In this document: piece after piece, positions 1-64,000 of the stretch
How the letters are laid out: every line of letters begins with the position of its first letter
Numbering within the stretch: the first letter of the stretch is position 1
Assembly (NCBI GenBank): GCA_944381365.1
Contig: CALWKW010000002.1
Coordinates: 180,719 to 244,718 of the forward strand
Direction of reading: 5' to 3'
Length of the DNA stretch: 64,000 nt
Source of the DNA: an uncultured Christensenellaceae bacterium
GTDB taxonomy: Bacteria > Bacillota > Clostridia > Christensenellales > UBA3700
Position numbers and translations under genes: made by a program
Notes under the pieces: model-generated
Database searches by the model: none
What the model was told of the DNA's origin: nothing
Seen by the model: only the letters and a program-made list of their open reading frames with translations

Positions 1-40
1 TGCTCTTATCGCTAAATGCGTTTTTAATAGTTTGCCACAT
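1..40 (-). CDS. secY: Preprotein translocase SecY, N-terminus only (runs off window)
   Basis: ATG overlaps the rplO stop (TAATG); reads [13 protein letters not shown]; canonical position after rplO. Confidence 0.8.
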   Translation of the reverse strand, partial: MWQTIKNAFSDKS

Positions 41-483
41 TACAGCACCTCTGCTTTGCCACCTGCTTTTTCAATTATTTCCGCAGCTGACTTAGTAAAT
101 TTGTTAGCTTTTACTTCAAGCTTTTTGGTCAATGTACCATTGCCGAGTACTTTCAAGCCATAAGGCTCTACTTTACTAAGAACGCCTGTCTCAAGAAGGA
201 GCTCAGCTGTAACAACTGTACCATTGTCAAACTTTTCGAGATCGCTTACATTAACGATTGAGTATTCCTTCTTATAAATATTGTTGAAACCTCTCTTAGG
301 GATTCTTCTTACCAAAGGCATTTGTCCGCCTTCAAATCCGGGTCTTACACCGCCGCCACTACGAGCCCATTGACCCTTGTGACCTTTACCGGATGTCTTG
401 CCCAAACCTGAGCCGATACCTCTGCCGAGTCTCTTAGATTCTGTTTTTGCTCCGGGAGCAGGAGCCAAATTGTTCAATTTCAT
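40..483 (-). CDS. rplO: 50S ribosomal protein L15
   Basis: [19 protein letters not shown] and FEGGQMPL motifs; spc operon order. Confidence 0.98.
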
Positions 484-494
484 TGTCTACCTCC

Positions 495-674
495 TTATGC
501 CTGCTCAATCATTACAAGGTGAGCTACGATTTTAAGCATACCTTCAGAGCAAGCGTTGGATGTGATAACATTGCTGCTTCCGATCTTTGTGAGACCGAGA
601 GCTGCTACTGTATCCTTTTGCTTTTTGGTGCAACCTATTGTACTCTTAACGAGTGTAACTTTAATCTTTTCCAT
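495..674 (-). CDS. rpmD: 50S ribosomal protein L30 (59 aa, not in ORF track)
   Basis: Hand translation MEKIKVTLVKSTIGCTKKQKDTVAALGL...VAHLV; AGGAGG RBS; lies between rpsE and rplO. Confidence 0.95.
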   Translation of the reverse strand: MEKIKVTLVKSTIGCTKKQKDTVAALGLTKIGSSNVITSNACSEGMLKIVAHLVMIEQA

Positions 675-685
675 AAGTCGCCTCC

Positions 686-1195
686 TTAGCCCATGATTTC
701 CTCGACAGTCTTGCCTCTCAAAGCGGCAACCTGTTCGATTGTTCTCATTTTCTTAAGACCTTCGAATGTAGCTTTTACGCAGTTGATTTTGTTGTTGCTA
801 CCCAAAGCCTTTGTTCTTACATCCTTGATACCTGCACATTCGAGTACGGCACGCACAGGACCACCTGCGATAACACCGGTACCTTCACTTGCGGGCATGA
901 TGTAAACTCTTGTGCTACCGAATTCACCGATTGCATCGTGAGGAACAGTTGTGTTTACTGTGGAAATCTTTACCATATTGCGTTTTGCTTCAGCTGTAGC
1001 CTTGCGGATAGCTTCAGGTACTTCTCCTGCCTTGCCCATACCGAGACCGATATTGCCTTGACCATCACCTACTACGATAAGAGCTGCGAATCTCATTGTT
1101 CTACCGCCCTTAACAACCTTAGTAACACGGTTTACGCAAATAAGCTTGTTGAGCAAATCATTTTCTTGATTTTGAAATTTCTCTTTTCTAGCCAT
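686..1195 (-). CDS. rpsE: 30S ribosomal protein S5
   Basis: [11 protein letters not shown] and GTGVIAGG motifs. Confidence 0.98.
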
Positions 1196-1210
1196 TTTGA
1201 CTGTACCTCC

Positions 1211-1579
1211 TTAGAATTTCAGGCCAGCTTCTCTGGCACCGTCAGCTACCATCTTTACACGACCTGTATAAAGATATCCGCCTCTGTCGAATACAACTTC
1301 TGTAATTCCCGCTTTCAAAGCCTTTTCAGCTACGGTCTTGCCTACGAGGTTGGCAGCTTCGGACTTTGTCAAATCCTTTACTTTTGCTACCATATCCTTA
1401 TCGAGAGTAGAGCAAGATACAAGTGTAGCACCCTTTACATCATCAATGATTTGCACATTGATATTGTTGGTACTTCTGTAAACATTGAAGCGAGGTCTCT
1501 CAGCAGTACCGCTGATCTTAAGTCTAACTCTTTGATGTCTTTTTTGCCTTACAGCATTTTTATCAATCTTACTAATCAT
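1211..1579 (-). CDS. rplR: 50S ribosomal protein L18
   Basis: [14 protein letters not shown] motif. Confidence 0.98.
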
Positions 1580-1592
1580 ACTATCTCACTCC

Positions 1593-2135
1593 TTATTTCT
1601 TACCTGTCTTGCCTTCTTTACGAACGATAACTTCGTCTTTATAACGAATACCGTACGCATGGTAAGGATCGGGATTACGAACCTTTCTGATGTTGGCAGC
1701 CATCTGACCAACCAACTCTTTGTCGATACCTTTTACTACTACTTCAGTAATAGAGGGGCATTCAAAAGTAATACCGGGAACTTCTTCGATTTCAACGGGA
1801 TGAGAATAACCTACGCTGAGAACGATTTTCTTACCCTGCTTTGCTACCTTATAACCTACACCGTTAAGAACCAATCCCTTTTCAAAGCCCTTGGATACGC
1901 CTTCAACCATGTTTGCGATAAGTTTTCTGTACAAACCGTGCAAAGCTTTTACTTCTTTTTCATCGTTAGGTCTTGTGACCTTAACTTCGTTGTTTTCTAC
2001 ACTTACCTTGATAATGCTCTTTACATTAAGAGTCAAAGTACCCTTTGCTCCCTTAACTGTAACTACATTTTCGGGTGAAACATTTACTTCTACGCCCTGA
2101 GGAATAGCCACAGGAAGTCTACCAATTCTTGACAT
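1593..2135 (-). CDS. rplF: 50S ribosomal protein L6
   Basis: [10 protein letters not shown]-terminus; PDPY..GIRY motif. Confidence 0.98.
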
Positions 2136-2150
2136 TTGTATTACCTCCTA

Positions 2151-2549
2151 TTACCAAACATAAGCGAGAACTTCGCCGCCGATATGAGCTGCACGAGCTT
2201 TCTTGTCTGTCATAACGCCCTTGGATGTGGAAATGATTGCTATTCCCATACCGTTGAGGACAACGGGCAAGTTTGTAGAATTTGCATAAACTCTAAGACC
2301 GGGCTTGGAGATACGCTTAATACCAGAAATGACCTTTTCGTTGTTAGGTCCATACTTCAAATTTACCTTCATAACACTTTGAACACCGCCGTCTACCATT
2401 TCGTAACCGTTGATGAAGCCTTCTTCTGTCAAAATGTCAGCGATTGCTTTTTTCATCTTTGATGCAGGCATCTCAACACTTTCGTGCTTAGCTACCAAGC
2501 CGTTACGGATACGAGTGAGCATATCAGCTATCGGATCAGTTATCATCAT
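2151..2549 (-). CDS. rpsH: 30S ribosomal protein S8
   Basis: [20 protein letters not shown] and GGEVLAYVW motifs. Confidence 0.98.
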
Positions 2550-2565
2550 AGTAAATACCCTCCTA

Positions 2566-2751
2566 TTACCAACTTGCCTTCTTTACTCCGGGAATCTCGC
2601 CCTTGTAAGCGAGTTCTCTAAAGCAAATTCTGCAAATTCCGTACTTTCTTAATACTGCATGTGGTCTACCACAAATTTGGCATCTTGTGTATGCTCTTGT
2701 GGAGAACTTAGGCGTTTTTTGTTGCTTATTAATCATTGCTTTCTTAGCCAT
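2566..2751 (-). CDS. rpsN: 30S ribosomal protein S14, zinc-binding type Z
   Basis: 61 aa with CQIC...CRIC zinc motif. Confidence 0.98.
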
Positions 2752-2765
2752 AATTCGTTATCTCC

Positions 2766-3314
2766 TTATTTTACAAAAGGCATACCGAGGAGTGTCAACA
2801 ACTCCTTAGCCTCTTCGTCTGTCTTCGCTGTTGTAACAACGATGATGTCAAATCCTCTTACCTTCTCTACTTTGTCGTATTGAATTTCGGGGAAGATGAT
2901 TTGTTCCTTAACACCCATAGCGTAGTTGCCTCTGCCATCAAAAGAGTCAGCGGGGATACCCTTGAAGTCTCTTACACGAGGGAGAGCAACGGATACGAGC
3001 TTATCCATAAAGTCGTACATCTTCTTGCCACGGAGAGTCACCTTAGCACCGATTACCATATTCTCTCTGACTTTGAAGTTTGCTACGCTCTTCTTTGCTT
3101 TACACTCAACAGGTGCCTGACCTGCTATCATCTTGAGTTCTTCAACTGCTAGTTGAAGGCTCTTGCTGTTGTCTTTTACATCGCCGAGACCCATATTGAG
3201 AACTACTTTCTCGAGCTTGGGTACTTCGTTGATATTCTTGTAGTTGAACTTTTTAATCAATGCAGGTACTACTGTTGATTTATAAAGTTCCAACATTCTG
3301 TATTCTCTTTCCAC
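2766..3314 (-). CDS. rplE: 50S ribosomal protein L5
   Basis: LPRVRDFKG and FDGRGNY motifs; GTG start with GGAGGA RBS. Confidence 0.98.
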
Positions 3315-3333
3315 AGTCGTTATCCTCCATTAA

Positions 3334-3849
3334 TTACTTTTCTTCTTTAGCTTCAACAGTCTTCTTTGCTTTTGTAGCTGTCTTAGAAGCTGTCTTCTTT
3401 GCGGGTGCCTTTGTTTCTTCTGCTACTGCCTCTTCTGTCTTAGCAGCCTTGGTAGCCTTAGAAGCTGTCTTGGGAGCTGCTTTCTTAGCAGTCTTAGCAG
3501 CCTTAGCGGGCTTAACATCCAAAGATGCTCCGCAAGCCTTGCAGACACGAGTCTTCTGAGTCTTGCCGTTCTCGTCAACCGTAACATTGTGAGCTACTCT
3601 TGTAACCTTGCCACAGCTGGGGCAGATAATCATTACATTGGATACATCCACAGAACCTTCTCTTTCGATGATGCCACCCTTTTCCTGAGCGTTACGGGGT
3701 TTTACAAAACACTTAACAGTCTTGAGTCCGTCACCCTTCAAAACAACTCTGTTTGCTTTGGTGTCAACTGCCAATACCTGTCCTGTCTTACCTTTATCAG
3801 CACCAGCGATAATCTTTACTGCATCGCCTTTCTTAACATTCATACTCAT
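3334..3849 (-). CDS. rplX: 50S ribosomal protein L24 with ~60 aa Lys/Ala-rich C-terminal extension
   Basis: KOW motif KKGDAVKIIAGADKGKTG; position between rplN and rplE. Confidence 0.96.
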   Translation of the reverse strand: MSMNVKKGDAVKIIAGADKGKTGQVLAVDTKANRVVLKGDGLKTVKCFVKPRNAQEKGGIIEREGSVDVSNVMIICPSCGKVTRVAHNVTVDENGKTQKTRVCKACGASLDVKPAKAAKTAKKAAPKTASKATKAAKTEEAVAEETKAPAKKTASKTATKAKKTVEAKEEK

Positions 3850-3864
3850 ATTGGTTTACCTCCG

Positions 3865-4233
3865 TTAAATTACCTCAGGGGCAAGGGATATAATCTTCAT
3901 ATAATCCTTATCTCTGAGCTCTCTTGCGATGGGTCCAAAGATACGAGTGCCTCTGGGTTGCTTTTGGTTGTCGATAATTACTGCTGCGTTGTCATCGAAT
4001 CTAATATAAGAACCGTCTGTTCTTCTGATACCCTTCTTGGTTCTTACGATAACTGCCTTAACAACATCGCCCTTCTTTACGACACCGCCGGGAGTAGCGT
4101 TTTGAACTGCAGCTACGATTACATCGCCAATGTTACCGCTTCTACGGAACGAACCACCCATTACTCTAATACACTTAATTTCTTTTGCACCGCTGTTGTC
4201 AGCAACGACCAATCTTGTCTCAGGTTGTATCAT
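3865..4233 (-). CDS. rplN: 50S ribosomal protein L14
   Basis: [17 protein letters not shown] and ISLAPEV motifs. Confidence 0.98.
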
Positions 4234-4247
4234 ATTCGTGGTCCTCC

Positions 4248-4505
4248 TTATTTAGCCTTTTCTACGATTTCGACTACTCTCCAATGTTTTTCCTTGGAAA
4301 GAGGTCTTGTCTCAACGATACGAACTGTATCGCCTATGCCACATTCATTTTGCTCGTCATGAGCCTTGAATGTCTTTGTTCTGTTGACAATCTTGCCATA
4401 AAGAGGATGCTTAACACGCTCTTTGATAGCTACGACAACGGTCTTGTCCATCTTGTCGCTTACTACAACACCGACTCTGGTCTTTCTGAGATTTCTTTCT
4501 TCCAT
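4248..4505 (-). CDS. rpsQ: 30S ribosomal protein S17
   Basis: [14 protein letters not shown] and ETRPLSK motifs. Confidence 0.98.
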
Positions 4506-4519
4506 GTCTTAAATCCTCC

Positions 4520-4762
4520 TTATTTAGATTTTTTAGCCGTCTTCTTAGCTGCCTTTGTAGGCTCTACGGATATACCGAGTTCTCTTTGACGGATGATTGT
4601 CTTTACTCTTGCGATATCCTTCTTACATGTAGCAAGTTGGTTTGCGTTTTCGAGCTGACCTGCTTTATGCTTGAAACGGAGATTGAACAATTCTTCCTTC
4701 AAAGCATTAAGCTTAAGATTAAGCTCGTCATTTGTCATTTCGAAAAAATTACTTGCTTTCAT
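4520..4762 (-). CDS. rpmC: 50S ribosomal protein L29 with short basic C-terminal tail
   Basis: [10 protein letters not shown] and KKDIARVKT motifs. Confidence 0.97.
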
Positions 4763-5180
4763 CTTCGTTCACCTCTTCTTTCTTAACGATTTTGCACTTT
4801 ACAGGCAATTTGTGAGACGCAAGTCTCAAAGCTTCACGAGCAACTTCTTCGCTGACACCTGCCATCTCGAACATTACTCTGCCGGGCTTAACTACTGCTG
4901 CCCAGTACTCTACGCTACCCTTACCACTACCCATTCTGGTTTCTGCGGGTTTCTTTGTGATAGGCTTGTGGGGGAAGATATTGATCCATACCTGTCCGCC
5001 TCTCTTGATATAACGAGTCATTGCGATACGGGCTGCCTCAATCTGGTTTGAGGTAATCCAACTAGGTTCAAGTGCTACAAGACCGAACTCGCCGTAAGCG
5101 ATTTTGTTACCCTTGTTTGCCTGACCTGTGAGTCTGCCACGATGAACACGGCGTCTCTTAACTCTTTTAGGCATTAACAT
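4749..5180 (-). CDS. rplP: 50S ribosomal protein L16
   Basis: RMGSGKG and QIEAARIA motifs. Confidence 0.98.
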
Positions 5181-5860
5181 TACGCATTACCTCCTTCCTT
5201 TATCTCTTTAGTGTTCTTTCCGAGGATTTCACCCTTGTAAACCCAAACTTTAACACCGATGATACCGAATGTTGTATGAGCTTCTGCTGTACCGTAATCG
5301 ATATCTGCTCTCAATGTCTGAAGGGGAATAGAACCTTCGTGATAGCTCTCGGATCTAGCGATTTCCGCACCGTCAAGACGACCGGAAACCTTTGTCTTGA
5401 TACCCTTAACGCCACTCTTCATAGCCTTGGAGATACAACCCTTCATTGCGCGTCTGAAAGCTGTACGCTTTTCGAGCTGAGCTGCGATGTTCTCTGCGAT
5501 AAGTTGAGCGTCTGTGTCAGGTCTCTTAACTTCCATGATATTGATGCTTACGCTCTTCTTGGGAGCAAGCTTCATAACTTCTTTCTTGATTTGCTCTACA
5601 CCAGCACCTGCTTTACCGATTACTACACCGGGCTTTGATGTGTAGATTGTGACGATTACGATGTCGTTTGCTGAAGAAAGTATTCTGCTGATAGTAATCT
5701 TGGAAATGGAGCATTGATAATACTTTTTCTTCAAGAAAGTTCTGATCTTATGGTCTTCTACAAGGTTCTTGGAGAAGTTTTTCTTATCTGCATACCATTG
5801 TGCGTTCCAGTCTCTGATAACGCCGACTCTTAAGCCGTGTGGACTAACTTTTTGACCCAT
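5180..5860 (-). CDS. rpsC: 30S ribosomal protein S3
   Basis: [12 protein letters not shown]-terminus; [11 protein letters not shown]. Confidence 0.98.
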
Positions 5861-5877
5861 TTTTAATACCTCCTTCC

Positions 5878-6264
5878 TTATTTAGCCTCATCAAGAATGA
5901 TGGTGATGTGGCTAGTACGCTTGTTGATTCTTGCTGCACTGCCCTTTGCTCTTGCTCTTATTCTCTTGAGAATAGGACCTGCATTTGCAAAACATTCTGC
6001 GACATACAAATCGCTCTTAGCCATATTCATATTGTTCTCTGCGTTTGCTGCTGCGGAGTTCAACAATTTGATTACGGGTTCGCAAGCTGCCTTGCGTGTA
6101 AATTTCAAAATTGCCAAAGCTTCTGCGTACTTCTTACCTCTGATGATGTCGAGTACGATTCTTACCTTGTCGGGAGAGATTCTGACATACTTAGCTGTTG
6201 CACTGGGACGCTTATCAGCGTTTGTTTGACGAGTCTCTGCTTTTTCTCTGATTCTCTTAGCCAT
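5878..6264 (-). CDS. rplV: 50S ribosomal protein L22 (start moved to ATG at 6264)
   Basis: [10 protein letters not shown] and KRTSHITI motifs; AGGAGG RBS precedes MAKRIRE; the longer ORF-track start overlaps rpsS. Confidence 0.95.
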
Positions 6265-6274
6265 TTTATGCCTC

Positions 6275-6553
6275 CTATCTCTTTCCTGTCGTTTTCTCAC
6301 CTGCGTGACCTTTGAAGGTTCTTGTAGGAGCGAACTCACCGAGTTTGCAACCTACCATATCTTCGGTGATATATACGGGTACATGCTTTCTTCCATCGTG
6401 AACGGCGATTGTATGACCTACCATTTCGGGGAAGATTGTGGAAGATCTCGACCAAGTCTTGACTACCTTCTTTTCATTAGCTTCGTTCATAGCGATAATT
6501 CTGCTTATAAGTCTCTTTTCAACGAAAGGTCCTTTCTTTACTGATCTACTCAT
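6275..6553 (-). CDS. rpsS: 30S ribosomal protein S19
   Basis: [11 protein letters not shown] and KLGEFAPTR motifs. Confidence 0.98.
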
Positions 6554-6567
6554 TTTCCTATGTCCTC

Positions 6568-7392
6568 CTAGTTAATACGCTTGATGATTAACTTGTTGCT
6601 CTTGTTCTTCTTTCTGGTCTTGTAACCCAAAGCAGGTTTACCCCAAGGGGTAACAGGGCTGGGCATACCGATAGGTGACTTACCTTCACCACCACCGTGA
6701 GGGTGATCGCAAGGGTTCATTACTACACCACGAACGGTAGGTCTGATACCCATATGACGCTTGCGTCCTGCCTTGCCGAGAGAAACGATTTCGTGTTCGA
6801 GGTTGCCTACCTGACCGATAGTTGCCTTACACTTGCTGAGAACATATCTCATTTCGCCGCTGGGAAGTCTCAATGTAGCATACTTGCCTTCCTTAGCCAT
6901 GAGCTGTGCGGAGTTGCCTGCTGCTCTAGCTATCTGACCGCCCTTGCCGGGATGCATTTCGATATTGTGAATGATTGCACCGACAGGAATCTTTTCGAGG
7001 GGAAGTGCGTTGCCGACTTTGATATCAGCATTTTCACCGCTCATTACTACATCGCCCTTTTGAAGTCCTACGGGAGCAACGATATATCTCTTTTCGCCGT
7101 CTGCGTAGCTGAGCAATGCGATGTTTGCACTACGGTTAGGATCGTATTCGATAGAAACAACCGTTGCGGGTATGTTATCTTTATTACGCTTGAAGTCAAT
7201 AATTCTGTACTTTCTTCTGTTGCCACCGCCGATATGTCTTACGGTAATTCTGCCGGTAGCGTTTCTGCCACCGCTCTTGTTGAGAGATACGAGCAAGCTC
7301 TTTTCGGGAGTGGTTGTGGTAATCTCATCAAACTTTGATACCGTCATAAAACGGCGAGCAGGAGAAGTAGGTTTATATCTCTTTATAGCCAT
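6568..7392 (-). CDS. rplB: 50S ribosomal protein L2
   Basis: EYDPNRSA and [13 protein letters not shown] motifs. Confidence 0.99.
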
Positions 7393-7407
7393 TTTCTATT
7401 CCTCCTA

Positions 7408-7698
7408 TTATGCCAAGCTTTCGAAGAATTCGATTGCCTTGCTGTCTTGTGTCAATGTAACTATTGCCTTCTTGTAATCGGAAGTCATACCTTCGTTTCT
7501 TCCCATTCTCTTTTTCTTGCCGTTTACATTAACAGTGTTTACTTTTTCTACTTTTACACCGAAGATATCCTCAACTGCTACTTTGATTTGTGTCTTTGTA
7601 GCGTTTGTAGCTACTTTGAAAGTATACTTCTTATCAGCGATACCATCGTAGCTCTTTTCTGTAAGGATAGGGGATATAATAATATCATACTTATTCAT
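7408..7698 (-). CDS. rplW: 50S ribosomal protein L23
   Basis: PILTEKS and YKKAIVTL motifs. Confidence 0.98.
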
Positions 7699-8318
7699 TA
7701 TGCATATACCTCCTCAATTTTTGCTACCGCATCCTTCGTGAAGATACATTTTGCATTTGCTGCCAAATCGTATACATTCAAGAGGTCTGCATTGATAAGT
7801 GTAAGATTTGCGATATTTGCACAAGCTCTCTTTACTGCTTCGTCATCCTGAGCTACAACGAGCAATACGCTGTTGTCGATGCTCATAGCCTTAAGCATAT
7901 TTGCAATGTACTTTGTCTTTGCTTCTTTGAGAGCGATCTTGTCCAATACGATAAAGTCGTTGTCTGTCACCTTAGCACTCAAAGCTGAGAGTGTAGCAGC
8001 TACCTTCATCTTCTTGTTTATCTTCTGAGCAAAATCTCTGGGCTTGGGAGCGAATACTACGCCGCCGCCTGTCCATTGAGGGCTACGGATGCTACCTTGT
8101 CTTGCACGACCTGTGCCCTTTTGTCTCCAAGGCTTCTTGCCTCCGCCTCTTACTTCAGTACGAGTCAAAGTGGATTTTGTACCTTGTCTTCTGTTTGCCA
8201 ACTGAGCAACAACTACTTGATGGATAAGTGCTTCGTTGTATTCTACGCCGAACACATTTTCGTTAAGCTCTATATCAGCTACTTTCTTAGCATTCATATC
8301 TAATACATTAACTTTCAT
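7698..8318 (-). CDS. rplD: 50S ribosomal protein L4
   Basis: [15 protein letters not shown] motif. Confidence 0.98.
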
Positions 8319-8332
8319 TTTTGCTCACTCCT

Positions 8333-8953
8333 TTAACCGTTTTGCTTTACAACAACGATGTTACCCTTAGCACCGGGGATAGCACCCTTGATGAAGAGAA
8401 GATTACGTGCGGTATCGACTTTAGCAACCGTAAGATTCTTAACCGTAACCTTTTCATTACCCCATTGACCGGACATTTTCTTGTTCTTGAATACTCTTGA
8501 GGGAGAAGAACAAGCACCCATAGAACCTACACCTCTGTGGTAACCGGAACCGTGTGCCATAGGACCGCAATGGTGATTCCATCTCTTTACTGCACCGGTG
8601 AAACCGTGTCCCTTTGAAGTACCGCTTACATCTACCAAAGAGCCTTCAGCGAACTGCTCGCATGTCAACTCTTGTCCTACTTCGTAAGCTGCTACATCTG
8701 TCTTGAATTCTCTCAAAACTCTTCTGGGAGCAACACCTGCTTTCTTGTAATGACCCTTCATAGGCTTATTGACATTCTTTTCTTTGATGTCACCAAAGGC
8801 GATTTGGAGTGCCTCATAGCCGTCTTTGTCAAGGGTTTTCTTCTGCACTACGGGACAAGGTCCTGCGAGAACTATCGTTACGGGAATAACTGTACCGTCT
8901 TGTGCAAAAATTTGACTCATTGCCAACTTCTTTCCAATGATTGCTTTATTCAT
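8333..8953 (-). CDS. rplC: 50S ribosomal protein L3
   Basis: DVSGTSKGHGFTG and KGAIPG motifs. Confidence 0.98.
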   Translation of the reverse strand: MNKAIIGKKLAMSQIFAQDGTVIPVTIVLAGPCPVVQKKTLDKDGYEALQIAFGDIKEKNVNKPMKGHYKKAGVAPRRVLREFKTDVAAYEVGQELTCEQFAEGSLVDVSGTSKGHGFTGAVKRWNHHCGPMAHGSGYHRGVGSMGACSSPSRVFKNKKMSGQWGNEKVTVKNLTVAKVDTARNLLFIKGAIPGAKGNIVVVKQNG

Positions 8954-9021
8954 AGATAAAGTTCACCTCCTGTAATATTTCGCAAAATCGCTTTCGCAAT
9001 TTTATTTGTTGTCTTGATTAA

Positions 9022-9330
9022 TTAAAGTTTGATTTGAATATCTACACCTGCGGGCAAATCGAGTTTCATAAGAGCGTCAACTGCTTTGCTGGTAGGATTT
9101 ACGATATCGATAAGTCTCTTGTGAGTACGAAGTTCGAACTGCTCTCTGGAGTCCTTATACTTGTGTACTGCACGAAGGATAGTGACTACTTCCTTTTCTG
9201 TGGGAAGGGGAATAGGTCCTGAAACCTGTACGCCGCTTCTCTTTGCTGTCTCAACGATCTTATCTGCTGCGAGGTCGATAAGGTTGTGATCATAAGCTCT
9301 AAGTCTGATTCTGATTGTTTGTCCTGCCAT
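9022..9330 (-). CDS. rpsJ: 30S ribosomal protein S10
   Basis: GPIPLPT and SREQFE..THKRLID motifs. Confidence 0.98.
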
Positions 9331-9427
9331 TTTTGTTTCTCCTTTTTCCTAACTTATTTTTTATTACACACCGCCGTGTGTTCCACCCTTGCCAATTTTT
9401 AAAAGGCCGCAGAAAGCCTTTTTGTTA

Positions 9428-9510
9428 GTCGCCCGATTGTCGGACTCTTGTCCACGGAAGTTCTCTATATAATATAGTAACCTCCCGCTTCATCCCTATT
9501 GGCACGAGCA
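9428..9510 (-). promoter_or_regulatory. Putative S10-operon leader RNA (S10-Clostridia-like ribosomal leader)
   Basis: GC-richer block in the AT-rich rpsJ 5' region, GATGAAGCGGGAGGTT...GTCCG..CGGGCGAC; resembles clostridial rpsJ leaders from memory, not searched. Confidence 0.55.
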
Positions 9511-9894
9511 TAAAAAATATTACATTATTAGCAAAAAAAGGGCAAGCATTTGAAAATACTAAATTGTAAAATTTATGTAAAATCTTAAAATTATTGTCAT
9601 TTGAGCAGTTTTTTGTCTGAAAATATCGCTTTTCATTCTCTCTCTATCATCAAACAGACATGCAAAACTTATATAAAAGATATAAAATAATATTGATATC
9701 GTATTCGATATAATATAATGCTCGATATACTCCTATCTCCATAAAGATAAGAATATATTTATCTTCCTTGACAAAATAATTATATCATAATATTGAATTT
9801 TATAAAAGGATATACTTTATAAATTAAATAATAAATAAAAAAATTTATTTTAGCCGATACAAATCGCTTTATAAGGTGTAGTATAGTCAGAAAA

Positions 9895-9978
9895 CCTTAA
9901 AGAAGTCCCTTCATCTTTTTTAAGGCAAAGATCCGATACCCCCGTGGAAAAGGATATGCTTTCGGACATATCCTTTTC
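9895..9978 (+). ncRNA. Candidate orphan sRNA: hairpin with CU-rich loop, C-run, terminator-like hairpin
   Basis: CCTTAAAGAAG-TCCCTTCAT-CTTTTTTAAGG stem (one G-U on +), ACCCCCG, then GAAAAGGATATG/CATATCCTTTTC; no ORF; no clear promoter. Confidence 0.3.
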
Positions 9979-10126
9979 TATATGAATATATATTGATATT
10001 TTTTATTTTGTAATTTTCTTAAAAGGGTATTACAGCTCTTATTCATTATAGAAAGAATGTTTTTCTTTGCATAATTATTATCGCTATAATATATTATAAT
10101 TTATATATAAAATATTTTATCAATAG

Positions 10127-10167
10127 TAATATATACAATTTACCTAAGGCTTAAATTGTATATATTA
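10127..10167 (-). repeat. Dispersed spacer palindrome, copy 1
   Basis: TAATATATACAATTTA-CCTAAGGCT-TAAATTGTATATATTA; perfect 16-bp arms; spacer reads AGCCTTAGG on minus. Confidence 0.95.
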
Positions 10168-10199
10168 GACTCTCTTCGTGCGTGCATGCGTATATACGC

Positions 10200-10230
10200 A
10201 AAAGACGACTCATTTTACGAGTCGTCTTTT
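10200..10230. terminator. Bidirectional intrinsic terminator
   Basis: AAAAGACGACTC-ATTTTAC-GAGTCGTCTTTT downstream of the DUF1858 gene. Confidence 0.85.
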
Positions 10231-10250
10231 AATTTTAATAAAACTTTTAA

Positions 10251-10373
10251 GCCCTTGGAGATTAGTGCAGAGTTGCGATTTTGAAGAGAGTTCGCGAACG
10301 GAGCGTACTTTCCGTACGTGACTGAGCACAACTGCTCGCACTAAATTGCAAATATGTGCTGATATACAAGGGC
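10251..10373 (+). repeat. 123-nt long imperfect hairpin, MITE/REP-like element
   Basis: GCCCTTG...CAAGGGC termini; 33 stacked positions give 24 WC, 4 G-U, 5 mismatches; inner CGTAC/GTACG and GAGCA/TGCTC hairpins. Confidence 0.55.
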
Positions 10374-10380
10374 ACCATTA

Positions 10381-10587
10381 TTATTCTTCTCCAGCCACTT
10401 CGTTGAGTTTTTTTACAAGCTCATCTACATCAACGCCGTGCACCATAGCTGCCTCTTCGATTGTTTCGCCTCTTGCCATTGCACAACCAAAACAGTGCAT
10501 TCCTATGCTGAGCAAAGTTTCTGCGATAGCTTCTGCATTCTTATGCTGAAGTGCTTCTGCGATAAGCATGTCTTTTGTTATTGCCAT
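10381..10587 (-). CDS. DUF1858 domain protein
   Basis: 68 aa, GMHCFGCAMARGETIEEAAMVHG signature; AGGAGG RBS. Confidence 0.88.
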   Translation of the reverse strand: MAITKDMLIAEALQHKNAEAIAETLLSIGMHCFGCAMARGETIEEAAMVHGVDVDELVKKLNEVAGEE

Positions 10588-10652
10588 ATTATATGCCTCC
10601 TATAATCTTTTCGTATGTATTATAAACCATTATTGACATTTTGGCTATTATT

Positions 10653-11786
10653 TTACATAAAATATTTGATATAAATCCACACTGCCAAAGCCACAACCGC
10701 TCCAACCGCCAATACAATCGCCGATATCTTGAAAGGCGACTTGGGATATTTTCCTATAATCTTGCCCGTGCGTCCGTTGGCTATACAGCCGTATGTCTTT
10801 TTTTGGTACTTATAGCTGAATACCCATATCGGCACCAAAATGTATTTGTAGGTAATGTCATTGTATGAATTGTTCATATTGACATAATCCACTACATCCG
10901 CATTGTATCTGGATATTATCATCTGCTTGATGACTGAGTCCATTATGACTACTGCATCGGAAAAACTCTCATCCAAGCTCCTGTCATATCTTTCTGCCGA
11001 ATATCCGCTTATGAATTGATTGTGATAACTCGATGCATTGTCTGTATCGAATCCGCCAAGCTTGCTCAAAGTTTTTTGGTCTATGCTCTTGCTGGCTTCT
11101 ACCTGAACATCATTGAAAAAATTGGATATTACACCGCTGTCGAGATACCAACGGGTACGAGTCTCCGTGCGTCTGTTTTTTCCCGTGCCTACCGTGACGG
11201 TATAATGCTTGCCGTATCTTATGGTATAAGTGCCGTTGCACATACTGTCAAAAGTAAATACAGGTATATAAACTCCCTGACTAGGCTGTTTGCTAGCTTC
11301 CTTTTTAAGCTTGAAGGGTGCAAGATGTTTGCCTTTGAGCCATTTTTTATAATATACATGCACATCTTCTTTGCTTATTCTGAACGGAAGAATGCCGTTT
11401 GGCTGAAGTCCGGGGATTTCATCAAGCTCGACTATATTCGATGCCCCGCAAAAAGGACATTTTGCCGCTGTCTCGTATTGAGAAAGCATTGTTACCGCCC
11501 CGCATGAACGGCATCTTATGCTTTTTACTCCCTGCCAAGCTATAAACTGATTTTCTACATTCTGATGATACGGCAGCTCTTTTGCATCTTCCACAGCTTG
11601 AAGTTCGACAAGAGTGTCGCAATATTCACACTTGAGTTTATTGCTTTTGGGATCATAAGACAAAAAGTTTCCGCAGTTAGGACATTTGTATATTTTGCTT
11701 TCGAGAATTTCCTCTTGTTTTTCTTGCTGAGCTTCTTGTACTTTGTTTTCGCTATCAATAATGTTCGGATTGTTCTGATTTTCCAT
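10653..11786 (-). CDS. Zinc-ribbon membrane-anchored protein (YdjG-like)
   Basis: Four CxxC motifs N-terminal; NGRTGK motif; C-terminal TM helix; next to an SPFH gene. Confidence 0.7.
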   Translation of the reverse strand: MENQNNPNIIDSENKVQEAQQEKQEEILESKIYKCPNCGNFLSYDPKSNKLKCEYCDTLVELQAVEDAKELPYHQNVENQFIAWQGVKSIRCRSCGAVTMLSQYETAAKCPFCGASNIVELDEIPGLQPNGILPFRISKEDVHVYYKKWLKGKHLAPFKLKKEASKQPSQGVYIPVFTFDSMCNGTYTIRYGKHYTVTVGTGKNRRTETRTRWYLDSGVISNFFNDVQVEASKSIDQKTLSKLGGFDTDNASSYHNQFISGYSAERYDRSLDESFSDAVVIMDSVIKQMIISRYNADVVDYVNMNNSYNDITYKYILVPIWVFSYKYQKKTYGCIANGRTGKIIGKYPKSPFKISAIVLAVGAVVALAVWIYIKYFM

Positions 11787-11800
11787 TTTATCCTCGCTGA

Positions 11801-12940
11801 TTATTGTTTAGCTCCGCATTCAGGACAGAACTTCTGATTGGATTTGAGTTTTGCTCCGCATTCTTTACATACTCTTTCGTTCAAATTCGCACCGCACTCG
11901 GGACAGAATTTGACTTTTGTTCCTATCTCCGCTCCGCAGGAAGGACAAACCTTCTTGGGAGGCTTCATTGTCTGACCGCATTCAGGACAGAACTTCGCCT
12001 TCTTGCCTACACTTGCTCCGCAGTTGGGACATGTAAGTTTTTCTTCCGGCTCTTTTACAGCAGTAGGATTGCTCACTGTCGCCATATTGTCGGCAAATAC
12101 CTTTCCAAATCCGAGACCGGCTCCAAGACCGATACCCATACCGCTTACTCCGTTGGGATTCTTTGCGGCGTCTCTCATAGCCTCGAGAGTCTCCATCTGA
12201 GCATGCTGCTGCATTACTCCGCTCATCACGCCGACATTCGTACGCTTGTCGAGCATCTTCTCCACTTCTTCGGGCAAAGAGAGATTTTCGATATACAAAG
12301 ACTTTATCTCTATACCTATCTTTTCAAATTCCTCTGCCATCTTTTGCTTTGCCATTTCAGCAAGCTCGTCATAGCTTGCCGCAAGGTCAAGAGCGGGAAT
12401 TTTTGATTCTGCTATTACATTGGACAAAGTAGATGTGATTATCTTTTTGAAATAATCGTCTACATTCTTAACCGTATAGTTGTTCATCGAGCCGATAAGT
12501 TCTCTCAATGCGTTTGTAGGCGTGCCTACCGAGAAAGAGTAAACGCCAAAGCCTCTTACTCTCACCATGCCGAAATCCTTATCTCTCATCATGATAGGGT
12601 TGGCAGTACCCCACTTCATATTCGTAAACTGCTTTGTCGATACGAAATATACATCTCCCGTATAAGGGCTTTCCCAAAGATATTTCCAATTATACAACTG
12701 CGTCAACAAAGGCAGGTTTTTTATATCATCGAGTTTATATGTACCGGGACCGAACACATCGGCAAGCTTACCTTCTTGTATAAACATCGCCTTTTGTCCT
12801 TCTCTTACTACGAGAACGGACTTTTTCATAATCTCCTCTTTTTTCTCGAGAGGATATTTATAAATTATGTCGTTTTCGTTGTCGCTTTCCCATTGAATTA
12901 CTTTTCTGAATTGTTTTTTCAAAAAACTTCCGAATCCCAT
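11801..12940 (-). CDS. SPFH-domain protein with C-terminal zinc ribbons (YdjI-like)
   Basis: KWGTANPI and GMVRVRGFG motifs; three CxxCG...KFCPECG repeats. Confidence 0.85.
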   Translation of the reverse strand: MGFGSFLKKQFRKVIQWESDNENDIIYKYPLEKKEEIMKKSVLVVREGQKAMFIQEGKLADVFGPGTYKLDDIKNLPLLTQLYNWKYLWESPYTGDVYFVSTKQFTNMKWGTANPIMMRDKDFGMVRVRGFGVYSFSVGTPTNALRELIGSMNNYTVKNVDDYFKKIITSTLSNVIAESKIPALDLAASYDELAEMAKQKMAEEFEKIGIEIKSLYIENLSLPEEVEKMLDKRTNVGVMSGVMQQHAQMETLEAMRDAAKNPNGVSGMGIGLGAGLGFGKVFADNMATVSNPTAVKEPEEKLTCPNCGASVGKKAKFCPECGQTMKPPKKVCPSCGAEIGTKVKFCPECGANLNERVCKECGAKLKSNQKFCPECGAKQ

Positions 12941-13140
12941 AATTGTATCTCCTTTTTTTTGTCAATTGACATTCTATATATATTTTAATATGTATTGTAT
13001 TATTATGTCAAGATGTAATTTTTAAAGCTTATGACAAATTTACGATAAATATATATCAAAATCTTGTTTTTATCTTGCCGTTGTTGTGACAGCTTTCGAC
13101 AAAATTGAATATAAATTATTTTTACGGCATATTATTTGGT

Positions 13141-14583
13141 ATGACAAAAAATATTTCTGATTTCATCAAAAAACTATGTTGTTTTGTATGCACTCTTTTG
13201 TGTATATTTTGCATAATACCCTTTGCAGCCTGCGAAAAGGATATTAAAGAGCCCGATACTACATATTCGATATGGCTTGACATAAGAGAAGACAAAATAT
13301 ATTGCACGCAAAGTGTATCTTTTGTCAATAAAAGCGAATATATCCTCGACAATCTTGTGTTTAATGTCTATGCAAATGCCTACGATTCGTCAAAGCCTTT
13401 GCCATGCACTTCTCAAGAAGAGCAAGACGCATATCCAAACGGAGTCAGCTTTGGCAAATTCGAGCTTGACAATGTCTATGGCGACTTCAAAAGCTATAAT
13501 TTTGACAGCGACAAAAATCTCATCACAATAATGCTCGATAAAGATTTATTGCCAAACCAAAGCACAAAAATAGAATTTGTCTATACTCTTGTGCCGCCAA
13601 ACACGAATTTGAGATACGGCTACAACGATATCTGCCTATCTCTCACAGGTTTTTATCCTCAACTTTGTGCACTCGTGGACGGCGAATGGTTTTCAAGAGA
13701 ATTTTCTCCGATAGGAGATCCCTATTTCAGCGATACTGCCGATTATGAGGTATGCTTCAATCTTCCTGACGAATGTCAATATGTTTGCAGCGGATTGTCA
13801 GATACAGAGGAAAAACAAGGAGAGACTTTTGTCTATACCAAAGCAAGCGATATAAGGGATTTTGCAATCATCATATCGCCCGTCCTCGACAAAACAATGA
13901 CGATACACAACGGCGTGGAGATAAGCTATTTGGGAAAATCTTCTGAAGTCGTAGAATACGCAAAAAAAGCCTTGGACACTTACAGCGAGATTTTCGGAGA
14001 ATATGCGTACGATTCTTTGGCTCTTGCAAACATACCCTTTTTGGCGGGAGGTATGGAGTACGGAGCTTTGTGCGTGCTCAATGACCAGCTTACGGGCATA
14101 GACACAGAAAGCGTGACAGCTCACGAGGTAGCACACGAGTGGTGGTACTCCGCCTTGGGAAGCAACAATCTTATAGACGCTTGGCAGGACGAAGGACTTG
14201 CCGAGTATTCGACATATCTTTATTTTGAAAAAAACGGCAGAAAGGATGTCGCAGATTTACTTCTAAATGACGCTTATGTGCAATACGGAAACTTTAAAGA
14301 ACTCGGCATAAAAGTAGGCGAACCCGTGACAGGTATGCTGGCAGGCGAACTTAATTCTTTTGCAAGCAATTATCACTATACAAATCTTACCTACAACAAA
14401 GCATTCATATTGTGGGACTACGCATCGAACTGTATGGGAAAAGATAATCTTCTGAAAGCACTGAGATATTATTATTTGTCAAACAAGTTTGCTATCGCAA
14501 CGCCCGATGATTTGTATAATGCTCTGGACAATACAAAAGCGGGAACAAGCTCGATTCTCAAAAGCTGGATAAATAATTGTTGA
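13141..14583 (+). CDS. M1-family zinc aminopeptidase, probable lipoprotein
   Basis: GGMEY, HEVAHEWW and downstream DEGLAEY; lipobox-like FAAC; ATG 13141 preferred over TTG 13105. Confidence 0.85.
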   Translation: MTKNISDFIKKLCCFVCTLLCIFCIIPFAACEKDIKEPDTTYSIWLDIREDKIYCTQSVSFVNKSEYILDNLVFNVYANAYDSSKPLPCTSQEEQDAYPNGVSFGKFELDNVYGDFKSYNFDSDKNLITIMLDKDLLPNQSTKIEFVYTLVPPNTNLRYGYNDICLSLTGFYPQLCALVDGEWFSREFSPIGDPYFSDTADYEVCFNLPDECQYVCSGLSDTEEKQGETFVYTKASDIRDFAIIISPVLDKTMTIHNGVEISYLGKSSEVVEYAKKALDTYSEIFGEYAYDSLALANIPFLAGGMEYGALCVLNDQLTGIDTESVTAHEVAHEWWYSALGSNNLIDAWQDEGLAEYSTYLYFEKNGRKDVADLLLNDAYVQYGNFKELGIKVGEPVTGMLAGELNSFASNYHYTNLTYNKAFILWDYASNCMGKDNLLKALRYYYLSNKFAIATPDDLYNALDNTKAGTSSILKSWINNC

Positions 14584-14620
14584 GATAAATCGTCAAGGCA
14601 AAATATTCCATAATAAAAAT

Positions 14621-14650
14621 GTATAAAACTTTATATCATTTTCCATAATA
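14621..14650 (+). promoter_or_regulatory. Putative sigmaG (forespore) promoter
   Basis: GTATA-N18-CATAATA matches the B. subtilis sigmaG consensus; ~40 bp before the small Q/N-rich ORF. Confidence 0.6.
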
Positions 14651-14689
14651 AAAGTGTAGTCTTAAAGACTAACAAAACAGGAGGATAAT

Positions 14690-14803
14690 ATGAAGAATTA
14701 TCAATCACAACAACAGAATCAATCAAACAATCAGAAGAACAAGACCAATAGCAACGGTCAATCTCAACCCAGCAACTGCCAAAACTGCGGCAAGAACAAC
14801 TAA
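14690..14803 (+). CDS. 37-aa Gln/Asn-rich small protein, probably spore-associated (not in ORF track)
   Basis: MKNYQSQQQNQSNNQKNKTNSNGQSQPSNCQNCGKNN; AGGAGG RBS; own promoter and terminator. Confidence 0.8.
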   Translation: MKNYQSQQQNQSNNQKNKTNSNGQSQPSNCQNCGKNN

Positions 14804-14826
14804 TTGTAAGGTTGAACAACACAAAT

Positions 14827-14857
14827 AAAAAGGCGGGGAGCGATTCCCCGTCTTTTT
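14827..14857. terminator. Bidirectional intrinsic terminator
   Basis: AAAAAGGCGGGGA-GCGAT-TCCCCGTCTTTTT. Confidence 0.85.
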
Positions 14858-14910
14858 AAAGTTATGGATAGGTCGTCATTTAGACCTTGTAATGGCTTTT
14901 GTCATCAATA

Positions 14911-14939
14911 ATTCTATAAGAAGATTTCTTCTTTGTCAA
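14911..14939 (-). promoter_or_regulatory. SigmaA promoter divergent from the XRE gene, with a palindromic operator-like site in the spacer
   Basis: TTGACA-N17-TAGAAT on minus; AAGAAG-ATTT-CTTCTT at 14918-14933. Confidence 0.6.
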
Positions 14940-14973
14940 GCTTTTTCAAGAATTTTTCTTCTATACTTGAACT

Positions 14974-15171
14974 ATGAATATAGGCGAAACGATAAAAGAA
15001 TTAAGAATAGAGAGAAATCTATCACAACAAAAACTTGCATCGGCTATCGGCGTAAGTCAAAAAGCCATAGACTATTGGGAGCGAGGCGTCAACGAACCTA
15101 AGGCTAGTTATGTAGCTCTTCTTGCCGACTTTTTCAATGTCAGCTGCGATTATTTGCTGGGAAGAGAATAA
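14974..15171 (+). CDS. Solo XRE-family helix-turn-helix regulator
   Basis: IKELRIERNLSQQKLA..IGVSQKAIDYWERG..EP and VSCDYLLG; no SD, TATACT 6 nt before ATG. Confidence 0.92.
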   Translation: MNIGETIKELRIERNLSQQKLASAIGVSQKAIDYWERGVNEPKASYVALLADFFNVSCDYLLGRE

Positions 15172-15204
15172 AATCGCAATCATATCTTTAATATTTGAAA
15201 TTAT

Positions 15205-15229
15205 GCGGTCTTAATAGACCGCTTTTTTT
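15205..15229 (+). terminator. Intrinsic terminator of the XRE gene
   Basis: GCGGTCT-TAAT-AGACCGC followed by T7. Confidence 0.85.
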
Positions 15230-15295
15230 ATTACCAAATCTACTAAAAAGGGTTATCTCAACGCATGTGCAGGCGTGCGTGCGTATTGTTTACTT

Positions 15296-15336
15296 TAATT
15301 TATACAATTTAAGTCTTGGGTAAATTGTATAAATTA
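15296..15336 (+). repeat. Dispersed spacer palindrome, copy 2
   Basis: TAATTTATACAATTTA-AGTCTTGGG-TAAATTGTATAAATTA; perfect 16-bp arms. Confidence 0.95.
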
Positions 15337-15582
15337 TTTATTATATATTATATAAGCAAATTATATAGGCTGTAATATTGGCATTGGATAGGGGGCGATT
15401 TTGCGAATTTATAACGGCTGCCTTGAATCCATAACTATTTATCAACTCGTTGCGACCTTAAAAAGAGTGTTATTTTTGCTTTTTCAAGACATACTGCGAC
15501 AAGAGCATACTTTATGCATGTGACTTAAAAGGAGTGTTGCATATAAAAGCAAAAAAGCACGCCCTTATACAAGTTAGCACCC

Positions 15583-15699
15583 AAAAAGAAAGCCGGCACA
15601 GCATTTCTGCTGTGCCGACTTCCAATTATATGATAAGGGGGAAAATTATGAGCTATTTATGTCTGTAAACTTATTTACTTGTTCGTAAATCTTATTTAC
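15583..15699 (-). ncRNA. Candidate trans-acting sRNA (~117 nt) with C-rich anti-SD-like segment
   Basis: TTGACA-N17-TATATT with extended -10 TG (15706-15734); TTTTCCCCCTTA; CGGCACAGCA/TGCTGTGCCG terminator with U tract; no SD-led ORF. Confidence 0.65.
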
Positions 15700-15984
15700 A
15701 GGCATAATATACCACCCTAAAAAATTTTTGTCAACAGTTTTTTCAAAGAATTTTAAAGATTTTACATTATTTTAATAAATTTAGTTTTTTTAGCTCAATT
15801 TTCTTCTAATTTTTAAGATTTTTTTAATATATCACTATTTTTTGCCTTTTATTTTTAATATTTTGTTTACAAATTTTACTTTTATCATAAAAAAGACCGC
15901 CTTTTGGTAAATATATTCTCAAAAGACGGTTGTTTTTTTAATTCAATTTTTACTTTTATGATAAACTAAGAAGTTTTTATTCTG

Positions 15985-17166
15985 TCATCTACAGTGCTTT
16001 ATTATAAAATCTTCTATTCTGTCCATTGCTTTTTGAAGATTGTTGAGAGAATAAGCATAGCTGATTCTTACAAAATCTTTTCCGCTCTCTCCGAAAGCTC
16101 CGCCGGGGACTACTGCCACTTTGCTCTTTTCAAGAAGTTTTTCTGCAAACTCCTCTCCGTTCATTCCCGTAGACCTTACGCAAGGGAAAACATAAAATGC
16201 TCCCTTAGGATCAAAACATTGCAATCCCATGCCGTTTAGTCTGGATACCAAGAATCTTCTTCTCATATCATATTGCTCTCTCATATTCTCTATCTCGGCA
16301 AAGTTGTCCTCAAATCCCATTCTTAAAGCCTCGAGTCCCGCATACTGAGCACTCGTAGGAGCACACATTATTATGTACTGATGTATTTTGAGCATTTGCT
16401 TGAATATTTCGTTTGGAGCACATACATATCCTATTCTCCAGCCTGTCATGGCAAAAGCCTTGCTAAAGCCGTTGATGAGTATAGTTCTCTCCCACATATC
16501 GTCTATCGAAGAAAAGCAAACATGTTTTCCTTCATAAGTCAATTCGCTGTATATCTCATCGCTTATCACGATAAGGTCATGCTTTTTTACTACCTTGGCA
16601 ATAGCTTGCATATCCTCTTTTCGCATTACCGCACCGGTAGGATTGTTGGGGTAAGGCAAAATCAAAGCTTTTGTCCTCGATGTGATGACTTTTTCGAGAT
16701 TTTCTGGAGTAAGTCTGAATTCGTCCTCCACAAAGCATTTTGCACTCACTGCTTTTCCTCCGCAAAACGCAACGCTGGGGGCATAAGACACATAGCTGGG
16801 ATCAGGCACGATGACTTCGTCATTGTCATTGATAATTGCCCTTAAAGCAAGATATATAGCCTCGCTGGCTCCCACCGTGACGAATATTTCTTTTTCGGGA
16901 TTATAGTTGACATCATACCTTACCTTCAAAAACTTTGATATGTATTCTCTCAAGGCAGGCAAACCGCTGTTGCTCGTGTATTGAGTAAGCCCTTTTCTGA
17001 TGCTCTGAATACCAGCTTCCCTTGCACACCAAGGCGTGTCAAAGTCAGGCTCGCCTACTCCCAAAGATATTGCGTCCTTGTATGTGGAAGCTATGTCAAA
17101 AAATTTCCTTATGCCTGAAGGCGGAATATTTTTTACTATGTCGCTGAAGTATTTGTCGTAATTCAT
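15985..17166 (-). CDS. Class I/II PLP aminotransferase (YugH/AlaT-like)
   Basis: SLGVGEPDF, PNNPTG, SDEIY and SKAFAMTGWRIG motifs. Confidence 0.95.
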   Translation of the reverse strand: MNYDKYFSDIVKNIPPSGIRKFFDIASTYKDAISLGVGEPDFDTPWCAREAGIQSIRKGLTQYTSNSGLPALREYISKFLKVRYDVNYNPEKEIFVTVGASEAIYLALRAIINDNDEVIVPDPSYVSYAPSVAFCGGKAVSAKCFVEDEFRLTPENLEKVITSRTKALILPYPNNPTGAVMRKEDMQAIAKVVKKHDLIVISDEIYSELTYEGKHVCFSSIDDMWERTILINGFSKAFAMTGWRIGYVCAPNEIFKQMLKIHQYIIMCAPTSAQYAGLEALRMGFEDNFAEIENMREQYDMRRRFLVSRLNGMGLQCFDPKGAFYVFPCVRSTGMNGEEFAEKLLEKSKVAVVPGGAFGESGKDFVRISYAYSLNNLQKAMDRIEDFIIKHCR

Positions 17167-17660
17167 ATCAAAAACTGCCTCTTTTCTTCCTGATCTTCTT
17201 TGTCCAAAATGACGCCTTCTGTCTTATATTTTTTGAGAATAAAGTGTGTAGCCGTAGATATAATGTCTCTCATTGTAGAAAGTTTTTCGGACACAAATCT
17301 CGATACTTCTCTCAAGTTCTTGCCCTCTATGGTAATACACAAGTCATAGGCACCGCTCATAAGATATACTGCTTTTACTTCTTCGAATTGATAGATGTTT
17401 TTTGCTATCGCATCAAAGCCGCTGCTCATCTGAGGCGTGACTTTCACCTCTATCAAAGCCGTCACTATATCATCGCTGAGTTTTTCGGTATTGTACAATG
17501 TAGTGTACTTTGCGATGATATTGCCGTCTTCCATAGCCTTGATTCTGTCGGCTACTTCTTTTTCTCCAAGACCTACCATAGGTGCGATTTGTGCACTAGT
17601 GAGTCTGCTGTCTTCATGCAAAACTTTCAAAATCTTTTTGTCAAAATTGTCCATTGCCAT
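17163..17660 (-). CDS. Lrp/AsnC-family regulator (YugG-like)
   Basis: N-terminal HTH; YLMSGAYDL; THFILKKYK; paired with the aminotransferase. Confidence 0.92.
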   Translation of the reverse strand: MAMDNFDKKILKVLHEDSRLTSAQIAPMVGLGEKEVADRIKAMEDGNIIAKYTTLYNTEKLSDDIVTALIEVKVTPQMSSGFDAIAKNIYQFEEVKAVYLMSGAYDLCITIEGKNLREVSRFVSEKLSTMRDIISTATHFILKKYKTEGVILDKEDQEEKRQFLI

Positions 17661-19237
17661 TATTCCGTCATCTCCAAATAATCTTCGTATGTTGTGAGTT
17701 TATCAAAGGTTTTTGTTCCGTTGATTTCAATAATTCTGTTGGCTACCGTCTGCATAAGCTCCTGATCGTGAGAAGCAAACATAAGTCCGCCCTTGAAGTT
17801 TATCATGCCCTTGTTGAGCGATGTTATCGCTTCCAAATCGAGGTGGTTTGTAGGCTCGTCGAGTATGACGAAGTTTCCGCCCTGAAGCATTGCTCTTGCC
17901 ATCATACATCTTACTTTTTCGCCACCGCTGAGCACGCATGCTTTTTTCTTTGCCTCTTCTCCTGAGAACAACATTCTTCCCAGCCAGCCTCTAAGATAAC
18001 TTTCTGTATGGTCTTTTACCGCATACTGATTTATCCATTCGACAAGTGAAAGCTGTACTCCGTCAAAAAACTTGTCAAAGTTCTGAGGCACATAGCTGTT
18101 GACTACCGTCTTACCCCATTTGAATGTACCGCTGTCGGGCTGTTCGATACCCATAAGCACATCAAAAAGCATGGATATATTTATTGACTTATCCGACAAA
18201 AAGGCGATTTTTTCTCCCTTCTGAACGGTAAATGTGATATCTTCGAAATATCCCTTCTTCGTAAGTCCTTCGACAGTGAGAATATCCTTGCCGAGTTCTT
18301 GCTCGAAATCGAAGTTTATATAAGGATATTTTCTCAAAGAAGGTTTTATGTCTTCAAGAGTAAGTTTTTCAAGTTCTTTCTTTCTCGAAGTAGCTTGTCT
18401 CGATTTGCTGGCATTTGCTGAGAATCTTGCGATAAACTCCTGCAATTCCTTTGCTCTTGCCTCAGCCTTTTTGTTGGCTTCTCTTGCTTGTTTTGCCAAG
18501 AGCTGGTTTGTCTCATACCAAAAATCATAGTTTCCTACATACATATTGATGTGACCGTAATCCACATCGCAGATATGCGTACAAACCTTGTTGAGGAAGT
18601 GTCTGTTGTGGGACACTATTATTATAGTATTCTTAAAGTCAAGCAAGAAGTTTTCCAGCCACATTATCGATTTTGCATCGAGATTGTTTGTAGGCTCGTC
18701 AAGAATAAGAATATCGGGATTGCCAAACAATGCCTGTGCAAGCAAAATCTTCACTTTTTGCTTACCGTCAAGCTCGCTCATAAGCTTGTCGTGATATTCT
18801 TCGCCAAACTTAAGCTCATTGAGAAGAGATGCCGCATCGCTCTCTGCTTCCCAGCCACCAAGCTCTGCAAACTCTGTCTCGAGTTCTGCTGCCAAATTGC
18901 CGTCTTCTTCGCTGAAATCGGGTTTTGCATACAATGCGTCCTTTCTGTCCATTATGTCCACAAGTTTTTTGTGTCCCATAAGCACGGTACGCATTACCGT
19001 ATATTGGTCAAAATCGTTCTGATTCTGATTGAGCACGCTTATTCTTTGGTCTTTTCCTATGCTGACCGTACCTCTCGTAGGCTCCAATGCTCCCGACAAA
19101 ATCTTCAAAAAAGTAGATTTTCCCGCACCGTTGGCTCCTATGATTCCATAGCAGTTTCCGTCTGTAAATTTGAGATTTACATCTTCAAAAAGCTTTCTTC
19201 CTCCGAATTGCAAAAATACATCGTTTACTTGTAACAT
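17660..19237 (-). CDS. ABC-F family ATPase (YbiT/YkpA-like)
   Basis: Two NBDs (GANGAGKST, LDEPTNN, LSGGE, LDEPTNH) with helical linker; no TM segments. Confidence 0.93.
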   Translation of the reverse strand: MLQVNDVFLQFGGRKLFEDVNLKFTDGNCYGIIGANGAGKSTFLKILSGALEPTRGTVSIGKDQRISVLNQNQNDFDQYTVMRTVLMGHKKLVDIMDRKDALYAKPDFSEEDGNLAAELETEFAELGGWEAESDAASLLNELKFGEEYHDKLMSELDGKQKVKILLAQALFGNPDILILDEPTNNLDAKSIMWLENFLLDFKNTIIIVSHNRHFLNKVCTHICDVDYGHINMYVGNYDFWYETNQLLAKQAREANKKAEARAKELQEFIARFSANASKSRQATSRKKELEKLTLEDIKPSLRKYPYINFDFEQELGKDILTVEGLTKKGYFEDITFTVQKGEKIAFLSDKSINISMLFDVLMGIEQPDSGTFKWGKTVVNSYVPQNFDKFFDGVQLSLVEWINQYAVKDHTESYLRGWLGRMLFSGEEAKKKACVLSGGEKVRCMMARAMLQGGNFVILDEPTNHLDLEAITSLNKGMINFKGGLMFASHDQELMQTVANRIIEINGTKTFDKLTTYEDYLEMTE

Positions 19238-19399
19238 TTTATCTCCTTGCTTTAGGTAATTATACCTTGGTGTATTTTTTGTCCCCTCTTATTAAAAGTT
19301 TTTATCAATATAATATATTTTGTCAAGCATGTTTGTTTGCGACAAAACAAAGTCTTTACTTAATTATTTTATATCGCAATCGCTATGATTTTAGGCATA

Positions 19400-19891
19400 T
19401 CATTTTATAATGCTGACTGTACCGCCCAAATCTATCTTATATCCGTATCCGTGAATAAAATAGCTTTCTATTCTGTCATTTTCCACTTCGCACAAAAAAT
19501 AGAATTTTACCTCTTCTCCCGACTTAAGCTGTCTTTGCGAATTCAATATATCGTATTCTTCGCTTGACGCATTGACAAATTGTCCGTCATCTACCTTAAA
19601 ATCCGAAGAATTTACAGTAATATCTTTTTTTGCCTTGACTTGTATGCCTATAAGCAAAAAACACTTTCCTTCATTTGCCGAAAGACTTTCAAATTCTGTC
19701 TTTTTTATATTGTCGAATACTTTATATTCTAAATTGTCCGTTGTGCAAATCTCGCCTATATGCGAGCTTTTTTCTATCTTATTCTTTTCGCATCTGTTGA
19801 CGAAAAAAATGACGAGAAATACCGTGACTATCACTGCAATGGTGATAGCTACAAGACCGATATTTCGTTTTGCTTTAAAACTTAGTTTCAT
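19400..19891 (-). CDS. Membrane-anchored hypothetical protein
   Basis: N-terminal TM helix followed by a beta-rich domain; in line with the operon. Confidence 0.6.
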   Translation of the reverse strand: MKLSFKAKRNIGLVAITIAVIVTVFLVIFFVNRCEKNKIEKSSHIGEICTTDNLEYKVFDNIKKTEFESLSANEGKCFLLIGIQVKAKKDITVNSSDFKVDDGQFVNASSEEYDILNSQRQLKSGEEVKFYFLCEVENDRIESYFIHGYGYKIDLGGTVSIIK

Positions 19892-19919
19892 AATTATTTT
19901 GTTTTTATATAATATTGAT

Positions 19920-21203
19920 TTATTGGCTTATGATTCTTTTTGTAATCTCGCCGCACTTTGAATATATCTCGTCTATATCCGTGCCTATATTGTACTCGCA
20001 TTTTTCATAGAGAATTTTTCCTGCTATGATTGTCATAAGCACATTGGACTTGCTTCCTGCATAAACTATATTTTTGAGTACATTATTGACGGGCTGCATA
20101 TTGGGCTGATGCAAATCTATCATTATCAAATCCGCAGACTTGCCTATCTCTATTGTATCGAGATTGTTCATACCCATAGCCCAAGCATTGTTGTATGTCG
20201 CCATTTCCAGCACAAATTCTCCGTCCATTGCCGAAGGATTGGAAAGAACTGCTTTTTGCAAGCCGCTTGCTAAAAACATTTCTCTGAACATATCCAGACA
20301 ATTATTGCTTGCAGGCCCGTCAGTACCTAGTCCCACATTGATGCCGCTCTCGACAAGCTTCTGAAGAGGAGCTATGCCGCTTGCAAGTTTGATATTGCTG
20401 GCAGGACAGCTTATCACAGATACATTATGCTCTTTGAGGACTTTTATATCGTCATCGCTAGGATGCACGCAATGATATACCACTCCTCCAAAATCAAACA
20501 AACCTTGCTTTGCAAGATATACAGCAGGCGTGGTGCCATGCCTTTCTACGCACTCCTCAACTTCTTTTTTTGTCTCGCTGAGGTGTGTATAAACAGGCAT
20601 TTTGTGAGCTTTGGCAAATTCTGCCATTGCTTGAATATTTTGCTCGCTGTTTGTATATTCCGCATGCAATCCAAGACGGTATTCGATGAGATTGCCCGTC
20701 TTTTTCATGGTATCCATGCCCCATTCGAGTCTTTTAAAAAGTTTGTCTTTAGGGCCGTTGCCTTCAGTTATGCCTTCGAGTATGACATTTCTGAATCCGC
20801 ATTCCTGACAGGCCTCTGCAATACCGTCAAGATGAAAATACATATCGCTCGCTAGACTTATACCGCTTGACAAATACTCTGCTATTGCAAGTTTTGTCAG
20901 CCAATAACAATCATCTCTTGTGAGTTTTACTTCTCTCGGAAATACTTGTGTATGCAACCATTCATCGAGTGCCGTATCGTCTGCATACGAACGCAAAAAT
21001 ACCATTGGCGAATGTGCGTGAGCATTCTTGAAAGAAGGCATGACAAGATTTCCCTCTGCGTTTATCTCTCTGTCCCAAGGAAGATAAATCAAAGGACAAA
21101 CCTGACTGACAAGTCTTATCTTGCCGTCTTCTATCCAAAGTTCTCCGTTTTCGATATACTTTTCTCCCGTCCAAATTCTTGCGTTGTAAATTCTAATCAA
21201 CAT
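19920..21203 (-). CDS. Amidohydrolase, MTA/SAH deaminase-like
   Basis: NAHAH, HLSET, CPASNIKLASG and GTDGPASNN motifs. Confidence 0.88.
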   Translation of the reverse strand: MLIRIYNARIWTGEKYIENGELWIEDGKIRLVSQVCPLIYLPWDREINAEGNLVMPSFKNAHAHSPMVFLRSYADDTALDEWLHTQVFPREVKLTRDDCYWLTKLAIAEYLSSGISLASDMYFHLDGIAEACQECGFRNVILEGITEGNGPKDKLFKRLEWGMDTMKKTGNLIEYRLGLHAEYTNSEQNIQAMAEFAKAHKMPVYTHLSETKKEVEECVERHGTTPAVYLAKQGLFDFGGVVYHCVHPSDDDIKVLKEHNVSVISCPASNIKLASGIAPLQKLVESGINVGLGTDGPASNNCLDMFREMFLASGLQKAVLSNPSAMDGEFVLEMATYNNAWAMGMNNLDTIEIGKSADLIMIDLHQPNMQPVNNVLKNIVYAGSKSNVLMTIIAGKILYEKCEYNIGTDIDEIYSKCGEITKRIISQ

Positions 21204-21206
21204 TGA

Positions 21207-22037
21207 CTATAATACTTCCTTTATCTTTTTTATGCTTTCAAAAATCAGTTGTTGTAATTTTCCGCCGGTACGCTCTACTGCCTCTCCCTCGTCTACATTA
21301 TCGAGCGACATAGAAGTAATTCCGCATGCAGGATTTGTGATACAAGATATTCCCACGACTCTTATGCCCATGTGTCTTGCGGCGATGACTTCTATCGCAG
21401 TGGACATGCCCACGGCATCGGCTCCCATAATTTGTGCCATTCTGACTTCGCTTGCCGTCTCATAGCTGGGCCCTGAAAATTGTATATAAACTCCCGTGCC
21501 GAGATTTATGCCAAGCTGCTTTGCCGTATCATCGACAATTTTTCCGAGTTGTTCGTCATAGGGCTTTGTCATATCGGGAAAACGCTTGCCGAGTCTTTCC
21601 CAATTAGGACCTATCAAAGGAGAAGGTACCAATGAGATATGGTCGGTAATTCGCATCAATGCACCTATCTCGGGGTATTTTATACCGCCTGCCGCATTGG
21701 TGACAAACATTACCTTTGCACCTGCCATACCCATAAGTCTTACGGGCATGACGCAGTCTTGTGACGAATATCCCTCATAATAATGCACTCTGCCTTGCAT
21801 GACCACGACTTTGACGCCGCCGATATAGCCAAACACGAATTTGCCTTCGTGTCCCGCAACAGTGCTTATTGGCATACCTTCAATATCCTTGTAAGATACT
21901 TCTCCTACCTTGTCGATGCTTTCGGCAAACTTGCCGAGTCCGCTTCCCAACACGAGAAGTACTTCGGGACAAAAATCCGTATGTTGTCTTAGACTCTTGT
22001 ATGCTTTTTGAAGATTTTCTATATATTGTGCCTGCAT
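21207..22037 (-). CDS. punA: Purine-nucleoside phosphorylase, trimeric type
   Basis: VLGSGLG, GRVHYYEG, GPSYET and GADAVGMST motifs. Confidence 0.92.
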   Translation of the reverse strand: MQAQYIENLQKAYKSLRQHTDFCPEVLLVLGSGLGKFAESIDKVGEVSYKDIEGMPISTVAGHEGKFVFGYIGGVKVVVMQGRVHYYEGYSSQDCVMPVRLMGMAGAKVMFVTNAAGGIKYPEIGALMRITDHISLVPSPLIGPNWERLGKRFPDMTKPYDEQLGKIVDDTAKQLGINLGTGVYIQFSGPSYETASEVRMAQIMGADAVGMSTAIEVIAARHMGIRVVGISCITNPACGITSMSLDNVDEGEAVERTGGKLQQLIFESIKKIKEVL

Positions 22038-22038
22038 A

Positions 22039-22626
22039 TTATTTCTTGAATACAGTTCTTGAACCGGGCTTTACGAGTTCGATTTTTCCCTCTTTGCACA
22101 AAGGACATTCCTCGGGTTCGTAAGATACTACTTCCATACTGATAAGATTTACATATTTTACGCCGAAATCTACTGCACCGTTGCTTCTGTCTACCAACGA
22201 AGCTACTGCGGTCACCTCGCCGCCGAGACTCTGAACGAGTTTTACTACTTCTTTTACAGAACCGCCTGTCGTGACTACATCTTCTACAACGATGATTTTT
22301 GCCCCTTCAGGGATTGCAAAACCTCTTCTCAAAGTCATTTCTCCGTTTTCTCTTTCTGCAAAGATGTTGGGTACGCCGAGCTGTCTTGCTACTTCATATC
22401 CCATGAGGATTCCTCCGATAGCGGGAGAAACGACCATATCTACCTCAACGCCTGCGAGTTTTTCTGCAAGTGCCTTGCATACGATTTCGCTTTGCTTGGT
22501 ATCGATAAAGAGTTTTGCACTCTGCATATAAGTATCGCTGTGTCTTCCTGAAGTCAACTTAAAGTGTCCTTTGAGTATGGCTCCTGTCTTTCTATAACAT
22601 TCCAATGCTTGTTCTTGTGTCAACAT
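22039..22626 (-). CDS. pyrE: Orotate phosphoribosyltransferase
   Basis: [11 protein letters not shown]; PRPP motif [11 protein letters not shown]. Confidence 0.96.
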
Positions 22627-22729
22627 AACTGCCTCCGATTTTTAATGTTTTGTATATTTGTTTTGTATTTGTATTTTTGATTTATTGTTTTGTTTTATCG
22701 ATTATTGTTTGGCTTTTGTATTAAAACAA

Positions 22730-23641
22730 TCAGCCGTTGAGAATAAGAGTACCTACGATATCGTTTATATCCATATTGTTGTTGTCAACATACTCCTTGA
22801 GATCTCTTGCTATATCTCTTGCACCACAAGGCTCGGTAAAATTGTGCGTCCCTATCTGCACGGCTCTTGCTCCGCATATCATAAACTCAAGCACATCGGT
22901 ATAATTTTTTATTCCGCCGAGACCTATGATAGGTATTTTTACGGCATTAAAACAATCCCATACCATTTTGAGAGCGACAGGCTTTACGCAAGGTCCGCTT
23001 ACTCCGCCATTGTTGTTGAACAAAATAGGTCTTCTGGTCTTGTAATTCACTGCCATGCCCGACAATGTGTTTATGAGCGAAACGGCATCCGCACCGCCTG
23101 CTTCGGCACCTCTTGCGTTGTCGGCAATACATGCCACATTGGGGGATAGTTTTGTAATGACGGGTTTTGAGCAAACTTTCTTGACTGCACTTGTCACCTT
23201 TTCTACATTTTCAGGTAAAACACCGAAAGCCATACCGCCCGCTTTGACATTGGGACAGGAAATATTGAGTTCTACCATATCGGCTTTGCTCTCATTCATT
23301 CTTTCTGCGATTGCTATGTAATCTTCCAAGGTACTTCCCGCAATATTTGCAATTACCACGACATCTCTTTTTGAAAGCTCGATATCGTCAGTCTGAAGAT
23401 AATGTTCTACCCCTGGGTTTTGCAAACCTACGCTGTTGAGCATACCGCCATAGCTCTCTGCTATTCTGGGAGGAGGATTGCCGAGTCTTGGCTTTATCGT
23501 AAGACCTTTTGTACAAATTCCGCCAAGCTCCTCGATGTTGTAAAATCTGTCATACTCCTTGCCAAAGCCGAAAGTTCCGCTTGCAGTAATGACGGGATTT
23601 TTGAATTCTACGCCTGCTATATTAACTTTGAGATTGCTCAT
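22730..23641 (-). CDS. pyrD: Dihydroorotate dehydrogenase 1B, catalytic subunit
   Basis: ASGTFG, NSVGLQNPG, NISCPNV and KLSPNV motifs. Confidence 0.96.
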   Translation of the reverse strand: MSNLKVNIAGVEFKNPVITASGTFGFGKEYDRFYNIEELGGICTKGLTIKPRLGNPPPRIAESYGGMLNSVGLQNPGVEHYLQTDDIELSKRDVVVIANIAGSTLEDYIAIAERMNESKADMVELNISCPNVKAGGMAFGVLPENVEKVTSAVKKVCSKPVITKLSPNVACIADNARGAEAGGADAVSLINTLSGMAVNYKTRRPILFNNNGGVSGPCVKPVALKMVWDCFNAVKIPIIGLGGIKNYTDVLEFMICGARAVQIGTHNFTEPCGARDIARDLKEYVDNNNMDINDIVGTLILNG

Positions 23642-24420
23642 AGTACCACCTCGTCCAATCTGAATACAGGTCCGTCAGCACATACTCTGAGATAACCTTC
23701 TTCGCCGTTTCTTTTTACCTTACAATTACATACAAGGCATGCTCCTATGCCGCAGCCCATTCTCGCTTCCAAAGATACAATTATGGGAACATCGAAGGGA
23801 GCCAAAGCTTTTTTAAGAGCCTTGTACATCACTTCGGGACCGCAACAAAATACTGCATCGGGCTTTAATTTTGCCATATCCTCTGCAAGTATATTTGTCA
23901 CAAAGCCTTTTTTGCCATAGCTGCCGTCATCGGTAGCTACCACCACTTCTTTGGATAGAGCTTTCATCTCTTCTTCAAGCACTACCTTGTCCTTGTTGGC
24001 AAAGCCGAGATATGTATAATATTCTCTGTCGCCGAAAGCTTTGGGTACGGCAGGCAAAACAGCACTGCCCATACCGCCTCCCAAAAGCACGATTTTTTTC
24101 ATGTTGTCATCAGGCACAAAGCCGTTGCCGAGAGGCATCATAGCTTTTATCGTCATACCCTCAGAATACTTTGTCATTTCTTTGGTGCCTTCGCCTACTA
24201 CGGCATAACATACCGCAACAGTCTTTTTGTCCATATCAAAATCGCATATACAAAAAGGTCTTCTGAGCACATGAGAATTGTCCGTGAGCTTTATGTGGAT
24301 AAATTGTCCGCCCTTGATATCCTCGGGCATATCGTCAAAAGCGATGACCATTTTGTAGATATCTTTTGCGATTTGGTTATTGAGAATTATTTTGCCTGTT
24401 CTGTCTTTTAGATTTGTCAT
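23638..24420 (-). CDS. pyrK: Dihydroorotate dehydrogenase electron-transfer subunit
   Basis: LRRPF, TDDGSYG and MGCGIGACLVC...VCADGPVF motifs. Confidence 0.95.
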   Translation of the reverse strand: MTNLKDRTGKIILNNQIAKDIYKMVIAFDDMPEDIKGGQFIHIKLTDNSHVLRRPFCICDFDMDKKTVAVCYAVVGEGTKEMTKYSEGMTIKAMMPLGNGFVPDDNMKKIVLLGGGMGSAVLPAVPKAFGDREYYTYLGFANKDKVVLEEEMKALSKEVVVATDDGSYGKKGFVTNILAEDMAKLKPDAVFCCGPEVMYKALKKALAPFDVPIIVSLEARMGCGIGACLVCNCKVKRNGEEGYLRVCADGPVFRLDEVVL

Positions 24421-24427
24421 AGTTTCC

Positions 24428-25330
24428 TCAAATACATCTTGTGATATCTTTTTGCATGTCGACAGCAGCTTTCAATGCAGCTTCCTTATAGTTCATACCC
24501 TTGTATGCATCTTTTTTGTATGCACAGAGTATTCCTCTCGAAGAGTTGACTATACCGCCGATACCGTTTTCAAAACATACAGCGAGATCCTCTGCTTTTC
24601 CGCCCTGAGCACCATATCCGGGGATAAGGAAGAATGTGTTGGGGTGAGCTTTTCTGATAAGCTTTGCCTGCTCCATGTGAGTAGCACCTACTACCGCACC
24701 GATACTGCTGTATCCGTATTTGCCCACGAGGTCTTTGCCCCAGCCGTCCACGAGAGTAGCCATATTGTCATAGAGAGTCTTGCCGTTTTCCATAAGCTTG
24801 TCCTGAAGCTCGCCGCTTGTGGGATTTGAAGTCTTGACGAGCACAAAAGCTCCCTTGTCATAAAGTTTGCAATCCTCGACAAAAGGCAAAATGCCGTCAC
24901 TTCCGAGATATCCGTTTATGGTAATAAAATCGCTTTCAAAAGGCGTCACGAGCGAGCCATCAGCAAGCTTTGTCTTGCCTATATAGCCTTTGCTGTATGC
25001 ACTTGCTGTTGAGCCTATATCGTTTCTCTTGATATCGGCAATTACAAACAATCCTTTTTCCCTTGCATAAGCCACTGTATCTCTGAATGCCGCAAGTCCG
25101 TCTACTCCGTACATCTCATAGTATGCCACCTGAACTTTTACGGCAGGTATGACATCTTTGAGCGTATCGATAAGGTCAAAGTTGAATTTTGTAATTTGCT
25201 TGCCCGCTTCACTCAAAGTAGTACACTTGGATTTCATTTCTTCGGGAATATAGTCGATACAGGTATCAAGTCCTATCACTGAAGGGTTGTTTGTCTCTTT
25301 TATTTTGTCGATAAGTCTGTCGATAATCAT
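24428..25330 (-). CDS. pyrF: Orotidine-5'-phosphate decarboxylase (long type)
   Basis: DIKRNDIGST, KTSNP and PGYGAQGG motifs. Confidence 0.96.
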   Translation of the reverse strand: MIIDRLIDKIKETNNPSVIGLDTCIDYIPEEMKSKCTTLSEAGKQITKFNFDLIDTLKDVIPAVKVQVAYYEMYGVDGLAAFRDTVAYAREKGLFVIADIKRNDIGSTASAYSKGYIGKTKLADGSLVTPFESDFITINGYLGSDGILPFVEDCKLYDKGAFVLVKTSNPTSGELQDKLMENGKTLYDNMATLVDGWGKDLVGKYGYSSIGAVVGATHMEQAKLIRKAHPNTFFLIPGYGAQGGKAEDLAVCFENGIGGIVNSSRGILCAYKKDAYKGMNYKEAALKAAVDMQKDITRCI

Positions 25331-25348
25331 ATTTCACCTCAATGTATA

Positions 25349-26599
25349 TCAGTATTTGATTTGTCCTTCTACGATTGTTTTCATTATTTTGCCCTTTACT
25401 TTCCAGCCGTCAAAGGGAGTATTCTTGCCTTTTGATTTAAAGCTCTTTGCGTCAATTCTGTACTCTTTGTCAAGGTCAACGAGTGTGATATCCGCAAGTC
25501 CGCCTTCCTCGAGTTTTCCGCTTTCGATGCCGAGAAGTTTTGCAGGCTTTTCACTCATAAGCTCGCTGAGCTTGTCCAAACCAATAACTCCGCTGTCCAC
25601 AAGATATGTGTAGCTTAGAGCAAAAGCACTCTCGAGTCCGCTTATACCGTTTGCCGCAAAATTGAATTCTACATTCTTATCCTCATGGCTGTGAGGTGCG
25701 TGGTCGGTAGCGATTACATCTATCGTTCCGTCCTTAAGACCTGCAAGAATCGCCTGTCTGTCCTTTTCTGTACGCAAAGGAGGATTTACCTTGCTGTTTG
25801 TATTGTAATCGAGTATGAGAGCGTCTGTGCCTGCAATGTAGTGAGGACATGTCTCACAGCTTACCTTCACCCCTCTTGCCTTTGCTTCTCTTATTATCTG
25901 AACGCCGCTTGCAGTGCTCACATGACAGATATGCACCTTTGTATCGAGCATTTCTGCAAGAATAATATCTCTTGCTATCATGATGTCTTCGGCGGCAGAA
26001 GGAATACCCTTGAGTCCTGCTCTTGTGGCATTTTCGCCTTCGTTGACAACGCCTTCGTTTATGAGAGATTTTTCCTCGCAATGACTGCAAAGAAGCAAAT
26101 CGTAATCTTTTGCGTATTCGAGTGCAAGTCTCATCATCTGAGGAGTGGATACAGGTTGTCCGTCATCGCTCATTGCGATAGCTCCCGCTTCCTTCATTTT
26201 TCCCATCTCCGCCATAAGCTCGCCTTTAAGTCCTACCGTAATAGCACCTATCGGATATACTTTTGCAAGATTGACTTCTTTGGCTCTGTCCACAATATAT
26301 TTTACGATATATCTGTTGTCTGTCACGGGCTTGGTATTGGGCATACAACATACTACCGAAAAACCACCCGCTACCGCAGCTTTGCTGCCGCTTTCTATAT
26401 CTTCTTTGTATTCAAGTCCAGGTTCTCTCAAATGAGTGTGCATATCTATGAATGCAGGCAAAGCCGTCAATCCGTCAGCATTTATCACTTCGTCATAATC
26501 GCCTTTGATGTCTTTGCCTATCTTTTCTATTCTATTGCCATTAATGGCAATATCACACTTTTCGCCTTTTACTTTTACGCTCTTTATCAATATTGACAT
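25349..26599 (-). CDS. pyrC: Dihydroorotase
   Basis: DMHTHLREPG, NPPLR and ATDHAPH motifs. Confidence 0.96.
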   Translation of the reverse strand: MSILIKSVKVKGEKCDIAINGNRIEKIGKDIKGDYDEVINADGLTALPAFIDMHTHLREPGLEYKEDIESGSKAAVAGGFSVVCCMPNTKPVTDNRYIVKYIVDRAKEVNLAKVYPIGAITVGLKGELMAEMGKMKEAGAIAMSDDGQPVSTPQMMRLALEYAKDYDLLLCSHCEEKSLINEGVVNEGENATRAGLKGIPSAAEDIMIARDIILAEMLDTKVHICHVSTASGVQIIREAKARGVKVSCETCPHYIAGTDALILDYNTNSKVNPPLRTEKDRQAILAGLKDGTIDVIATDHAPHSHEDKNVEFNFAANGISGLESAFALSYTYLVDSGVIGLDKLSELMSEKPAKLLGIESGKLEEGGLADITLVDLDKEYRIDAKSFKSKGKNTPFDGWKVKGKIMKTIVEGQIKY

Positions 26600-26743
26600 A
26601 TATATTCTCCTTGATTGATTTTCTTGTGTGATTTTATCTTATTGCAATGATTTTTTTCATCGATAAAATTTATTTATCATCGTTATCATTGCTTTTTGGC
26701 TTGTCGATATTTATGTATCATAAGCTTTTCTTTCTTTTGAAAT

Positions 26744-27655
26744 TTACTCGCCGACAGTGACCCACTCTAAAAGTGCCATTCTTGTGGCAACGCCGTTTGT
26801 GACTTGTTCGTCCTTAAGGCACATATCACTGTCAAGCACATCGCAATCCACTTCTATGCCCCTGTTTGCAGGTCCGGGGTGCATTACTATCGCACCTTTG
26901 TTTGCCATAGCCATTCTTTCCATTGTCACACCGTAGAAGTGATTGTATTCCTCAACGCTCGGGAAAAGTCCTTTTTGCTGTCTTTCGAGCTGTATTCTGA
27001 GCCCCATTATTACATCGCTTCCCTTAAAAGCTTCTTCCACGCTCTTGCATATCTTGCAAGGCTGGTTTTCTATGCCTTTGGGCAAAAGAGTGTTTGGAGC
27101 GAATATCTTGACTTTTGCACCCATTTTGCTAAGTCCCACTATATTGCTTTGTGCCACACGGGAATGCTTGACATCTCCTATGATAGCCACTTCGAGTCCT
27201 TTTATCTCTCCGAATCTCTCACGCATGGTGTACATATCGAGAAGTGCCTGCGTGGGATGAGCATGCATACCGTCACCGCCGTTGACTACACTTGCTTTTA
27301 TATGTTTTGCAATGATATTGGGAGCACCTGCCACAGAGTGTCTTATTACTATTACATCTGTCATAAGTTTGTCAAGAGTGACAGCTGTATCTATAAGACT
27401 CTCGCCCTTCTTTACGCTCGAGCCCGAAGGGGAAATACCCACTACCTTTGCCCCCAAGTACTTGCCAGCGTCTTCAAAAGAACAACGAGTACGAGTACTG
27501 TTTTCATAAAAAAGCGTGACCATGCTCTTGCCTTTGAGAATGTCCAAAGCTTTGTTGCCCGCAACAATATTGGCTTTCATGAAATCTGCACGCTTTAACA
27601 AGCTTTTGATAAGCTCTTTGTCGGCATCTGCCATTGTCAAAAAATCTCTTTTCAT
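26744..27655 (-). CDS. pyrB: Aspartate carbamoyltransferase catalytic subunit
   Basis: FYENSTRT, HPTQALLD and MHPGP motifs. Confidence 0.97.
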   Translation of the reverse strand: MKRDFLTMADADKELIKSLLKRADFMKANIVAGNKALDILKGKSMVTLFYENSTRTRCSFEDAGKYLGAKVVGISPSGSSVKKGESLIDTAVTLDKLMTDVIVIRHSVAGAPNIIAKHIKASVVNGGDGMHAHPTQALLDMYTMRERFGEIKGLEVAIIGDVKHSRVAQSNIVGLSKMGAKVKIFAPNTLLPKGIENQPCKICKSVEEAFKGSDVIMGLRIQLERQQKGLFPSVEEYNHFYGVTMERMAMANKGAIVMHPGPANRGIEVDCDVLDSDMCLKDEQVTNGVATRMALLEWVTVGE

Positions 27656-27808
27656 TTGACCTCCGTTTACTTATACTATTATATAATAACATAAAAGTTT
27701 TTAAATTAAAAGAAATATGCGATGTTTTTTTATTTTTATATATATTTTATTTTAGCATTTTCAAATCGGATAGATTTTATCATGATTTGTCATGGTTTCT
27801 GATATATA

Positions 27809-27847
27809 TATTTATATAATTTACCTAAGACTTAAATTATATAAATA
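27809..27847 (-). repeat. Dispersed spacer palindrome, copy 3
   Basis: TATTTATATAATTTA-CCTAAGACT-TAAATTATATAAATA; perfect 15-bp arms with compensatory C>T/G>A. Confidence 0.93.
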
Positions 27848-27930
27848 GCCCCAAAAGCCGTATATTTTTTTATCTTAAATTATTTGTCAAAACTTTTTTG
27901 TCGCATATTTTTAAATCAGGCTTTTTGCAT

Positions 27931-27956
27931 AAAAAATACGCCCCCTAAGGAGCGTA
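27931..27956 (-). terminator. Intrinsic terminator after the ferredoxin and sORF
   Basis: Minus strand TACGCTCC-TTAG-GGGGCGTA followed by T6. Confidence 0.85.
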
Positions 27957-27960
27957 CATC

Positions 27961-28023
27961 TTATTTGCTTGTAAAAGCCTTTGCGAATACCATCGGGCAA
28001 TCGCTTTTGAAGAACATATTCAT
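27961..28023 (-). CDS. Candidate 20-aa peptide MNMFFKSDCPMVFAKAFTSK
   Basis: GAGGT RBS 8 nt before ATG; stop 4 nt before the terminator stem. Confidence 0.4.
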   Translation of the reverse strand: MNMFFKSDCPMVFAKAFTSK

Positions 28024-28109
28024 TGTGCAATACCTCATACAGACATCTTAAGATGTCTTCTTGACACCAAAGAGTATATTGTCATACTCTTTGGCATAAA
28101 GTCTTTGGA

Positions 28110-28280
28110 TTATTCTTCGGAAATTGCAGAAACAGGACAACCTGCTGCACAAGCACCACAACTGATACATGTGTCTGCATCGATGATATATGTCTCGTCG
28201 CCTTCAGATATAGCTGATACGGGACATCCTTCTGCACAAGAACCACATTTAATGCAGTCGCCACCAATTACATATGCCAT
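28110..28280 (-). CDS. fdx: Clostridial 2[4Fe-4S] ferredoxin (56 aa, not in ORF track)
   Basis: MAYVIGGDCIKCGSCAEGCPVSAISEGDETYIIDADTCISCGACAAGCPVSAISEE; two CxxCxxCxxxCP motifs. Confidence 0.97.
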   Translation of the reverse strand: MAYVIGGDCIKCGSCAEGCPVSAISEGDETYIIDADTCISCGACAAGCPVSAISEE

Positions 28281-28590
28281 ATTACACCCTTCTCCTTTTT
28301 AGTTTTCTATGAATATTGTAGCACACGATTAAGCCTTTGTAAAGTGGTAAAAACCTTTTTTTACAATAGTCTAATAAAATCAGTGATTTTTGTTAAGTTT
28401 TAATTTTGTTTGAAGAATTAGCAATAATAATTCTAAACAAAAACAAGATAATAAATAAGTGTCGATTATTTATAGCCGAATATCAGGTAAACCGACTTTT
28501 ATTTTGTGCGTTTTGAGATATTTTTTGTACTCTTTTTTAAATTGTCGACAATTTTGTCGAATTTATTCTCGCTATATATCCCGATATATC

Positions 28591-29070
28591 TCATTCTTCT
28601 GTATTTTTATCGCAAAGAGGGACGAATTTTGCCCCTACGAAATCTGCTAATGAAAGAGGAGATATACATATCTGATGCCCGACTTTTCCTGCACTTACAT
28701 AAATTTCAGAAAAATTCTTTGCACTCTCGTCTATAAATGTCTTGAATCTCTTTTTCATGCCGATGGGCGAACATCCTCCGTGTATATATCCCGTGAGAGG
28801 TTCAAGCTCTTTTTGTTTTATCATGCTTACTGACTTAAAGCCCGCTTCCTTTGCCGCCATTTTCAAATCCAAAGTCGCACATACGGGCACGCAGAATACC
28901 GCATATTCTCTTTTGTCGCTTACCGTCACAAGCGTCTTGAATACGCATCGAGCGTCCTCGCCGAGTTGTCTTGCCACACTTTCGCCGTCAGTGATATCTG
29001 ATGGATATTCATATCCTTTGTATGCCACCTTTTTGGCATCGAGCATTCTCATAACATTGGTTTTTTCCAT
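28591..29070 (-). CDS. ybaK: Cys-tRNA(Pro) deacylase YbaK/EbsC
   Basis: KTNVMR, VFKTLVT and TGYIHGGCSPIGMK motifs; start set at MEKTN. Confidence 0.92.
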   Translation of the reverse strand: MEKTNVMRMLDAKKVAYKGYEYPSDITDGESVARQLGEDARCVFKTLVTVSDKREYAVFCVPVCATLDLKMAAKEAGFKSVSMIKQKELEPLTGYIHGGCSPIGMKKRFKTFIDESAKNFSEIYVSAGKVGHQICISPLSLADFVGAKFVPLCDKNTEE

Positions 29071-29156
29071 AAAACAAAATTCTCCAAAGAAATTTTTTTT
29101 GATTATATCACAAGCTTTTTTGAAAAGCAAACGGCAGAATGTATCTGCCGTCATTA

Positions 29157-30047
29157 TTATTTATCTTCTAATTGTTCGAGTGCTTTTTCGTCCTCTTCTT
29201 CTCTGTTGAGATTTTTCTTGACAGAATTGTTTTTGGGAGGGGCCAAAAGCTCGAATTCTCCGATATTGCAATATCTTTGCTCTACTCCGTCTTCCTTTTC
29301 GAGCGTGACTTTTATTCTTTCTTTGAGGACATCCACCTCTTCTACTCTTGCGGTGCCGTCCTGCAATTTTACTATCGAGCCTATCTTAGGCATAACCTTG
29401 TTGACTTGTGCATAAAAATCATTCTCGTACTTAAGACAGCACATGAGCTTTCCGCACATACCGCTTACCTTTGTGGGATTGAGAGACAAGTTTTGATTTT
29501 TTGCCATCTTCACGGTAGACTTTTCATAATCGGACAGATAGCTTATACAACAGCACTCTCTGCCGCATACGCCCATAGCACCTCTAAGTTTTATGTCATC
29601 TCTTTCATAAATCTGTCTGAGCTCTATTCTCATTCTCATCTCGCCCGCAAGGTCCTTGACGAGCTCTCTAAAATCCACTCTGCCGTCTGCGGTAAAGCTG
29701 AATATTATCTTTGATCTGTCAAAAGTATATTCTGCATCCACGAGCTTCATCTGCAAGCCGTGCTTGTCTATATGCTTCTGACATATTTTCATTGCTCCTG
29801 CTTTTTTCTCAAAATTTTCCTTGGCTCTTTGCTCGTCTTCTTTTGTAGCTTTTCTTACAACGGGCTTTAAAGGTACTTTTATCTCCTCGTCAGGCACATT
29901 TGTGTTTTGCTGACTTATGCGTGCAAATTCAAGACCTCTCACGGTCTCTACTATTACGCCGTCTCCTTCTTTGAATTCTATATTGAGCGGGTCGAAATAA
30001 TACTGTTTGCATGTCGAACCGAATTTTACACCTACAATTATCGGCAT
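29157..30047 (-). CDS. ricT: RicT/YaaT (PSP1 domain) protein
   Basis: RVDFRELVKDLA, CGRECCC and SGMCGKLMCCL motifs; follows holB. Confidence 0.92.
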   Translation of the reverse strand: MPIIVGVKFGSTCKQYYFDPLNIEFKEGDGVIVETVRGLEFARISQQNTNVPDEEIKVPLKPVVRKATKEDEQRAKENFEKKAGAMKICQKHIDKHGLQMKLVDAEYTFDRSKIIFSFTADGRVDFRELVKDLAGEMRMRIELRQIYERDDIKLRGAMGVCGRECCCISYLSDYEKSTVKMAKNQNLSLNPTKVSGMCGKLMCCLKYENDFYAQVNKVMPKIGSIVKLQDGTARVEEVDVLKERIKVTLEKEDGVEQRYCNIGEFELLAPPKNNSVKKNLNREEEDEKALEQLEDK

Positions 30048-30994
30048 AGGTATTTTACCTCCATGAGTTTGATAAACAAATAGTCGAGCACATTGCTTTC
30101 CTTGCAATTACTCTCGAGCTTTTGCTTTGATTCTATAATAAGTTTGTTGAAATTGACAAGTGATGATATGTTGAAGGTATCCTTGAGGCAGTTGACTTTT
30201 TCAAATCCGTCCACTCTTACGCCTGAAAGTTTTTTGAGCAAAACTCCCGTAATAAGCTGCATCATATCGAGATATCTCGAGAGTTTTCCTTCTTCGACAT
30301 TAAGACGCTGTTGCATTCTCAAATTGTCTTTTGTGGAAGTCATATCCTTGAGTATGAATATGACATTGGTCAAATCTCCTGCAAAGTCTTCGTCATGAAG
30401 AAGCTCTTCGCATCTTTTAAGACTTCCAAGACAACAATCTATTGCTTCTTTTACCAAAGCTTTGTTTGGATATTCATTATCTTTTTTGTCAAAATAATCC
30501 TGAAGCTGTGTTCTCGAAAAAGGCAAAATACTCAGTTTTTTGCTTCTCGATTTGATAGTGTCGAGTACTGCAGTCTGTCTTTGTACTCCCAACAAAAACA
30601 CTACATTTTCCGTAGGCTCTTCTAAGCTTTTGAGCAAAAAGTTTTGCACCTTCATATCCACTTCATCGAGTTTTCTCAATATCATAACCTTGTATTTTCC
30701 GTTTGGCTTGATATATACCTGCTCGACAAATTCTCTTATGCCGTCAGCTTTGAGATTTTTGGGCTCGAATACATCCTCGTGATTGCCGTCCTCGACTTTA
30801 AGACAATCCGTACATTGTCCGCATCCCCCCTCTTTGCACAAAATTCTTTGAGCAAAAAGCGTAATGAGATTGTCGAGTGCAAGCCCGTCCTCTCCCGTCA
30901 ACATATAACAATGATTGAGTCTGCCCTCGCTTATGTCGCTGTCCAGCACTTTATATGGTTTTGCATTTTCGAGAAGTTCACGATAAGCAAGCAT
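30038..30994 (-). CDS. holB: DNA polymerase III delta-prime subunit
   Basis: C...CGQCTDC zinc motif; QNFLLKSLEEP; tmk-holB-yaaT synteny. Confidence 0.88.
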   Translation of the reverse strand: MLAYRELLENAKPYKVLDSDISEGRLNHCYMLTGEDGLALDNLITLFAQRILCKEGGCGQCTDCLKVEDGNHEDVFEPKNLKADGIREFVEQVYIKPNGKYKVMILRKLDEVDMKVQNFLLKSLEEPTENVVFLLGVQRQTAVLDTIKSRSKKLSILPFSRTQLQDYFDKKDNEYPNKALVKEAIDCCLGSLKRCEELLHDEDFAGDLTNVIFILKDMTSTKDNLRMQQRLNVEEGKLSRYLDMMQLITGVLLKKLSGVRVDGFEKVNCLKDTFNISSLVNFNKLIIESKQKLESNCKESNVLDYLFIKLMEVKYLCR

Positions 30995-31617
30995 TACAAA
31001 ATCCCTCTTTGCTTCATAATCTCAACTATGTTTTTGTGTATTGTCTCTGCGTCCTCAGAGCAGTCCATATCGATTATTCTGTCCTTATAAAGTTTGAGAG
31101 CCTCTTTGTATCCCTCATAAACTTTGATATGAAATTCCATTCCCTCTTGCTCGAGTCTGTCGTCTTTGTCCGCTCCGCCTTTTCTCTTGAAAGCCTCTTT
31201 GGGAGGAAGGTCTAAAAATATCGTAAGGTCGGGCGTTATATCGTTGCAGGCAAGCTTGTTGAGAATATCTATTTTTTCTCCGCCAAGTCCTCTTGCTATG
31301 CCTTGATAGGCAAAAGTAGAATCAGTAAATCTGTCGCAAACCACCAATTTACCTTCTTCAAGAGCAGGACGAATGACCGCTTCTACAAGCTGAGCACGGG
31401 CAGCACTATAAAGCAATGCCTCGCACATGCCTGTCATTTCGCTGTTTTCTCTGTCAAGAATTATTGCCCTGATTTTTTCCGATATAGCATTTCCGCCGGG
31501 TTCTCTCAAAAAAACCGAATTTATATTGTTGTCATTGAGATATTTTTTCATCATAGCGAGCTGAGTGGTTTTGCCTACTCCTTCGCCGCCTTCGAATGTG
31601 ATAAATTTTCCTTTCAT
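30994..31617 (-). CDS. tmk: Thymidylate kinase
   Basis: FITFEGGEGVGKTT, REPGG and DRFTDSTFAYQG motifs. Confidence 0.97.
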   Translation of the reverse strand: MKGKFITFEGGEGVGKTTQLAMMKKYLNDNNINSVFLREPGGNAISEKIRAIILDRENSEMTGMCEALLYSAARAQLVEAVIRPALEEGKLVVCDRFTDSTFAYQGIARGLGGEKIDILNKLACNDITPDLTIFLDLPPKEAFKRKGGADKDDRLEQEGMEFHIKVYEGYKEALKLYKDRIIDMDCSEDAETIHKNIVEIMKQRGIL

Positions 31618-31635
31618 AAAATCTCCTGCTTATGT

Positions 31636-32907
31636 CTATTTTATCACAGCAACCTTGCCGCTAGCAAGTCCAAAAAGTCTATTCTTGTATTTTTTGACAA
31701 AAAGCACTGCCTCTTCATCAAATATATCTCCCTTGTGAATTACGGGAACCCCCGGGGGATAAATGCCTATTTCCCCTCCGCATTGTCTTCCTTCGGCGTC
31801 TAGAATATCCACAAGCTCTATCTCTGAACCTAAGACATCTTGATGCTTTAGTATAGGCAAGACGAATTTTTCTGAATCCTTAAGCTCTATATTGTCAAGC
31901 ACATCGGCAAGCATATCGAGTTTGTCCATATTAAAAGGCGTGACGATAAGCACCAAAGTATCACCGTAAGCCGTCTCGGCAAAAATGCCTTTTTGAGAAA
32001 GTATATGATTGAGTTCATAACAATCCTTGCCCTCGAATTTTATGACCACTCTTGAAAAATCTCTTGTATCAAGCACTTTTCCTTTTTTAAGTTTTTGAGA
32101 AAAATCCTGCACTCTTTTCTTCAATTCGGCATAATACATTTCGCCTTTTCTTTCCATCAAATCCAAGCCATAGTCTATGCTTGCCATTATAAGATAGCTC
32201 GGCGAAGTAGAATGCAACATCGCTCTTATCATTCTGCATTCTTCATAAATCTTTCCGTTTATCCCAATCATACCGCCGCCGCCGAAAACGGGCAATGTCT
32301 TGTGCATACCGACCAGTGCGATATCCGCATATTCGTGAGCATTGTCAGGTAATAGAGAAGAATATACAAAATGTGCCGAATGAGCTTCATCCACTATTAG
32401 CAATGCTCCGATTTTTTTTGCCATATCGCTCAAATCTTTTAGATTTTTTACATTGCCGAAATAGTCGGGCGATGTGACGAAAATACCGCCTATATTTTTT
32501 TCTTTTGCAAGGCTTTGCAATTCCTCCAAGTTGTCGGCAATAAAGACTTTGAGATTAAAAAGCGAACAAGCACTCCAAAAAGACTTGTGCATATCGCCGT
32601 AAGCCACGACATTTTCGCTGCGTCTTTTTGCGACATTGATTGCTATCTGCATGGCAATAGTCGCACCTTCTGTGAGCATGAGGGCATGCTTATATCCATA
32701 CCTTTTTGCCAAATTCTTTTCGCTTTGCAAAATTACTTCGCTGCTGTCCAAAAGATTGTCAAGCCCCTCTACTTCCGTCCAATCAAACACTGAGGCAGAA
32801 AATAGTCTTTCTTCCTCCACATCGATACCGCTGTGCCCGGGCATACAAAATCTTGCCTTGACTTTATCGGCATATTCTTTTAGTCTGTCGTATAAAGGTC
32901 TTGCCAT
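31636..32907 (-). CDS. Orn/Lys/Arg decarboxylase family (YaaO-like)
   Basis: MPGH, VDEAH, HKTLP, STSPSY and YPPGVP motifs. Confidence 0.9.
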   Translation of the reverse strand: MARPLYDRLKEYADKVKARFCMPGHSGIDVEEERLFSASVFDWTEVEGLDNLLDSSEVILQSEKNLAKRYGYKHALMLTEGATIAMQIAINVAKRRSENVVAYGDMHKSFWSACSLFNLKVFIADNLEELQSLAKEKNIGGIFVTSPDYFGNVKNLKDLSDMAKKIGALLIVDEAHSAHFVYSSLLPDNAHEYADIALVGMHKTLPVFGGGGMIGINGKIYEECRMIRAMLHSTSPSYLIMASIDYGLDLMERKGEMYYAELKKRVQDFSQKLKKGKVLDTRDFSRVVIKFEGKDCYELNHILSQKGIFAETAYGDTLVLIVTPFNMDKLDMLADVLDNIELKDSEKFVLPILKHQDVLGSEIELVDILDAEGRQCGGEIGIYPPGVPVIHKGDIFDEEAVLFVKKYKNRLFGLASGKVAVIK

Positions 32908-32963
32908 ATCCTGTTTATCAAAAAAGCGACCGCTAAGGTCGCCCTTTATTTTTTTTGATTTGA

Positions 32964-33437
32964 TTATTTGCTGATAGCCAAAATCTTGACTTCATAACTG
33001 TTGTCGCCAAGATTTACCTTTGCACTCTGTCCTACCTTCTTGCCGAGGATTGCCTGTGCCAAAGGAGATTCATTGCTGATTTTGTTTTCAAGAATAGAAG
33101 CTTCTGTCGTACCTACGATAGTGTACTCGCATTCTTCCTTTTCATCGCAATCATAAATTTTTACCTTACAACCGAGAATTACCGAATTAAGTTTTCCGTC
33201 TGTCTCTTCGATAATCTTTGCGTTGTCTACCTGAGCCTGTATTTTGATAATCTCTGACTCGATAAGAGCCTGATGATCTTTTGCTGCATCATATTCTGCG
33301 TTTTCTGACAAATCGCCGTATTCTCTGGCACGCTTGATTCTTTCGCTTGCCTCAATTCTGTCTACATTGATGAGATGATCGAGTTTTTTTACAAGATTGT
33401 CATAGCCTTCCTGTGTCAAAACATATTCTTTTGCCAT
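32964..33437 (-). CDS. greA: Transcription elongation factor GreA
   Basis: GDLSENAEYDAAK and ISNESPLA motifs. Confidence 0.97.
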   Translation of the reverse strand: MAKEYVLTQEGYDNLVKKLDHLINVDRIEASERIKRAREYGDLSENAEYDAAKDHQALIESEIIKIQAQVDNAKIIEETDGKLNSVILGCKVKIYDCDEKEECEYTIVGTTEASILENKISNESPLAQAILGKKVGQSAKVNLGDNSYEVKILAISK

Positions 33438-33478
33438 ATATCCTCCATGCCCTTAGGGGCAAAATTATATTCTGATAA

Positions 33479-34105
33479 TTAATTAGATTTTTTTTCTTTT
33501 CTGGATTTTGTGCGATAGCTGAGCACATACAGACTTTCGCTCATAGAAATGTTTTCTACCGTGACATCTTCAGGCACTTCCAATTCGATAGGAGCAAAAT
33601 TCCAAATACTCTTTACACCGTTTTCTATCAAAGCGTCAGCGACTTCTTTTGCGGAGTCTTTCTGAGTAGCGATTATTGCCATATCTACCTGATTCTGATT
33701 GAGATAAGTCTTGAGAAAATCCATTTGATAAACTTTTATGCCGTTGATGCTCGAACAACGAGGATCGATATCAAACAATGCTCTCACATAAAAGCCGTCA
33801 TCCTTAAATCCTTTATAGCCTGCAAGTGCACGACCGATATTGCCCGCACCTACAATAATAATATCATATACTTTGTCAAGACCGAGTATTCCTGCAAGCT
33901 CGTTTTTGAGTTTTACGACATCATAGCCATAGCCCTGCTGGCCGAAACCGCCGAAATTGCACAAATCCTGTCTTACTTGCGAAGCCGTGATATTGAGTAC
34001 GCTTGCAATCTTGTTGGAACTCACTCTTTCCACACCGCTGTCAGCAAGTTGTTTGAGGTGCCTGTAATATCTGGGCAACCTCTTTATTACCGCCTCTGAA
34101 ATCAT
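33479..34105 (-). CDS. rex: Redox-sensing repressor Rex (start at MISEA)
   Basis: RLPRYYR, QVRQDL..FGGFGQQGYGY, GAGNIG and WNFAP motifs; AAGGAGGTG RBS. Confidence 0.96.
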   Translation of the reverse strand: MISEAVIKRLPRYYRHLKQLADSGVERVSSNKIASVLNITASQVRQDLCNFGGFGQQGYGYDVVKLKNELAGILGLDKVYDIIIVGAGNIGRALAGYKGFKDDGFYVRALFDIDPRCSSINGIKVYQMDFLKTYLNQNQVDMAIIATQKDSAKEVADALIENGVKSIWNFAPIELEVPEDVTVENISMSESLYVLSYRTKSRKEKKSN

Positions 34106-34469
34106 ATAGCACACCTCCTTTTCCTCAATAACATATAATATTCTAATAAACAAATGGTTGTTTTGTCAATAGTTTTGACTTTTGTTTGGACAACAATTTG
34201 TCAAAAAATTGTCATTTAGGATAAAGATTTTGAGTTTTTTATCACAACCAAAGATTAATAGGCATTGCAAAAGAAAAATACTTTCTCAAAGAAAAAAACA
34301 AAAAATAAAGCCTTTTTTGTCTGGCATTTATATTTTTGACCGCAAGATGCTATTCATTACAACATTTTCGCACTAAAACTTTGATAAGAAATTTTTTATA
34401 TTTTATTGAGATAAAAGCATAAAAAACAAACTTATCGCACAATATTATCAATACCTCATTCGTCAAAAC

Positions 34470-34498
34470 TTGACATAGCTCTTTTGCTAATGTAAACT
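34470..34498 (+). promoter_or_regulatory. SigmaA promoter positioned for a leaderless mRNA
   Basis: TTGACA-N17-TAAACT; ATG 6 nt downstream; no SD. Confidence 0.65.
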
Positions 34499-34504
34499 TA
34501 GATT

Positions 34505-34765
34505 ATGAAAATTTGGGCAAGACTTATGACAGGCGATAAAATCGCCAAAGATACGATATACAAATCCCCTCTTCCTATGACCAGCCAATCCTATGAATTG
34601 TGGCTGAGAGATATCTGCCATATTTTGGATATCCCCAATCCCGTGCTTATATCTCAGCATTTCAAAAATTTTAAGAATTTTCACAATACAAAATTCAGAA
34701 AAAGCGATTTTATAGAGTCGCTCGATTATGATATGTTTATCGTAGAGGACTGCAAGGAAGATTAA
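34505..34765 (+). CDS. Hypothetical protein (86 aa)
   Basis: Own promoter and downstream terminator; C..LDIPNP..F...DFIE pattern. Confidence 0.75.
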   Translation: MKIWARLMTGDKIAKDTIYKSPLPMTSQSYELWLRDICHILDIPNPVLISQHFKNFKNFHNTKFRKSDFIESLDYDMFIVEDCKED

Positions 34766-34974
34766 TCTTTTATTTTTAGATTTTAACGCATTTATATCAT
34801 TTTATGACAAAAACAAAAAGGCACTCATTAGGTGCCTTTTTTGTGCTTTTTGTGCCTTTTTTCTATCTCTTTGTAAAAACATATAAATAAGCAAGGGGAT
34901 TTATATGTTTTTATTAATATATTTATCTATACTATTTATTTTAGCTCAAAAAGTTTTTGTTTTTCTTTTATTGC

Positions 34975-36009
34975 CTAAATTTCTTTTCTAGCAAAGTTTC
35001 TATAACTAAGTCCCATGAAAAGTCCCGTCCATACAAGCGAGATAGGAATTATTGTCCAAAGCGACATTCCTCTCAAAGAAGGTCCTGTAAGACTCAAAGC
35101 ATTTTCCCAATTTATATTCATAAAGAAACCTGCAAACCCTATATAAGCCAGCGATACTACCGTCTCGATAAGCACGCCTATTTCCACAAGCGTCAAAAGA
35201 ATATTGAGAGTAAGAGCCAAAGACATCTTTTTGCTTAGGCTATTGATAAACATCGTCAGCTGCAACAACATAAATATTTTCACGCTTTTCATCAAAAAAC
35301 TGATAAATAAAGCCGCAAGAGGAGATACTCTTATTACGCTCGAAGCATTTGCCACTATCACGACATCCGCACTATAACCCCCGAATGCCATTACGCCTAT
35401 CATAAACGAAGCCAACATACTGAAAAGCAATACCGCCTCGCTCACGATATACACCGCAAGCCATTTTGCCGTATAAAATTTTTGTTTGTTGACAGGACGC
35501 ATAAGCTGCATTTTCATAGTGCCGTTGTTGTACTCGCCGACTGTGTTGCGACAAGCTATCACTATCATAAAGCAGATTATTACCGTCATAAGAGAGGACA
35601 TGGCAAAGCAAGTAAATTTATAATAATCGTACTCTCCGCCGATGCCTACTTCTCCCAAAGAATAAGGAGTACAAGCTCCCGCAGGAACATTATTTTCCAC
35701 AAAATATTCATACATGGAAATCTGAGCGAGAATTTGATATTTTTCGTTTTTCAGCAAAAGCCTATTGATAAAACTCGCATCCATTTGCGACTCAATCATC
35801 TCGAGCTGTACTCTTAGCTGAGCAAGTTGATACTCATAATCGCCGTTTACGGTGACTACCCCCGCACTCGTAAAAATATAGTTGAGCAAAAACGATAGTC
35901 CCATGACAACCAATATAATCGCAAGAATGACTATTGCCATAATGAGCAATGTCTTTTTTCTGTATATTTTGTATAATTCACAATTCAAATAACTATTGAA
36001 TTCTTTCAT
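34975..36009 (-). CDS. ABC-2 type exporter permease
   Basis: Multiple TM helices; GEYNNGTMKMQLMRPV motif. Confidence 0.9.
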   Translation of the reverse strand: MKEFNSYLNCELYKIYRKKTLLIMAIVILAIILVVMGLSFLLNYIFTSAGVVTVNGDYEYQLAQLRVQLEMIESQMDASFINRLLLKNEKYQILAQISMYEYFVENNVPAGACTPYSLGEVGIGGEYDYYKFTCFAMSSLMTVIICFMIVIACRNTVGEYNNGTMKMQLMRPVNKQKFYTAKWLAVYIVSEAVLLFSMLASFMIGVMAFGGYSADVVIVANASSVIRVSPLAALFISFLMKSVKIFMLLQLTMFINSLSKKMSLALTLNILLTLVEIGVLIETVVSLAYIGFAGFFMNINWENALSLTGPSLRGMSLWTIIPISLVWTGLFMGLSYRNFARKEI

Positions 36010-36959
36010 TTTGCCACCTCCTCGGAGATGCTTTTAGAAAGAGATACCTCATTATACAAATCCTCTAGTTTTCGCTTTTGTCTTGCAAGCGAATAAATAT
36101 CTATGTCATTTTGGACAAGAGCTTTTATTGCCTTGGATATATCACTCTGAGTAGCTCTTATGATAAGCATATTTTCGCTTTTTTGAACACTCAATTCCAT
36201 ATCTTCCAAAATCTTTTTTGCCTTTTGCAAGTCGCCGCACTCGAGAGCAAACTTCTTGAGCTTATCCACTCCGAAGTTGACTTCGTCCATGGTCTTTACG
36301 GCTTTTATCTCGCCTTTTACCATAAAAGCGACTCTATCGCAAAGCTGTTGCATTTCGCTGAGTATGTGCGAGGATATTATTATCGTTATGCCAAGCTCGT
36401 TTTTAAGACTCTTAAAAAGTTCTCTCATCTCGATAATACCGTTGGGATCCAAACCGTTTGTAGGCTCGTCAAGCATAAGAATTTTGGGCGAATGAATAAG
36501 AGCCTGAGCAATGCCCAATCTCTGTCTCATTCCCAGAGAATAACTCTTGAATTTGCTGTCAATTCTATCTTCCAATCCTACGAGCTTTACGATAGACTTG
36601 ATTTTTTCTTCATTGATATGAGCATTTTGAAGTTTTGCAAAATATTTGAGATTTTCCATGCCCGTAAAATCTGAGAACAATGTCGGCTCTTCTACTATCG
36701 CACCTACTTCCTTGAGAGCTTTTTCTCTGTGCTTTGCCACATCGTATCCGTCAATGATAATTCTTCCGCTGTCAGTCTTGATGAGGTCGAGCATGATTTT
36801 GATAAGAGTGGTCTTTCCCGCTCCGTTGGCTCCCAAAAGTCCAAGAATCTCTCCGTCTTCTATATCGAGCGATACATGATTGACTGCCGTAATGATATTG
36901 CCCGTCTTTTTGTTGAGTCTGTATGTCTTTGTGACATCCTGAATTTCTATTATCTTCAT
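36006..36959 (-). CDS. ABC exporter ATP-binding protein (BcrA-like)
   Basis: GANGAGKTT, YSLGMRQR and LDEPTNGLDP motifs; start set at MKIIE. Confidence 0.93.
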   Translation of the reverse strand: MKIIEIQDVTKTYRLNKKTGNIITAVNHVSLDIEDGEILGLLGANGAGKTTLIKIMLDLIKTDSGRIIIDGYDVAKHREKALKEVGAIVEEPTLFSDFTGMENLKYFAKLQNAHINEEKIKSIVKLVGLEDRIDSKFKSYSLGMRQRLGIAQALIHSPKILMLDEPTNGLDPNGIIEMRELFKSLKNELGITIIISSHILSEMQQLCDRVAFMVKGEIKAVKTMDEVNFGVDKLKKFALECGDLQKAKKILEDMELSVQKSENMLIIRATQSDISKAIKALVQNDIDIYSLARQKRKLEDLYNEVSLSKSISEEVAK

Positions 36960-37144
36960 ATCAGCCTTTTTGTTTGTGCCGACAAAATTATCGAACACCA
37001 TATTTTGTGTTTTAAAAAAACACAACAAAATTACCTTTTTATTTTTGAAATTATGTGCTATATTATTTTATGTGCTTTATTTTTGCATTAATAATATGAT
37101 AGTTTTATTTTAGCATACTTTATTGTATGTTTCAAGGAGTTAAT

Positions 37145-38563
37145 ATGAGTTTGTGTTCTTTGACAAAAGATAACGATTTAGGCATCGTGATGCTCGATAA
37201 ATGTTTTGTATTCAATTACATGCCCGAGTGCAGCGAAATTGAATTGAAAGTATATCTCATGGGACTTTCTTTAAGTTTTAACACTCTTAGTCAGGATAAT
37301 ACCATGGACTTTGTATGCAATACTCTCTCCTTGTCTCAGGAAAAAGTAGAGGCGGCTTTTGGCAAACTCAGTGATATGGGACTTGTGAATATTACGAGTT
37401 TTTCGCCCTTTGAAGTTCAGTACAAAAGTATCAAAAGCACTTTTGCCCGCCACTACAAAAAAGAAAAATATGCCGACTTCAATTCTCAGCTCGAGGCTTT
37501 GTTCCCTTCAACGCCTTTTACGAATATCAATCAATATACAGTATATTACGATTTTATGGAAGAGACAAAAATCAAGCCCGAGACACTTATTATGATAGCT
37601 CGCTACTGCGTAAACCTCAAAGGCGAAAAAATAAAACCCAACTATATTCTCGCTGTCGCAAAAAATTGGCTTGAAGAAGGGGTACGCACTCTCGAAGATG
37701 TAGAAGAAAAAATAAAACAGCTCGAGACCGTCAACGAAGCAATCAGAATGATTTGCAAGGCGGTGGGCAAAAAGAGCGAAGTGGATATCGAGGACAAAAA
37801 CCTTTATCTCAAATGGACAAACTCTTGGGGATTTGGTCTCGATGCAATTCTCGAAGGAGCAAAATCGCTTAAGAACAAAGGCGGCTTTGCAAGGCTTGAC
37901 AATCTGCTTGACGAGTTTTATCGCAACAACGCAATGAGCGTGATAGAAATCAAGACTTATCTCGACAACAAACAAGCTATGTACAAACTCGCCGTAAGCG
38001 TCAACAAAACTTTGGGCTTGTATTATGAAAATATAGAATACATTGTAGAAAAATACATAAGCGGTTGGCTGGGAAAAGGTTTTGACGACAACGCAATATT
38101 GCTTGTGGCAGAATATTGTTTTAACAAATCTATCCGTACCCTCGAAGGCATGAACAAGTGCATTGTCAAGTTCTATAATGAAGGCTGCGTCACATCTCAA
38201 GCTATCAACGAGCATCTTGCAATGCTTATGCAAAGAGATATGGCTATCAAGAAGATTATCGAGCTTACGGGTTATAGCAGAAATGTCAATATGGCAGACA
38301 GAGATATGTACAAAGTCTGGACAGAACAGTGGGGATTCGAGCACGATATGATAGAATACGGAGCAAGCCTTTGTCAGGGCAAACCTCTTTCTGCTCTCAA
38401 CAATCTTCTCACAAAATGGAAAAGCAACAACATCTTTACTTTAGAGCAGGCAAAGACTTTTGCTCTCCCCGCTTCTTCCAATCAAACTACAAATACATAT
38501 ACCAAAGAGCAGCTTGGCGATTATTTCTATACTTTGGACGAGCTGGACAACATCGAGGTGTAA
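37145..38563 (+). CDS. DnaD/DnaB-domain replication protein
   Basis: Repeated Y/F...IL..W...G..T DnaD-like modules; AAGGAG RBS before ATG 37145; paired with a DnaC-like ATPase. Confidence 0.82.
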   Translation: MSLCSLTKDNDLGIVMLDKCFVFNYMPECSEIELKVYLMGLSLSFNTLSQDNTMDFVCNTLSLSQEKVEAAFGKLSDMGLVNITSFSPFEVQYKSIKSTFARHYKKEKYADFNSQLEALFPSTPFTNINQYTVYYDFMEETKIKPETLIMIARYCVNLKGEKIKPNYILAVAKNWLEEGVRTLEDVEEKIKQLETVNEAIRMICKAVGKKSEVDIEDKNLYLKWTNSWGFGLDAILEGAKSLKNKGGFARLDNLLDEFYRNNAMSVIEIKTYLDNKQAMYKLAVSVNKTLGLYYENIEYIVEKYISGWLGKGFDDNAILLVAEYCFNKSIRTLEGMNKCIVKFYNEGCVTSQAINEHLAMLMQRDMAIKKIIELTGYSRNVNMADRDMYKVWTEQWGFEHDMIEYGASLCQGKPLSALNNLLTKWKSNNIFTLEQAKTFALPASSNQTTNTYTKEQLGDYFYTLDELDNIEV

Positions 38564-38566
38564 GAT

Positions 38567-39499
38567 ATGATAAATTATTTTAATACAATCCTTGACGGCA
38601 TTATGAATTCAAGAAGAATCATTGCAAAAGAAAATGCCGAAAAAGATTATCGCACAATACTCGCCTTGCACCCTACGCTCAAAGAAAGCGTAAAACAAAA
38701 AAAAGCTCTCGAACTTTTTATCGCAAGAGCCACTGCTCTCAAAAAGCCTTGCGAAGCTGAAGAAAAAAAGCTTGATGAACTCAACAAAAACATAAGCGAT
38801 TATGTCAAAGCAAACAATATCGTATTCAGCGTAAAATATAATTGTCCTATTTGCAAAGACAGCGGATATGTCAATCAAAAACCTTGCAAATGTCTTTTGG
38901 AAGAATACGGCAAACTTTTAAAACAAAATATGTCGCTTACTCCTTTGCCCGAGTTTTATTTCAAGGACAATACTTTTGCAAAAAGCAATGTGCCTCAGGC
39001 AGCAGGCATGAACAAGCTTTATAAAATCTTAGAGCAAGTAGCCGACAAATTTTATAGCACAAAGCTTCAGAATTTTCTTTTTTCGGGAGCAAGCGGAATA
39101 GGCAAAACTTGTCTTGCACATGCTTTTGCAAACCAACTTGTATCAAAAAACATAAGCGTACTTTATCTTTCGTCCTTCGAGCTTGTCAATATTTTTTTGG
39201 ACAAACATACCAACAAGCAGACTGCTCTTAGAAAAATCTACAACTATGTGCAAGAATGCGAAATGCTCATAATCGATAATCTAGGAGTAGAGCCTATCTA
39301 TAAAAATGTGACGATAGAATATCTTATGTCGACAATAGAAAAAAGACTTGGCGAAGGCAAAAAAACTATGATTTGCACCCAGCTTGACGGACATGCTCTC
39401 ATAAACAGATACGGCGAAGCACTCTTGTCAAAATTTGCGGACAAAAAATATTCTTTAAGTGTCGGATACATAAACGGCGAAGATTTGAGAAAGCTATAA
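38567..39499 (+). CDS. DnaC/DnaI-like helicase loader ATPase
   Basis: CPICKDSGY...CKC zinc motif; Walker A GASGIGKT; C-terminal GEDLR. Confidence 0.88.
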   Translation: MINYFNTILDGIMNSRRIIAKENAEKDYRTILALHPTLKESVKQKKALELFIARATALKKPCEAEEKKLDELNKNISDYVKANNIVFSVKYNCPICKDSGYVNQKPCKCLLEEYGKLLKQNMSLTPLPEFYFKDNTFAKSNVPQAAGMNKLYKILEQVADKFYSTKLQNFLFSGASGIGKTCLAHAFANQLVSKNISVLYLSSFELVNIFLDKHTNKQTALRKIYNYVQECEMLIIDNLGVEPIYKNVTIEYLMSTIEKRLGEGKKTMICTQLDGHALINRYGEALLSKFADKKYSLSVGYINGEDLRKL

Positions 39500-39537
39500 C
39501 AAATCAAATTTAAAAAACAATAGTTTCGATACAATCA

Positions 39538-39566
39538 AAAATCCGAGCGAAAACCGCTCGGATTTT
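39538..39566. terminator. Bidirectional terminator between convergent genes
   Basis: AAAATCCGAGCG-AAAAC-CGCTCGGATTTT. Confidence 0.88.
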
Positions 39567-39657
39567 ATTTTGATTTATGAATATTTTTTGATTTTAAAAG
39601 ACTTGATTACTGATAATATATTACGCATACGCATTAAAATAATATAATATTCTACTA

Positions 39658-39696
39658 TATTTATACAATTTAAGCCTTAGGTAAATTGTATAAATA
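39658..39696 (+). repeat. Dispersed spacer palindrome, copy 4
   Basis: TATTTATACAATTTA-AGCCTTAGG-TAAATTGTATAAATA; perfect 15-bp arms. Confidence 0.95.
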
Positions 39697-39728
39697 GGGG
39701 ATCGCATGTATGCGTGCGTACAAAATAC

Positions 39729-40589
39729 CTAATCAAGCTTTTTTGTATCGTCTTCTTCTATCTTGTTTTCGCTGTTATCTTTTGCAGACTGCTCGAGCTT
39801 GAGTGCTTCTTTCTTACTGACATAACTTCTTATCCAAGGTATTATACCTATATCGAAATCTGCATCTGCAAGCATTTTGCCTTTTTCTTCTCTCGATTTG
39901 AATAGCTTTGAATTTACTACATAATACAGACAAAGTATTCCCACTACCACAAATGCGATCACTATTGCACTTATTACCTTAACCGCAGCACTTGCCGAAG
40001 GTATCACATAAGTGATGATTTCGCCCGTAATAATTTTAATGATAATCATATTGTCCGTTCCGTCAAAATTCTTATATATGACACCATTATGTATAAGTAC
40101 CGATACAAGCACCATTATTGCTACGCCTATAATAGGCACATAAATTTCTTTGATTTTGTATTTGTCGACATTGCATAGCAAAAGCAAACCGCAGAAAAAC
40201 AATACACTATGCTGTATTACCGCCATTACGATATAAAACACGCTTGATGTATCACTTACTATCGAATCCGGTGCGGCAATACCCGCTACTATATAAGCTA
40301 CTCCCGCAAGTGCCGAACAGAATCCTGCATAAGCTCGCATCTTTTTTATACCAAGCACAAAAGTAAAACCTAATACAAAATACGACATTTGCGAAAATTC
40401 TATGGGATACATAGATTTGCCGATAATGCGATAAACACTGAACTCTATCGTCTTGTAAACTAGCAAAACAAGACCGATTACAAAAAGAATAATAATGCTG
40501 ATTTTTCTTTTATCTCTCAAAAGCCAAGTTAAAAAAACAGCCAAAACACCAGCAAGCACTATAATAAGTGCCAACCACCAATACTCCAT
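39729..40589 (-). CDS. Integral membrane protein (possibly YwaF/TMEM164-like)
   Basis: About 7 hydrophobic segments; GGAGGTG RBS. Confidence 0.7.
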   Translation of the reverse strand: MEYWWLALIIVLAGVLAVFLTWLLRDKRKISIIILFVIGLVLLVYKTIEFSVYRIIGKSMYPIEFSQMSYFVLGFTFVLGIKKMRAYAGFCSALAGVAYIVAGIAAPDSIVSDTSSVFYIVMAVIQHSVLFFCGLLLLCNVDKYKIKEIYVPIIGVAIMVLVSVLIHNGVIYKNFDGTDNMIIIKIITGEIITYVIPSASAAVKVISAIVIAFVVVGILCLYYVVNSKLFKSREEKGKMLADADFDIGIIPWIRSYVSKKEALKLEQSAKDNSENKIEEDDTKKLD

Positions 40590-40738
40590 AATTCACCTCC
40601 ACTAAAATTATTATACTACAAACTTTCTCAATAGTACATAAAATATAAAAAGCAATATAATCAAAAAACCGATTTCTTACTTTTTGTTTACAAAAAAAAC
40701 TTAAAAATTCTTTTATTTTTGCAAAATAAAAAAAATAA

Positions 40739-40767
40739 TTGACACGACAATGTCTTTACATTATAAT
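40739..40767 (+). promoter_or_regulatory. Consensus sigmaA promoter of the tRNA-Thr locus
   Basis: TTGACA-N17-TATAAT, perfect match. Confidence 0.85.
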
Positions 40768-40802
40768 AGATAGGCAAGGAAAAACATTGATTATTTAAAT
40801 AT

Positions 40803-40926
40803 GCTAACATGGCGCAGTAGGCATTTTGCGTATAGAAAACAATCCGGCGAATTGTTTTTAGCAAAATGAACCGCAATGTACCGACACTTTAAAAGTATTC
40901 CTCACTTTGTTTGCGGTCGGAAGCGC
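40803..40926 (+). pseudogene. 5' fragment of tRNA-Thr with 100-nt insert in the D-loop (copy A)
   Basis: GCTAACATGGCGCAGTAGG-[40822-40921]-AGCGC versus tRNA GCTAACGTGGCGCAGTAGG-T-AGCGC. Confidence 0.8.
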
Positions 40927-40948
40927 TACCGCAAAATTAAATTAATAT

Positions 40949-41024
40949 GCTAACGTGGCGCAGTAGGTAGCGCACATCATTGGTAATGATGAGGTCGGCA
41001 GTTCAAATCTGCTCGTTAGCTCCA
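40949..41024 (+). tRNA. tRNA-Thr(GGT)
   Basis: 76 nt cloverleaf: GCTAACG/CGTTAGC acceptor stem, CATCA-TTGGTAA-TGATG anticodon arm, GTTCAAATC T loop, encoded CCA. Confidence 0.97.
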
Positions 41025-41028
41025 AAAT

Positions 41029-41052
41029 ACCACCATTTATGGTGGTTTTTTT
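41029..41052 (+). terminator. Intrinsic terminator after tRNA-Thr (duplicated at ~41251-41273)
   Basis: ACCACCA-TTTA-TGGTGGT followed by a T tract. Confidence 0.88.
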
Positions 41053-41080
41053 GTTTGTAAGCTACCACTGCGACATCGTT

Positions 41081-41246
41081 TGGCGCAGCAGGCATTATGC
41101 GTATAGAAAACAATCCGGCGAATTGTTTTTAGCAAAATGAACCGCAATGTACCGACACTTTAAAAGTATTTCTCACTTTGTTTGCGGTCGAAAGCGCACA
41201 TCACCCTATGATGAGGTCGGCAGTTTTATCTCCCTCGTTAGCTCCA
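41081..41246 (+). pseudogene. Degenerate tRNA-Thr copy with the same 100-nt D-loop insert (copy B)
   Basis: TGGCGCAGCAGG-[41093-41192]-AGCGCACATCACCCTATGATGAGGTCGGCAGTTTTATCTCCCTCGTTAGCTCCA; anticodon and T loops broken. Confidence 0.85.
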
Positions 41247-41372
41247 AAATACCACCATTTATGGTGGTTTTTTGTTTGTAAGCTACCACTACATATTTTT
41301 ATTAAGCGATTATATGAATAAAAGAGCCTTGATAGTCAAAGCTCTTTTTGATATTTTATCAATCACATTTTT

Positions 41373-41870
41373 TTAATCAAACACTTTTTTTTCAGAATCA
41401 TCGATGGTTTTTGATGCCAAATTGACTTTATCTTTGTATATTATTTTGATGCCGTCTATTGCAAATCCAAGTCCGACTATCATTGCTATTATACCGAAAA
41501 CAAAGAAAAGTATTGCATTTTGTTTGTTGTTTTCAGGCGTGACAAAATCTTCGGGATTTTCGGGATTGTAATATATTGTTATCTTCTCTCCTATATCTTT
41601 AGGATTATTGGTTTCGGCATCTTTTAATTTATAAACTTCTCCCTGTGCCTCAAACTCGATTATCGGAGTATAATAATACTTTTTTTCCGTATCATCCCAC
41701 CTTTCTCTGACTTCATAATCGGTTATCGTAGCTTGGGTTTTTACAAAGTTATCATACGCTTTTTCGTTTTCTATAAAATTATATGTACCCAAACCTATCA
41801 CCGCAAAACTGACAAGCAAAACTATACATCCTATAATTATATCGAATTTTGCATTTTTAAAAATATTCAT
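41373..41870 (-). CDS. DUF3592-like membrane protein
   Basis: TM, beta domain ending IYYNPENP, TM; start uncertain (41870 or 41885). Confidence 0.75.
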   Translation of the reverse strand: MNIFKNAKFDIIIGCIVLLVSFAVIGLGTYNFIENEKAYDNFVKTQATITDYEVRERWDDTEKKYYYTPIIEFEAQGEVYKLKDAETNNPKDIGEKITIYYNPENPEDFVTPENNKQNAILFFVFGIIAMIVGLGFAIDGIKIIYKDKVNLASKTIDDSEKKVFD

Positions 41871-42024
41871 ACAAAAACATCCCACTTAGTATTTATTCTA
41901 AATATTTATATGACCATTGTCAATACCCAAACCATAATTTTGTCTATTATAAAACAAAATTTTCTATTGAAATTTTATAGCTTTTATAATATAATATTTG
42001 TATAAACTTTTGGAAGAAAGGCTT

Positions 42025-42642
42025 ATGGAAAATATCAGAAAAAAACGCATCCTGCAAGCTGTGCTTATAGCTGTGGCTTCACTCTTTATTTTGTGGGGAA
42101 TTTTATCATTGCTTCAGACCTTAGGCACTAAAGTCGGTCTTAATTATATAGACAAAATTCCAAACATTATCGGGCGATACGCTCTTGTAATAATTACAAT
42201 GGCGATAGGCATAATGACCATGTCTTATGCAGCCGGTACTTTTGAGGGGAAAGTAAAAACGATCTTTTCTATATCGGTCTGTGCTTTTAGCACTATCATG
42301 ACATTGCCTCTTTTTCTTTCGTTTGTCCTTATGATACCTGTGGCATCGGGTGCAAAACTCCCTGCTTTTCTCAATGATATGGTAGGAGCGATATGCGAGG
42401 CATTTCTTGCTCTTGCAGGCAAAAGCGGACAATATGTAATATATGTGCTGGGCATAATAATGAGCATCATTTTCCTTGCCGTACCAATAATATCCACATA
42501 TTGCACCGTAAAAAATATAGATTTGATTGCGTATATAAAATCAAAACTCAAAAAAGACTCTTCTCTTTCCTCGTCAGAACAATTATCTTGCGACAGCGAC
42601 AATGCTCAGCAATCGGATAATTCAAGCGATATTAAGGATTGA
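42025..42642 (+). CDS. Hypothetical membrane protein
   Basis: About four TM segments; terminator at ~42662-42689. Confidence 0.7.
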   Translation: MENIRKKRILQAVLIAVASLFILWGILSLLQTLGTKVGLNYIDKIPNIIGRYALVIITMAIGIMTMSYAAGTFEGKVKTIFSISVCAFSTIMTLPLFLSFVLMIPVASGAKLPAFLNDMVGAICEAFLALAGKSGQYVIYVLGIIMSIIFLAVPIISTYCTVKNIDLIAYIKSKLKKDSSLSSSEQLSCDSDNAQQSDNSSDIKD

Positions 42643-42855
42643 TAGATTTTTTGATATTATGCAAGGGGTATTTGCCCCTTGTTTTTTTTATATAATTTTA
42701 CTTTTTTATTTTAATTTTTTGTTTTCTATCATATCAATAGATAAAGGAAAATCCAATTCATTGTTCAAAACTTTTGATTTTATTTATGTAAAACTTTGAT
42801 ATTTTTTTTAACAACTATCTTTAAATCTTCAAAAAAGTATGATAGAATATAATTA

Positions 42856-42873
42856 TTGTTAAATTTCTAACAT
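42856..42873. promoter_or_regulatory. Putative Rex operator upstream of the hydrogenase operon
   Basis: TTGTTAA-ATTT-CTAACAT, 12/14 match to clostridial TTGTTAA-N4-TTAACAA. Confidence 0.6.
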
Positions 42874-42901
42874 ATCGGGGATTTATGATAAGGAGGTATT
42901 T

Positions 42902-43405
42902 ATGAATAAAAAAAGCGATTTTCACGCTAGTGCTGAGCAAATAAACAAGCTCAAGACTGTCATCGAAGAATCCCGTTCGGTAAAAGGCTGTCTTATGCAT
43001 GTTTTGCAAGAGGCTCAGACAATTTTCGGGTATTTACCAATAGAAGTTCAGACTATTATTGCAGAGGGCTTGGGCATATCTTTGTCAGAAGTCTACGGAG
43101 TAGCTACTTTCTACTCTCAATTTTCATTGACTCCAAAAGGCAAACACAGAATAAGCATTTGTCTAGGTACGGCATGTTATGTCAAAGGCAGCGATAAAAT
43201 ATTGGAAGAAGTGCAAAAAGTACTAGGAATCGCTTGCGGAGAATGTACCGAAGACGGACTTTTTTCCATTGACAGCTGTCGATGCGTGGGTGCCTGCGGT
43301 CTTGCTCCCGTAATGATGATAGACAACGATGTCTATGGAAAGCTAAAACCCGAAATGGTCAAAGACATTCTCAAAAAATATACTGACAAGGAGGCGAACA
43401 AATGA
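42902..43405 (+). CDS. hydC: Bifurcating FeFe-hydrogenase gamma subunit (NuoE-like)
   Basis: GVATFYSQF, CLGTAC and CVGACGLAP 2Fe-2S motifs. Confidence 0.93.
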   Translation: MNKKSDFHASAEQINKLKTVIEESRSVKGCLMHVLQEAQTIFGYLPIEVQTIIAEGLGISLSEVYGVATFYSQFSLTPKGKHRISICLGTACYVKGSDKILEEVQKVLGIACGECTEDGLFSIDSCRCVGACGLAPVMMIDNDVYGKLKPEMVKDILKKYTDKEANK

Positions 43406-45294
43406 CTATAAAAGAATTGGACGATATTCGCAAAAAGAAAGAAGATCTTATCAAAGTCCGCCGACTTGTAAAAGAAGAAGGCGAAAAACTTGCAAAGAAG
43501 ACCGGATACAGAAAACAAGTGCTTGTATGCGGAGGTACAGGCTGTACTTCTTCTCACTCTATGCAAGTAATAAAACAGCTTGAAGAATCGCTTAAAGAAT
43601 ATAAGATTGACGATATCCTCATAGTCAAGACGGGTTGTTTTGGTCTGTGTGCCTTGGGACCTATCATGATAGTTTATCCCGAAGGTGCTTTTTATGCACA
43701 GATGACTCCCGAACATGTCAAAACAGTAGTGGAAAAACACCTCGTCAAAGGCGGAGATATAGTAAAGGATTTGCTCTATCAGGGAACAGTCAAACCAAAT
43801 GGCGATATAATACCTTTTTCAGATACCCCTTTCTATAAAAAACAAATGCGAATAGCTTTGAGAAATTGCGGAGTTATTGCTCCCGAAGACATAGAAGAAG
43901 CAATAGGTGCGGGAGATTATGCTGCCCTTGAAAAAGTGCTTACTACCATGACTCCTGACGATGTTATCAACGAAATGAATGCTTCAGGACTTAGAGGCCG
44001 TGGCGGTGCAGGTTTCCCCACAGGAAGAAAATGGTCTTTTGCAAAAGCATCTCAAGGCGATGAAAAATATGTATGTTGCAATGCCGATGAAGGCGATCCC
44101 GGTGCTTTCATGGACAGAAGCGTGCTCGAAGGAGATCCTCACTGCGTATTAGAAGCTATGATGATAGCAGGATATGCGATAGGCTCAAACCACGGCTTTA
44201 TCTATGTGCGTGCAGAATACCCTGTCGCTGTCGAAAGACTGAAAATAGCTATCGAACAAGCAAAAAAATACGGTTTGCTAGGCAAAAATATTCTCGGCAC
44301 AGGCTTTGACTTTGACATAGAAATAAGACTCGGTGCGGGTGCTTTTGTCTGCGGAGAGGAAACGGCTCTTATGACAAGTATAGAAGGACATCGTGGCGAA
44401 CCTCGTCCCCGTCCGCCTTTTCCTGCCGTCAAAGGTCTTTTCGGCAAGCCTACTATTCTCAACAATGTCGAGACATGGGCAAATGTCAATCCTATAATTA
44501 TGAATGGTGCGGCATGGTTTTCGTCAATCGGCACGCCTACTTCTTCCGGCACAAAGGTATTTGCACTCGGCGGCAAAATCACAAATGTCGGTCTTGTAGA
44601 AGTTCCTATGGGGACCACATTGAGAGAAATCGTAGAAGAAATAGGCGGAGGAATTCCAAACGGCAAAAAGTTTAAAGCCGCTCAGACGGGAGGCCCTTCG
44701 GGAGGTTGTATCCCCGCAGAATGTATTGATACGCCTATCGACTATGACAGCCTTATCTCCATTGGCTCGATGATGGGCAGCGGAGGTATGATTATTCTTG
44801 ACGAAGATACCTGTATGGTAGACATAGCAAAATTCTATCTTGAATTTACCGCAGACGAATCATGCGGAAAGTGTACGCCTTGCCGTATTGGTACAAAAAG
44901 ACTTCTCCAGCTTCTTACAAAAATCACAGAAGGCAAGGGCGAGCCTGAAGACTTGGTAAAAATCGAGGAGCTTGCAAACCACATGAAGCAGTCTTCATTG
45001 TGTGCTTTGGGACAATCCGCTCCCAATCCCGTGCTTTCGACAATGAGATATTTTAGAAGCGAATACCTAGCTCACATAGTGGACAAAGTATGTCCCGCAG
45101 GAGTGTGCAAAGCTCTCCTCACCTATCATATTGACGAACAAAAATGCAAAGGCTGTACTATCTGTGCTCGCAACTGCCCCGTCAATGCAATCAGCGGACA
45201 ACTAAAACAAGCTCACAAAATAGATACTTCTAAGTGTATAAAGTGCGGGCTTTGTATGGCAAACTGCAAATTCGGTGCAATAGAGAGAATGTGA
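43402..45294 (+). CDS. hydB: Bifurcating FeFe-hydrogenase beta subunit (NuoF-like)
   Basis: N-terminal CGGTGC/TGCFGLC; GRGGAGFP; NADEGDPG; ESCGKCTPCR; C-terminal 2x[4Fe-4S]. Confidence 0.95.
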   Translation: MTIKELDDIRKKKEDLIKVRRLVKEEGEKLAKKTGYRKQVLVCGGTGCTSSHSMQVIKQLEESLKEYKIDDILIVKTGCFGLCALGPIMIVYPEGAFYAQMTPEHVKTVVEKHLVKGGDIVKDLLYQGTVKPNGDIIPFSDTPFYKKQMRIALRNCGVIAPEDIEEAIGAGDYAALEKVLTTMTPDDVINEMNASGLRGRGGAGFPTGRKWSFAKASQGDEKYVCCNADEGDPGAFMDRSVLEGDPHCVLEAMMIAGYAIGSNHGFIYVRAEYPVAVERLKIAIEQAKKYGLLGKNILGTGFDFDIEIRLGAGAFVCGEETALMTSIEGHRGEPRPRPPFPAVKGLFGKPTILNNVETWANVNPIIMNGAAWFSSIGTPTSSGTKVFALGGKITNVGLVEVPMGTTLREIVEEIGGGIPNGKKFKAAQTGGPSGGCIPAECIDTPIDYDSLISIGSMMGSGGMIILDEDTCMVDIAKFYLEFTADESCGKCTPCRIGTKRLLQLLTKITEGKGEPEDLVKIEELANHMKQSSLCALGQSAPNPVLSTMRYFRSEYLAHIVDKVCPAGVCKALLTYHIDEQKCKGCTICARNCPVNAISGQLKQAHKIDTSKCIKCGLCMANCKFGAIERM

Positions 45295-45302
45295 GGTGAA
45301 TT

Positions 45303-47030
45303 ATGGAAACAAAAATGATAAATCTTAAAATAAACGGAATTCCCGTGAGCGTACCCGAAGGTACGACAATATTGGAAGCGTCAAGAAAAGCTCATATCGA
45401 AATACCTACGCTTTGCTTTTTGAAAGATGTCAACTGCGTGGGCTCGTGTCGTATGTGCGTGGTAGAAGCGACAGGAGCGAGAGGACTCGTGGCGGCATGC
45501 GTATATCCTGTGGCTGAAGGCATGGAAGTAAGAACAAATACAGAAAAATGCAGACAGTCCAGAAAGATGACTCTCGAGCTTTTTTTGAGCAAACACAAAA
45601 AGAAATGTCTTTCCTGCGAAAGAAATCACAACTGCGAATTGCAAAAACTCTCTCTCGGTTATAGCGTGGACGAAGACAGATTCAAAGGCGAAGACTTTGT
45701 ACTTCCTATTGATACATCTACACCCTATGTTGTCAGAGACAACGATAAATGTATCAACTGCATGCGTTGTGTGGCGGCTTGCAAAAAACAAAATGTCAAC
45801 GCAATCGGTCCTATCGGAAGAGGATTTAATGTGCATATCGGAAGTGCCTTTGACAGACCTTTGGCAGAATCGCCTTGCGTAGGATGCGGACAATGTATAG
45901 TGGCATGCCCCGTAGGTGCACTTTCTGAAAAAAGCAATGTGGACGAAGTATGGAAAGCTTTGTCGGATAGTTCCAAAAAGGTAATCTTCTATACCGCTCC
46001 TTCTGTAAGAGCTACTTTGGGAGAAGCATTTGATTTGCCAATCGGCACGAATGTGGAAGGTAAAATGGTAGCTGCAATAAGAAGGCTAAATCCCTATGCG
46101 GTATTCAATATGGATGTAACTGCCGACCTTACCATAATGGAAGAAGCAAGCGAGCTTATAAACAGAATAAAGACAAACAAGCCTCTGCCTATGTTTACAT
46201 CATGCTGTCCTGCATGGATAAAATTTATCGAGCAGACATACCCCGAGTTTATTCCTCATATATCCACTTGCAAATCGCCTCAACAAATGTTTGGAGCTTT
46301 GATAAAAAGTTATTGGTGCGAAAAACACGATATCAATCCAAAAGATGTATTTGTAGTGAGCGTAATTCCCTGCACTGCCAAAAAATACGAGGCACAGAGA
46401 GAACAAATGCCTGATGATGTCGATGTAGCTCTCACCACAAGAGAACTTGCAAGAATGATAAAGACGGCAGGTATAAAATTTACGGAACTGCCCGATGAAG
46501 AATTTGACAATCCTTTTGCCGTGGGAAGCGGAGCGGGTACTATATTCGGTGCTACGGGTGGTGTAATGGAAGCAGCTCTTCGTACCGCAGCACACATGCT
46601 TGACGGAAACTTCGAAGTCTTGGACTTCTTTGCGGTAAGAGGTACAAAAGGCATAAAAGAAGCCACATATCTGGTGGCAGGACACACTCTGCATGTTGCG
46701 GTAGTTTCGGGATTGGACAATGCCAGAACTCTTGTCGAGCAAATCAAGTCTGGCGAAAAGAGTTTTGACTTTGTAGAAGTAATGTCTTGCCCCGGAGGAT
46801 GCGTAAACGGCGGCGGTCAACCTACCTTGTCAGACAGCGTAAGAAATTCTGTCGAGCTCAAAGAAGCCCGTGCTAAAGCACTGTATTCGAGCGACAATAA
46901 CAACGAGCTGAGAAGATCTGCCGATTCGCCCGTAATGACATTGCTTTATGAAGAATTTTTGGGATTCCCCAACAGCCATAAAGCTCACGAAATTCTGCAC
47001 ACTTCATATAAAGCACACAAGACTATATAA
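45303..47030 (+). CDS. hydA: FeFe-hydrogenase catalytic subunit (group A)
   Basis: H-cluster motifs TSCCPAW, IPCTAKKYE and EVMSCPGGCVNGGGQP; N-terminal F clusters. Confidence 0.96.
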   Translation: METKMINLKINGIPVSVPEGTTILEASRKAHIEIPTLCFLKDVNCVGSCRMCVVEATGARGLVAACVYPVAEGMEVRTNTEKCRQSRKMTLELFLSKHKKKCLSCERNHNCELQKLSLGYSVDEDRFKGEDFVLPIDTSTPYVVRDNDKCINCMRCVAACKKQNVNAIGPIGRGFNVHIGSAFDRPLAESPCVGCGQCIVACPVGALSEKSNVDEVWKALSDSSKKVIFYTAPSVRATLGEAFDLPIGTNVEGKMVAAIRRLNPYAVFNMDVTADLTIMEEASELINRIKTNKPLPMFTSCCPAWIKFIEQTYPEFIPHISTCKSPQQMFGALIKSYWCEKHDINPKDVFVVSVIPCTAKKYEAQREQMPDDVDVALTTRELARMIKTAGIKFTELPDEEFDNPFAVGSGAGTIFGATGGVMEAALRTAAHMLDGNFEVLDFFAVRGTKGIKEATYLVAGHTLHVAVVSGLDNARTLVEQIKSGEKSFDFVEVMSCPGGCVNGGGQPTLSDSVRNSVELKEARAKALYSSDNNNELRRSADSPVMTLLYEEFLGFPNSHKAHEILHTSYKAHKTI

Positions 47031-47090
47031 TCAAATCTCATATTTTGATTTGATGCAATTGAATATTCTAGTGCCGTTTTAGATAAAAAC

Positions 47091-47126
47091 AAAAACAAGA
47101 CAGCTTGCATTTGCGAGCTGTCTTGT
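47091..47126. terminator. Terminator between convergent hydA and phosphatase genes
   Basis: ACAAGACAGCTTGC/GCGAGCTGTCTTGT stem with an A tract on the left. Confidence 0.8.
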
Positions 47127-47161
47127 GCGTATATGCGGATGCACGATAAGATAATTACTTC

Positions 47162-47202
47162 TAATTTATACAATTTAAGCCTTAGGTAAATTGTATAAAT
47201 TA
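47162..47202 (+). repeat. Dispersed spacer palindrome, copy 5
   Basis: TAATTTATACAATTTA-AGCCTTAGG-TAAATTGTATAAATTA; perfect 16-bp arms. Confidence 0.95.
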
Positions 47203-47238
47203 TGCGAATTTTTAATGCTTTTTTCAAGAATACGATAT

Positions 47239-48344
47239 TTATTTGCTTATGATTGACTTGCAAAGCCAAGCTATCTGAGTATTGTCAATCACTTTAGGAA
47301 AATCCATATTTATATCGCCAAATACAAAATAAGGTACATTTGCCGAAGAATGCTCGCCCCTTGTGTACATGCCGTCATTGAGTTCTGAATCGCTCTCGCC
47401 GTTGTACTGAAGTCCGCCTGTTTCGTGGTCAGCCGTGACTATTACTACCGTATTTCCCAAAGCCTTTGCATATTCTACTACGGCTTTGATCGTGTTGTCA
47501 TAAGCCTTGACATGGCTTAGTGCTCCGTCAAGATCGTTTATATGACTGCACTTATCGATATGGCTCTCTTCTATCATCATAAAGAAGCCGTCTTCATCAG
47601 TCGAAATCTTGTCCAAAGCAATGGTAGCAAGATTTGCAAGAGTAGGTTTTTTATCTCCTCCGTCCTCGAGAGGTATTTCCTCAAATGAAGCAAAAACTTT
47701 ATCTTTGGACATATCCAAAGTGCTTATGCTGTCAGAAAAATCATATCCGCTTTTTCTATTTTGTCGCTCAAAGAAGCATATCTTTGAATATTGCTGCCGA
47801 AGAAAATATCTATATTGCTTTTGAGCTGGTCATCCAATATTCCGTCAATATCATTTCTGGAAGATGTATGAGCCGAGAATCCCGAGGGAGTAGCTCCGTC
47901 TACGCCTTCAGTGGCAAGTATAGCCGTGCTCATTCCAAGCGATACGGCAAGTTCTGTGGTGGATTGTTTTTCCTTGCCGAGATACTGACCTATATTTCCA
48001 TTGTCAGTCTTTGTGCCTGTGGCAAGTGCCGTAGCAGCAGCCGCACTGTCGGTAGGTCCAAACAAATTGCGGGAAAAAGTAGTCACTTCGCCTTTTATGG
48101 TAGCACTGTTCATAAACAATTCACCGTACCTAGCTTCCGCAGCTTTTATGTGATTGAATCCCATTCCGTCCCCTATCATGAGGATTACATTGAGCTTTTC
48201 TCCCTCATAATCGAGTTTTTCGATATTGTTGATTTTTACTGCTCTTGCTATACCCATCGATGCAAATACGACAGATATAATCAATATCACTGCAATTAAA
48301 GCAATTGCCGTGATTTTTATAATTCTTTTTTTTGTATTTTCCAT
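47239..48344 (-). pseudogene. Alkaline phosphatase split by a 1-nt frameshift
   Basis: 5' ORF has IGDGMG, TDSAAAATALATG and ATP; 3' ORF has FFMMIEE.HID..SH and VTADHETGG; adding one A at the A5 run (T5 at 47751-47755) joins them as IEKSGYDFSD. Confidence 0.85.
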
Positions 48345-48575
48345 AATTACCCTCGAATTATTTTTTATAATTATAGCACAACAAAACAAACTAAACAATA
48401 TCAAAAAATAAAAGTTTGATATTTATATAAACTTTGAAAAGATTTTGTAAGTTTTTTGTTATTTTTTATAAAATCCAAATTAGATATAAAAAAACTTTTA
48501 CTTTGCGATTGATTTGACCTTTATTATATATATATGTTAAAATATTTTATGTACTAATTAAACAAGGTGGACATT

Positions 48576-50279
48576 ATGGGAAAAGATTCACAACCTAAAC
48601 AAAAGCGTGTAGCCGGTCGTAGTTTTAAATCCGCTGCCGCTAAATTGAAAAATTTTTGGAACAATCCCCCTCAAGGCAGATATCTTAATCTGAAAGAAAT
48701 TCTTTGTTTCGGCGGTAGTGCATTCGGTGTAAGTACCCTCGTCACGGTAGTATCAGGTCTTATCACTGCTACTCAAATTTCCGGTATTTACGAAATCGAT
48801 GTAATTCACGGACCTTACATCTGTCTCATAGCAAGTATTTTGGGACTTATCATTCAGCCTATCTTTGGAAAACTTCTTCAGAATACCCAAACCAAATGGG
48901 GTAAATATAAACCTTTTATTCTTTTGATGGCTCCTATATTTGCAGCTTTCGCTATTGCCTCAACATGGCAACCTCAGGGATTGACAGAAACAAGTCGTAC
49001 TATTTATGCTTATTGCATATGTATTCCTACGCTTATTATCTGGAACCTTTTCCAGAATACATTCTATATGATGCCCGGTGTAATCACTCCCAATCAGCAA
49101 GAGCGTACAGATATTTGGTCCCCTATCGGTCTTGTAATAGGATTTTCCCCTACTGTAATGAACCTTCTCGGAAACCTTATCAAAGGTGTATTCAGAGATA
49201 AAGGACAACTTTATCTTGCATACAGATATATCGGCTTTATCTATGCAGCAGTAGGTCTCGCTCTCGTATTGTGCTTGTTTAAAGTAAAAGAAAGAATTAT
49301 CGCAACAGCTAAAAACAATGAAAAAGTAGGCTTTATCGAAGGCTTTAAAATGATTTTCAAAAACAAACCTTTGCTTATCTTCTCTTTGGCATTGATTTTG
49401 GGCTCTTTGCGTACTCTTGTCGAAGTCGATTCTGAAATTCTCGGCGTTATCCGTTATTCCAGCTCAAGCATGGCAAACGGTCAAAAGATTTTCGGTACTC
49501 TTACTTTGATTACAGGTTTTGCCGTAACTCCCAATATGATTCTCTTGCCTTTCATGACAAGAAAATTCAACAACAAAACTATCCTTATCTTCTGGATGAC
49601 TTGCAATGCTGTCGGATATGCAGTACTCGGTCTTATCGGTATAGAAAACATACCTCAGGGAGCTGCAAGTGCCGCTATTATCACCATTTTGAGATACATC
49701 GCTTTGTTCAACGCAATCGCTTCTTTGCAGCCTTTGATGTTGTCAGAAATGTCCGACTATCAACAGCTCAAGACAGGTAAGCGTCTCGAAGGATATATTC
49801 AAATGTTTGCATATACACTCGTACTCGTATTTACAAATATCGGATATGTAGTAATGGCTTATGTAAAGCAATACATGGGATTCCAACCCAGCGAATATTA
49901 CAATGACAAAATCACAATGGTAGATGAAAATCTCATGAAGATTGCTACTGACTATTTTGACTTGGCACTCTGGATATCTGCTATATCCGCCGCATTAATG
50001 GCAATAGCAATGATATTCTATCCTTTGACCAAAAAACAACATGCTGCCATTGTAGAAGCTCTCAAGAAGAAGAGCCTTGAAGAGGCAGGCGAAGCTTCTG
50101 ACGAAAATGCAGAAGTAGTACTCGATGCTGAGAACGGTCAAGGAGAAATTCTTGTAGAAAACGAAAACAACGAAATGGTAAAAGAAGTCATCAACATCGA
50201 CAGCAAAGAAGATGAAAATGCTTCTGAATCATTGATAGAGAATGACTCTTTAAAGTCTGATGACGAAGACAAAAAATAA
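48576..50279 (+). CDS. MFS/GPH-family sugar transporter with acidic C-terminal tail
   Basis: TQTKWGKYKPF and DYQQLKTGKRLEG motifs; about 12 TM. Confidence 0.85.
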   Translation: MGKDSQPKQKRVAGRSFKSAAAKLKNFWNNPPQGRYLNLKEILCFGGSAFGVSTLVTVVSGLITATQISGIYEIDVIHGPYICLIASILGLIIQPIFGKLLQNTQTKWGKYKPFILLMAPIFAAFAIASTWQPQGLTETSRTIYAYCICIPTLIIWNLFQNTFYMMPGVITPNQQERTDIWSPIGLVIGFSPTVMNLLGNLIKGVFRDKGQLYLAYRYIGFIYAAVGLALVLCLFKVKERIIATAKNNEKVGFIEGFKMIFKNKPLLIFSLALILGSLRTLVEVDSEILGVIRYSSSSMANGQKIFGTLTLITGFAVTPNMILLPFMTRKFNNKTILIFWMTCNAVGYAVLGLIGIENIPQGAASAAIITILRYIALFNAIASLQPLMLSEMSDYQQLKTGKRLEGYIQMFAYTLVLVFTNIGYVVMAYVKQYMGFQPSEYYNDKITMVDENLMKIATDYFDLALWISAISAALMAIAMIFYPLTKKQHAAIVEALKKKSLEEAGEASDENAEVVLDAENGQGEILVENENNEMVKEVINIDSKEDENASESLIENDSLKSDDEDKK

Positions 50280-50508
50280 CATTCACAAAAATTACAATTA
50301 CAGGCTTGCAATTTTGCAAGCCTGTTTTTTTATCTCGATTGCAATATCCTGTCAATAGATTTGCAAAACAATTTATTTATTGCTTAAAAACACTTAGGCA
50401 GAGTGCACACTCATTTACTTCCCTTTTGTTTCATTTCTAAATGCTATAAAAAATAGCAAAAAAATAAGGCTACCCTTTTAAGATAGCCTCGTCTTTTTAT
50501 CTGTTTGA

Positions 50509-50778
50509 TTAAGCTTTTTTCAAAGCATCCAACTGCTTGGAAAGTCTTGCAACTTTTCTGCTTGCAGTATTAGCATGGTAGATACCATCGCTCTTTGCTC
50601 TATTAATCAAAGAAATGGTCTCGGGCAAAAGCTTCTCAGCAGTAGCGATATCCTTGTTTTCGATAGCGATTTCGTACTTCTTAACAGCATTACGAACTCT
50701 GCTACGCTTTGATGTATTTGCTTCATTCTCTCTTTGAGAAATCAAAACTCTTTTCTTTTGGGACTTAATATTAGGCAT
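50509..50778 (-). CDS. rpsT: 30S ribosomal protein S20
   Basis: MPNIKSQKKR and HANTASRK motifs. Confidence 0.97.
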   Translation of the reverse strand: MPNIKSQKKRVLISQRENEANTSKRSRVRNAVKKYEIAIENKDIATAEKLLPETISLINRAKSDGIYHANTASRKVARLSKQLDALKKA

Positions 50779-50949
50779 ACCTCTCCCTCCGTTTTAGTAT
50801 TTTTACTCAACTATTTTATCATAACAATTTGATTAAAGCAAGGAATTTTGACATATATTTTTATCTATTTGTACAAAATTCTGTGTTTTGAGCATATTTT
50901 GACATCATAAAAGCCGTTTAGTTTTTTATATTATGCCGATAATCTTAAT

Positions 50950-51696
50950 ATGAATTATACCGACCTTATCACAGAAGCAGGCGAAGATATAGTCATTCCC
51001 TCAAAAACTTACAATCAAAAGGGCGTAATCGTACAACAAAGCTCTGTCAGCAGCGTACTATCCCGCAAGACAGGGCGAAAACAAGGCGAATACATCACTA
51101 TTTCCCCAAGTGCTGACAATTCCCCCGACACGATATCCAATGTGCTTAAAATTGCCCTTAAAAAGCTTTTGCGATTGGCAGGCATACACGAAGGCAAATT
51201 GCTTGTCGTAGGTCTTGGCAATGAAAATGTCATAGTAGACGCACTCGGCAATGAAGTGGCAAAAAGAATAATAGCAGGCGGAAAAGAATACAATCTCGCC
51301 ACTATCGCTCCCAAAGTGGCAGACATAACGGGAATCAAATCTTTTGATATAGTTCAAGCTATCGTAAATCAGCACAAACCCGATGTGGTAATCGCAATAG
51401 ATACTCTTGCTACAAGATTTCTTCAGAGACTCGGCAACTGCTATCAGCTGACTGATGCAGGCATCTGCCCGGGGGGAGGCGTGGGAAACCCTCAGCCTTG
51501 CCTCGACAAAAAAAGTCTTAATATTCCCGTCATTGCAATCGGCGTACCTCTTATCATCTCGGTAGGAAGCATTTTGTCAAATGATAAAAAAGCTATCGGA
51601 TATTCTCACTATATGCTGACTCCGAGAGATGTGGACTTTCTCGTGCAAAGATGTGCATCGGTAATTGCAAACGCAATAAATTCTATAAACAGATAA
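50950..51696 (+). CDS. gpr: Germination (GPR) endopeptidase
   Basis: LVVGLGN..DALG, AIDTLATR, GICPGGGVGN and AIGVP motifs; divergent from rpsT as in B. subtilis. Confidence 0.88.
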   Translation: MNYTDLITEAGEDIVIPSKTYNQKGVIVQQSSVSSVLSRKTGRKQGEYITISPSADNSPDTISNVLKIALKKLLRLAGIHEGKLLVVGLGNENVIVDALGNEVAKRIIAGGKEYNLATIAPKVADITGIKSFDIVQAIVNQHKPDVVIAIDTLATRFLQRLGNCYQLTDAGICPGGGVGNPQPCLDKKSLNIPVIAIGVPLIISVGSILSNDKKAIGYSHYMLTPRDVDFLVQRCASVIANAINSINR

Positions 51697-51881
51697 AAGT
51701 ATTTTGATTTTTTACAGTAACTTATACGATACTGCCTACATACTATGTAGTGTAATACAAAAGATGAATTTCAGAATACAAAAGTAAAAGCCATAATTTA
51801 TCCTTCAATACTCAAAAGCCAAAAAGGTCGGTGCCAAGCACCGACCTTAATTGTCATATCAATTAAATAATTTTATCGATA

Positions 51882-53135
51882 TTACTTCTTTTCTACCAAA
51901 ACTTTTTTGAGTTTTGCAAATCTGGGCAAACCGTCCTCGAGAGGAGCCTTGCTGTCGCCTTGAATCAAAGGCAAAGCATAATCGATAAATTCTTGTGAAA
52001 GCATTGTTCCGTCATTGATAATCCATTCCTTGGGAACTTTCTTTTCTGTGTTTGCAGCTTTAGCTACACCCATAACACCCATCTTGCTCTTGTACTTACC
52101 GGATGTCATATCTCTCTTGATGATTACCATCTTGTCTGTTGTACCCTTTACTGCGTACTTAACAGCTGCTGCACCTGCCTTGAAAGCTTCTTCTACATCG
52201 ACTTTAGAAGCAAGGTGTGCACCGCATCTCTGCATCAATGAGAATTCGATTGCTCTTGTCTTGCAGCCAAACTTCTCTTTGCAAAGATTTGCAAGAGCTG
52301 TGCCTACACCGCCGAGCTGAGCATGACCGAAAGAGTCTTTTGCTACATTCTCGTTGATTTTTTCAGCAATCAATGTACCGTTCTCGTCAGCAATACCTTC
52401 GGAGATAACAATCATACATTTGCCGTTGTTTTCTTTCATTTTCTTTTCTACATCGCTGAGGAACTTCTCTGTGGAGAAAGGAACTTCAGGCAAGTAGATA
52501 AGATCGGGACCAAGTCCTTTTGTACAAGCCAAAGCACTTGCTGCTGTCAACCAACCTGCATGACGACCCATAGCTTCTACTACTGTAATCATAGGTGTGT
52601 CATAAACAGTTGCGTCAAGCTTCAATTCCATAGTTGTGGTAGCAACATACTTTGCCGCAGAACCATAACCGGGACAATGGTCTGTACCAAACAAATCGTT
52701 GTCGATAGTCTTGGGTACGCCCATTACTCTGCATTCCCAACCTGACTTCTTCATGTATTTGCTGACCTTGTTGCAAGTATCCATAGAGTCATTTCCGCCG
52801 TTGTAGAAGAAATAACGAATGTTGTATTTCTTAAATACTTCCAAAAGTCTCTTATAATCTGTATCGTCTACCTTTTCTGCCTTCAACTTATATCTTACGC
52901 TACCGAGAGCAGAAGAAGGAGTATTCTTGAGCAACATGATTTCATTCATATCCTCTTTGCTGATATCGTAAAACTCTTCATTGAGTACGCCCTTGATACC
53001 GTGAGCAGCACCGTATACTGCTGTAATGCAGTCTTGCTTCAAAGCTTCGGTAAATACACCAGCAGCACTGGAGTTGATAACGGATGAAGGACCACCCGAT
53101 TGACCAAACATACAAGCTCCAACTAACTTTTCCAT
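51882..53135 (-). CDS. pfp: PPi-dependent-type phosphofructokinase
   Basis: GGNDS and PKTIDND (Asp/Lys signature for PPi); 417 aa. Confidence 0.85.
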   Translation of the reverse strand: MEKLVGACMFGQSGGPSSVINSSAAGVFTEALKQDCITAVYGAAHGIKGVLNEEFYDISKEDMNEIMLLKNTPSSALGSVRYKLKAEKVDDTDYKRLLEVFKKYNIRYFFYNGGNDSMDTCNKVSKYMKKSGWECRVMGVPKTIDNDLFGTDHCPGYGSAAKYVATTTMELKLDATVYDTPMITVVEAMGRHAGWLTAASALACTKGLGPDLIYLPEVPFSTEKFLSDVEKKMKENNGKCMIVISEGIADENGTLIAEKINENVAKDSFGHAQLGGVGTALANLCKEKFGCKTRAIEFSLMQRCGAHLASKVDVEEAFKAGAAAVKYAVKGTTDKMVIIKRDMTSGKYKSKMGVMGVAKAANTEKKVPKEWIINDGTMLSQEFIDYALPLIQGDSKAPLEDGLPRFAKLKKVLVEKK

Positions 53136-53318
53136 AAATAAAAAGCCTCCAAAATTTTATCTGAAATACTTACAGTGATCTGTAAAACCATAATTATTTT
53201 ATCAAATAACTTTGACAATAGCAAATCTTTTTATCAATTTTGCTAAAAAACTATAAATTTGCCGTTATATATGACAAAAGGGCTTTTTGAGCCCTTTTGT
53301 TGATTTTGTCGATAATAA

Positions 53319-54284
53319 TTACAAACCGAGTATCATTGCCGTATCGTAAAGCTCTTTGTCAAAGTGTCTTTCCTTTGAAAGTGCTTCTGCGATATCTTCA
53401 TCGATGATTTTGTTGTCCTTGATGCCTACTACTCTGCCGCCCTTGTCCTGCATGAGCAAATCTACCGCTCTTACTGCACATCTTGCCGCAAGCACACGGT
53501 CAAACATAGAAGGTGCTCCGCCTCTTTGGATATATCCGAGAGTAGTCGTCTTGATAGAGCCCAAAATCCCGTTGTCTTTCAATTCCTGCTTGAGTTCTTC
53601 TGCTTTGCATACGCCTTCTGCAAGCACGATAATGTCAGAAGTCTTGCCAATTCTTTGGTTGAGAGAAATTTTCTTGACAATCTTTTTGAGGTCGCATTCT
53701 ACTTCGGGTACCAATATCATCTCGGCACCGCCTGATATACCTGCATACAATGCTATATCTCCGCACTTTCTGCCCATAACTTCTATGATACATACTCTGT
53801 CATGCGATGTCATCGTATCACGCAAATTGTTGATAGCAGATACTACCGTGTTTACGCTTGTATCGAAACCGAGCGTATAATCGGTATAAGCCAAGTCATT
53901 GTCTATTGTACCGGGGATACCTACTGCCTTGACGCCGAATTTTGTATACAAGTCCAAAGCACCTCTATAACTTCCGTCTCCGCCGATAACTACCAAGCCT
54001 TCAATGCCGTATGCTTCCATATTGTCTACGGCAATCTGCATGTATTTGTCTTCTCTGAATTCAGGACATCTCGCTGTCTTGAGGATTGTACCGCCTCTTT
54101 GAATAATATCGGATACAGAACGCTTATTCATTTCTATCATGTGATTGTTGATAAGTCCCGAATAGCCTCTTTCTATTCCGTACACCGTAAGACCGTTGTA
54201 GATAGCATAACGCACTACCGCTCTTACGCAAGCATTCATACCGGGAGCATCGCCACCGCTTGTCAATACACCAATTTTTTTCAT
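53319..54284 (-). CDS. pfkA: ATP-dependent 6-phosphofructokinase
   Basis: TSGGDAPGMN, GGDGS and PGTIDND (Gly/Gly signature for ATP); start at MKKIG. Confidence 0.95.
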   Translation of the reverse strand: MKKIGVLTSGGDAPGMNACVRAVVRYAIYNGLTVYGIERGYSGLINNHMIEMNKRSVSDIIQRGGTILKTARCPEFREDKYMQIAVDNMEAYGIEGLVVIGGDGSYRGALDLYTKFGVKAVGIPGTIDNDLAYTDYTLGFDTSVNTVVSAINNLRDTMTSHDRVCIIEVMGRKCGDIALYAGISGGAEMILVPEVECDLKKIVKKISLNQRIGKTSDIIVLAEGVCKAEELKQELKDNGILGSIKTTTLGYIQRGGAPSMFDRVLAARCAVRAVDLLMQDKGGRVVGIKDNKIIDEDIAEALSKERHFDKELYDTAMILGL

Positions 54285-54433
54285 ATATCCTCCTAGCCTG
54301 CTAGGCAAAAATTTTTTTCTTTTTGGATTTTCGATATGTATTATATCAAATTAATTTGCATATTGCTACTATAATATAAAAGTTTTTACCAAATTTTTCA
54401 AAATGAATAAATTTTTATATCATTTTATTGTTT

Positions 54434-57400
54434 TTATTTCATATCCTTGACGACAATATTGTTGGCACCTACGATAGCTTTTATGCGGTTGACAAAATTC
54501 TCTTTTACCGTCACGCCCTTGCTGTAAAGCTGAGCTTTTGAATCATAGAACATCTTGAATACGACAGGCGTCACCCCGGGGAAAAGCTCTATCAAATCCA
54601 AAACTTCTCTATAACTTTTCATATCGTCTATCTTGATATACACCTTTTGAGAGCTGGCATTGACCTTGTGCTCTTGGGCGGGATTGTCTGTTTGAGTCTG
54701 CTCTTCGTTTTTGTTCCAAGGCTGGATTTCGGTGATATTGATGTTTATCTTTCCGTTGTTGCGTTTGACGGTACCTCTTATCATGACGATATTGTCATTG
54801 ACAAGCAAATCTCTGTATTTGTCATACATCTTGGGGAATACCACGCCTTCGATTTCTGCATAAAGGTCTTCGAGCTTTGCATAAGCCATTATCGTGCCGC
54901 TCTTTGTGGTCTTTTTTTGTATTCCCGACATCATACAGCCGAATACGACATCTTTGTTTTCGTATTGATTGATAAGCTCGATATCGCTCTCTTCGAGTTC
55001 GTCTTCATCGAGGTTTTTGCTGAGAATATCGCTGAGCTTTGAAAGATTGAAGTCATATTTCTGCATCTCTTCTCTGTATTCGTCAAGAGGATGTCCGCTG
55101 ACATAGACATTGAGCATTTCTTTTTCCATAGACAAAAGTTGTTTGTCAGGGAATTCTTTGAGATAAGGGATATTGTCTTCCGTGCTTTGTTCTTCTTCAT
55201 CCAAAAGTCCGAAAAGGCTTATCTGTCCGTTTGCCTGCATCTTTTTGTCATACATATTGACAAGCATTATGGATTCATAACTTGCCATCATCGCAGCTCT
55301 TGTATGTCCAAAACAATCAAATGCTCCTGCCTTTATAAGACACTCAACCATTTTTTTGTTGACCGTGCCGGCAGGCAATCTCGAAAGCAAATCAGATATG
55401 GACTTGTATTCGCCGTTTTTCTTGCGTTCTTCTACCACCGCCTGCATTGCGGCTTCGCCGACATTCTTTATACCGCCGAGACCGAATCTCAACCCGTCAT
55501 TGTTTTCTACCGTGAATATTACAGACGACTTGTTGATATCGGGCGGATATACTTTTTTGTTGTAGTTTTTTACATAGGCGAGATACTTTGCGATTTCGTC
55601 AGACTTTGTGATTCTGTTGTTGATTACCGCAGCAAACAACTCGAGCATATAATATCTCTTAAGATATGCCGTCTGATATGTGAGCGTAGCATAAGCCGCA
55701 GCGTGCGATTTGTTGAACGCATACTTTGCAAAGTCCGCCATAGTATCGAATATCTTTTCTGCTTTTTCTTTGGATATGCCTCTGTGTATTGCACCTTCTA
55801 CCGCAGGAGCCGCTTTTTGTATGACAATGCCTTGCTCGTTGCGTTTTTCTGGCACAGCGGGACAGCCGTTGATAAATACCGTCTTTTCGGCATTCATTAC
55901 TTCTACTTTTTTCTTACCCATGGCACGGCGTAGATTGTCCGCTCTTCCCATGGTATATCCCGCACAATACTGCACGGCTTGCATTACCTGCTCCTGATAT
56001 ACGAAAAATCCGAATGTCACATCCAATATCTTTTCAAGCTGAGGTGCGTCATATTGTATGAGGTCCCTGTTTGCTCTTGCGTTGAGATAATCTGGAATAC
56101 AGCTCATAGGTCCCGGACGATACAATGATATACCTGCTATTACTTCTTCAAGGTTCTTGGGTTGATAGCTCTTCAAAAAGCTCTTCATGCCCGCACTTTC
56201 AAGCTGGAACACTGCTTCGGTTTCGCCCGTGCCGATAAGTTTGTAGACTTCTTCGTCTTCATAGCCAAGCTTGTCAAAATCTATCTCCACGCCGTGATTT
56301 TCTTTGACATACTTGAGTGCCTTGTCAATATCCGTCAATGTCGTAAGTCCCAAGAAGTCCATCTTGAGCATACCGAGCTGCTCAACTTCTTCTTTTTGGA
56401 ACTGAGTGGTGATATCCGGACCGTTTCTTTGCAAAGGCACATGGTCGCTTATGACTTCTTTGCATATTACGACACCTGCTGCGTGCTTAGAGCAGTTTCT
56501 GGGCAAGCCCTCGATATTGAGTGCCATATCTATTACCCTGTGCATCTCGGGATTGTTGTTGTAAATCTCAATTACCTCGGGATTTTTCAACTTCAAGTCC
56601 TCTTCTTTTGTGGACTTGCTTCTGCCAAGCACCTTGTCGAGCGTAACGCCGGGGGCATTGGGAATAAGTTTTGTGGTGGCATTTACTATGTCCAAAGGCA
56701 CGTTATATACTCTCGCCACATCCTTGATAGCACCCTTTGCCTTCATAGTACCGAGTGCAAGAATCTGACATACCTTTTCTTTGCCGTATTTTCTTATTAC
56801 ATATTCTATTACTTCGCCTCGTCTGTCCATACAGAAGTCGACATCGAAGTCGGGAGCGGATACTCTTTCAGGATTGAGAAAACGCTCAAAAATCAAGCTG
56901 TATTTTAAAGGGTCAAGGTTGGTTATGCCGATAGCATAAGCTATTATCGAGCCTACGCCGCTGCCTCGTCCCGGGCCAACGGGAATTTTTTGAGTGCGGG
57001 CATAATTGATAAAGTCCCACACAATGAGATAGTATTCTGCAAAGCCCGTACGGATTATGATGCCAAGCTCGTATTCTGCTCTTTCTCTTATTTCATCTGT
57101 GATAGTGCCGTATCTTCTCTCGAGTCCTTCATAAGCAAGTTTTCTCAAATATTCGGGAGGTGTGCTGCCGTCCTCGGGAGTATAAGGAGGATACAAGTCT
57201 TCTTTTTCTATGATGACATGGCACTTATTCATTACCTCGATAGTATTTGTAAGAGCCTCGGGACACCATGAGAAAATCTCTTTCATTTCCTCATAGCTTT
57301 TGAGATAGAATTGGTCACTTCCCATTTCCATGCCCGTGACATCGTTTATGGTCTTGCCTGTGTTTATACGCACCAACAAGTCTTGAGATACATAATCTTC

Positions 57401-58324
57401 TCGTCTTATGTAGTGGACATCGTTTGTAGCGACAAGCTTGACATTGAGCTCTTTTGCAAGTCTTACGAGATCGTCTCTTATACGGCGTTGCTCTTCAAGA
57501 CCGTGGTCCTGAAGCTCGATATAAAAGTCGCCTTCCTCAAACATGTTTTTGAGTTTTGTGGCATACTCTTTTGCTCCTTCATAGTCGCCCATGAGAAGCA
57601 ATCTGGGAATTTTGCCCGAAAGACAGGCAGATAGACATATTACGCCTTTTGAGTGTTTTGCAAGTAAGTCAAGGTCAATTCTCGGCTTATAATAAAATCC
57701 GTCTATGTACGCAAGCGAATCCATCTTTACAAGATTGCGGTATCCTTCATTGTTTTTGGCAAGAAGTACCAAGTGATTACGCTCGTTGCTGTCAGTACTG
57801 TACATATTTTCGCATGTATAGAATTCACAGCCAATTACAGGATTGAGGTTTCGCTCCTGTGCCGCCTTGTAGAATGTATATGCTCCAAACATATTTCCGT
57901 GGTCAGTAAGTGCACAACCTGGCAAACCCAATTTTACGCATTCGTCAAGCAAAGGAGAATCGTGTCCTTTTGTTATTCTTGCAAGTCCGTCCAAAAGAGA
58001 ATATTCTGAGTGGACATGCAAATGTATAAAAGGCTTTTTGTCGTTTTCTTTTTTTACCTTTTCTTCTTTATCGGATTTGTCCTCTTTTTTGTCTTTTTTC
58101 TCCTCTGCTTTTTTATCTTTAGTTTGGTCGTTGTCTGATTTTTTTGCATCGGAAGAATTGTCCTCAGCTTTTTCTGACGACTCGATTTTTTCTTTATCGG
58201 ATTTTTCTTTTTGGATATCTTCAGAAATTGTCTTGGCTTTATGCTCGGGCTTGTCCGACTCCATCATCTTGTCAAGACTATCCAAAAGTCCTCCGCTGAT
58301 ATCTTCAAATTTATTCTCTTCCAT
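54434..58324 (-). CDS. dnaE: DNA polymerase III alpha subunit DnaE with ~97 aa charged N-terminal extension
   Basis: PHP motif HLHVHSEYSLLDG; GRGSG; PDFDVDF; KMDFLGL; YAFNKSHAAAY. Confidence 0.97.
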   Translation of the reverse strand: MEENKFEDISGGLLDSLDKMMESDKPEHKAKTISEDIQKEKSDKEKIESSEKAEDNSSDAKKSDNDQTKDKKAEEKKDKKEDKSDKEEKVKKENDKKPFIHLHVHSEYSLLDGLARITKGHDSPLLDECVKLGLPGCALTDHGNMFGAYTFYKAAQERNLNPVIGCEFYTCENMYSTDSNERNHLVLLAKNNEGYRNLVKMDSLAYIDGFYYKPRIDLDLLAKHSKGVICLSACLSGKIPRLLLMGDYEGAKEYATKLKNMFEEGDFYIELQDHGLEEQRRIRDDLVRLAKELNVKLVATNDVHYIRREDYVSQDLLVRINTGKTINDVTGMEMGSDQFYLKSYEEMKEIFSWCPEALTNTIEVMNKCHVIIEKEDLYPPYTPEDGSTPPEYLRKLAYEGLERRYGTITDEIRERAEYELGIIIRTGFAEYYLIVWDFINYARTQKIPVGPGRGSGVGSIIAYAIGITNLDPLKYSLIFERFLNPERVSAPDFDVDFCMDRRGEVIEYVIRKYGKEKVCQILALGTMKAKGAIKDVARVYNVPLDIVNATTKLIPNAPGVTLDKVLGRSKSTKEEDLKLKNPEVIEIYNNNPEMHRVIDMALNIEGLPRNCSKHAAGVVICKEVISDHVPLQRNGPDITTQFQKEEVEQLGMLKMDFLGLTTLTDIDKALKYVKENHGVEIDFDKLGYEDEEVYKLIGTGETEAVFQLESAGMKSFLKSYQPKNLEEVIAGISLYRPGPMSCIPDYLNARANRDLIQYDAPQLEKILDVTFGFFVYQEQVMQAVQYCAGYTMGRADNLRRAMGKKKVEVMNAEKTVFINGCPAVPEKRNEQGIVIQKAAPAVEGAIHRGISKEKAEKIFDTMADFAKYAFNKSHAAAYATLTYQTAYLKRYYMLELFAAVINNRITKSDEIAKYLAYVKNYNKKVYPPDINKSSVIFTVENNDGLRFGLGGIKNVGEAAMQAVVEERKKNGEYKSISDLLSRLPAGTVNKKMVECLIKAGAFDCFGHTRAAMMASYESIMLVNMYDKKMQANGQISLFGLLDEEEQSTEDNIPYLKEFPDKQLLSMEKEMLNVYVSGHPLDEYREEMQKYDFNLSKLSDILSKNLDEDELEESDIELINQYENKDVVFGCMMSGIQKKTTKSGTIMAYAKLEDLYAEIEGVVFPKMYDKYRDLLVNDNIVMIRGTVKRNNGKININITEIQPWNKNEEQTQTDNPAQEHKVNASSQKVYIKIDDMKSYREVLDLIELFPGVTPVVFKMFYDSKAQLYSKGVTVKENFVNRIKAIVGANNIVVKDMK

Positions 58325-59255
58325 CGTATTCTCCCTCTGCTATCTCCAATATCTTGTTGAGAGCTCTCGACAAACTCGTCTTGCTCATTGACAATTTGTC
58401 TGCAAGCTCTTTCATGCTGTCCTCTTTGTTTTCAAGTCTTGCTATGGCTATCTTCTTGAGTTTTGCATCAAGACTTTCTATGAGTCCTTTTTCCTCCAAA
58501 AATTTTATGGCGTCAGTGTATTTTTTTACACCTGCCAGCATTTTGTTGTAATTAGCCATATAAAAATTGCTCATTCTGTTGAATTCGTTTTCGTTTTCTC
58601 TTTGAGCAAGAATATTGTTGAGCTCCAAGACGCAATTATTTGCATTGCACATCGCAAGGATATCCGCTATATCGCTGCTGTTTCTCGATTGCAAAATCTG
58701 TCCCGTCTTGGTGTCAGTTTGTTTTAGCTCTATGTTATAGCCTGCCATTTTGTCAGAAAAAGCCTTGCAATACTCTTCATCGCTGAAGGATATCTGCAAA
58801 GAATAGTTTGAGTATTCCTCATCGGGAAACCTGAGTTTTCCCGTCACAAGCAAAAGACCTTTGAGATATGAATAAAAAAGTTTGTCATCATTCAAAGACA
58901 AAAGATATTTTACTCCGTTGTCCACCACAAAATTATCTTCTTCATAGTGGCTGAGATGCAATGTTTTTAGCAATTCGTCTGCCGAATTGTCCTTTACCTC
59001 TATTCTGTATACGCTTTCGCCTCTTGCACCTTTTTGCACAAAAAACACATCTTCTTTGCAAAATTCTCTCACTATCGGCAATACAGCAAGGGCATCGTCT
59101 TTTGACTTGAATTCATAAGTAAGCGTGACTGATTTTTTGTACAACTCGATTACGCCGCAAATTTTTGTCACGGCGACAAGAAAAGGAAGCTTATGCTCCC
59201 CGTCTTTGGGTATCTTTTCGATAATATCTTTTTTGAGTCGGTCAGTAAAATCCAT
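58311..59255 (-). CDS. whiA: DNA-binding protein WhiA (divergent)
   Basis: YLKG LAGLIDADG-like helix; NR..N...AN; C-terminal HTH; position upstream of dnaE. Confidence 0.8.
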   Translation of the reverse strand: MDFTDRLKKDIIEKIPKDGEHKLPFLVAVTKICGVIELYKKSVTLTYEFKSKDDALAVLPIVREFCKEDVFFVQKGARGESVYRIEVKDNSADELLKTLHLSHYEEDNFVVDNGVKYLLSLNDDKLFYSYLKGLLLVTGKLRFPDEEYSNYSLQISFSDEEYCKAFSDKMAGYNIELKQTDTKTGQILQSRNSSDIADILAMCNANNCVLELNNILAQRENENEFNRMSNFYMANYNKMLAGVKKYTDAIKFLEEKGLIESLDAKLKKIAIARLENKEDSMKELADKLSMSKTSLSRALNKILEIAEGEYDGRE

Positions 59256-59313
59256 AGCTTTTAATTCTCTTATGTCTATACTGAAAAATATCAGCTAAAA
59301 TACTTTTTCCCTT

Positions 59314-60075
59314 CTAACGCTTTGATCTCAAATCAAGCTTTTTGCCGCAAATGTTGGCAATTCTCTCTTCGGGGATATCAAATTTTTTCACAAGCTCCAA
59401 AGCAAAATCGCAGCTTGCTATGTTATCGGGTTTGTGTGCGTCAGAATTGATTACAAAATTGCAGTCTGTGGAAAGAAGCTGCTCTATGCTCTTATCGTCA
59501 GGAGTCTTGTGTCTTGACGATAGCTCCACATAAGTGCCGTAGTCCGCACATACCTTGCCCACTTCTTTATAGTCTATATCAAGTCTGAATCCGGGGTGAG
59601 TAAGAATGTCTATCTTGTGCCTTTTGATTGCGTTGACAAACATTGTGGTATTGCGTGCTATCTGTCCTTTTGTGGACTTCATAGTGTACTTTGTGAGAGC
59701 ATTCCAAGTAATTTTGAAATAATCGCTGAATTTATAGGGAAAAGATGTGAGATGATATCCTGCCAAGACAATATCGAGTTTTTTCATGTCATCGTCCTTG
59801 ACATCGATATCCCCCGCCATACCGAGTATATTTGCCTCTATACCCAAAAGAAGAGTGAGCGAATCAAAGTTCTTTTGCACTTCTTCAAGGTCCTTTCTCA
59901 TCTTGTCATACTTTTTGGGACTTACGCCGACAATAGGATGTCTTACGGCATGGTCAGTAATAGCCAGAATTTCCAAGCCTTTTTGGCTTGCGGCTTTTGC
60001 ATTGTCCATAATCGTACCGCTGCCGTGCGAATACCTCGTATGGGAATGATAATCAGCTGTCAGCCTAATATCCAT
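59314..60075 (-). CDS. PHP-domain phosphoesterase
   Basis: DYHSHT, ITDH, GIEANI and NSDAH motifs. Confidence 0.92.
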   Translation of the reverse strand: MDIRLTADYHSHTRYSHGSGTIMDNAKAASQKGLEILAITDHAVRHPIVGVSPKKYDKMRKDLEEVQKNFDSLTLLLGIEANILGMAGDIDVKDDDMKKLDIVLAGYHLTSFPYKFSDYFKITWNALTKYTMKSTKGQIARNTTMFVNAIKRHKIDILTHPGFRLDIDYKEVGKVCADYGTYVELSSRHKTPDDKSIEQLLSTDCNFVINSDAHKPDNIASCDFALELVKKFDIPEERIANICGKKLDLRSKR

Positions 60076-60123
60076 TACAGCTTGTCCTCCATTGTTTTTA
60101 CGGACAAAAGAATGTCCGAATAA

Positions 60124-60996
60124 TCAAAATATATCTACTTCATATTGTAGCTTAATATCAAATAGTTTGTCAACTTCTTGCCTTGCATAATTGCCAAGCT
60201 CGAGAAAGTCCGAAGCGGTCGCATTGCCTGTGTTGAGTATAAAATTCGCATGCTTTTCGGATATCTTTGCACCTCCAATCTTCATACCTTTCAAGCCCGC
60301 TTTGTCGATATAATATCCCGCCGATACTTCCCCTGCTTTTTTAAAAGTGCTGCCCAAAGATATACCCGAAGGCTGACTTTTTTGTCTTGCAAGCCTATAT
60401 GCCATCATATCCCTTGCGATAATATTTCTGTTCCCACGGCTCAATTCTATACATGCCCCGATTGCAATTCCTCGTTCTTTAAGGCAAGAGTGTCTGTAAG
60501 AAAAATCCATATTGCAAGCTTTTATTCTCTCTATTTCCCCGTCAACCAATATATCGACATACTCAATCACATCAGCGATTTGTCTGCCGTATGCCGAACA
60601 ATTCATTGCTATTCCCCCCCCTATCGTCCCCGGGATAGAGCACAATCCTTCAAGTCCGCTCAAGCCTCTTTCTAAGGCAAGTTTTGCAAGCTTTGGAAGG
60701 CTTTCGCCTGCATTGACATACAAGACATTTTCATTGCACTCGATACCTTTAAGCTCTTTTGTGCAAATGACCACTCCGTCAATGCCTTCATCCTTTATAA
60801 GCACATTTGTGCCATTGGCGATAATCTTATAATTTTCGCCTGCTCTTTTCAATAAGTCTACCGCCTGAATAAGCTCCCATTTGTCCGTAGGAAAAATCAC
60901 TGCACCTATGTTGCCGCCGCATCTGAATGCCGACAATGAAGGGTGCGAAAATACCACTTTAGAATCGAGTTCTGTCAAAAAAGATAATCTGTCCAT
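60124..60996 (-). CDS. murB: UDP-N-acetylenolpyruvoylglucosamine reductase
   Basis: GTNVL, GLEGL..IPGTIGG, GSTFK and SEKHANF motifs. Confidence 0.93.
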   Translation of the reverse strand: MDRLSFLTELDSKVVFSHPSLSAFRCGGNIGAVIFPTDKWELIQAVDLLKRAGENYKIIANGTNVLIKDEGIDGVVICTKELKGIECNENVLYVNAGESLPKLAKLALERGLSGLEGLCSIPGTIGGGIAMNCSAYGRQIADVIEYVDILVDGEIERIKACNMDFSYRHSCLKERGIAIGACIELSRGNRNIIARDMMAYRLARQKSQPSGISLGSTFKKAGEVSAGYYIDKAGLKGMKIGGAKISEKHANFILNTGNATASDFLELGNYARQEVDKLFDIKLQYEVDIF

Positions 60997-61086
60997 AATA
61001 AAGTATATTCTGGTAGATTAACTAATTATACAAATTCGTAATTATAAATTTATCATTAAAAAAAAGGAGGTTTCACCTCCTTTTTA

Positions 61087-61692
61087 TTAGAATTCTTTTT
61101 TATTATATATTTTCAGTGAAATAAAATAGGAAACAATGATTGACAACAATATAACAAATAAACTAATTATACTTATTATTGCTCCTGATGTTATATTTAT
61201 CTTTTTAAATACAAATTCTGCAATGCCTATCATAAAACATACAGCTATTAATATTATGGCAATAAGAAATATCCTTGATTTTTCAACTCCGAATTTATAA
61301 ATAGCAGGCAAACAACAAGAAATCACTATTATTTGAAACAATATAAGTATTACCAATTCTGCCCAAGAATTTTCTTGTGTTTTGATTAAAGCAAAAGCAA
61401 CTATGCTAAAAAGATTTGCTATAATCCCCACTCCTACTCCTATAACATATTTTTCCAGAACTATTATTTTAGGATTAAGACCACTGGCAGCAACAAATTT
61501 TGGCCAACTGTCTCTTTCTTCATAAGCGAATGTGGTCATAATTATGCTTATTTCACTCACAATTCCCATTGCATATAAATAACTTATATTTTTTAATAAT
61601 ACTGATACGACAAAACAAATGATTACTGTGGCTAAATACCATAAAATCATTTTTTTTGTATTACATAAATCTTTAATCAACAATCCTATCAT
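61087..61692 (-). CDS. ABC-2 transporter permease
   Basis: MIGLLIKD start; KFGVEKSR; about 6 TM; C-terminal YNKKEF. Confidence 0.88.
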   Translation of the reverse strand: MIGLLIKDLCNTKKMILWYLATVIICFVVSVLLKNISYLYAMGIVSEISIIMTTFAYEERDSWPKFVAASGLNPKIIVLEKYVIGVGVGIIANLFSIVAFALIKTQENSWAELVILILFQIIVISCCLPAIYKFGVEKSRIFLIAIILIAVCFMIGIAEFVFKKINITSGAIISIISLFVILLSIIVSYFISLKIYNKKEF

Positions 61693-62534
61693 ATATTTTC
61701 TCCTTTAGAATAAAACAGCATTATATCTTCGAGTTTCACAGGTCTGTATTCAAAATTTGCGGGCATAAGTTTTTTTATTGCCAACAAATCCAAGCCATAA
61801 CTTCTTCTCAGAATTTTTACTATTGCATTCTTGTCCAATTCTTTTAAAATTTTTTCTTCTATGCCATAAACAGCATATTTTTCTAAAATTTTATCTTTTT
61901 CTTCGTCCAATTCTATTTTTCCTTTATGCAAATAAACTATATAATCGCATAATTTTTCCAAATCAGATGTAATGTGCGAAGATATTAACACTGATTTTTT
62001 GCCGTCTTGAATATAATCATACAACATTGATAATATTTCATCTCTCACGACAGGATCAAGTCCGCTTGTAGGTTCGTCAAGAATTAAAACATCATTGTCA
62101 TAAGAAAATGCCACTGCCAAAGCGAGCTGCATTTTCATGCCTTTTGAAAATGACTTGATTGATTGTTTTTTAGGCAAATTAAATTTGTTTACATAACTAT
62201 TAAATTTGTCGCTATGCCAAGTAGAATATATATTTTTTAAAACCTTATCTAATGTATTTATATTTAACTCCAAAGGCAATCCCGTATCATCCAACACAAC
62301 CCCTATTTTTTGTCTTTCTGATTTAGAAAGGGTGTTTATTTCTTTCCCTTTAAAAAAGATTTGTCCGCTGTCCGGATGGATTGCATTTATGATTGACTTA
62401 ATAATTGTACTTTTTCCTGCTCCGTTTTCTCCTACAAGCCCGACCACTACTCCCTCGGGAATACTGAATGAGATGTTTTTCAAATTAAATTCGCTGTATT
62501 GTTTGCATACATTTTTTAATTCAACTATTTTCAT
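61689..62534 (-). CDS. ABC transporter ATP-binding protein (YtrB-like)
   Basis: GENGAGKST, FSKGMKMQ and LDEPTSGLDP motifs; start at MKIVE. Confidence 0.93.
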   Translation of the reverse strand: MKIVELKNVCKQYSEFNLKNISFSIPEGVVVGLVGENGAGKSTIIKSIINAIHPDSGQIFFKGKEINTLSKSERQKIGVVLDDTGLPLELNINTLDKVLKNIYSTWHSDKFNSYVNKFNLPKKQSIKSFSKGMKMQLALAVAFSYDNDVLILDEPTSGLDPVVRDEILSMLYDYIQDGKKSVLISSHITSDLEKLCDYIVYLHKGKIELDEEKDKILEKYAVYGIEEKILKELDKNAIVKILRRSYGLDLLAIKKLMPANFEYRPVKLEDIMLFYSKGENI

Positions 62535-62542
62535 ATTAAATA

Positions 62543-62914
62543 TCAACCTCTGTAAATTAATTTTACGCAATTTATAAATTCTTCTTCGCTAATATTGCAT
62601 CTTTTTGCCAAATCGCTTGCTTTCGATATACATTCTTCCATTTCAGCAAGATTTTTTTCTCTTATAAATTCTTTATTTTTCTCTGCTACAAAACTACCTT
62701 TTCCTACTACAGAATAAATATATCCGTCCCTCTCCAAATCAGCGTATGCCCTTGCCGTTGTAATAACACTTATTCTTAAATCTTTTGCAAGCCCCCTTAT
62801 TGTCGGTAAAGCTTGCCCTTCTTTTAGTGTAGAATCTAAAATCATGTTTTTTATCTGCTCATATATTTGTTCATATAATGACTTATCTGATGTATTTGAT
62901 ATAAATATATTCAT
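62543..62914 (-). CDS. GntR/YtrA-family regulator
   Basis: LYEQI, LPTIRGLA, RAYADLE and GKGSFV motifs; short C-terminus. Confidence 0.94.
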   Translation of the reverse strand: MNIFISNTSDKSLYEQIYEQIKNMILDSTLKEGQALPTIRGLAKDLRISVITTARAYADLERDGYIYSVVGKGSFVAEKNKEFIREKNLAEMEECISKASDLAKRCNISEEEFINCVKLIYRG

Positions 62915-62931
62915 TTTTTCCTCTTTATTGA

Positions 62932-62973
62932 ATTGTATATATTGATTATATACAATATGACATTAAATGTCAA
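62932..62973 (-). promoter_or_regulatory. SigmaA promoter overlapped by a YtrA-type operator
   Basis: TTGACA-N17-TATAAT on minus (62945-62973); ATTGTATAT-N7-ATATACAAT, equal to TGTA-N13-TACA, at 62932-62956. Confidence 0.85.
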
Positions 62974-62998
62974 TAGATTAATAAAAAAATTTTTAGTT

Positions 62999-63035
62999 AA
63001 AAAGACATGACTTTGTCATAAAGTCATGTCTTTTT
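62999..63035. terminator. Bidirectional terminator downstream of the GH13 gene
   Basis: AAAAAGACATGACTTT-GTCAT-AAAGTCATGTCTTTTT. Confidence 0.88.
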
Positions 63036-63070
63036 ATTAATTATATTATATTTATTCTTTTATCATATAG

Positions 63071-63111
63071 TTATTTATATAATTTAAGCCTTAGGTAAAT
63101 TATATAAATAA
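63071..63111 (+). repeat. Dispersed spacer palindrome, copy 6
   Basis: TTATTTATATAATTTA-AGCCTTAGG-TAAATTATATAAATAA; perfect 16-bp arms, compensatory variant. Confidence 0.95.
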
Positions 63112-63115
63112 GGGC

Positions 63116-64000
63116 TCAACTTACGACAAGCAATATTCTTGCCGAGCAAGGGAGTACAAGTATTTCCTCGTCTTTTTGCAAAACACAATCTTCATACAAA
63201 TCTTTGACCACTTTGTCAAGTATATAGGACTTTTGCGTGTCTGAATTGTTGGCGAGCACTTTGATTGTGCCGTATTTTCCTATTCTCTCCATTACCATCA
63301 AGCCGTCAGGATTATATTCGAAGAATGTGTCTCCGCACAATTCGTCAATATGATTTTTTCTTATTTTTCCCAATTTGCGATAATGCTCCAACAAATCATT
63401 GTCGATATTATCCCAATCGAGAGTGCGTCTGCAAAGAGGGTCTTCGTATCCTTCCATACCTTGTTCGTCTCCGTAGAATATAGCAGGCACTCCGGGGAGC
63501 ATGAATTGAAGCGTGCTTGCAAGCATAAGTCTTTTCTTTGCAATATCGTATGTAGCTTTGTCCATTCGAAAATCTCTGCGATATTCCTTGCTTGTGCCGT
63601 GCATATTTACTCCGCTCAATACGCTCAAAGCTCTTGCGGTATCATGCGAATCTATAAGGTTCATAGTGGCAAGAAGAGACTCTTTGGGATAATTTTCCTG
63701 AATTGTCATTACCGTCTTGGCAAAGGCTCCTCTATCCCCTCCCATGGTGTATGAAAGCACTGCTTCTTTGAAGGGATAATTCATCACGCCGTCAAGCTCT
63801 TCGCCCTGAAAATAATGTCTTCTGTAGCCGTAAGCGATTTTGTTTGACGCATCTTCCCATACTTCGCCGATAAGAAGATTGTCTTCGCAATTTTCTTTGA
63901 CTCTATCTCTTATGTCGCATACAAAATCTTCTCTGAGTTCGTCCACGACATCAAGTCTCCAGCCTTTTACGCCCATCTTTGTCCACTTGTCTATTACTCC
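63116..64000 (-). CDS. GH13 neopullulanase/amylopullulanase-like, C-terminal part (runs off window)
   Basis: Catalytic regions GWRLDVVDE, IGEVW and DSHD. Confidence 0.92.
   Translation of the reverse strand, partial: GVIDKWTKMGVKGWRLDVVDELREDFVCDIRDRVKENCEDNLLIGEVWEDASNKIAYGYRRHYFQGEELDGVMNYPFKEAVLSYTMGGDRGAFAKTVMTIQENYPKESLLATMNLIDSHDTARALSVLSGVNMHGTSKEYRRDFRMDKATYDIAKKRLMLASTLQFMLPGVPAIFYGDEQGMEGYEDPLCRRTLDWDNIDNDLLEHYRKLGKIRKNHIDELCGDTFFEYNPDGLMVMERIGKYGTIKVLANNSDTQKSYILDKVVKDLYEDCVLQKDEEILVLPCSARILLVVS

Follow-up and report, generated by a model that had tools for sequence, protein, structure and literature searches.

A strongly conserved palindrome family, possibly REP/BIME-like, in termination zones of Christensenellaceae-like Clostridia

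A family of small palindromes occupies termination zones at transcription-unit boundaries, where its copies are mixed with terminators and other motifs. The host lineage of the family is Christensenellaceae-like Clostridia. Six copies lie in the 64,000 nt stretch of DNA that was analyzed (the window), and 27 more were found in three related Christensenellaceae MAGs (10, 8 and 9 per genome), giving 33 copies for comparison. Because the relatives were searched with a strict 27 nt pattern, which biases the sample towards conserved copies, these copy numbers are lower bounds. We tentatively read the palindromes as a small, strongly constrained REP/BIME-like extragenic family, in which each copy would be a boundary element of a termination zone and a direction-free, DNA-level site for a putative factor.

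The six inverted repeats within the window have arms of 15–16 nt that are 100% complementary, with 9 nt between them. The typical unit is 41 bp, composed of 16 bp AT-rich arms and the asymmetric 9 bp spacer AGYCTTRGG. Three versions of the spacer occur in the window, AGCCTTAGG, AGTCTTGGG and AGTCTTAGG; copies 1 and 3 lie on the minus strand and the remaining four on the plus strand. The spacer motif matches 8 times in the window against an expectation of 1.23, and the two surplus matches (15097, minus strand, and 52707, plus strand) are without arms. When a 27 nt core was searched with up to 3 mismatches, exactly the six copies were returned, where 0 hits are expected. Fold energies of the palindrome range from -8.1 to -10.6 kcal/mol as DNA and from -12.3 to -13.8 kcal/mol as RNA (z-scores -4.6 to -6.4), while the stem holds one G-C pair or none. 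The palindrome does not have the features of an intrinsic terminator, the stem being G-C-poor, 0/6 copies appearing in the terminator-like lists and a T run being absent from most copies.

Copy 1 (10127-10167, minus strand) has 16 nt arms and the spacer AGCCTTAGG read on the minus strand. It is flanked on one side by a DUF1858 gene and its terminator and on the other by the upstream region of the S10 operon, about 500 bp upstream of the S10 leader. The adjacent terminator-like hairpin (10200-10230) has 12 pairs and T runs on both strands, and a GC-rich alternating purine-pyrimidine tract of 24 nt (10177-10200) lies between this terminator and the palindrome. Copy 2 (15296-15336, plus strand, spacer AGTCTTGGG) has the convergent neighbours 13105-14583(+) and 15985-17166(-). 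Its terminator-like hairpin on the plus strand spans 15205-15229 (hairpin 15205-15222 followed by a T run), and purine-pyrimidine runs of 11 and 14 nt (15261-15286), located 9 bp from the palindrome, also fold as a hairpin in the terminator scan (15261-15284). Copy 3 (27809-27847, minus strand) has 15 nt arms and carries AGTCTTAGG on the minus strand; its neighbours are a ybaK-like gene, 28591-29154(-), and pyrB, 26744-27655(-), and the terminator-like structure beside it is on the minus strand at 27928-27957, T run included (hairpin 27957-27936).

Copy 4 (39658-39696, plus strand, 15 nt arms, spacer AGCCTTAGG) follows a dnaB/dnaI-like pair, 37127-39499(+), and is separated by 33 bp from the stop codon of 39729-40589(-). 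It is accompanied by a bidirectional terminator-like hairpin at 39538-39566 and by purine-pyrimidine runs on both sides, one of 13 nt on the AG side (39622-39634) and one of 20 nt on the GG side (39703-39722), 5 bp away. Copy 5 (47162-47202, plus strand, spacer AGCCTTAGG) is found between an [FeFe] hydrogenase gene (hydA), 45303-47030(+), and a split alkaline-phosphatase gene, 47239-48404(-). The inverted repeat next to it (47095-47126) is missing from the terminator-scan list and gave -19.2 kcal/mol in the RNAfold scan; only its minus strand has a T tail, so it is the minus-strand gene, and not hydA, that it terminates. A purine-pyrimidine run of 14 nt (47124-47137) is placed between hairpin and palindrome. 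Copy 6 (63071-63111, plus strand, spacer AGCCTTAGG) lies 5 bp past the stop of an alpha-amylase-family gene, 63116-63976(-), and its AT-rich hairpin (62998-63036; 17-18 pairs, T runs on both strands) is 25 bp upstream of a consensus promoter at 62973-62945 on the minus strand.

With the spacer read as AGYCTTRGG, the nearest hairpin is on the AG side of 6/6 window copies, at 32, 73 (66 with the T run), 87, 90, 35 and 34 bp for copies 1 to 6, and no comparable hairpin was found within 100 bp on the GG side by RNAfold and a rule-based scan. The rescan confirmed what a sequence-only reading of the window had reported, namely an AG-side hairpin for all six palindromes at the distances it gave. We agree as well with its two-sided chance of 1 in 32 for six on the same side, a pattern that was unrepeated in independent copies. 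The six hairpins differ in kind. At copies 1, 4 and 6 the hairpin is accompanied by T runs on both strands. At copies 2 and 3 the transcription that it stops heads towards the palindrome, and at copy 5 it arrives from the palindrome side. Copies 4, 5 and 6 are accordingly situated past a minus-strand stop codon but ahead of that gene's terminator, and copies 1-3 beyond the terminator.

The same reading had proposed that terminators fix the polarity of the element, either because it inserts in a set orientation or because it forms one composite unit with the terminator. The refuting condition named in that reading, a random side relative to the nearest terminator, was applied to the relatives, and they already refute the proposal in part. 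Under rule-based calling the 27 MAG copies have the terminator on the AG side in 7 cases, on the GG side in 7 and on neither in 13; after manual correction for hairpins dropped by the length rule the counts are 7, 10 and 10, with no fixed polarity. The GG-side terminators of L001 and L019 were confirmed by a separate terminator scan. Grouped by orthology, the external copies comprise 4 AG-only groups, 3 GG-only, 3 with both and 5 with none, and the pooling of window and external copies yields 10 AG-only vs 3 GG-only groups. An element in which the AG side always faces the terminator would account for the 6/6 in the window, for the pooled group counts, and for the order terminator, purine-pyrimidine tract, palindrome with AG inwards, which is seen in copies 1, 2 and 5 and again in L004, L006/L021, L007 and L009. 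We nevertheless consider it very improbable given the mixed sides in independent copies and external groups, the spacer flips in 7/12 orthologues described below, and the differing directions in which the window hairpins terminate relative to the palindrome; neither oriented insertion nor a composite unit is supported. The AG-side placement is a local coincidence or at most a weak tendency, with no family rule, although a weak AG-side polarity may exist in view of the pooled groups. The likeness to BIMEs drawn in that reading holds as an analogy, in that a repeat family sits within a termination-zone mosaic at transcription-unit boundaries.

Manual reading of the neighbouring genes of all 33 copies gave 16 convergent, 15 tandem and 0 divergent arrangements, with one unknown (L025) and one ambiguous (L022). 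Of the junctions within the window, 3/5 convergent ones carry a copy vs 0/5 divergent ones. In the 5.28 kb that lie no more than 80 bp from a palindrome, 25 GC-rich alternating purine-pyrimidine runs were counted, vs 11 in the remaining 162.9 kb. Motifs that recur close to the copies, in varying order and on varying sides, are the terminator, the purine-pyrimidine tract, an AT-rich tract and a second hairpin repeat. This second repeat is longer and is found in the same regions as the palindromes. Gene content differs exactly at palindrome-bearing intergenic spacers, as the MAG orthologues lack 39729-40589 and the 61087-62914 operon, and neighbour genes also differ at L006/L021, L020 and L013. 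Scans of 26, 61 and 18 flanking proteins from the window and the 27 MAG loci revealed neither a transposase or recombinase nor a pathway common to the neighbouring genes. The palindromes gave no Rfam match, and no published match was found.

Twelve of the 27 MAG copies are syntenic with window copies: L022, L016 and L026 with copy 1, L002, L010 and L017 with copy 4, L015, L024 and L025 with copy 5, and L003, L006 and L021 with copy 6. Of the 18 orthologous positions that are possible, 12 have been kept across species. The genes flanking the syntenic copies are 73-79% identical (about 90% for the S10 operon), and the arms match between window and orthologues at 27-32 of 32 positions. The 60 bp flanks have identities of 0.43-0.60, compared with a mean of 0.51 and a maximum of 0.63 for shuffled flanks. 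The palindromes are thus kept at the same intergenic positions while the flanking intergenic DNA is at the level of shuffled sequence. Beyond the 33 copies, no degenerate copies (up to 12 mismatches of 41) were found in the 169.5 kb examined. Across copies, 97.2% of stem cells pair, and two-sided changes affect four pairs, in 20 cells, a level reached by 0/500 shuffles; three of the co-varying pairs fall outside the search pattern. Unpaired inner stem cells come only from L003, a hybrid copy whose left and right arms belong to different classes.

With the shared flanking gene as reference, 7/12 orthologues carry the spacer in the opposite orientation to the window copy. In group 1 the rpsJ-side flank is conserved and the spacer is inverted in L016 and L026 vs L022 and the window, and in group 5 it is likewise inverted next to the same terminator and hydA. 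Such freedom of orientation in a spacer of conserved sequence suggests that the site works as DNA and not as RNA. The version of the spacer follows the genome, with CCTTAGG in 4/4 window copies that have orthologues and TCTTGGG in 12/12 MAG orthologues, a case of concerted spacer evolution that suggests conversion or turnover, as is typical of active repeats. Gain and loss are both indicated, since five copies each occur in a single MAG and the strict pattern recovered no orthologue of window copies 2 and 3 in the three MAGs.

The constrained, REP/BIME-like boundary element that we favor would function as DNA, whichever way it points. Its site, double-stranded or extruded as a hairpin or cruciform, would be read by a putative sequence-specific factor, and its spacer could flip by inversion within the palindrome or by conversion from another copy aligned in reverse. 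The copies often stand in a mosaic with an AT-rich tract, an intrinsic terminator and a GC-rich tract of alternating purines and pyrimidines. Several observations count against this reading. Site-specific symmetric covariation of the arms is unlike ordinary dimer-binding sites, and a hairpin substrate, as used by REP/RAYT and IS200-type enzymes, fits at least as well; the concerted evolution of the spacer and the gain and loss of copies also weigh against it.

BIMEs bind gyrase, IHF or Pol I. The REP/BIME families of enterobacteria and pseudomonads, with their RAYT transposases and REPIN doublets, share with the present family a short hairpin-capable palindrome (here 41 bp), occurrence in either orientation, arms kept complementary, an extragenic location downstream of genes and between convergent or tandem genes, and a mosaic with other motifs, here of varying order and side. 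The arms here are AT-rich, whereas REP arms are GC-rich. PMC3733652 describes REP sequences as short extragenic palindromes of 20-40 bp, situated mostly 3' of genes where the neighbouring ORFs are convergent or tandem. The copies could instead be a selfish or recently domesticated REP/MITE-like hairpin element without host function, copied as single-stranded DNA by a trans-acting HUH (RAYT/IS200-type) or other transposase and accumulating in 3' intergenic regions since insertions are tolerated there. Two-sided arm covariation would be expected of such a hairpin substrate, and the homogenized spacers within genomes, the gains and losses, the hybrid arms of L003, the longer second hairpin repeat in the same regions and the convergent or tandem location, shared with REP families as described in that source, are all in its favor. 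We regard it as unlikely, however. REP occurs at high copy number with many diverged copies, whereas only 8-10 strict copies per genome (a lower bound) and none decayed in 169.5 kb were found here, and positions are retained across species despite saturated flanks. The GTAG or CGTC tag of REP is not conserved beside the stem, the stem-flanking columns being variable in all 33 copies, and no RAYT (HUH Y1 transposase) or other transposase was seen among the proteins scanned in the window and 27 loci. The alignment of the 33 copies shows no target-site duplication and no direct repeats flanking the stem, the mark of a MITE, with the proviso that a TA duplication would be indistinguishable from the stem ends.

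Core sites of the lox/FRT/dif type consist of two inverted arms and a short asymmetric spacer that confers polarity. The inverted 16-9-16 layout around an asymmetric spacer common to one genome's sites resembles them, and tyrosine recombination between copies that reshuffles or captures neighbour genes would fit the two arm classes combined in L003 and the changes of gene content at palindrome-bearing spacers. It is nonetheless quite improbable, as conservative site-specific exchange cannot flip a spacer against a retained flank in the manner of group 1, such enzymes do not require perfect arm symmetry, and no recombinase is present among the window and locus proteins. Moreover, essential genes (hydrogenase operon, dnaE) are enclosed by copies 4, 5 and 6, which are in direct orientation, and the cell would not survive active recombination between them. 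A role as an RNA hairpin within transcribed 3' UTRs, be it a stabilizer, a processing site or a weak terminator, would agree with the position of copies 4, 5 and 6 between stop codon and terminator, with the stem covariation, with the RNA fold energies and z-scores, and with the C-to-T and A-to-G changes in the spacer, which are tolerable as G-U pairs on the AG strand only. It has little probability in our view, since group 1 is tandem with one transcription direction and the inverted spacer there would turn the RNA loop into its complement while the spacer DNA sequence is conserved; copies 1-3 are beyond terminators, Rfam has no match and most copies are missing a U tract. CIRCE, the operator of HrcA, is an inverted repeat with a 9 bp spacer, strong cross-species conservation and few copies per genome. 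It lacks a conserved spacer and is located in the promoters and leaders of chaperone operons. The palindrome studied here has the same spacer length, strong conservation and low copy number, and operators of a transcription factor regulon, with a dimer or tetramer on a long dyad, would explain the long perfect dyad symmetry as well. Such a role is extremely improbable with 0 copies between divergent genes, 16 between convergent genes where there is no promoter, copy 1 lying so far from the S10 leader and neighbour genes without a common pathway. The conserved spacer and the 16 bp arms are also unlike CIRCE.

Sites of the parS type are perfect, direction-free palindromes that number about ten per genome, keep their positions and are enriched in particular regions. 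The present family shows a comparable regional enrichment, with 6 copies within 53 kb of the window and three MAG contigs (54-79 kb) that carry 3 copies each. However, the canonical parS gave 0 matches in the window with up to 2 mismatches, the palindrome is of unrelated sequence, 41 bp long and with a conserved asymmetric spacer, and its link to termination zones and purine-pyrimidine tracts is no feature of parS. Minute inversions in plastid non-coding DNA affect hairpin loops between short perfect inverted repeats and are a mutational phenomenon in neutral hairpins. As in the present palindrome, the loop flips recurrently between related lineages and the stem stays intact; unlike in plastids, stem and loop sequence are both conserved here.

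Exactly six copies of the 41-bp palindrome were found in the window by an inverted-repeat scan, and in all six the arms of 15-16 nt are 100% complementary and stand 9 nt apart. The copies are located at 10127-10167 (palindrome 1, minus strand), 15296-15336 (palindrome 2, plus), 27809-27847 (palindrome 3, minus), 39658-39696 (palindrome 4, plus), 47162-47202 (palindrome 5, plus) and 63071-63111 (palindrome 6, plus). Palindromes 1, 4, 5 and 6 carry the spacer AGCCTTAGG, palindrome 2 carries AGTCTTGGG and palindrome 3 carries AGTCTTAGG. The spacer pattern alone has 8 matches in the window against 1.23 expected, the two extra matches being armless, and a search allowing up to 3 mismatches in the 27-nt core matched only the six palindromes, with 0 matches expected. 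The stem holds at most one G-C pair and the arms are AT-rich.

Genome contigs were scanned with a strict 27-nt pattern, which returned 27 copies (referred to by L numbers). All belong to three MAGs that are titled uncultured Christensenellaceae or Christensenella (10 in contig set CALWBV, 8 in CALWHJ and 9 in CASERZ). None of these loci is identical to the window, which therefore represents a fourth, related genome. Its genes are those of a Clostridia chromosome, including the S10 operon, the pyr operon, holB, tmk, greA, rex, dnaB/dnaI-like genes, a group A6 [FeFe] hydrogenase, pfk, dnaE, whiA and murB. The sequence examined comprised the window and, for each strict match, the surrounding 4 kb. 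The palindromes are clustered regionally, with six within 53 kb of the window (10127-63111) and three each on the MAG contigs CALWBV010000011.1, CALWHJ010000012.1 and CASERZ010000006.1 (54-79 kb), when the MAG totals are just 8-10 strict copies.

The sequence-only reading had placed a terminator hairpin on the AG side of all six window palindromes, that is, at the AG end of the spacer read as AGYCTTRGG. The six hairpins exist, and in each case the nearest one lies 32-90 bp off on that side, yet they are of mixed kind. Three have T runs on both strands (10200-10230 by palindrome 1, 39538-39566 by palindrome 4 and 62998-63036 by palindrome 6), and two terminate transcription heading to the palindrome (15205-15222 by palindrome 2 and 27957-27936 by palindrome 3), all five being found by a terminator scan. 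The sixth, by palindrome 5, is an inverted repeat at 47095-47126 that is missing from the terminator-scan list; an RNAfold-based scan gives it -19.2 kcal/mol and a T tail confined to the minus strand, and it terminates transcription arriving from the palindrome side. Palindromes 4-6 lie within the 3' untranslated part of a gene on the minus strand, and palindromes 1-3 lie beyond the terminator.

All 33 copies were then oriented by spacer, and 250 bp on each side were scanned with the RNAfold-based method for a hairpin plus T run (dG at or below -10 kcal/mol, no longer than 36 nt, no more than 100 bp from the palindrome), the terminators so obtained being predictions. Under this rule the window gives 6 AG and 0 GG, while the 27 external copies give 7 AG, 7 GG and 13 with none. 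The length rule lost four hairpins, those of L001 and L020 (GG), that of L021 (AG) and the nearer GG one in L011, and with these restored the external counts are 7 AG, 10 GG and 10 none. By orthologous group, where groups not matched to the window were assigned by eye, 4 are AG-only, 3 GG-only, 3 have both and 5 have none. The terminator scan that had listed five of the window hairpins confirmed the lone GG-side terminator in L001 and in L019 and recovered just part of the AG-side hairpin in L005; in L015 it found none where the RNAfold-based scan places one on the GG side. A fixed polarity to the terminator therefore fails in the relatives, which is the outcome that the sequence-only reading itself had set against its claim. 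That a 6/6 regularity from one window did not hold across 27 independent copies is a negative lesson for such scanning. The same reading had held polarity to be independent of the replichore, and this stands: copies of both orientations occur although GC skew stays negative across almost all of the window, and replichore polarity was dismissed on that ground. In tandem contexts, polarity of the spacer to the 3' end of the gene (11 AG versus 5 GG copies, or about 7 versus 4 groups) was likewise set aside as not significant.

Positions of the palindrome are shared between genomes. Through blastn of the loci against the window, 12 external loci were found to be syntenic with window palindromes: L022, L016 and L026 with palindrome 1; L002, L010 and L017 with palindrome 4; L015, L024 and L025 with palindrome 5; and L003, L006 and L021 with palindrome 6. 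The core is kept at 12 of 18 possible orthologous positions. Flanking genes at these loci are 73-79% identical to the window, and the S10 operon about 90%. The arms are identical to those of the window copy at 27-32 of 32 positions, a comparison in which the strict pattern favours conserved copies and the outer arm columns lie outside the pattern. The 60-bp flanks are only 0.43-0.60 identical, when shuffled flanks average 0.51 with a maximum of 0.63. Because the arms are alike while the flanks are no better than shuffled, the element is taken to be constrained or continually corrected at fixed positions. No decayed copies of the palindrome were found in 169.5 kb.

When the 33 copies are aligned, they give 27 distinct rows, and pairing is intact in 97.2% of the cells of the 16-bp stem. 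Two-sided change is seen at four stem pairs, in 20 cells, and neither the observed covariation score nor the cell count was reached in any of 500 shuffles. The search pattern did not cover three of these pairs, and it left the fourth free to mismatch, which it never does. Two-sided changes also separate orthologues, for example palindrome 1 from L022 and palindrome 6 from L021. The only unpaired inner stem cells among the 33 copies belong to L003 (1994-2034), in which the left arm is of the TATATA class and the right arm of the TAAATT class; these hybrid arms suggest the footprint of an exchange between two copies. To judge from the strict symmetry of each copy, the hairpin probably forms in vivo, where it would either be of importance or drive the correction of one arm by the other.

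Seven of the 12 orthologues have an inverted spacer when the shared flanking gene is taken as reference. The spacers of L016 and L026 are inverted with respect to those of the window and L022, next to an rpsJ-side flank that is plainly conserved; those of L015 and L024 are inverted with respect to the window beside the homologous terminator after hydA; and those of L003, L006 and L021 are likewise inverted with respect to the window. L025 keeps the window orientation to hydA, but inside a locally inverted segment near the contig end that is bordered by inverted copies of another repeat. Since conservative two-site exchange cannot flip a spacer against a retained flank, we infer that the flips arose by inversion within the palindrome or by conversion from a reverse-aligned copy. 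The spacer has also changed in concert within genomes. CCTTAGG is present in all four window copies that have orthologues and TCTTGGG in 12/12 of those orthologues, and the 27 external spacers comprise 22 of AGTCTTGGG, 2 of GGTCTTGGG and 3 of AGCCTTAGG. Within the window, palindrome 3 has an intermediate spacer and palindrome 2 the MAG form. One short element provides a clean natural example of three processes, namely compensatory maintenance of a palindrome, recurrent inversion of its loop and within-genome homogenisation of its spacer.

As read from ORF lists and annotations, the 33 copies lie in 16 convergent, 15 tandem and 0 divergent contexts; that of L025 is undefined at a contig end and that of L022 is ambiguous. 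Palindromes occupy 3/5 convergent, 0/5 divergent and 3 of about 50 tandem junctions in the window. Many copies adjoin a GC-rich, strictly alternating purine-pyrimidine tract, and such tracts are Z-DNA-prone. Counting alternating runs of at least 12 nt and GC of at least 0.45, we found 25 in the 5.28 kb that lie no more than 80 bp from a palindrome and 11 in the remaining 162.9 kb, which makes them about 70-fold denser near the palindromes. The window tracts are at 10177-10200, 15261-15286, 39622-39634, 39703-39722 and 47124-47137; four of the five window runs of at least 14 nt lie within 40 bp of a palindrome, and most external loci have a tract within 50 bp. The tracts differ in sequence, are without strand polarity and often begin right after a terminator T run, and an AT-rich tract of 25-40 bp often lies on the opposite side of the palindrome. 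By group and under the strict rule, the tract is on the AG side in 7, on the GG side in 2 and on both in 4, a polarity that is suggestive only. Oriented Chi-like signals facing the palindrome were considered and rejected, k-mers being about equal to their reverse complements (best heptamer 9 versus 4 group-sides).

We tentatively favour, while holding it somewhat doubtful, that the family is a REP/BIME-like extragenic palindrome, akin to the enterobacterial elements and their mosaics, which a putative sequence-specific factor would recognise at transcription-unit ends. Its conservation, symmetry, spacer flips and location are observed directly, and the factor and what it does are proposed from them. 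Size, location and hairpin symmetry agree with REPs as far as the criteria available from PMC3733652 extend, whereas the family differs in REP tag and copy number and in its AT-rich arms. The conserved spacer takes either orientation at sites where transcription runs one way only, and also within one replichore, which makes an RNA or strand-specific ssDNA signal unlikely; the palindrome most probably acts in duplex form or as an extruded cruciform showing both loops. An RNA hairpin is accordingly given very little weight, and no Rfam match was found at the palindromes at the gathering threshold (window and 20 of the 27 loci) or at E up to 1 (window 9300-16000). An intrinsic terminator was ruled out by a stem of at most one G-C pair and the lack of a T run in most copies. 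The oriented unit of terminator plus site, drawn from the 6/6 arrangement in the window, seems hardly probable with external hairpins on either side. The main rival, itself unlikely, is that a trans-acting HUH or other transposase uses the palindrome as a hairpin substrate and that the element has no function for the host; this would better account for symmetry, homogenisation and turnover, and worse for low copy number, absent relics and positional retention. Pfam and NCBIfam searches of flanking genes found no transposase or recombinase near any copy.

A lox-like recombination site appears very improbable, given flips against retained flanks that conservative exchange does not produce. Least probable of all is a transcription-factor regulon, and the genes flanking the palindromes share no common pathway in Pfam and NCBIfam. 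The window has no canonical parS motif, and plasmid or phage relatives were absent, with blastn of palindrome 5 and its flanks giving a best E of 0.04, partial and unrelated. The core sequence has no published match in our literature search. Neither the association with alternating purine-pyrimidine tracts nor the conserved, freely flipping spacer is known to us from any described family, and the search likewise turned up none.

A further reading, which we consider improbable, is that palindrome, purine-pyrimidine tract and AT-rich tract together make up a putative dedicated boundary device at transcription-unit ends. The cruciform-capable and Z-DNA-prone pair would be read by a putative sequence-specific protein and could act independently of direction as a supercoil sink, roadblock or loading site, a device that uncultured gut Clostridia of one family would have in common and that would be kept uniform within each genome. 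If the palindrome is a protein-bound, direction-free gene-end site, it would represent a new cis-element, one that organises the chromosome or insulates transcription. Its host lineage consists of poorly studied, mostly uncultured gut bacteria, and the specific 41-bp sequence could be used as bait for the factor.

A second repeat family of about 125 nt shares several palindrome-bearing intergenic spacers. It folds as one long hairpin, in which 13 of 36 predicted pairs show two-sided changes, and begins a few bases past the stop codons of unrelated genes (a DUF1858 gene, hydA and a 245-aa gene). Copies are located at 10257-10367 in the window, at 1342-1452, 1513-1583, 1634-1686 and 1844-1896 in L020, at 788-898 and 222-261 in L025 and at 2525-2635 in L001, with partial copies in L023, L015, L016 and L024. 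It has no Rfam match and resembles a MITE, a REPIN-like element or an RNA of the 3' UTR. Terminator-like hairpins with a recurring stem (CCACTCTC ... GAGRGTGG), partly within this repeat, lie 150-220 bp from the palindromes of L001, L015, L020, L023, L024, L025, L026 and L007.

Upstream of rpsJ, 9426-9501 (minus strand) matches the S10-Clostridia leader at 33.2 bits against a gathering threshold of 35.1 (E 6e-4). A 286-aa gene without Pfam or NCBIfam match (39729-40589) directly adjoins palindrome 4, and an operon of a GntR regulator and ABC transporter (61087-62914) directly adjoins palindrome 6; neither occurs at the syntenic loci of the three MAGs, and these stretches have lower GC (0.35-0.37). 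The alkaline-phosphatase gene beside palindrome 5 is two ORFs in the window (47239-47718 and 47724-48404) and is intact (369 aa) in L015 and L024. A tRNA-Thr (GGT) at 40949-41024, with a terminator hairpin at 41029-41046, is followed at 41170-41268 by a degenerate partial copy of its 3' half together with the same hairpin (41251-41268).

Follow-up and report, generated by a model that had tools for sequence, protein, structure and literature searches.

Six copies of one palindrome lie between genes in a 64-kb stretch of DNA (the window, meaning the whole stretch that was analysed) from an uncultured Christensenellaceae bacterium, which raises the question of what kind of element this is and what keeps its copies alike. 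A sequence-only reading had described them as inverted arms around an asymmetric 9-nt loop, and a scan with its pattern recovered the same elements with the same ends (Table 1). The window contains six exact matches, and the same six, all with 0 mismatches, are returned when up to two mismatches are allowed. None of 100 dinucleotide-preserving shuffles of the window matched the pattern. With 16-bp arms the palindrome spans 41 bases. The loop, AGYCTTRGG, reads on the + strand in four of the six copies and on the − strand in copies 1 and 3, as the reading had it, and successive copies are 5.2–15.9 kb apart. For copy 1, the DNA hairpin is computed at −10 kcal/mol (z −5.5).

Table 1. Palindrome copies, flanking tracts and terminator-like hairpins in the window
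Feature	Position	Strand	Core start	Remarks
Palindrome copy 1	10127..10167		10132	16-bp perfect arms; + strand loop CCTAAGGCT
Palindrome copy 2	15296..15336		15301	16-bp perfect arms; loop AGTCTTGGG
Palindrome copy 3	27809..27847		27813	15-bp perfect arms, T..A arm variant; + strand loop CCTAAGACT
Palindrome copy 4	39658..39696		39662	15-bp perfect arms; loop AGCCTTAGG; convergent gap
Palindrome copy 5	47162..47202		47167	16-bp perfect arms; loop AGCCTTAGG; convergent gap after Fe-hydrogenase gene
Palindrome copy 6	63071..63111		63076	16-bp perfect arms, T..A variant; loop AGCCTTAGG
Alternating purine-pyrimidine G+C-rich motif, 24 nt	10177..10200			Beside copy 1; partly its own hairpin
Alternating purine-pyrimidine G+C motif	15273..15286			Beside copy 2
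Alternating purine-pyrimidine G+C motif	39703..39722			Beside copy 4
Alternating purine-pyrimidine G+C motif	47124..47137			Beside copy 5
A+T-rich tract, 45 nt, 89% A+T	10082..10126			Copy 1, side opposite the G+C motif
A+T-rich tract, 82% A+T	15337..15381			Beside copy 2
A+T-rich tract, 80% A+T	39612..39656			Beside copy 4
A+T-rich tract, 89% A+T	63026..63070			Beside copy 6
Terminator-like hairpin, canonical, A and T tracts	10200..10230			Between the DUF1858 gene and copy 1; abuts the G+C motif
Terminator-like hairpin of upstream + strand gene	15205..15222	+		Ends ahead of copy 2
Terminator-like hairpin of convergent − strand gene	15588..15623	-		Ends ahead of copy 2
Terminator-like hairpin of DnaI-like gene	39538..39566	+		Ends ahead of copy 4

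Gene calls made with a simple longest-ORF caller place all six copies between genes and copies 2, 4 and 5 between convergent ORFs, in agreement with the earlier description. Copy 2 is flanked on both sides by terminator-like hairpins of its two convergent ORFs, and a 286-aa ORF without a Pfam match ends 36 nt away from copy 4. More broadly, 3′ ends account for 34 of the 53 gene ends that flank a copy. Of 26 copies, 10 lie in convergent gaps, a class that makes up 14.4% of all gaps (p = 0.002), and only two lie in divergent ones. Canonical terminator-like hairpins separate the palindrome from the adjacent genes. Pfam assignments for 50 ORFs next to copies reveal no shared function, and those within the window bear out the earlier remark that the neighbours are functionally unrelated. 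The predominance of 3′ ends, the near-empty divergent gaps and the unrelated neighbours rule out an ordinary transcription-factor operator or regulon, as the sequence-only reading had argued.

The assembly that contains the window (G000, 1.86 Mb) holds 27 exact copies and none with one or two mismatches. The reading had anticipated a genome-wide element, and this is not what we find: all 27 copies are confined to about 381 kb, ~20% of the assembly. Mapping the copies relative to origin and terminus, as had been proposed, brought out this regional clustering, and the assembly scan placed none on the origin contig (C7) or the terminus contig (C1). Carriers comprise four species only, related chicken-gut bacteria from one uncultured Christensenellaceae genus, with 23–28 copies each; allowing two mismatches gains one copy in sister species G010 and two in sister species G014. 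All copies are singletons, with the closest pair 1.5 kb apart. These data support a previously uncharacterised multi-copy cis element, and to that extent the original proposal holds.

Conservation is concentrated in the palindrome. Across 24 orthologous pairs, identity is 97.3% in the stem and 76.6% in the flanking coding DNA; in the 60 nt adjoining the stem it is 60.6%, a random-level value (null 61.3 ± 6.2%). The four species together provide 101 copies, in which 20 of the 22 positions specified in the core never vary and the inner half-sites do not change. Because this near-perfect conservation persists amid changed surroundings, something probably reads the palindrome. Sixteen of the 27 G000 sites are also found in sister species, and in 33 of 43 comparisons the species agree on the outer-stem type of a site (0.30 expected by chance), findings that support vertical inheritance of most sites at orthologous positions. 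Sister-species copies also occur where G000 has none, and 31 of 74 have no assigned G000 site.

Stem positions −4/36, −3/35, 0/32 and 5/27 covary among the 101 copies, with one or two exceptions each, and the loop is inverted in 10 of the 24 orthologous pairs. Loop AGCCTTAGG is present in 13 of the 27 G000 copies against 0–2 copies per genome elsewhere, and loop AGCCTTATG in one of the 27 against 11–13 copies per genome elsewhere. Such a lineage-specific preference is the pattern that would be expected of sites tracking one trans-acting reader. Judged from sequence comparison, the kept stem pairs, the flipping loop and the shifted loop preference point to a putative new factor that reads or copies DNA hairpins. 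A mutational bias through intrastrand template switching could also produce the covariation and the flipping, with no selection for pairing. In plastid non-coding DNA, short loops flanked by perfect inverted repeats have flipped many times, independently in different lineages. The palindrome shares this recurrent flipping between perfect arms, but the plastid cases are a mutational curiosity of single hairpins and not a conserved multi-copy family.

Our leading interpretation, held tentatively and with less than even confidence, is a REP/BIME-like, clade-specific extragenic repeat that acts at the DNA level and is read by a putative specific protein. We infer intrastrand pairing in vivo from the covariation, the loop flipping, the predicted hairpin of about −10 kcal/mol and the A+T flank, and we likewise infer a protein reader and a host benefit, which might be a structural or topological boundary at transcription-unit ends. 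The 16-bp arms would pair within a strand, forming a hairpin on single-stranded DNA or a cruciform whose extrusion the A+T-only tract may aid, and a single sequence-specific protein would recognise the 9-nt loop together with the 11 bp of stem nearest to it. Copies occupy gaps past terminators that would be untranscribed, favour convergent gaps, and are inherited mainly vertically with occasional copying or homogenisation between sites. They might also act now and then as rearrangement break points. Our analysis found no reader protein and identified no clade-specific gene.

The palindrome resembles elements known from Enterobacteria and Pseudomonas, the REP/BIME and REPIN-RAYT systems. These, too, are short multi-copy extragenic palindromes, lie mostly at 3′ ends and in convergent gaps, form mosaics with other short motifs and stay alike within each lineage. 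Vertical inheritance for the most part, and persistence over millions of years, have been described for REPINs (10.1101/2022.05.22.493013; PMC8049555). The present element differs in its perfect arms, conserved loop and Firmicute host, and in its few singletons per genome, where REP/REPIN sequences number in the hundreds and often form inverted doublets. A GTAG-like tetranucleotide at the hairpin foot is a feature of REP/REPIN-RAYT systems; here, only seven of 101 copies have GTAG or its complement no more than about 10 nt beyond the stem, and thus there is no conserved foot of this type. Nor was the suggestion of a co-occurring HUH/RAYT gene upheld. In G000, the only Y1 gene (PF01797) is a decayed 89-aa ORF on C4, relatives G014 and G021 have fragments and G010 has none, whereas the non-carrier G006 has two intact Y1/RAYT copies. 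Membership in the REP/REPIN-RAYT class is ruled out by the lack of an intact Y1/RAYT gene in carriers, the missing GTAG foot and the few, singleton copies. The subterminal hairpins of IS200/IS605 elements are imperfect, come in left and right pairs and are served by a Y1 transposase. As in these elements and their PATE derivatives, the functional unit appears to be a DNA hairpin that leaves no target duplication, but here it is a single perfect hairpin, and G000 retains only the Y1 remnant.

A somewhat unlikely alternative is a selfish, non-autonomous hairpin, mobile or self-homogenising in the manner of MITE or REP sequences and without host function, whose uniformity would stem from copying, conversion and the needs of the copying enzyme. 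Four G000 copies (C2:313447, C2:323467, C2:330909 and C6:110705) share about 95 nt at 94–96% identity, and at least two of them are at sites occupied in sister species, implying replacement or conversion. Copying or gene conversion therefore adds to the uniformity, and selection at each site is not proven. A selfish origin would also fit the subfamilies distinguished by their outer stems and their loops, the opposite orientations that the whole module takes in a given gap from one species to another, the enrichment in gaps where insertions harm least, and the presence of at least two further non-coding repeat families in the same genomes. It is harder to reconcile with the shared sites and site-specific outer stems, the distribution of Y1/RAYT genes, and the lack of any half or decayed copies. 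Furthermore, no target-site duplication borders the four young copies, the 16 solo arm matches are chance-like and none pairs around a gene, and the phage, plasmid and viral collections searched contain no copies. The mobile hairpin put forward by the sequence-only reading thus retains the four copies alike over ~95 nt in its favour, but lacks target-site duplications, solo ends and a Y1/RAYT partner in a family that is mostly vertically inherited. Among orthologous loci, where a comparison for empty sites had been proposed, presence and absence differ between species, alongside the 16 shared sites. The lack of target-site duplication and the chance-like, unpaired solo arms argue against a MITE, in an analysis whose transposase search covered the Y1 type.

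The sequences beside the palindrome have features of their own. An alternating purine-pyrimidine G+C run is found within 55 nt of 48 of the 101 copies, compared with 30 of 2000 random intergenic windows. The side opposite this motif is ~97% A+T and exhibits no position-specific signal, promoter included, in 78 copies. Relative to the module, the loop has one orientation in 73 copies and the other in 28. We consider unlikely, though worth stating, a three-module structural switch driven by supercoiling, in which the Z-DNA-prone purine-pyrimidine motif, the perfect A+T-rich palindrome and an easily melted A+T-only tract would be arranged just past terminators. A clade-specific protein would read the extruded hairpin by its stem and loop, and about 25 such units would mark or insulate transcription-unit ends in one chromosomal domain. 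A nucleoid or topology organiser, as suggested earlier, would fit the structure-prone flanking modules, but an organiser of general scope would not be expected to be confined to one region.

Binding of duplex DNA by a dimeric nucleoid-associated or regulatory protein, at two 11-bp half-sites two helical turns apart and never as a hairpin, appears decidedly unlikely. The constancy of the inner half-sites, their spacing of 20 bp centre to centre as read from the sequence, the steady copy number and the regional clustering on the chromosome, which some chromosome-organising sites also show, are all consistent with such a site. However, duplex binding needs no covariation of the outer five stem positions, yet covariation is seen, and it leaves the loop flipping unexplained; the location mostly at 3′ ends, not promoters, and the neighbours without common function also argue against it. 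The HrcA operator CIRCE has a 9-bp spacer between inverted arms and is located at heat-shock promoters, in 2–3 copies per genome. The palindrome shares this layout and a conservation far beyond that of its surroundings, but it sits past terminators beside unrelated genes and in many more copies (23–28).

Function as RNA is very unlikely, whether as a back-up terminator or 3′-end stabiliser, or as a hairpin at the 5′ end of a small RNA running from the A+T tract to the adjacent terminator. The computed RNA hairpin is stable (−13.7 kcal/mol, z −3.3 to −4.2), as is a three-hairpin fold (−35.4 kcal/mol, z −5.2), and at 67–74 nt from six copies there is a further hairpin, carrying a good T tract, that reads away from the palindrome. 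Also compatible are the T-G combination at covarying pair 5/27 in two copies and the gene 3′ end that faces 20 of 26 copies on the side opposite the A+T tract. Nevertheless, separate canonical terminators precede the copies, and a stem with only one G-C pair per 16 and no T run after it rules out an intrinsic terminator. The absence of a promoter signal in the A+T tract and the variable loop orientation, both relative to the module and between orthologues, argue against a transcribed element. No copy in the window matched an Rfam family at the gathering threshold, and none was matched around copy 1 at E ≤ 1.

An array of site-specific recombination sites is highly improbable: the inverted arms around a directional spacer match the layout of loxP and dif, and in G010 a 3-kb inversion spans the DNA from the orthologue of copy C2:336913 to that of copy C2:340182 and has both junctions in copies, but the spacer is 9 bp, an odd length, the sole tyrosine recombinase gene (PF00589) of G000 is at a terminus-like skew switch on C1 with no similar palindrome within 2 kb, none of five resolvase-domain genes adjoins a copy except one 2–4 kb from C3:144769, and 27 active sites amid housekeeping genes would be harmful. 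Junctions non-colinear with G000 number 9 of 54 with a copy and 6 of 72 without, counts that are not independent and in part reflect another inserted repeat, and any dispersed repeat can draw rearrangements. The proposed recombination array finds weak support, in the single inversion, and the palindrome does not qualify as a loxP/dif-type site, which would have a 6–8 bp spacer and a cognate recombinase. Within the window itself, the earlier statement that recombinases and transposases are absent holds for tyrosine recombinases, resolvase-type serine recombinases and Y1 transposases. The reading was also correct that the palindrome is neither dif-like nor parS: parS-like sites (one or two mismatches to the Firmicute consensus) are located at 56.6–58.3 kb on C7, and the palindrome is unlike them and has no copy on that contig, which rules out a ParB centromere.

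Most known extragenic palindromes come from Proteobacteria, and their persistence there is explained by the RAYT transposase. Here, a Firmicute clade without RAYT preserves a 41-bp hairpin at syntenic sites, and does so more strictly than its protein-coding genes. Its flanks are apparently selected for physical properties and not for letters, and the family may thus offer a compact natural test of non-B DNA at transcription-unit ends. Even if the palindrome is only a selfish repeat, it would still be a handy marker of rearrangement and assembly breaks in these gut genomes.

The window, which spans C2:180719-244718 of the source assembly, contains six copies of the palindrome TATAYAATTTA-N9-TAAATTRTATA, all without a mismatch in a search permitting two, and none of 100 dinucleotide-preserving shuffles yields a match. 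The sequence-only reading had located the copies exactly, and four copies have its loop sequence, AGYCTTRGG, on the + strand, the other two having it on the − strand. When folded as single-stranded DNA, every one of them is predicted to form the expected hairpin (−9.2 to −10.6 kcal/mol; z from −3.0 to −6.6).

The anatomy of the element was derived from an alignment of 101 copies from four genomes, comprising the source genome (G000) and three other carrier species of the same genus (G010, G014 and G021). No variation is seen at core positions 1-11 and 21-31 except in pair 5/27, which is C-G in 92 copies, T-A in seven and T-G in two. An inner stem as invariant as this favours recognition by sequence. 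The stem extends to 16 bp, and the outer pairs 0/32, −3/35 and −4/36 vary yet stay complementary. Independent variation of the arms would predict tens of mismatched combinations at these pairs, whereas one or two per pair are observed. Six positions of the loop, whose consensus is A-G-Y-C-T-T-R-K-G, are nearly fixed.

The palindrome sits within a larger module. On one side is an A+T-only tract of approximately 30-35 nt that has no position-specific signal across 78 copies, and on the other there is often a G+C-rich alternating purine-pyrimidine run, frequently itself palindromic. The source genome has 23 such runs of at least 14 nt, 14 of them intergenic; nine runs, all intergenic, sit 28-58 nt from a copy. 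Across the four genomes, runs of at least 12 nt occur within 55 nt of 48 of the 101 copies, compared to 30 of 2000 random intergenic windows. Between species the flanks keep their character but not their sequence. Such selection for physical character rather than for letters suggests that melting and structural transitions matter. The orientation of the loop relative to the A+T tract is preferred but not fixed (73 versus 28). A sigma-70 promoter in or beside the palindrome was rejected, given only weak 9-of-12 matches and an A+T tract that lacks a fixed-position signal.

All genomes compared are metagenome-assembled, and the 1.86-Mb source assembly consists of nine contigs (C1 to C9) whose order the assembly does not fix. 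It carries 27 exact copies, with 15 on C2, ten on C6 and two on C3. A search allowing up to five substitutions recovered these 27 and nothing at one or two mismatches, and matches with three or more are A+T-rich noise. The 16 solo single-arm matches appear chance-like, and the central 21-mer has one unrelated match. The family had been described as genome-wide, a claim that must be withdrawn: the C2 copies are confined to 160-377 kb, and C1 (537 kb), C4, C5, C7, C8 and C9 have none. The chance that 27 randomly placed copies would all miss C1 is about 1e-4, a post hoc figure. GC skew switches from + to − on C1, where gene orientation is convergent as at a terminus, and the opposite switch lies on C7 with dnaA and parB. 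Copies show no clear orientation bias relative to replication direction, the A+T tract being to the left in 17 of them and to the right in 10.

The three sister genomes together carry 74 copies, 43 of which fall on 16 of the 27 source sites. The remaining 31 lie at other places, in many cases within regions whose source orthologue is on C5, a contig without copies. The outer-stem type is the same in 33 of 43 orthologous comparisons, against 0.30 by chance, which shows that the sites have been passed on by descent and not inserted anew. Among 24 orthologous pairs that are colinear on both sides, stems are 97.3% identical, loops 74.5% (taking the better orientation) and flanking coding DNA 76.6%. 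Identity falls to 60.6% over the adjacent 60 nt, a level matched by unrelated flanks (61.3 ± 6.2%). The loop is flipped in 10 of the 24 pairs and identical in only 5 of the 43 comparisons (0.09 expected by chance). Together with the covariation of the outer stem, this flipping favours pairing between the two arms in the cell, although template switching could mimic both signatures.

Lineages differ in the loop variant they favour. AGCCTTAGG occupies 13 of the 27 copies in the source genome and 0-2 copies per genome elsewhere, whereas AGCCTTATG occupies one of the 27 and 11-13 copies per genome elsewhere. This lineage-wide shift argues for one trans-acting reader, or for biased conversion. Four source copies share approximately 95 nt of palindrome and A+T tract at 94-96% identity, and in sister species a copy is already present at the sites of at least two of them. 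Copying between sites, or gene conversion, therefore occurs. A selfish, self-homogenising repeat is the strongest rival to a recognised element, and any benefit to the host, if there is one, is a matter of inference only.

At some gaps the whole module is inverted between species. In G010, the orthologues of C2:336913 and C2:340182 bound an inverted 3-kb segment, each of whose junctions falls within a copy. Colinearity with the source genome is lost at 9 of 54 junctions with a copy and at 6 of 72 without. The events lack independence, and a further inserted repeat accounts for some of them. In non-carriers, alignment of the region upstream of rpsJ is limited to roughly the final 200 nt, comprising the promoter and S10 leader, and does not allow an insertion boundary to be drawn.

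Gene context was taken from our own crude longest-ORF calls. Of the gene ends that face a copy, 34 of 53 are 3′ ends, and at 20 of 26 copies a gene reads toward the copy from the side opposite the A+T tract. Convergent gaps hold 10 of 26 copies, compared to 14.4% of all gaps (p = 0.002) and 16.5% of intergenic bases (p = 0.006), and divergent gaps hold two. Canonical terminator-like hairpins separate the genes from the copies, and the palindrome therefore lies mostly outside predicted transcription units. Six copies have one of these hairpins at a distance of 67-74 nt, directly abutting the G+C motif.

A Pfam scan of 50 flanking ORFs bore out the statement that the neighbouring genes are unrelated. 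They include DUF1858, M1 peptidase, aminotransferase, aspartate carbamoyltransferase, a DnaI-like loader, Fe-hydrogenase, KsgA, MetRS, GluRS, ribosomal protein S6, SSB, aldolase and glycosidases, as well as TetR-, AraC- and Crp-type regulators. Along with the excess of 3′ ends and the scarcity of divergent gaps, this upholds the earlier view that the palindrome is no ordinary operator. A regulon operator is ruled out by these unrelated neighbours, though several are redox enzymes, and the gene and terminator context excludes it and an intrinsic terminator alike.

Several features near the copies are listed in the table. Copy 1 lies approximately 600 nt further upstream of the S10-Clostridia leader. 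The 286-aa ORF beside copy 4 has no BLASTN counterpart at the orthologous place in three sister genomes. An alkaline phosphatase gene may be split or frameshifted, because the 159-aa ORF matches its profile only partially and a second ORF, of like strand, lies directly against it. The repetition of an identical 18-nt hairpin 222 nt apart, just after tRNA-Thr, suggests local duplication.

Palindrome copies and other features (window positions, or contigs of the source genome)
Feature	Sequence	Position	Strand	Details
Palindrome copy 1	window	10127-10167		perfect arms 16 bp
Palindrome copy 2	window	15296-15336		perfect arms 16 bp
Palindrome copy 3	window	27809-27847		perfect arms 15 bp
Palindrome copy 4	window	39658-39696		perfect arms 15 bp
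Palindrome copy 5	window	47162-47202		perfect arms 16 bp
Palindrome copy 6	window	63071-63111		perfect arms 16 bp
Ends or jumps of public metagenome contigs	window	10127-10169, 15295-15336, 27802-27809		
S10-Clostridia ribosomal protein leader	window	9426-9501	−	upstream of rpsJ; 33.2 bits, Rfam gathering 35.1
286-aa ORF	window	39732-40589	−	no Pfam match; ends 36 nt from copy 4
159-aa ORF	window	47242-47718	−	matches only positions 235-326 of 423-position alkaline phosphatase profile
Abutting ORF	window	47724-48404	−	
tRNA-Thr	window	40949-41024		
18-nt terminator-like hairpins	window	41029-41046, 41251-41268		
Second repeat	window	10257-10367		
Second repeat	C5	9966-10074, 10182-10303, 30218-30340		
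Second repeat	C2	518886-518994		others exist
Third repeat (locus L273)	C7	72060-72356		
Decayed Y1 ORF (locus L121:1381-1650)	C4	36405-36674		89 aa
Tyrosine recombinase	C1	97723-98790		open frame 359 aa
Low-G+C 20-kb bin	C2	300-320 kb		0.336, vs about 0.38
Low-G+C 20-kb bin	C3	120-140 kb		0.295, vs about 0.38

The element is a form of extragenic palindromic repeats, a known class, and text searches by the 11-mer arm and by host or repeat kind found no paper that describes it. The papers that the arm search brought up look unrelated, among them one on the B. subtilis OhrR repressor (PMC2651793). The matching part of PMC10201364 has the arm in primers only. REP/BIME mosaics and REPIN populations are closest to the element in working, but every test of REP/RAYT membership that could be run came out against it. 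The source genome has only a decayed Y1 ORF, G010 has none and G014 and G021 have fragments; two intact Y1 genes are in G006, a non-carrier. There is also no GTAG foot at the palindrome. The decayed ORF matches only the ends of IS200-type Y1 transposases and is apparently a remnant of one.

The resemblance to a tyrosine-recombinase site extends to the inverted arms around a spacer and ends there: the spacer is 9 bp, and the source genome's only tyrosine-recombinase gene lies at the terminus-like switch and has no similar palindrome close to it. Its place at a GC-skew switch with converging gene orientation indicates that it probably belongs to a single-recombinase Xer system. None of five resolvase-domain genes adjoins a copy, which dismisses a link to serine recombinases; the palindrome is unlike parS in the source genome, as first judged, and no Rfam family matches at the copies.

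Carriers make up 4 of 23 same-genus genomes among 41 relatives scanned, with 27 (G000), 23 (G010), 27 (G014) and 28 (G021) copies, and the 18 genomes from other genera have none. In an order-wide sample of 401 genomes, with two mismatches permitted, many copies occur only in the three sampled carriers (27, 24 and 29), and 14 further genomes have one or two A+T-rich matches. When each species was represented by a single genome, the scan gave 84 stretches. Of the 80 listed, 61 are in three MAGs (uncultured Christensenellaceae or Christensenella), and none of the 19 single matches in other taxa among the matches listed has the family loop. The loop is likewise absent from all 93 viral (13) and metagenome (80 listed of 113) loci with the arm pattern, and plasmids and phages gave no BLAST match with the low-complexity filter on. 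The sole candidate for an analogous family in non-carrier species, from G022, has two copies only.

Sequencing runs found to contain the stretch are DNA from chicken-gut metagenomes, no RNA run being among those listed; two labelled RNA-Seq are probably DNA. Public metagenome contigs end at the palindrome or jump there between copies, which means that short-read assemblies of its host are interrupted by the element.

Two other non-coding repeats were observed. The second, of approximately 110-125 nt, folds as a long imperfect hairpin and has about 12 matches in the source genome, mostly not beside the palindrome; many more occur in the three sister species, often about 30 nt from a copy. The third, of approximately 145 nt, has tandem and dispersed copies on C1, C5, C6 and C7 at 92-97% identity and, in sister species, is inserted into gaps that also hold the palindrome. 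Both have only far-sub-threshold matches in Rfam. The two low-G+C bins are possibly islands, and the one on C2 adjoins near-identical palindrome copies.

Our tentative reading, held at somewhat less than even confidence, is that the element acts at the DNA level as a hairpin or cruciform with an inner stem and loop that a single specific, putative protein would read. The two arms would base-pair in the cell, this protein would recognise the sequence of the inner stem and loop, and melting and structural transitions of the flanks would matter to the element.

What the first reader, a model, noticed from the sequence alone, without database searches (positions are those of the whole stretch)
27809..63111. 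Arms of the palindrome covary: copies differ but each stays perfectly self-complementary
Seen: copies 3 and 6 have TATATAATTTA/TAAATTATATA where copies 1, 2, 4, 5 have TATACAATTTA/TAAATTGTATA, so both arms changed together. Outer arm bases also differ between copies (TAATA, TAATT, TATT, TTATT) yet are always mirrored. Spacer variants (AGCCTTAGG, AGTCTTAGG, AGTCTTGGG) still allow an inner YC/GG pair after an AG bulge, through a G-T wobble on one strand only. Inference: selection acts on a folded hairpin or cruciform with an extrahelical AG, reminiscent of folded ssDNA substrates such as attC or IS605 ends. Alternatively the arms are homogenised by template switching.
Basis: partly seen in the sequence, partly recalled or inferred. 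Interest (0 to 1): 0.7.

Follow-up and report, generated by a model that had tools for sequence, protein, structure and literature searches.

The report
Self-symmetrising palindromic repeat of Christensenellaceae
A 39-41-base AT-rich palindrome scattered between genes in four related uncultured gut bacteria keeps its two arms perfectly matched, flips its 9-base centre, and is an undescribed relative of the small "REP-like" repeats, with no known enzyme to explain it.

Summary
The window holds six copies of TATAYAATTTA-N9-TAAATTRTATA, and the genome holds 27, all intergenic and none decayed. Three of the 22 other species of the genus hold 24-30 copies each. These four species are each other's closest relatives on three of four proteins compared.

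- **Arm pairing:** across 110 copies the arms pair over 15-16 bp, and 7 of 1650 arm cells are mismatched.
- **Source of the covariation:** most of the raw signal comes from three outer-arm subfamilies and one T:A subfamily that expanded in this genome.
- **Changes in place:** orthologous loci still show five compensated changes, including the series A:T, then A·C, then G:C.
- **Rates at orthologous loci:** inner arms are 99-100% identical where flanks are random. Outer pairs that differ between loci stay put at 8 of 11 loci, against 3.6 expected.
- **Spacer flips:** the 9-nt spacer is inverted in place in 6 of 23 ortholog groups.
- **Chimeric copies:** two copies are chimeras joined inside the palindrome.

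My reading is a selected, symmetric, hairpin-capable element. Its double changes and flips are probably made by templated copying.

The family tests for attC, IS605, REP-RAYT, MITE, terminator and operator all fail. The proposed AG bulge with an inner pair does not hold in the wider set. The element's function and its trans-acting factor remain unknown.

The scan has noted loop flips attributed to template switching in two other genomes.

The parts
10127..10167 (-). Copy 1: 16-bp arms, spacer AGCCTTAGG read on the - strand, unique outer type TAATA/TATTA. It lies between a Zn-ribbon protein gene and the S10 operon.
   Evidence: orthologous copies L025, L058 (flipped) and L081
15296..15336 (+). 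Copy 2: 16-bp arms, spacer AGTCTTGGG, between convergent M1-peptidase-like and aminotransferase genes.
   Evidence: orthologues L024, L050 and L080 (flipped)
27809..27847 (-). Copy 3: T:A variant, 15-bp arms, spacer AGTCTTAGG on the - strand, upstream of pyrB. It is a gain specific to this genome.
   Evidence: absent from the orthologous pyrB upstream region of G021, G014, G010, G002 and G011
39658..39696 (+). Copy 4: 15-bp arms, spacer AGCCTTAGG, between a DnaC/IstB-like gene and a convergent gene of unknown family.
   Evidence: orthologues L023, L051, L079 in the same orientation
47162..47202 (+). Copy 5: 16-bp arms, spacer AGCCTTAGG, downstream of an [FeFe]-hydrogenase gene.
   Evidence: orthologues L053 and L077 are flipped
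63071..63111 (+). Copy 6: T:A variant, 16-bp arms, spacer AGCCTTAGG. It lies 9 nt past the stop of an alpha-amylase-domain gene and 161 nt upstream of a GntR-family gene.
10177..10200 (.). 24-nt strictly alternating purine-pyrimidine, G+C-rich tract beside copy 1 (companion module).
15273..15286 (.). Alternating purine-pyrimidine tract beside copy 2.
39703..39722 (.). Alternating purine-pyrimidine tract beside copy 4. It sits on the other side of the palindrome relative to the AG end of the spacer, and the same holds in the three orthologues.
47124..47137 (.). Alternating purine-pyrimidine tract beside copy 5.
10200..10230 (.). Canonical bidirectional terminator hairpin (12 pairs, A-run and T-run) abutting the tract of copy 1.
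47095..47126 (.). Terminator-like hairpin (11 pairs) abutting the tract of copy 5.
62998..63036 (.). 17-pair bidirectional terminator hairpin 35 nt from copy 6.

Best explanation
The palindrome is the core of an undescribed, clade-restricted, low-copy dispersed intergenic element of the REP-like kind. It has 15-16 bp AT-rich arms around a 9-nt asymmetric spacer of the form AGNCTTNNG, often with an alternating purine-pyrimidine tract and a terminator next to it. It is maintained as a symmetric, hairpin- or cruciform-capable unit. The inner 11 bp of each arm and part of the spacer are under purifying selection on their sequence, which implies an unidentified sequence-specific factor. The outer 4-5 pairs are constrained only to stay complementary. 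Changes reach both arms together because the element copies itself onto itself. Replication template switching within the palindrome, and/or gene conversion between copies, either erases a new arm mutation or writes it into the other arm in one step. The same process inverts the spacer. New copies arise rarely. Shown here: the family, its distribution, the conservation, the compensated changes in place, the flips, the chimeras and the gains. Inferred: selection on pairing, templated copying as the route, and the existence of a trans-acting factor.
For: **Family and distribution.**
- There are 27 copies in the genome, and 27 of 27 are intergenic by crude ORF calls.
- There are no decayed copies, and solo arms (16) are at chance level.
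- It is the only recurrent perfect inverted-repeat family in the genome.
- It occurs in 4 of 23 species of the genus and in none of 18 genomes of other genera searched.
- A scan of 185,579 species genomes returned 76 stretches: 75 in three Christensenellaceae MAG records and 1 unrelated.
- The carriers are mutually closest on 3 of 4 proteins compared.

**Sequence constraint.** Over 71 strictly orthologous pairs the 11-nt arms are 99-100% identical, including this genome against the others. The spacer is 70-77% identical and the flanks 31-40%.

**Constraint on pairing.**
- Pairs 9-47 (A:T 48, T:A 46, G:C 2) and 12-44 (T:A 77, A:T 21) vary between loci but are almost never mismatched.
- The outer type is retained at 8 of 11 orthologous loci, against 3.6 expected (p 0.0035). 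All 3 changes there are compensated.

**Templated route.**
- Four of the six covarying pairs are A:T/T:A swaps, which have no wobble intermediate.
- The spacer is flipped with conserved flanks in 6 of 23 strict ortholog groups. One case is between the two closest species, whose re-oriented spacers are 135 of 135 identical.
- One locus shows the series A:T (this genome), A·C (L057), G:C (L026).
- Copies L033 and L044 are chimeras whose junction lies inside the palindrome.
- Papers report that template switching keeps short inverted repeats perfect in bacteria (PMC5941160, passages read) and that it causes arm homogenisation and spacer inversion (PMC8604942, abstract in the search listing).

**Gains.** Two of two genome-specific T:A copies tested are absent from the orthologous sites of relatives and outgroups.
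Against: - No trans-acting factor was found, so 'functional' rests on conservation alone.
- Most covarying cells come from three old outer-arm types and one T:A subfamily, that is from descent. The independent events are few: about ten compensated changes at minimum, five of them in place.
- The test for slow evolution of the outer pairs has only 11 loci. Columns 10-11 of the outer block are invariant.
- Flips and double changes can equally come from gene conversion by another copy aligned in reverse, so template switching inside one palindrome is not shown.
- Selection for pairing does not say which molecule folds, and a duplex site bound by a symmetric oligomer is not excluded.
- One of four proteins (a 150-aa phosphatase) does not rank the carriers as closest.
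- All genomes are MAGs, and raw reads were not available to verify the flips. Logan contigs of two other samples do agree with the spacer orientation of copies 1 and 2.
Confidence: 0.5

Rival explanations
1. It is a duplex binding site of a symmetric (dimeric or tetrameric) clade-specific DNA-binding protein, possibly a chromosome-domain organiser. Arm symmetry is then a neutral by-product of templated homogenisation and not of selection on a fold.
For: - The primary sequence of the inner arms is near-invariant with a fixed 9-bp spacing, which puts the arm centres two helical turns apart.
- Spacer orientation is irrelevant to the flanks.
- Copies are confined to C2:160-377 kb, C3:95-145 kb and C6. 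There are none on the other 1.06 Mb, including the origin contig C7 and the terminus contig C1.
- In G010 the first copy lies about 157 kb from dnaA on the same contig.
Against: - Complementarity extends into positions whose base identity is free (columns 9 and 12). These evolve slowly and only in compensated fashion. A protein indifferent to the base there should tolerate asymmetric sites.
- The asymmetric spacer is itself conserved (C27 and T28 in 110 of 110 copies).
- No candidate protein was found.
- The flanking genes share no theme.
Confidence: 0.22
2. It is an RNA-level element: a 3'-UTR hairpin that stabilises or processes transcripts, or terminates them, as is described for REP sequences.
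For: - 24 of 26 copies with two called neighbours face at least one gene 3' end. There are 10 convergent against 2 divergent gene pairs.
- Copies 4 and 6 lie between a stop codon and the next canonical terminator, so they should be transcribed.
Against: - Many copies lie beyond a canonical terminator.
- The stem has one G:C pair and no U-tract.
- The covariation is mostly transversion swaps rather than G:U-mediated transitions.
- There is no Rfam match.
Confidence: 0.12
3. It is a folded single-stranded DNA substrate of a recombinase or transposase, like an integron attC site or an IS200/IS605 or REP end.
For: - It is a hairpin-capable palindrome with an asymmetric centre.
- Copies are occasionally gained at new sites.
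- Copies persist vertically with a conserved sequence, as described for REPIN-RAYT systems (abstracts in the listing).
Against: - No intact Y1 transposase is present in the carriers. G000 has a decayed IS200 remnant whose hairpins are unrelated, G010 has none, G014 has a 34-bit piece at a contig end, and G021 has 22 bits. Intact genes sit in the non-carriers G004, G005, G006 and G009.
- TnpB is found in 0 of 23 genomes.
- Integron integrase is over cut-off in 0 of 23 genomes, and G000 has a single tyrosine-recombinase-like frame, at the terminus.
- There are no cassette arrays: spacing is 1.5-57 kb, both orientations occur, and housekeeping genes lie between copies.
- There is no orientation bias along one replichore: 9 + and 6 - on C2.
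Confidence: 0.08
4. There is no constraint on symmetry. The apparent covariation is only descent from a few master copies of a young selfish repeat.
For: - Three outer types (AATT 53, TATT/AATA 29, TATA 21) cover 103 of 110 copies.
- Five of the six T:A copies of this genome have no orthologue elsewhere.
Against: - By protein matches to the flanks, 20 of 27 copies share at least one flank, and 11 share both, with a copy in another species. The family therefore predates the species splits.
- Five compensated changes occurred in place.
- The arms are identical where the flanks are saturated.
Confidence: 0.05

Closest known systems
REP / REPIN elements with RAYT transposases (Enterobacteria, Pseudomonas)
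   Same: Both are short dispersed extragenic palindromes, mostly near gene 3' ends. Both are vertically inherited at orthologous sites, keep a conserved sequence over long times and gain copies rarely. The REPIN-RAYT description comes from abstracts in the listing: PMC3337134, PMC3116915 and 10.1101/2021.07.10.451892.
   Different: The carriers have no RAYT or other Y1 transposase. The arms are perfect and AT-rich, not imperfect and G+C-rich. There are only about 24-30 copies. No decayed copies exist. Copies are confined to part of the chromosome. The host is Clostridia.
Quasipalindrome template-switch mutation (Ripley model): arm homogenisation and spacer inversion
   Same: Double changes appear in both arms. 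Inversion of the spacer is precise and the flanks are kept. One intermediate state was caught at a single locus. Papers: PMC5941160 (passages read), and PMC8604942 and PMC7202029 (abstracts in the listing).
   Different: That is a mutational process, not an element. Here it acts on a conserved multi-copy family whose arms evolve far more slowly than neutral, which the process alone does not explain.
Bacterial interspersed mosaic elements (BIMEs) of E. coli (recalled, not read here)
   Same: The build is modular: the palindrome is combined with other short motifs (an alternating purine-pyrimidine tract, a terminator, an AT-rich tail) in variable arrangements between genes.
   Different: The motifs and the host are different, and no evidence was obtained here for binding of gyrase, IHF or polymerase.
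Integron attC sites
   Same: Both are imperfect-centre palindromes that could fold, and in both conservation concerns structure more than sequence in the outer stem.
   Different: There is no IntI and there are no cassette arrays. The asymmetry lies in the loop, not as extrahelical bases in the stem. The inner stem sequence is invariant.
IS200/IS605 ends
   Same: Both involve hairpin-capable DNA.
   Different: There is no TnpA or TnpB. The palindromes are solitary and do not flank a gene as left and right ends.
CIRCE-type operators (inverted repeat with a 9-bp spacer; recalled)
   Same: Both are inverted repeats with a fixed 9-bp spacer and a conserved arm sequence.
   Different: There are 27 sites with no regulon theme, and they lie mostly at gene 3' ends rather than in promoters.
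Hairpin-loop 'minute inversions' in chloroplast non-coding DNA (recalled, not read here)
   Same: The loop between short perfect inverted repeats flips recurrently between close relatives while the stem and flanks stay.
   Different: Those are single-locus hairpins, not a dispersed sequence family.

Membership tests
REP/REPIN-RAYT | Dispersed short extragenic palindromes in many copies | tested here: met
   27 of 27 copies are intergenic, and three relatives hold 24-30 copies each.
REP/REPIN-RAYT | A cognate single-copy Y1 (RAYT) transposase gene, PF01797 | tested here: not met
   G000 has a 22-bit piece that is a decayed IS200 with unrelated G+C hairpins. G010 has none, G014 has 34 bits at a contig end, and G021 has 22 bits. 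Intact genes occur only in non-carriers. The genomes are 94-96% complete.
REP/REPIN-RAYT | Imperfect palindrome with a conserved 5' tetranucleotide such as GTAG (feature recalled) | tested here: not met
   The alignment of 110 copies shows perfect AT-rich arms and no such motif.
IS200/IS605 ends | tnpA and/or tnpB between left and right subterminal hairpins | tested here: not met
   PF01797 as above. PF07282 is found in 0 of 23 genomes. Flanking genes are housekeeping.
Integron attC | Integron integrase IntI | tested here: not met
   TIGR02249 is over cut-off in 0 of 23 genomes, and the best score in G000 is 36.7 bits against a cut-off of 265.
Integron attC | Arrays of co-oriented promoterless cassettes, each ending in a site | tested here: not met
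   Spacing is 1.5-57 kb, orientations are mixed, and ribosomal, tRNA-synthetase and metabolic genes lie between copies.
Integron attC | Extrahelical bases in the stem that mark the recombined strand | tested here: not met
   The stems are perfect. The only asymmetry is the 9-nt loop, and the proposed bulge with an inner pair fails in 45 of 99 sequences.
MITE | A parent insertion sequence with the same terminal inverted repeats | tested here: not met
   The arm word outside palindromes occurs 16 times, which is chance level, and is never followed by the spacer.
MITE | Target-site duplication | tested here: inconclusive
   None is evident at the two gains, but the surrounding spacers are not alignable base by base.
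Rho-independent terminator | G+C-rich stem followed by a T-run | tested here: not met
   There is one G:C pair in 15-16 and no T-run, and separate canonical terminators stand beside the copies.
Transcription-factor operator / regulon | Promoter-proximal position and a functional theme among the regulated genes | tested here: not met
   There are 10 convergent, 2 divergent and 14 co-directional settings, and the Pfam content of 55 flanking proteins is mixed.
Template-switch (quasipalindrome) dynamics | Arm homogenisation together with spacer inversion | tested here: met
   Compensated changes occurred in place, and flips are seen in 6 of 23 ortholog groups. The polymerase step itself cannot be tested with these tools.
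Any Rfam RNA family | Covariance-model match | tested here: not met
   No match falls at the palindromes in the window at gathering score, nor in 10 loci at E up to 0.1.

The most novel reading that the evidence does not exclude
The palindromes are the cognate sites of an unidentified protein specific to this small Christensenellaceae clade. The protein reads them as extruded hairpins or cruciforms. The sites mark a chromosomal belt that starts about 157 kb from oriC and is absent from the origin and terminus regions. This would be a structure-reading, domain-restricted DNA system that also keeps its own sites perfect. In effect it would be a REP-like replicator or organiser that works without a RAYT.
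Probability: 0.15. Interest if true: 0.8.

Novelty: new variant of a known kind. Interest (0 to 1): 0.5.

Why it matters
Small dispersed palindromes are known mainly from Proteobacteria, where a dedicated transposase (RAYT) explains how they persist. This family sits in uncultured gut Clostridia and shows the same long-term, site-stable persistence with near-perfect conservation, but none of the enzymes tested for. It also gives an unusually clean natural record of how a palindrome evolves: compensated double changes, an intermediate caught between sister species, precise loop flips and chimeric copies. The 110 copies in four species separate three layers of constraint, namely sequence (inner arms), pairing only (outer arms) and orientation-free (spacer). 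Few bacterial repeat families allow that. If a factor is found, it would be a new kind of partner for such repeats. If none exists, the family shows how far templated self-correction plus selection can carry a repeat. In practice, the repeats break short-read assemblies of these genomes and mark at least one deletion junction.

Tried and rejected
- **Expression and population state.** Only Logan contigs were served, not raw reads. RNA-labelled runs held small shares. Contigs simply stop at the palindromes, and the few 'joints' between copies 1 and 2 have sides of 21-32 nt, so they look like repeat-induced graph joins. Nothing can be said about transcription, transcript ends or flip-flop heterogeneity.\n- **Wider occurrence.**\n - The metagenome-contig scan used a pattern that leaves the arms free. 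It gave 78 hits and 0 family members.\n - The viral-contig scan gave 13 chance hits in very AT-rich giant-virus bins with unrelated spacers.\n - Plasmids and phages gave no match.\n - One hit in a Clostridium sp. MAG has an unrelated spacer.\n- **Rearrangement at the palindrome in L046.** The difference from its orthologues is a 1.2-kb indel 81 nt away, not at the palindrome.\n- **Empty-site comparison at copy 4.** Outgroup species are not syntenic enough there and carry other repeat families.\n- **Promoter idea for the AT-rich tail.** The tail has no consistent relation to downstream gene direction. Consensus promoter hits in such AT-rich DNA are uninformative.\n- **Supercoil-sink idea (cruciform plus Z-DNA-like tract).** The sites favour convergent 3' ends rather than divergent promoters, so I did not adopt it. 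It remains untested.\n- **Literature.** String searches for the arm and spacer words gave 28 papers, and the 15 listed were unrelated. A search for Christensenellaceae plus palindromic, intergenic and repeat gave 2 unrelated papers.\n- **First fuzzy-regex scan.** It timed out and was replaced by nhmmer.

Full report
**Observation.** The arm word TATAYAATTTA occurs 12 times in the window against 0.21 expected, always as two inverted arms around 9 bases. The six palindromes start at 10132, 15301, 27813, 39662, 47167 and 63076. The finding's range covers only the last four. As single-stranded DNA each copy folds into a 15-16 bp stem with a 9-nt loop. The free energy is -8.1 to -10.7 kcal/mol, with z-scores of -4.5 to -7.4 against shuffles.

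**Size and spread of the family.** The window is G000:C2:180719-244718 of a 1.86-Mb assembly in 9 contigs.
- The genome holds 27 copies, 21 C:G and 6 T:A, with no mixed ones.
- A profile search adds only two weak, unrelated hits, so there are no decayed copies.
- Solo arms (16) are at the number expected from base composition.
- No other perfect inverted repeat recurs in the genome.
- Of 41 related genomes, only G010, G014 and G021 hold the family, all in the same genus. They carry 24, 29 and 30 real copies.
- A scan of one genome for each of 185,579 species returned 76 stretches. Of these, 75 lie in three MAG records titled uncultured Christensenellaceae or Christensenella, and one lies in a Clostridium sp. 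MAG with an unrelated spacer.
- Viral contigs, metagenome contigs, plasmids and phages gave nothing of the family.
- The carriers are each other's nearest relatives for a DnaC-like protein (65-67% against at most 62%), for PyrB (92-93% against 82%) and for a 1296-aa RNA polymerase subunit (87-89% against 74-82%). A 150-aa phosphatase disagrees.
- A single origin in their common ancestor is the simplest reading.

**Setting.** By crude ORF calls, all 27 copies are intergenic. Ten lie between convergent genes, two between divergent genes, 14 between co-directional genes (7 in each orientation), and one at a contig end. The neighbouring genes are an ordinary mix with no transposase or recombinase. 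They include the S10 operon, pyrB, rpsF-ssb-rpsR, tRNA synthetases, glycosidases and regulators.

Many copies are part of a longer mosaic. A G+C-rich tract of strictly alternating purines and pyrimidines lies 35-52 nt from the palindrome centre in 11 cases. These 11 make up half of the 21 such intergenic tracts in the genome. The tract often abuts a canonical terminator, and an AT-rich tail follows. Similarity between copies reaches from about -75 to +45 around the core.

Copies occur only on C2:160-377 kb, C3:95-145 kb and C6. None lies on the other 1.06 Mb, which includes the origin contig (dnaA on C7) and the contig with the terminus-type skew switch (C1). In G010, dnaA and three copies share a contig, and the nearest copy is about 157 kb from dnaA. 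I cannot explain this restriction.

**Covariation.** All 110 copies align without gaps.
- With the stem written over columns 6-23 and 33-50, the arms are essentially always paired from column 9 to column 23.
- Covarying pairs are 9-47 (A:T 48, T:A 46, G:C 2, G·T 1, other 2), 12-44 (T:A 77, A:T 21, other 1), 13-43 (T:A 97, A:T 2), 17-39 (C:G 90, T:A 7, T·G 2), 19-37 (A:T 96, T:A 3) and, more loosely, 8-48.
- The covariation score, the count of cells changed on both sides and the percentage paired exceed 500 of 500 shuffles and all slid controls.
- 105 of 110 copies have perfect arms of 15 or 16 bp. Seven of 1650 arm cells, in five copies, are mismatched.
Columns 27-31 are unpaired in 45 of 99 distinct rows. 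The pairing of columns 26-32 follows trivially from a near-invariant G.

**How much is descent?** A great deal. Three outer-arm types (AATT 53, TATT/AATA 29, TATA 21) cover 103 of 110 copies.

The T:A variant of this genome behaves as a young subfamily. Five of its six copies have no orthologous copy in the other species. The two I tested are absent from the orthologous sites of relatives and outgroups. These are the copy upstream of pyrB, which is window copy 3, and the copy between truA and a phosphatase gene. In the second case a 127-nt spacer in this genome compares with 20 nt in G014. So the family does gain copies.

**What descent does not explain.**
- Protein matches of the flanks place 20 of 27 copies next to at least one gene that also flanks a copy in another carrier. 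Strict two-flank orthology defines 23 groups with 69 copies.
- Within these groups five compensated changes happened in place. They are column 12 (window copy 1 against L025), column 13 (L084 and a G014 copy against this genome), column 9 A:T to T:A, column 9 T:A to G:C (L078), and one series of three states. In that series this genome has A:T, G010 has A·C and G014 has G:C at the same locus.
- The uncompensated states are few and young. They are T·G at column 17 in L026 and L044, G·T at column 9 in L044, A·C in L057, and A·A in L074.
- Counting subfamily origins as well, at least about ten independent compensated changes are needed.

**Rates.** Over 71 strictly orthologous pairs, the 11-nt arms are 99-100% identical, even between this genome and the other three. 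The spacer, re-oriented, is 70-77% identical. The 40 nt on either side are 31-40% identical without gaps, which is the random level for this composition.

Unbiased arm-to-arm copying cannot slow substitution, because a new mutation is as likely to be doubled as erased. The inner arms, and C27, T28 and other spacer positions, must therefore be under purifying selection on their sequence. This implies a sequence-specific reader.

The outer pairs are more telling. Their base identity is free between loci, yet the outer type is retained at 8 of 11 loci shared by this genome and the others. The expectation is 3.6 (permutation p 0.0035), and the three changes are all compensated. That is the signature of a constraint on pairing. 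The sample is small.

**Flips and chimeras.** The asymmetric spacer is inverted relative to conserved flanks in 6 of 23 strict groups. Between this genome and the others it is flipped in 3 of 9, 3 of 7 and 4 of 7 pairs. It is flipped in 1 of 15 pairs between the two closest species, whose spacers are otherwise 135 of 135 identical.

In the group of C2:160213 the right flank is shared by all four species while the spacer points both ways. In the group of C2:164717, L026 and L057 share the left flank but have opposite spacers.

Two copies are chimeras.
- L033 joins the left flank and TATA-type left arm of the L082 locus to the AATT-type right arm and flank of the L083 locus. In G021 these two copies lie 3.7 kb apart in the same orientation, so the junction of a deletion (or insertion) lies inside the palindrome.
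- L044 has the left flank and left arm of the L026-type locus and the right half of its own orthologue.

At orthologous loci the spacer also switches between its two main classes (CCTTANG and TCTTGGG) in 7 of 11 groups that include this genome. This points to exchange between copies.

**Mechanism.** Four of the six covarying pairs are A:T/T:A swaps, which have no wobble intermediate. Together with the precise spacer inversions, this is what templated copying produces. Template switching between the arms of short inverted repeats is documented to keep them perfect in bacteria (PMC5941160, passages read). It is also reported to cause arm homogenisation and spacer inversion (PMC8604942 and PMC7202029, abstracts seen in the listing).

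Because every copy is a palindrome, conversion by another copy aligned in reverse would give the same products. I cannot separate the two routes. The scan's earlier notes on two other genomes reached the same reading for loop flips. Those notes are not independent evidence.

My account is therefore selection for a symmetric, foldable unit with a sequence-specific core, with templated copying as the way double changes and flips arise.

**Family tests.**
- **REP/RAYT and IS200/IS605:** no intact Y1 transposase is present in the carriers. The only G000 match is a decayed IS200 with unrelated G+C hairpins. There is no TnpB in any of 23 genomes.
- **Integron:** no IntI is over cut-off in 23 genomes, G000 has a single tyrosine-recombinase-like frame that sits at the terminus, and there are no cassette arrays.
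- **MITE:** there is no parent element.
- **Terminator:** the stem has one G:C pair and no T-run, and real terminators stand alongside.
- **Operator:** there is no theme and the position is wrong.
- **Rfam:** nothing.
- **Closest known kind:** the REP/BIME type of dispersed palindrome, from which this differs in composition, perfection, copy number, lack of a cognate transposase, and regional restriction.

**Limits.** All genomes are metagenome bins. Contigs of two other samples do agree with the spacer orientation of copies 1 and 2. Gene calls are crude. The clade inference rests on four proteins. No factor was identified. No paper on this element was found by the searches.

Noticed in passing
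window 10177-10200, 15273-15286, 39703-39722, 47124-47137 (and 7 more in the genome): G+C-rich tracts of strictly alternating purine and pyrimidine (up to 24 nt, some themselves palindromic) lie 35-52 nt from palindrome centres. These 11 account for half of the 21 such intergenic tracts in the genome. They have Z-DNA-like composition and their role is unknown.
   Followed up: partly
G000 contigs C2:160-377 kb, C3:95-145 kb, C6; G010:C2: All 27 copies lie in about a fifth of the assembly. They are absent from the origin contig (dnaA on C7) and the terminus contig (C1). In G010 the nearest copy is about 157 kb from dnaA. The stretches that carry copies are syntenic between the carriers.
   Followed up: partly
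window 15340-15470; G000:C2 about 256.35-256.5 kb; L015, L048, L064, L077: A stretch of about 100-240 nt just beyond the palindrome is conserved between several loci and species (69-87% identity). It has no long ORF and no Rfam match. It could be an unknown leader or small RNA, or a further module of the mosaic.
   Followed up: no
L094-L112 (congeners without the palindrome): At the site orthologous to window copy 4, many other species of the genus carry a different short repeat family with G+C-containing hairpins. Some of these species have intact Y1 transposase genes. This may be a REP-RAYT-type system in the sister lineages.
   Followed up: no
G000:C4:36366-36674: A decayed IS200-type tnpA remnant (102-aa open frame with the middle missing) is flanked by two near-identical G+C hairpins.
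   Followed up: partly
G014:C13:14218 (L033) versus G021:C15:24169 and 27943 (L082, L083): A 3.7-kb segment lying between two palindrome copies in one species is missing in another, and the junction is inside a now chimeric palindrome.
   Followed up: partly
G000:C1:329169 and C4:76133: Two 35-bp perfect palindromes with a 1-nt centre and arms ending in TTGAACA look like operators of an unknown regulator. Their outer bases resemble the arm of the repeat studied here, which is possibly coincidence.
   Followed up: no
window 9331-10652: The non-coding gap upstream of the S10 ribosomal protein operon is unusually long at 1.3 kb. Copy 1 lies 800 nt from rpsJ, and no RNA family match was found in the gap.
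   Followed up: no
G000:C1:97.8-98.6 kb: The only tyrosine-recombinase-like frame found in this genome with the integron-integrase model lies at the GC-skew switch. This is where a Xer-type recombinase next to dif would be expected.
   Followed up: no

Follow-up and report, generated by a model that had tools for sequence, protein, structure and literature searches.

A tRNA-Thr(GGU) gene between two dead partial copies that share a 100-nt D-loop insert, possibly the scar of a local rearrangement

Bacterial tRNA genes are uniform and, according to PMC4033280, are interrupted only by group I or group II introns at position 37/38. Group I introns, like the sequence described in this study, place extra nucleotides inside a tRNA coding sequence; in the same account they interrupt an otherwise complete gene at position 37/38 and possess a catalytic core of about ten helices, whereas the insert found here is 100 nt long and sits at position 20 (PMC4033280). 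Unlike the hosts of such introns, neither of the two interrupted copies would yield a tRNA even if spliced, since the first (copy A) has nothing past position 25, and the second (copy B) lacks positions 1–7. No insertion of this kind in a bacterial tRNA D-loop was found in the literature, as covered by titles and the opening lines of abstracts, with subscription-only papers falling outside that search.

Genomic islands that integrate into tRNA genes as a rule have their breakpoints in the anticodon loop, in the T loop or at the 3′ end. Such integration restores the tRNA gene and displaces a fragment of it (PMC4383910), and the resulting Islander-type loci of islands and prophages resemble the present one, in that an intact tRNA gene lies beside partial duplicates that mark intragenic breakpoints (PMC4383910). 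However, the locus described here has neither island nor integrase, its fragments lie on both sides of the gene within about 150 nt, its breakpoints are in the D-arm, and both fragments contain the 100-nt insert. The original prediction for this DNA had held that neither an anticodon-loop group I intron nor a tRNA-targeting integrase could account for it, and this stands: at E up to 10, the insert has no match to a group I intron or to any other Rfam family, and no integrase is encoded in the window, by which I mean the whole 64,000-nt stretch of DNA that was analysed.

A tRNA-Thr(GGU) of Caldiarchaeum subterraneum, which has a fragment near the full gene and has gained an intervening sequence, is ascribed to recombination within a short time frame in PMC3293823. 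The tRNA species, the nearby fragment and the gained sequence are shared with the locus reported here (PMC3293823), and the likeness is one of analogy only. In the present case, by contrast, a single locus is involved, there is no recombinase, and the host is a bacterium, without known tRNA-splicing machinery.

The transfer-messenger RNA (tmRNA) and the bacterial Y RNAs are conserved families that keep an acceptor/T-arm mimic. As in the copies described below, tRNA-derived parts are joined in these RNAs to a non-tRNA domain (PMC4201824). However, the acceptor stem cannot form in copy A or in copy B, and neither tmRNA nor any other family was found.

Layout of the tRNA-Thr locus

As chromosomal DNA, the window is ordinary; it comes from a spore-forming, Clostridia-like Firmicute and includes genes for the S10/spc ribosomal proteins, the pyr operon, dnaD-/dnaI-like proteins, a HydABC-type hydrogenase, the GPR spore protease, WhiA and DnaE. 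The immediate neighbourhood of the locus is of a housekeeping nature, with the dnaD/dnaI-like genes and the HydABC-type hydrogenase. ARAGORN identified a single tRNA in the 64,000 nt, tRNA-Thr(GGU) at 40949–41024, which has a canonical cloverleaf and scores 68.9 bits with the Rfam tRNA model (gathering score 29). Around it, the features are as follows.

39729–40589, minus strand: multi-pass membrane protein gene (286 aa), on one side of the locus
40739–40767, plus strand: sigma-70-type promoter, TTGACA-17-TATAAT, 12 of 12 consensus positions
40790–40935, plus strand: unit 1, with a 13-nt 5′ flank, the acceptor 5′ strand, U8, G9, the D-arm with insert and a 9-nt filler
40790–40802, plus strand: 5′ flank of copy A (13 nt), paralogous to the flank of the intact gene at 40936–40948
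40803–40926, plus strand: copy A, with the acceptor 5′ strand (A, not G, at position 7), U8, G9 and the D-arm with insert
40822–40921, plus strand: insert A, 100 nt replacing U20 in copy A
40822–40868: hairpin 1 of the insert, made of two 8-bp helices, one nested in the other, with greater stability on the minus strand
40927–40935, plus strand: junction filler (9 nt) between copy A and the next unit
40936–41080, plus strand: unit 2, the complete gene with flank, terminator and tail
40949–41024, plus strand: intact tRNA-Thr(GGU), anticodon GGT, CCA encoded (ARAGORN, Rfam)
41029–41055, plus strand: intrinsic terminator 1 (hairpin 41029–41046), a 7-bp stem with four G-C pairs followed by a T run
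41056–41080, plus strand: tail after terminator 1 and junction to copy B, with 23 nt identical (100%) to 41268–41290
41081–41298, plus strand: unit 3, from tRNA position 8, with the D-arm and insert, the 3′ half, CCA, terminator 2 and tail
41081–41246, plus strand: copy B, starting at tRNA position 8, without the acceptor 5′ strand
41093–41192, plus strand: insert B, 100 nt replacing U20, in the D-arm of copy B
41251–41290, plus strand: terminator 2 (hairpin 41251–41268) and duplicated tail
41373–41885, minus strand: multi-pass membrane protein gene with a DUF3592 domain, on the other side of the locus

The anatomy, breakpoints and identities of this locus can be read directly from the letters. 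They agree with the order that had been proposed (promoter, copy A, intact tRNA with its terminator, copy B, duplicated terminator), and the promoter which had been called a perfect sigmaA promoter indeed departs from consensus at none of the 12 positions. The first 32 nt of unit 1 (40790–40821) are repeated at 40936–40967 with 88% identity. Copy A extends no further than the end of the D-stem 3′ strand (position 25), without anticodon arm, T arm or acceptor 3′ strand. Eight of the nine nucleotides of the filler that follows (40928–40935) are the perfect reverse complement of 40909–40916, at the end of the insert, and no other template for it was found within the window beyond chance 9–11-mers.

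In copy B, the anticodon loop is rewritten (41204–41208) to 5 nt instead of 7, the anticodon being gone and the anticodon stem present. The T loop and the 3′ strand of the T stem are also rewritten (41224–41235), and the acceptor 3′ strand with its CCA is intact (41236–41246); the destruction of both loops, which had been noted earlier, is thus seen in the alignment. Over the remaining ∼85 positions that align with the live gene (3′ part, terminator and tail), there are no isolated substitutions and one indel in the T run. The chance that such block changes would coincide precisely with the anticodon and T loops is ∼0.04 by Monte Carlo simulation. In the minimum-energy fold of unit 3, the two rewritten blocks make a new local helix, UGAUGAGG with CCUCGUUA. 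Neither copy A nor copy B forms a complete cloverleaf, and both ARAGORN and the Rfam tRNA model detect only 40949–41024 as a tRNA.

The two copies have in common a direct repeat of 117 nt (40810–40926 and 41081–41197), with 113 identical positions and a longest exact run of ∼73 nt, and this repeated module coincides with a structural unit, the D-arm. Within it, the two inserts each take the place of U20 in the D-loop, bordered by G19 and A21, for a net gain of 99 nt. The alignment upholds the earlier claim that they are identical at 97 of 100 positions and replace one T at the same D-loop site; the differences are at 40826 (T/A), 40900 (C/T) and 40920 (G/A). Patterns of 27 and 28 nt derived from the insert, searched with up to three mismatches, match only the two inserts where none is expected, so the repeated insert cannot be a product of chance. 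It shows no coding potential, as all six frames contain stops or lack starts.

The only strong promoter upstream of the tRNA is that at 40739–40767, the five other promoter-like sites in 40400–41600 scoring 9 of 12. Hairpins with a T run, resembling terminators, are found at two sites, compared to 0.7 ± 0.8 in shuffled sequences. Copy A is placed after the promoter and before the tRNA, no terminator separates it from the intact gene, and because of this layout it must be co-transcribed with tRNA-Thr. Transcription would start near 40775 and run to terminator 1, producing a precursor of ∼280 nt, of which a leader of ∼174 nt would correspond to copy A; judging from the same arrangement, an RNase P cut at 40949 would release the tRNA. 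Copy B, located behind a terminator and with no promoter of its own, would be mostly silent and produced only by read-through. When the precursor takes its minimum-energy fold, the acceptor strand of copy A replaces the tRNA's own 5′ strand in pairing with the tRNA 3′ strand, and the copy A leader could mildly interfere with tRNA folding. If it is a rearrangement scar, the locus illustrates that tRNA fragments can lie inside a tRNA leader, where an acceptor strand such as that of copy A can compete for the 3′ strand of the tRNA.

Folding of the insert and searches for further copies

I compared the predicted folding energies of the insert and its parts with those of shuffled sequences. Hairpin 1 (40820–40870) is the only element to exceed the shuffles, with a z of −2.28 on the plus strand (5 of 200 shuffles as good) and −4.08 on the minus strand (0 of 200), and by this measure it appears clearly non-random. 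The second domain (40868–40922) has a z of −0.53 on the plus strand and −1.32 on the minus strand. For the plus strand, the insert alone gives −1.27 (A) and −0.30 (B), and the 117-nt module −0.21 (copy A) and +1.02 (copy B), so that neither the second helix nor the whole module stands out.

The original prediction had each insert fold into two helices. The complementary segments do exist and hairpin 1 surpasses the shuffles, but the second helix does no better than they do; it is present in the minimum-energy fold of copy B only, and in copy A (−9.0 kcal/mol) loses to a local hairpin formed by 40909–40916 and 40928–40935 (−11.2 kcal/mol). The D-stem, GCGC/GCGC, closes the module in the minimum-energy folds of both copies, and no bulge-helix-bulge is present at the insert junctions in these folds. 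As for the three differences between the inserts, 40826 T/A removes a base pair from hairpin 1 of copy B, 40920 G/A breaks an alternative CCGAC/GUCGG pairing, both uncompensated, and 40900 C/T falls in a loop; none of the three is compensatory, in a pair of copies that are 97% identical and therefore have almost no power to reveal covariation.

At gathering scores, the tRNA alone passes in an Rfam scan of the whole window. At E up to 10, region 40600–41400 gives 21 matches, none of them to an intron family, and again only the tRNA reaches its gathering score, the other 20 being low-scoring matches driven mostly by the tRNA or the terminators. A T-box leader was considered and dropped, as no Rfam T-box match was found, and so was an anticodon-arm mimic for ThrRS, the anticodon loop of copy B being destroyed.

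These observations bear on the possibility that the insert, clamped by the D-stem, is a tRNA-derived structured RNA, with copy A a leader released by RNase P, copy B made by read-through, and a role in tRNA-Thr processing or as a small RNA. The repeated module is the D-arm, its GCGC/GCGC stem closes both minimum-energy folds, and hairpin 1 is significant, but the module as a whole folds no better than shuffled sequence, two of the three differences between the inserts disrupt predicted pairing and are uncompensated, and the insert belongs to no Rfam family. Copy A must be transcribed with the tRNA, and the pairing of its acceptor strand with the tRNA 3′ strand in the precursor fold could affect maturation; copy B, on the other hand, is promoterless and lies behind a good terminator. 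In copy B, the block changes abolish features of a tRNA, and the insert is kept. The related argument, in which a conserved insert is set against decaying loops, does not hold in the form first given, as it compares different pairs of copies, with 4 substitutions in 117 positions for one pair and 0 in 85 for the other, rates that are not distinguishable (Fisher p 0.14). I consider a functional RNA fairly unlikely, and the structured non-coding RNA of the original prediction is not supported on the same points, only one of its two helices being beyond chance, the differences breaking pairs, and copy B being behind a terminator.

In the rest of the window, neither a third copy of the insert nor a source for its sequence was found (blastn with word size 7, best E 0.15), and copy A has no match among 50,697 phage and 72,556 plasmid records (blastn, E up to 1). 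A scan of 185,579 species genomes for an exact 19-mer of the insert, which misses diverged relatives, produced no true match; it returned two loci, the present window not being one of them. Both were rejected as chance matches, since they are coding DNA of Bacteroidia metagenome-assembled genomes, with unrelated flanks and no tRNA. The two loci (L001, 1995–2025 on the minus strand, and L002, 1835–1860) share a few extra bases around the match, and may be homologous genes, unrelated to the tRNA locus. Two spurious open reading frames cross the copies: one of 62 aa (40688–40876, minus strand), for which no candidate relative was found, and one of 44 aa (41147–41281, plus strand), with 0 matches among 1.84 billion representatives. 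Both negatives are weak, as such a match needs a gene-caller prediction.

None of the 68 open reading frames of at least 70 aa in the window is an integrase, transposase or reverse transcriptase in a Pfam or NCBIfam scan. A diversity-generating retroelement repeat pair was dropped for want of a reverse transcriptase, and integron-type recombination sites for want of an integron integrase. The insert has no terminal inverted repeats that could be found and no clear target-site duplication, with at most a repeated GG dinucleotide at its junctions.

It is quite unlikely that the insert is a 100-nt non-autonomous homing element, specific for the D-loop DNA of tRNA-Thr, that entered the two dead D-arms independently, selection removing its insertions from the live gene. 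Such an element would explain why two separate D-arm copies are interrupted at one and the same point while the intact copy is spared, and hairpin 1, a significant terminal hairpin that is stabler on the minus strand, could be a recognition structure in single-stranded DNA. However, there are only two copies in 64 kb, both at the tRNA-Thr locus, with no true match in the phage, plasmid and 19-mer searches, no terminal inverted repeats, no clear target duplication and no mobility gene. The proposal of a small element targeting tRNA D-loops, made from the sequence at the outset, is not borne out by these searches. Stated so as to include either a small element or a D-stem-clamped RNA module, the idea that the 100-nt sequence enters tRNA-Thr D-loop DNA at one exact position and persists only in dead copies remains rather improbable; if true, it would be the first bacterial insertion class specific for the tRNA D-loop, at a site where interruption of bacterial tRNA genes is not known.

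Origin of the locus

The locus may well be a recent local rearrangement, produced during replication or repair, of a single tRNA-Thr(GGU) gene, of which one live gene is left; I hold this reading with as much belief as doubt. As part of it, the locus is best read as neither an RNA gene nor a mobile element in its own right, with the insert copies as passengers. I infer the order of events and the mechanism as follows. Two partial tandem duplications, overlapping only on the D-arm (tRNA positions 8–25), would have occurred, one taking in the 5′ flank and everything up to the end of the D-stem and the other from position 8 to ∼56 nt past the gene. The outcome would be one central complete gene, with a dead 5′ fragment forming part of its leader and a dead 3′ fragment following its terminator. 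About 99 nt of filler would have entered the D-loops of the two fragments, whether during one and the same multi-step template-switching event or earlier than the duplications; in the latter case, only the full-length copy would have possessed two-sided homology for its restoration, and selection would have favoured restoration as well.

Several features of the anatomy are consistent with this. Three breakpoints fall within the 18-nt D-arm, namely the start of copy B at position 8, the insert at position 20 and the end of copy A at position 25. Native sequence continues on the left of unit 1 (promoter, flank and acceptor strand) and on the right of unit 3, and this one-sided continuation of each fragment is what partial tandem duplicates overlapping on the D-arm leave. 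The 9-nt filler, with its 8-nt reverse complement of the insert end, suggests snap-back synthesis. The substitution counts between the copies are 4/117, 4/32 and 0/85, with pairwise Fisher p of 0.14 and 0.065; the copies are about equally young, and the counts are compatible with one age. Because they fit one age, one complex template-switching rearrangement, or a short series, would be favoured.

Other features weigh against a local rearrangement. Both dead copies carry the insert and the live gene does not, which means that sequential duplications would need an extra step, which could be a second insertion, a precise loss, or conversion or repair. A single event would need five or six template switches, and no source sequence for the ∼99-nt insert was found in the window. 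The coincidence of the shared module with the D-arm and the clearly non-random hairpin 1 also count against a rearrangement. The block changes in copy B look more like selection or a new role than the neutral decay of a dead fragment, and a rearrangement explains neither their placement nor the regularity of hairpin 1. These points leave a low probability to both ideas of the original prediction. If the locus is indeed a rearrangement scar, it provides a worked example of how partial duplications around hairpin-coding DNA can create sequences that resemble a tRNA and can be taken for a mobile element or a new RNA. It is real and odd, and confined to one place in all the data searched, tRNA fragments from local rearrangement being already known.

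A different kind of scar, in which the fragments are tRNA pieces displaced at the att sites of an integrative element and the insert is the remnant of a deleted island, is very unlikely. The fragments do flank an intact gene, in keeping with the regenerated gene and displaced fragment of tRNA-gene integration as given in PMC4383910, but the window has no integrase, the fragments are on both sides, 13 and 56 nt from the gene, the crossover would fall in the D-loop, and the 154-nt interval between the repeats holds only the tRNA. Least probable of all is an assembly artefact in which two strain variants, with and without the insert, were joined in one path: repeats as short as these (117 nt, exact run ∼73 nt) could confuse a short-read assembler, but they differ by substitutions and block changes and are bounded by unique junction sequence (40927–40935 and 41070–41080), none of which a mis-walked two-variant graph would create.

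Other features of the window

Immediately downstream of copy B, at and slightly beyond the 3′ end of the DUF3592 gene, an 18-nt tandem repeat is present at 41354–41392 (2.2 copies, 85% matches). Upstream of rpsJ, which is on the minus strand, ∼1 kb of AT-rich intergenic DNA extends over 9331–10380; its part 9331–10155 has no open reading frame of 40 aa or more in any frame and no Rfam match at gathering scores, and a GC-rich, hairpin-like segment lies in this AT-rich stretch near 10170–10230. Antisense to the ribosomal protein operon, two open reading frames on the plus strand (938–1630 and 3589–4362, of 230 and 257 aa respectively) match no family, and are probably shadow ORFs. On the minus strand at 47239–48404, two neighbouring open reading frames that differ in frame each match the alkaline phosphatase model (profile positions 69–196 and 321–400), which suggests that the alkaline phosphatase gene there is frameshifted or otherwise split.
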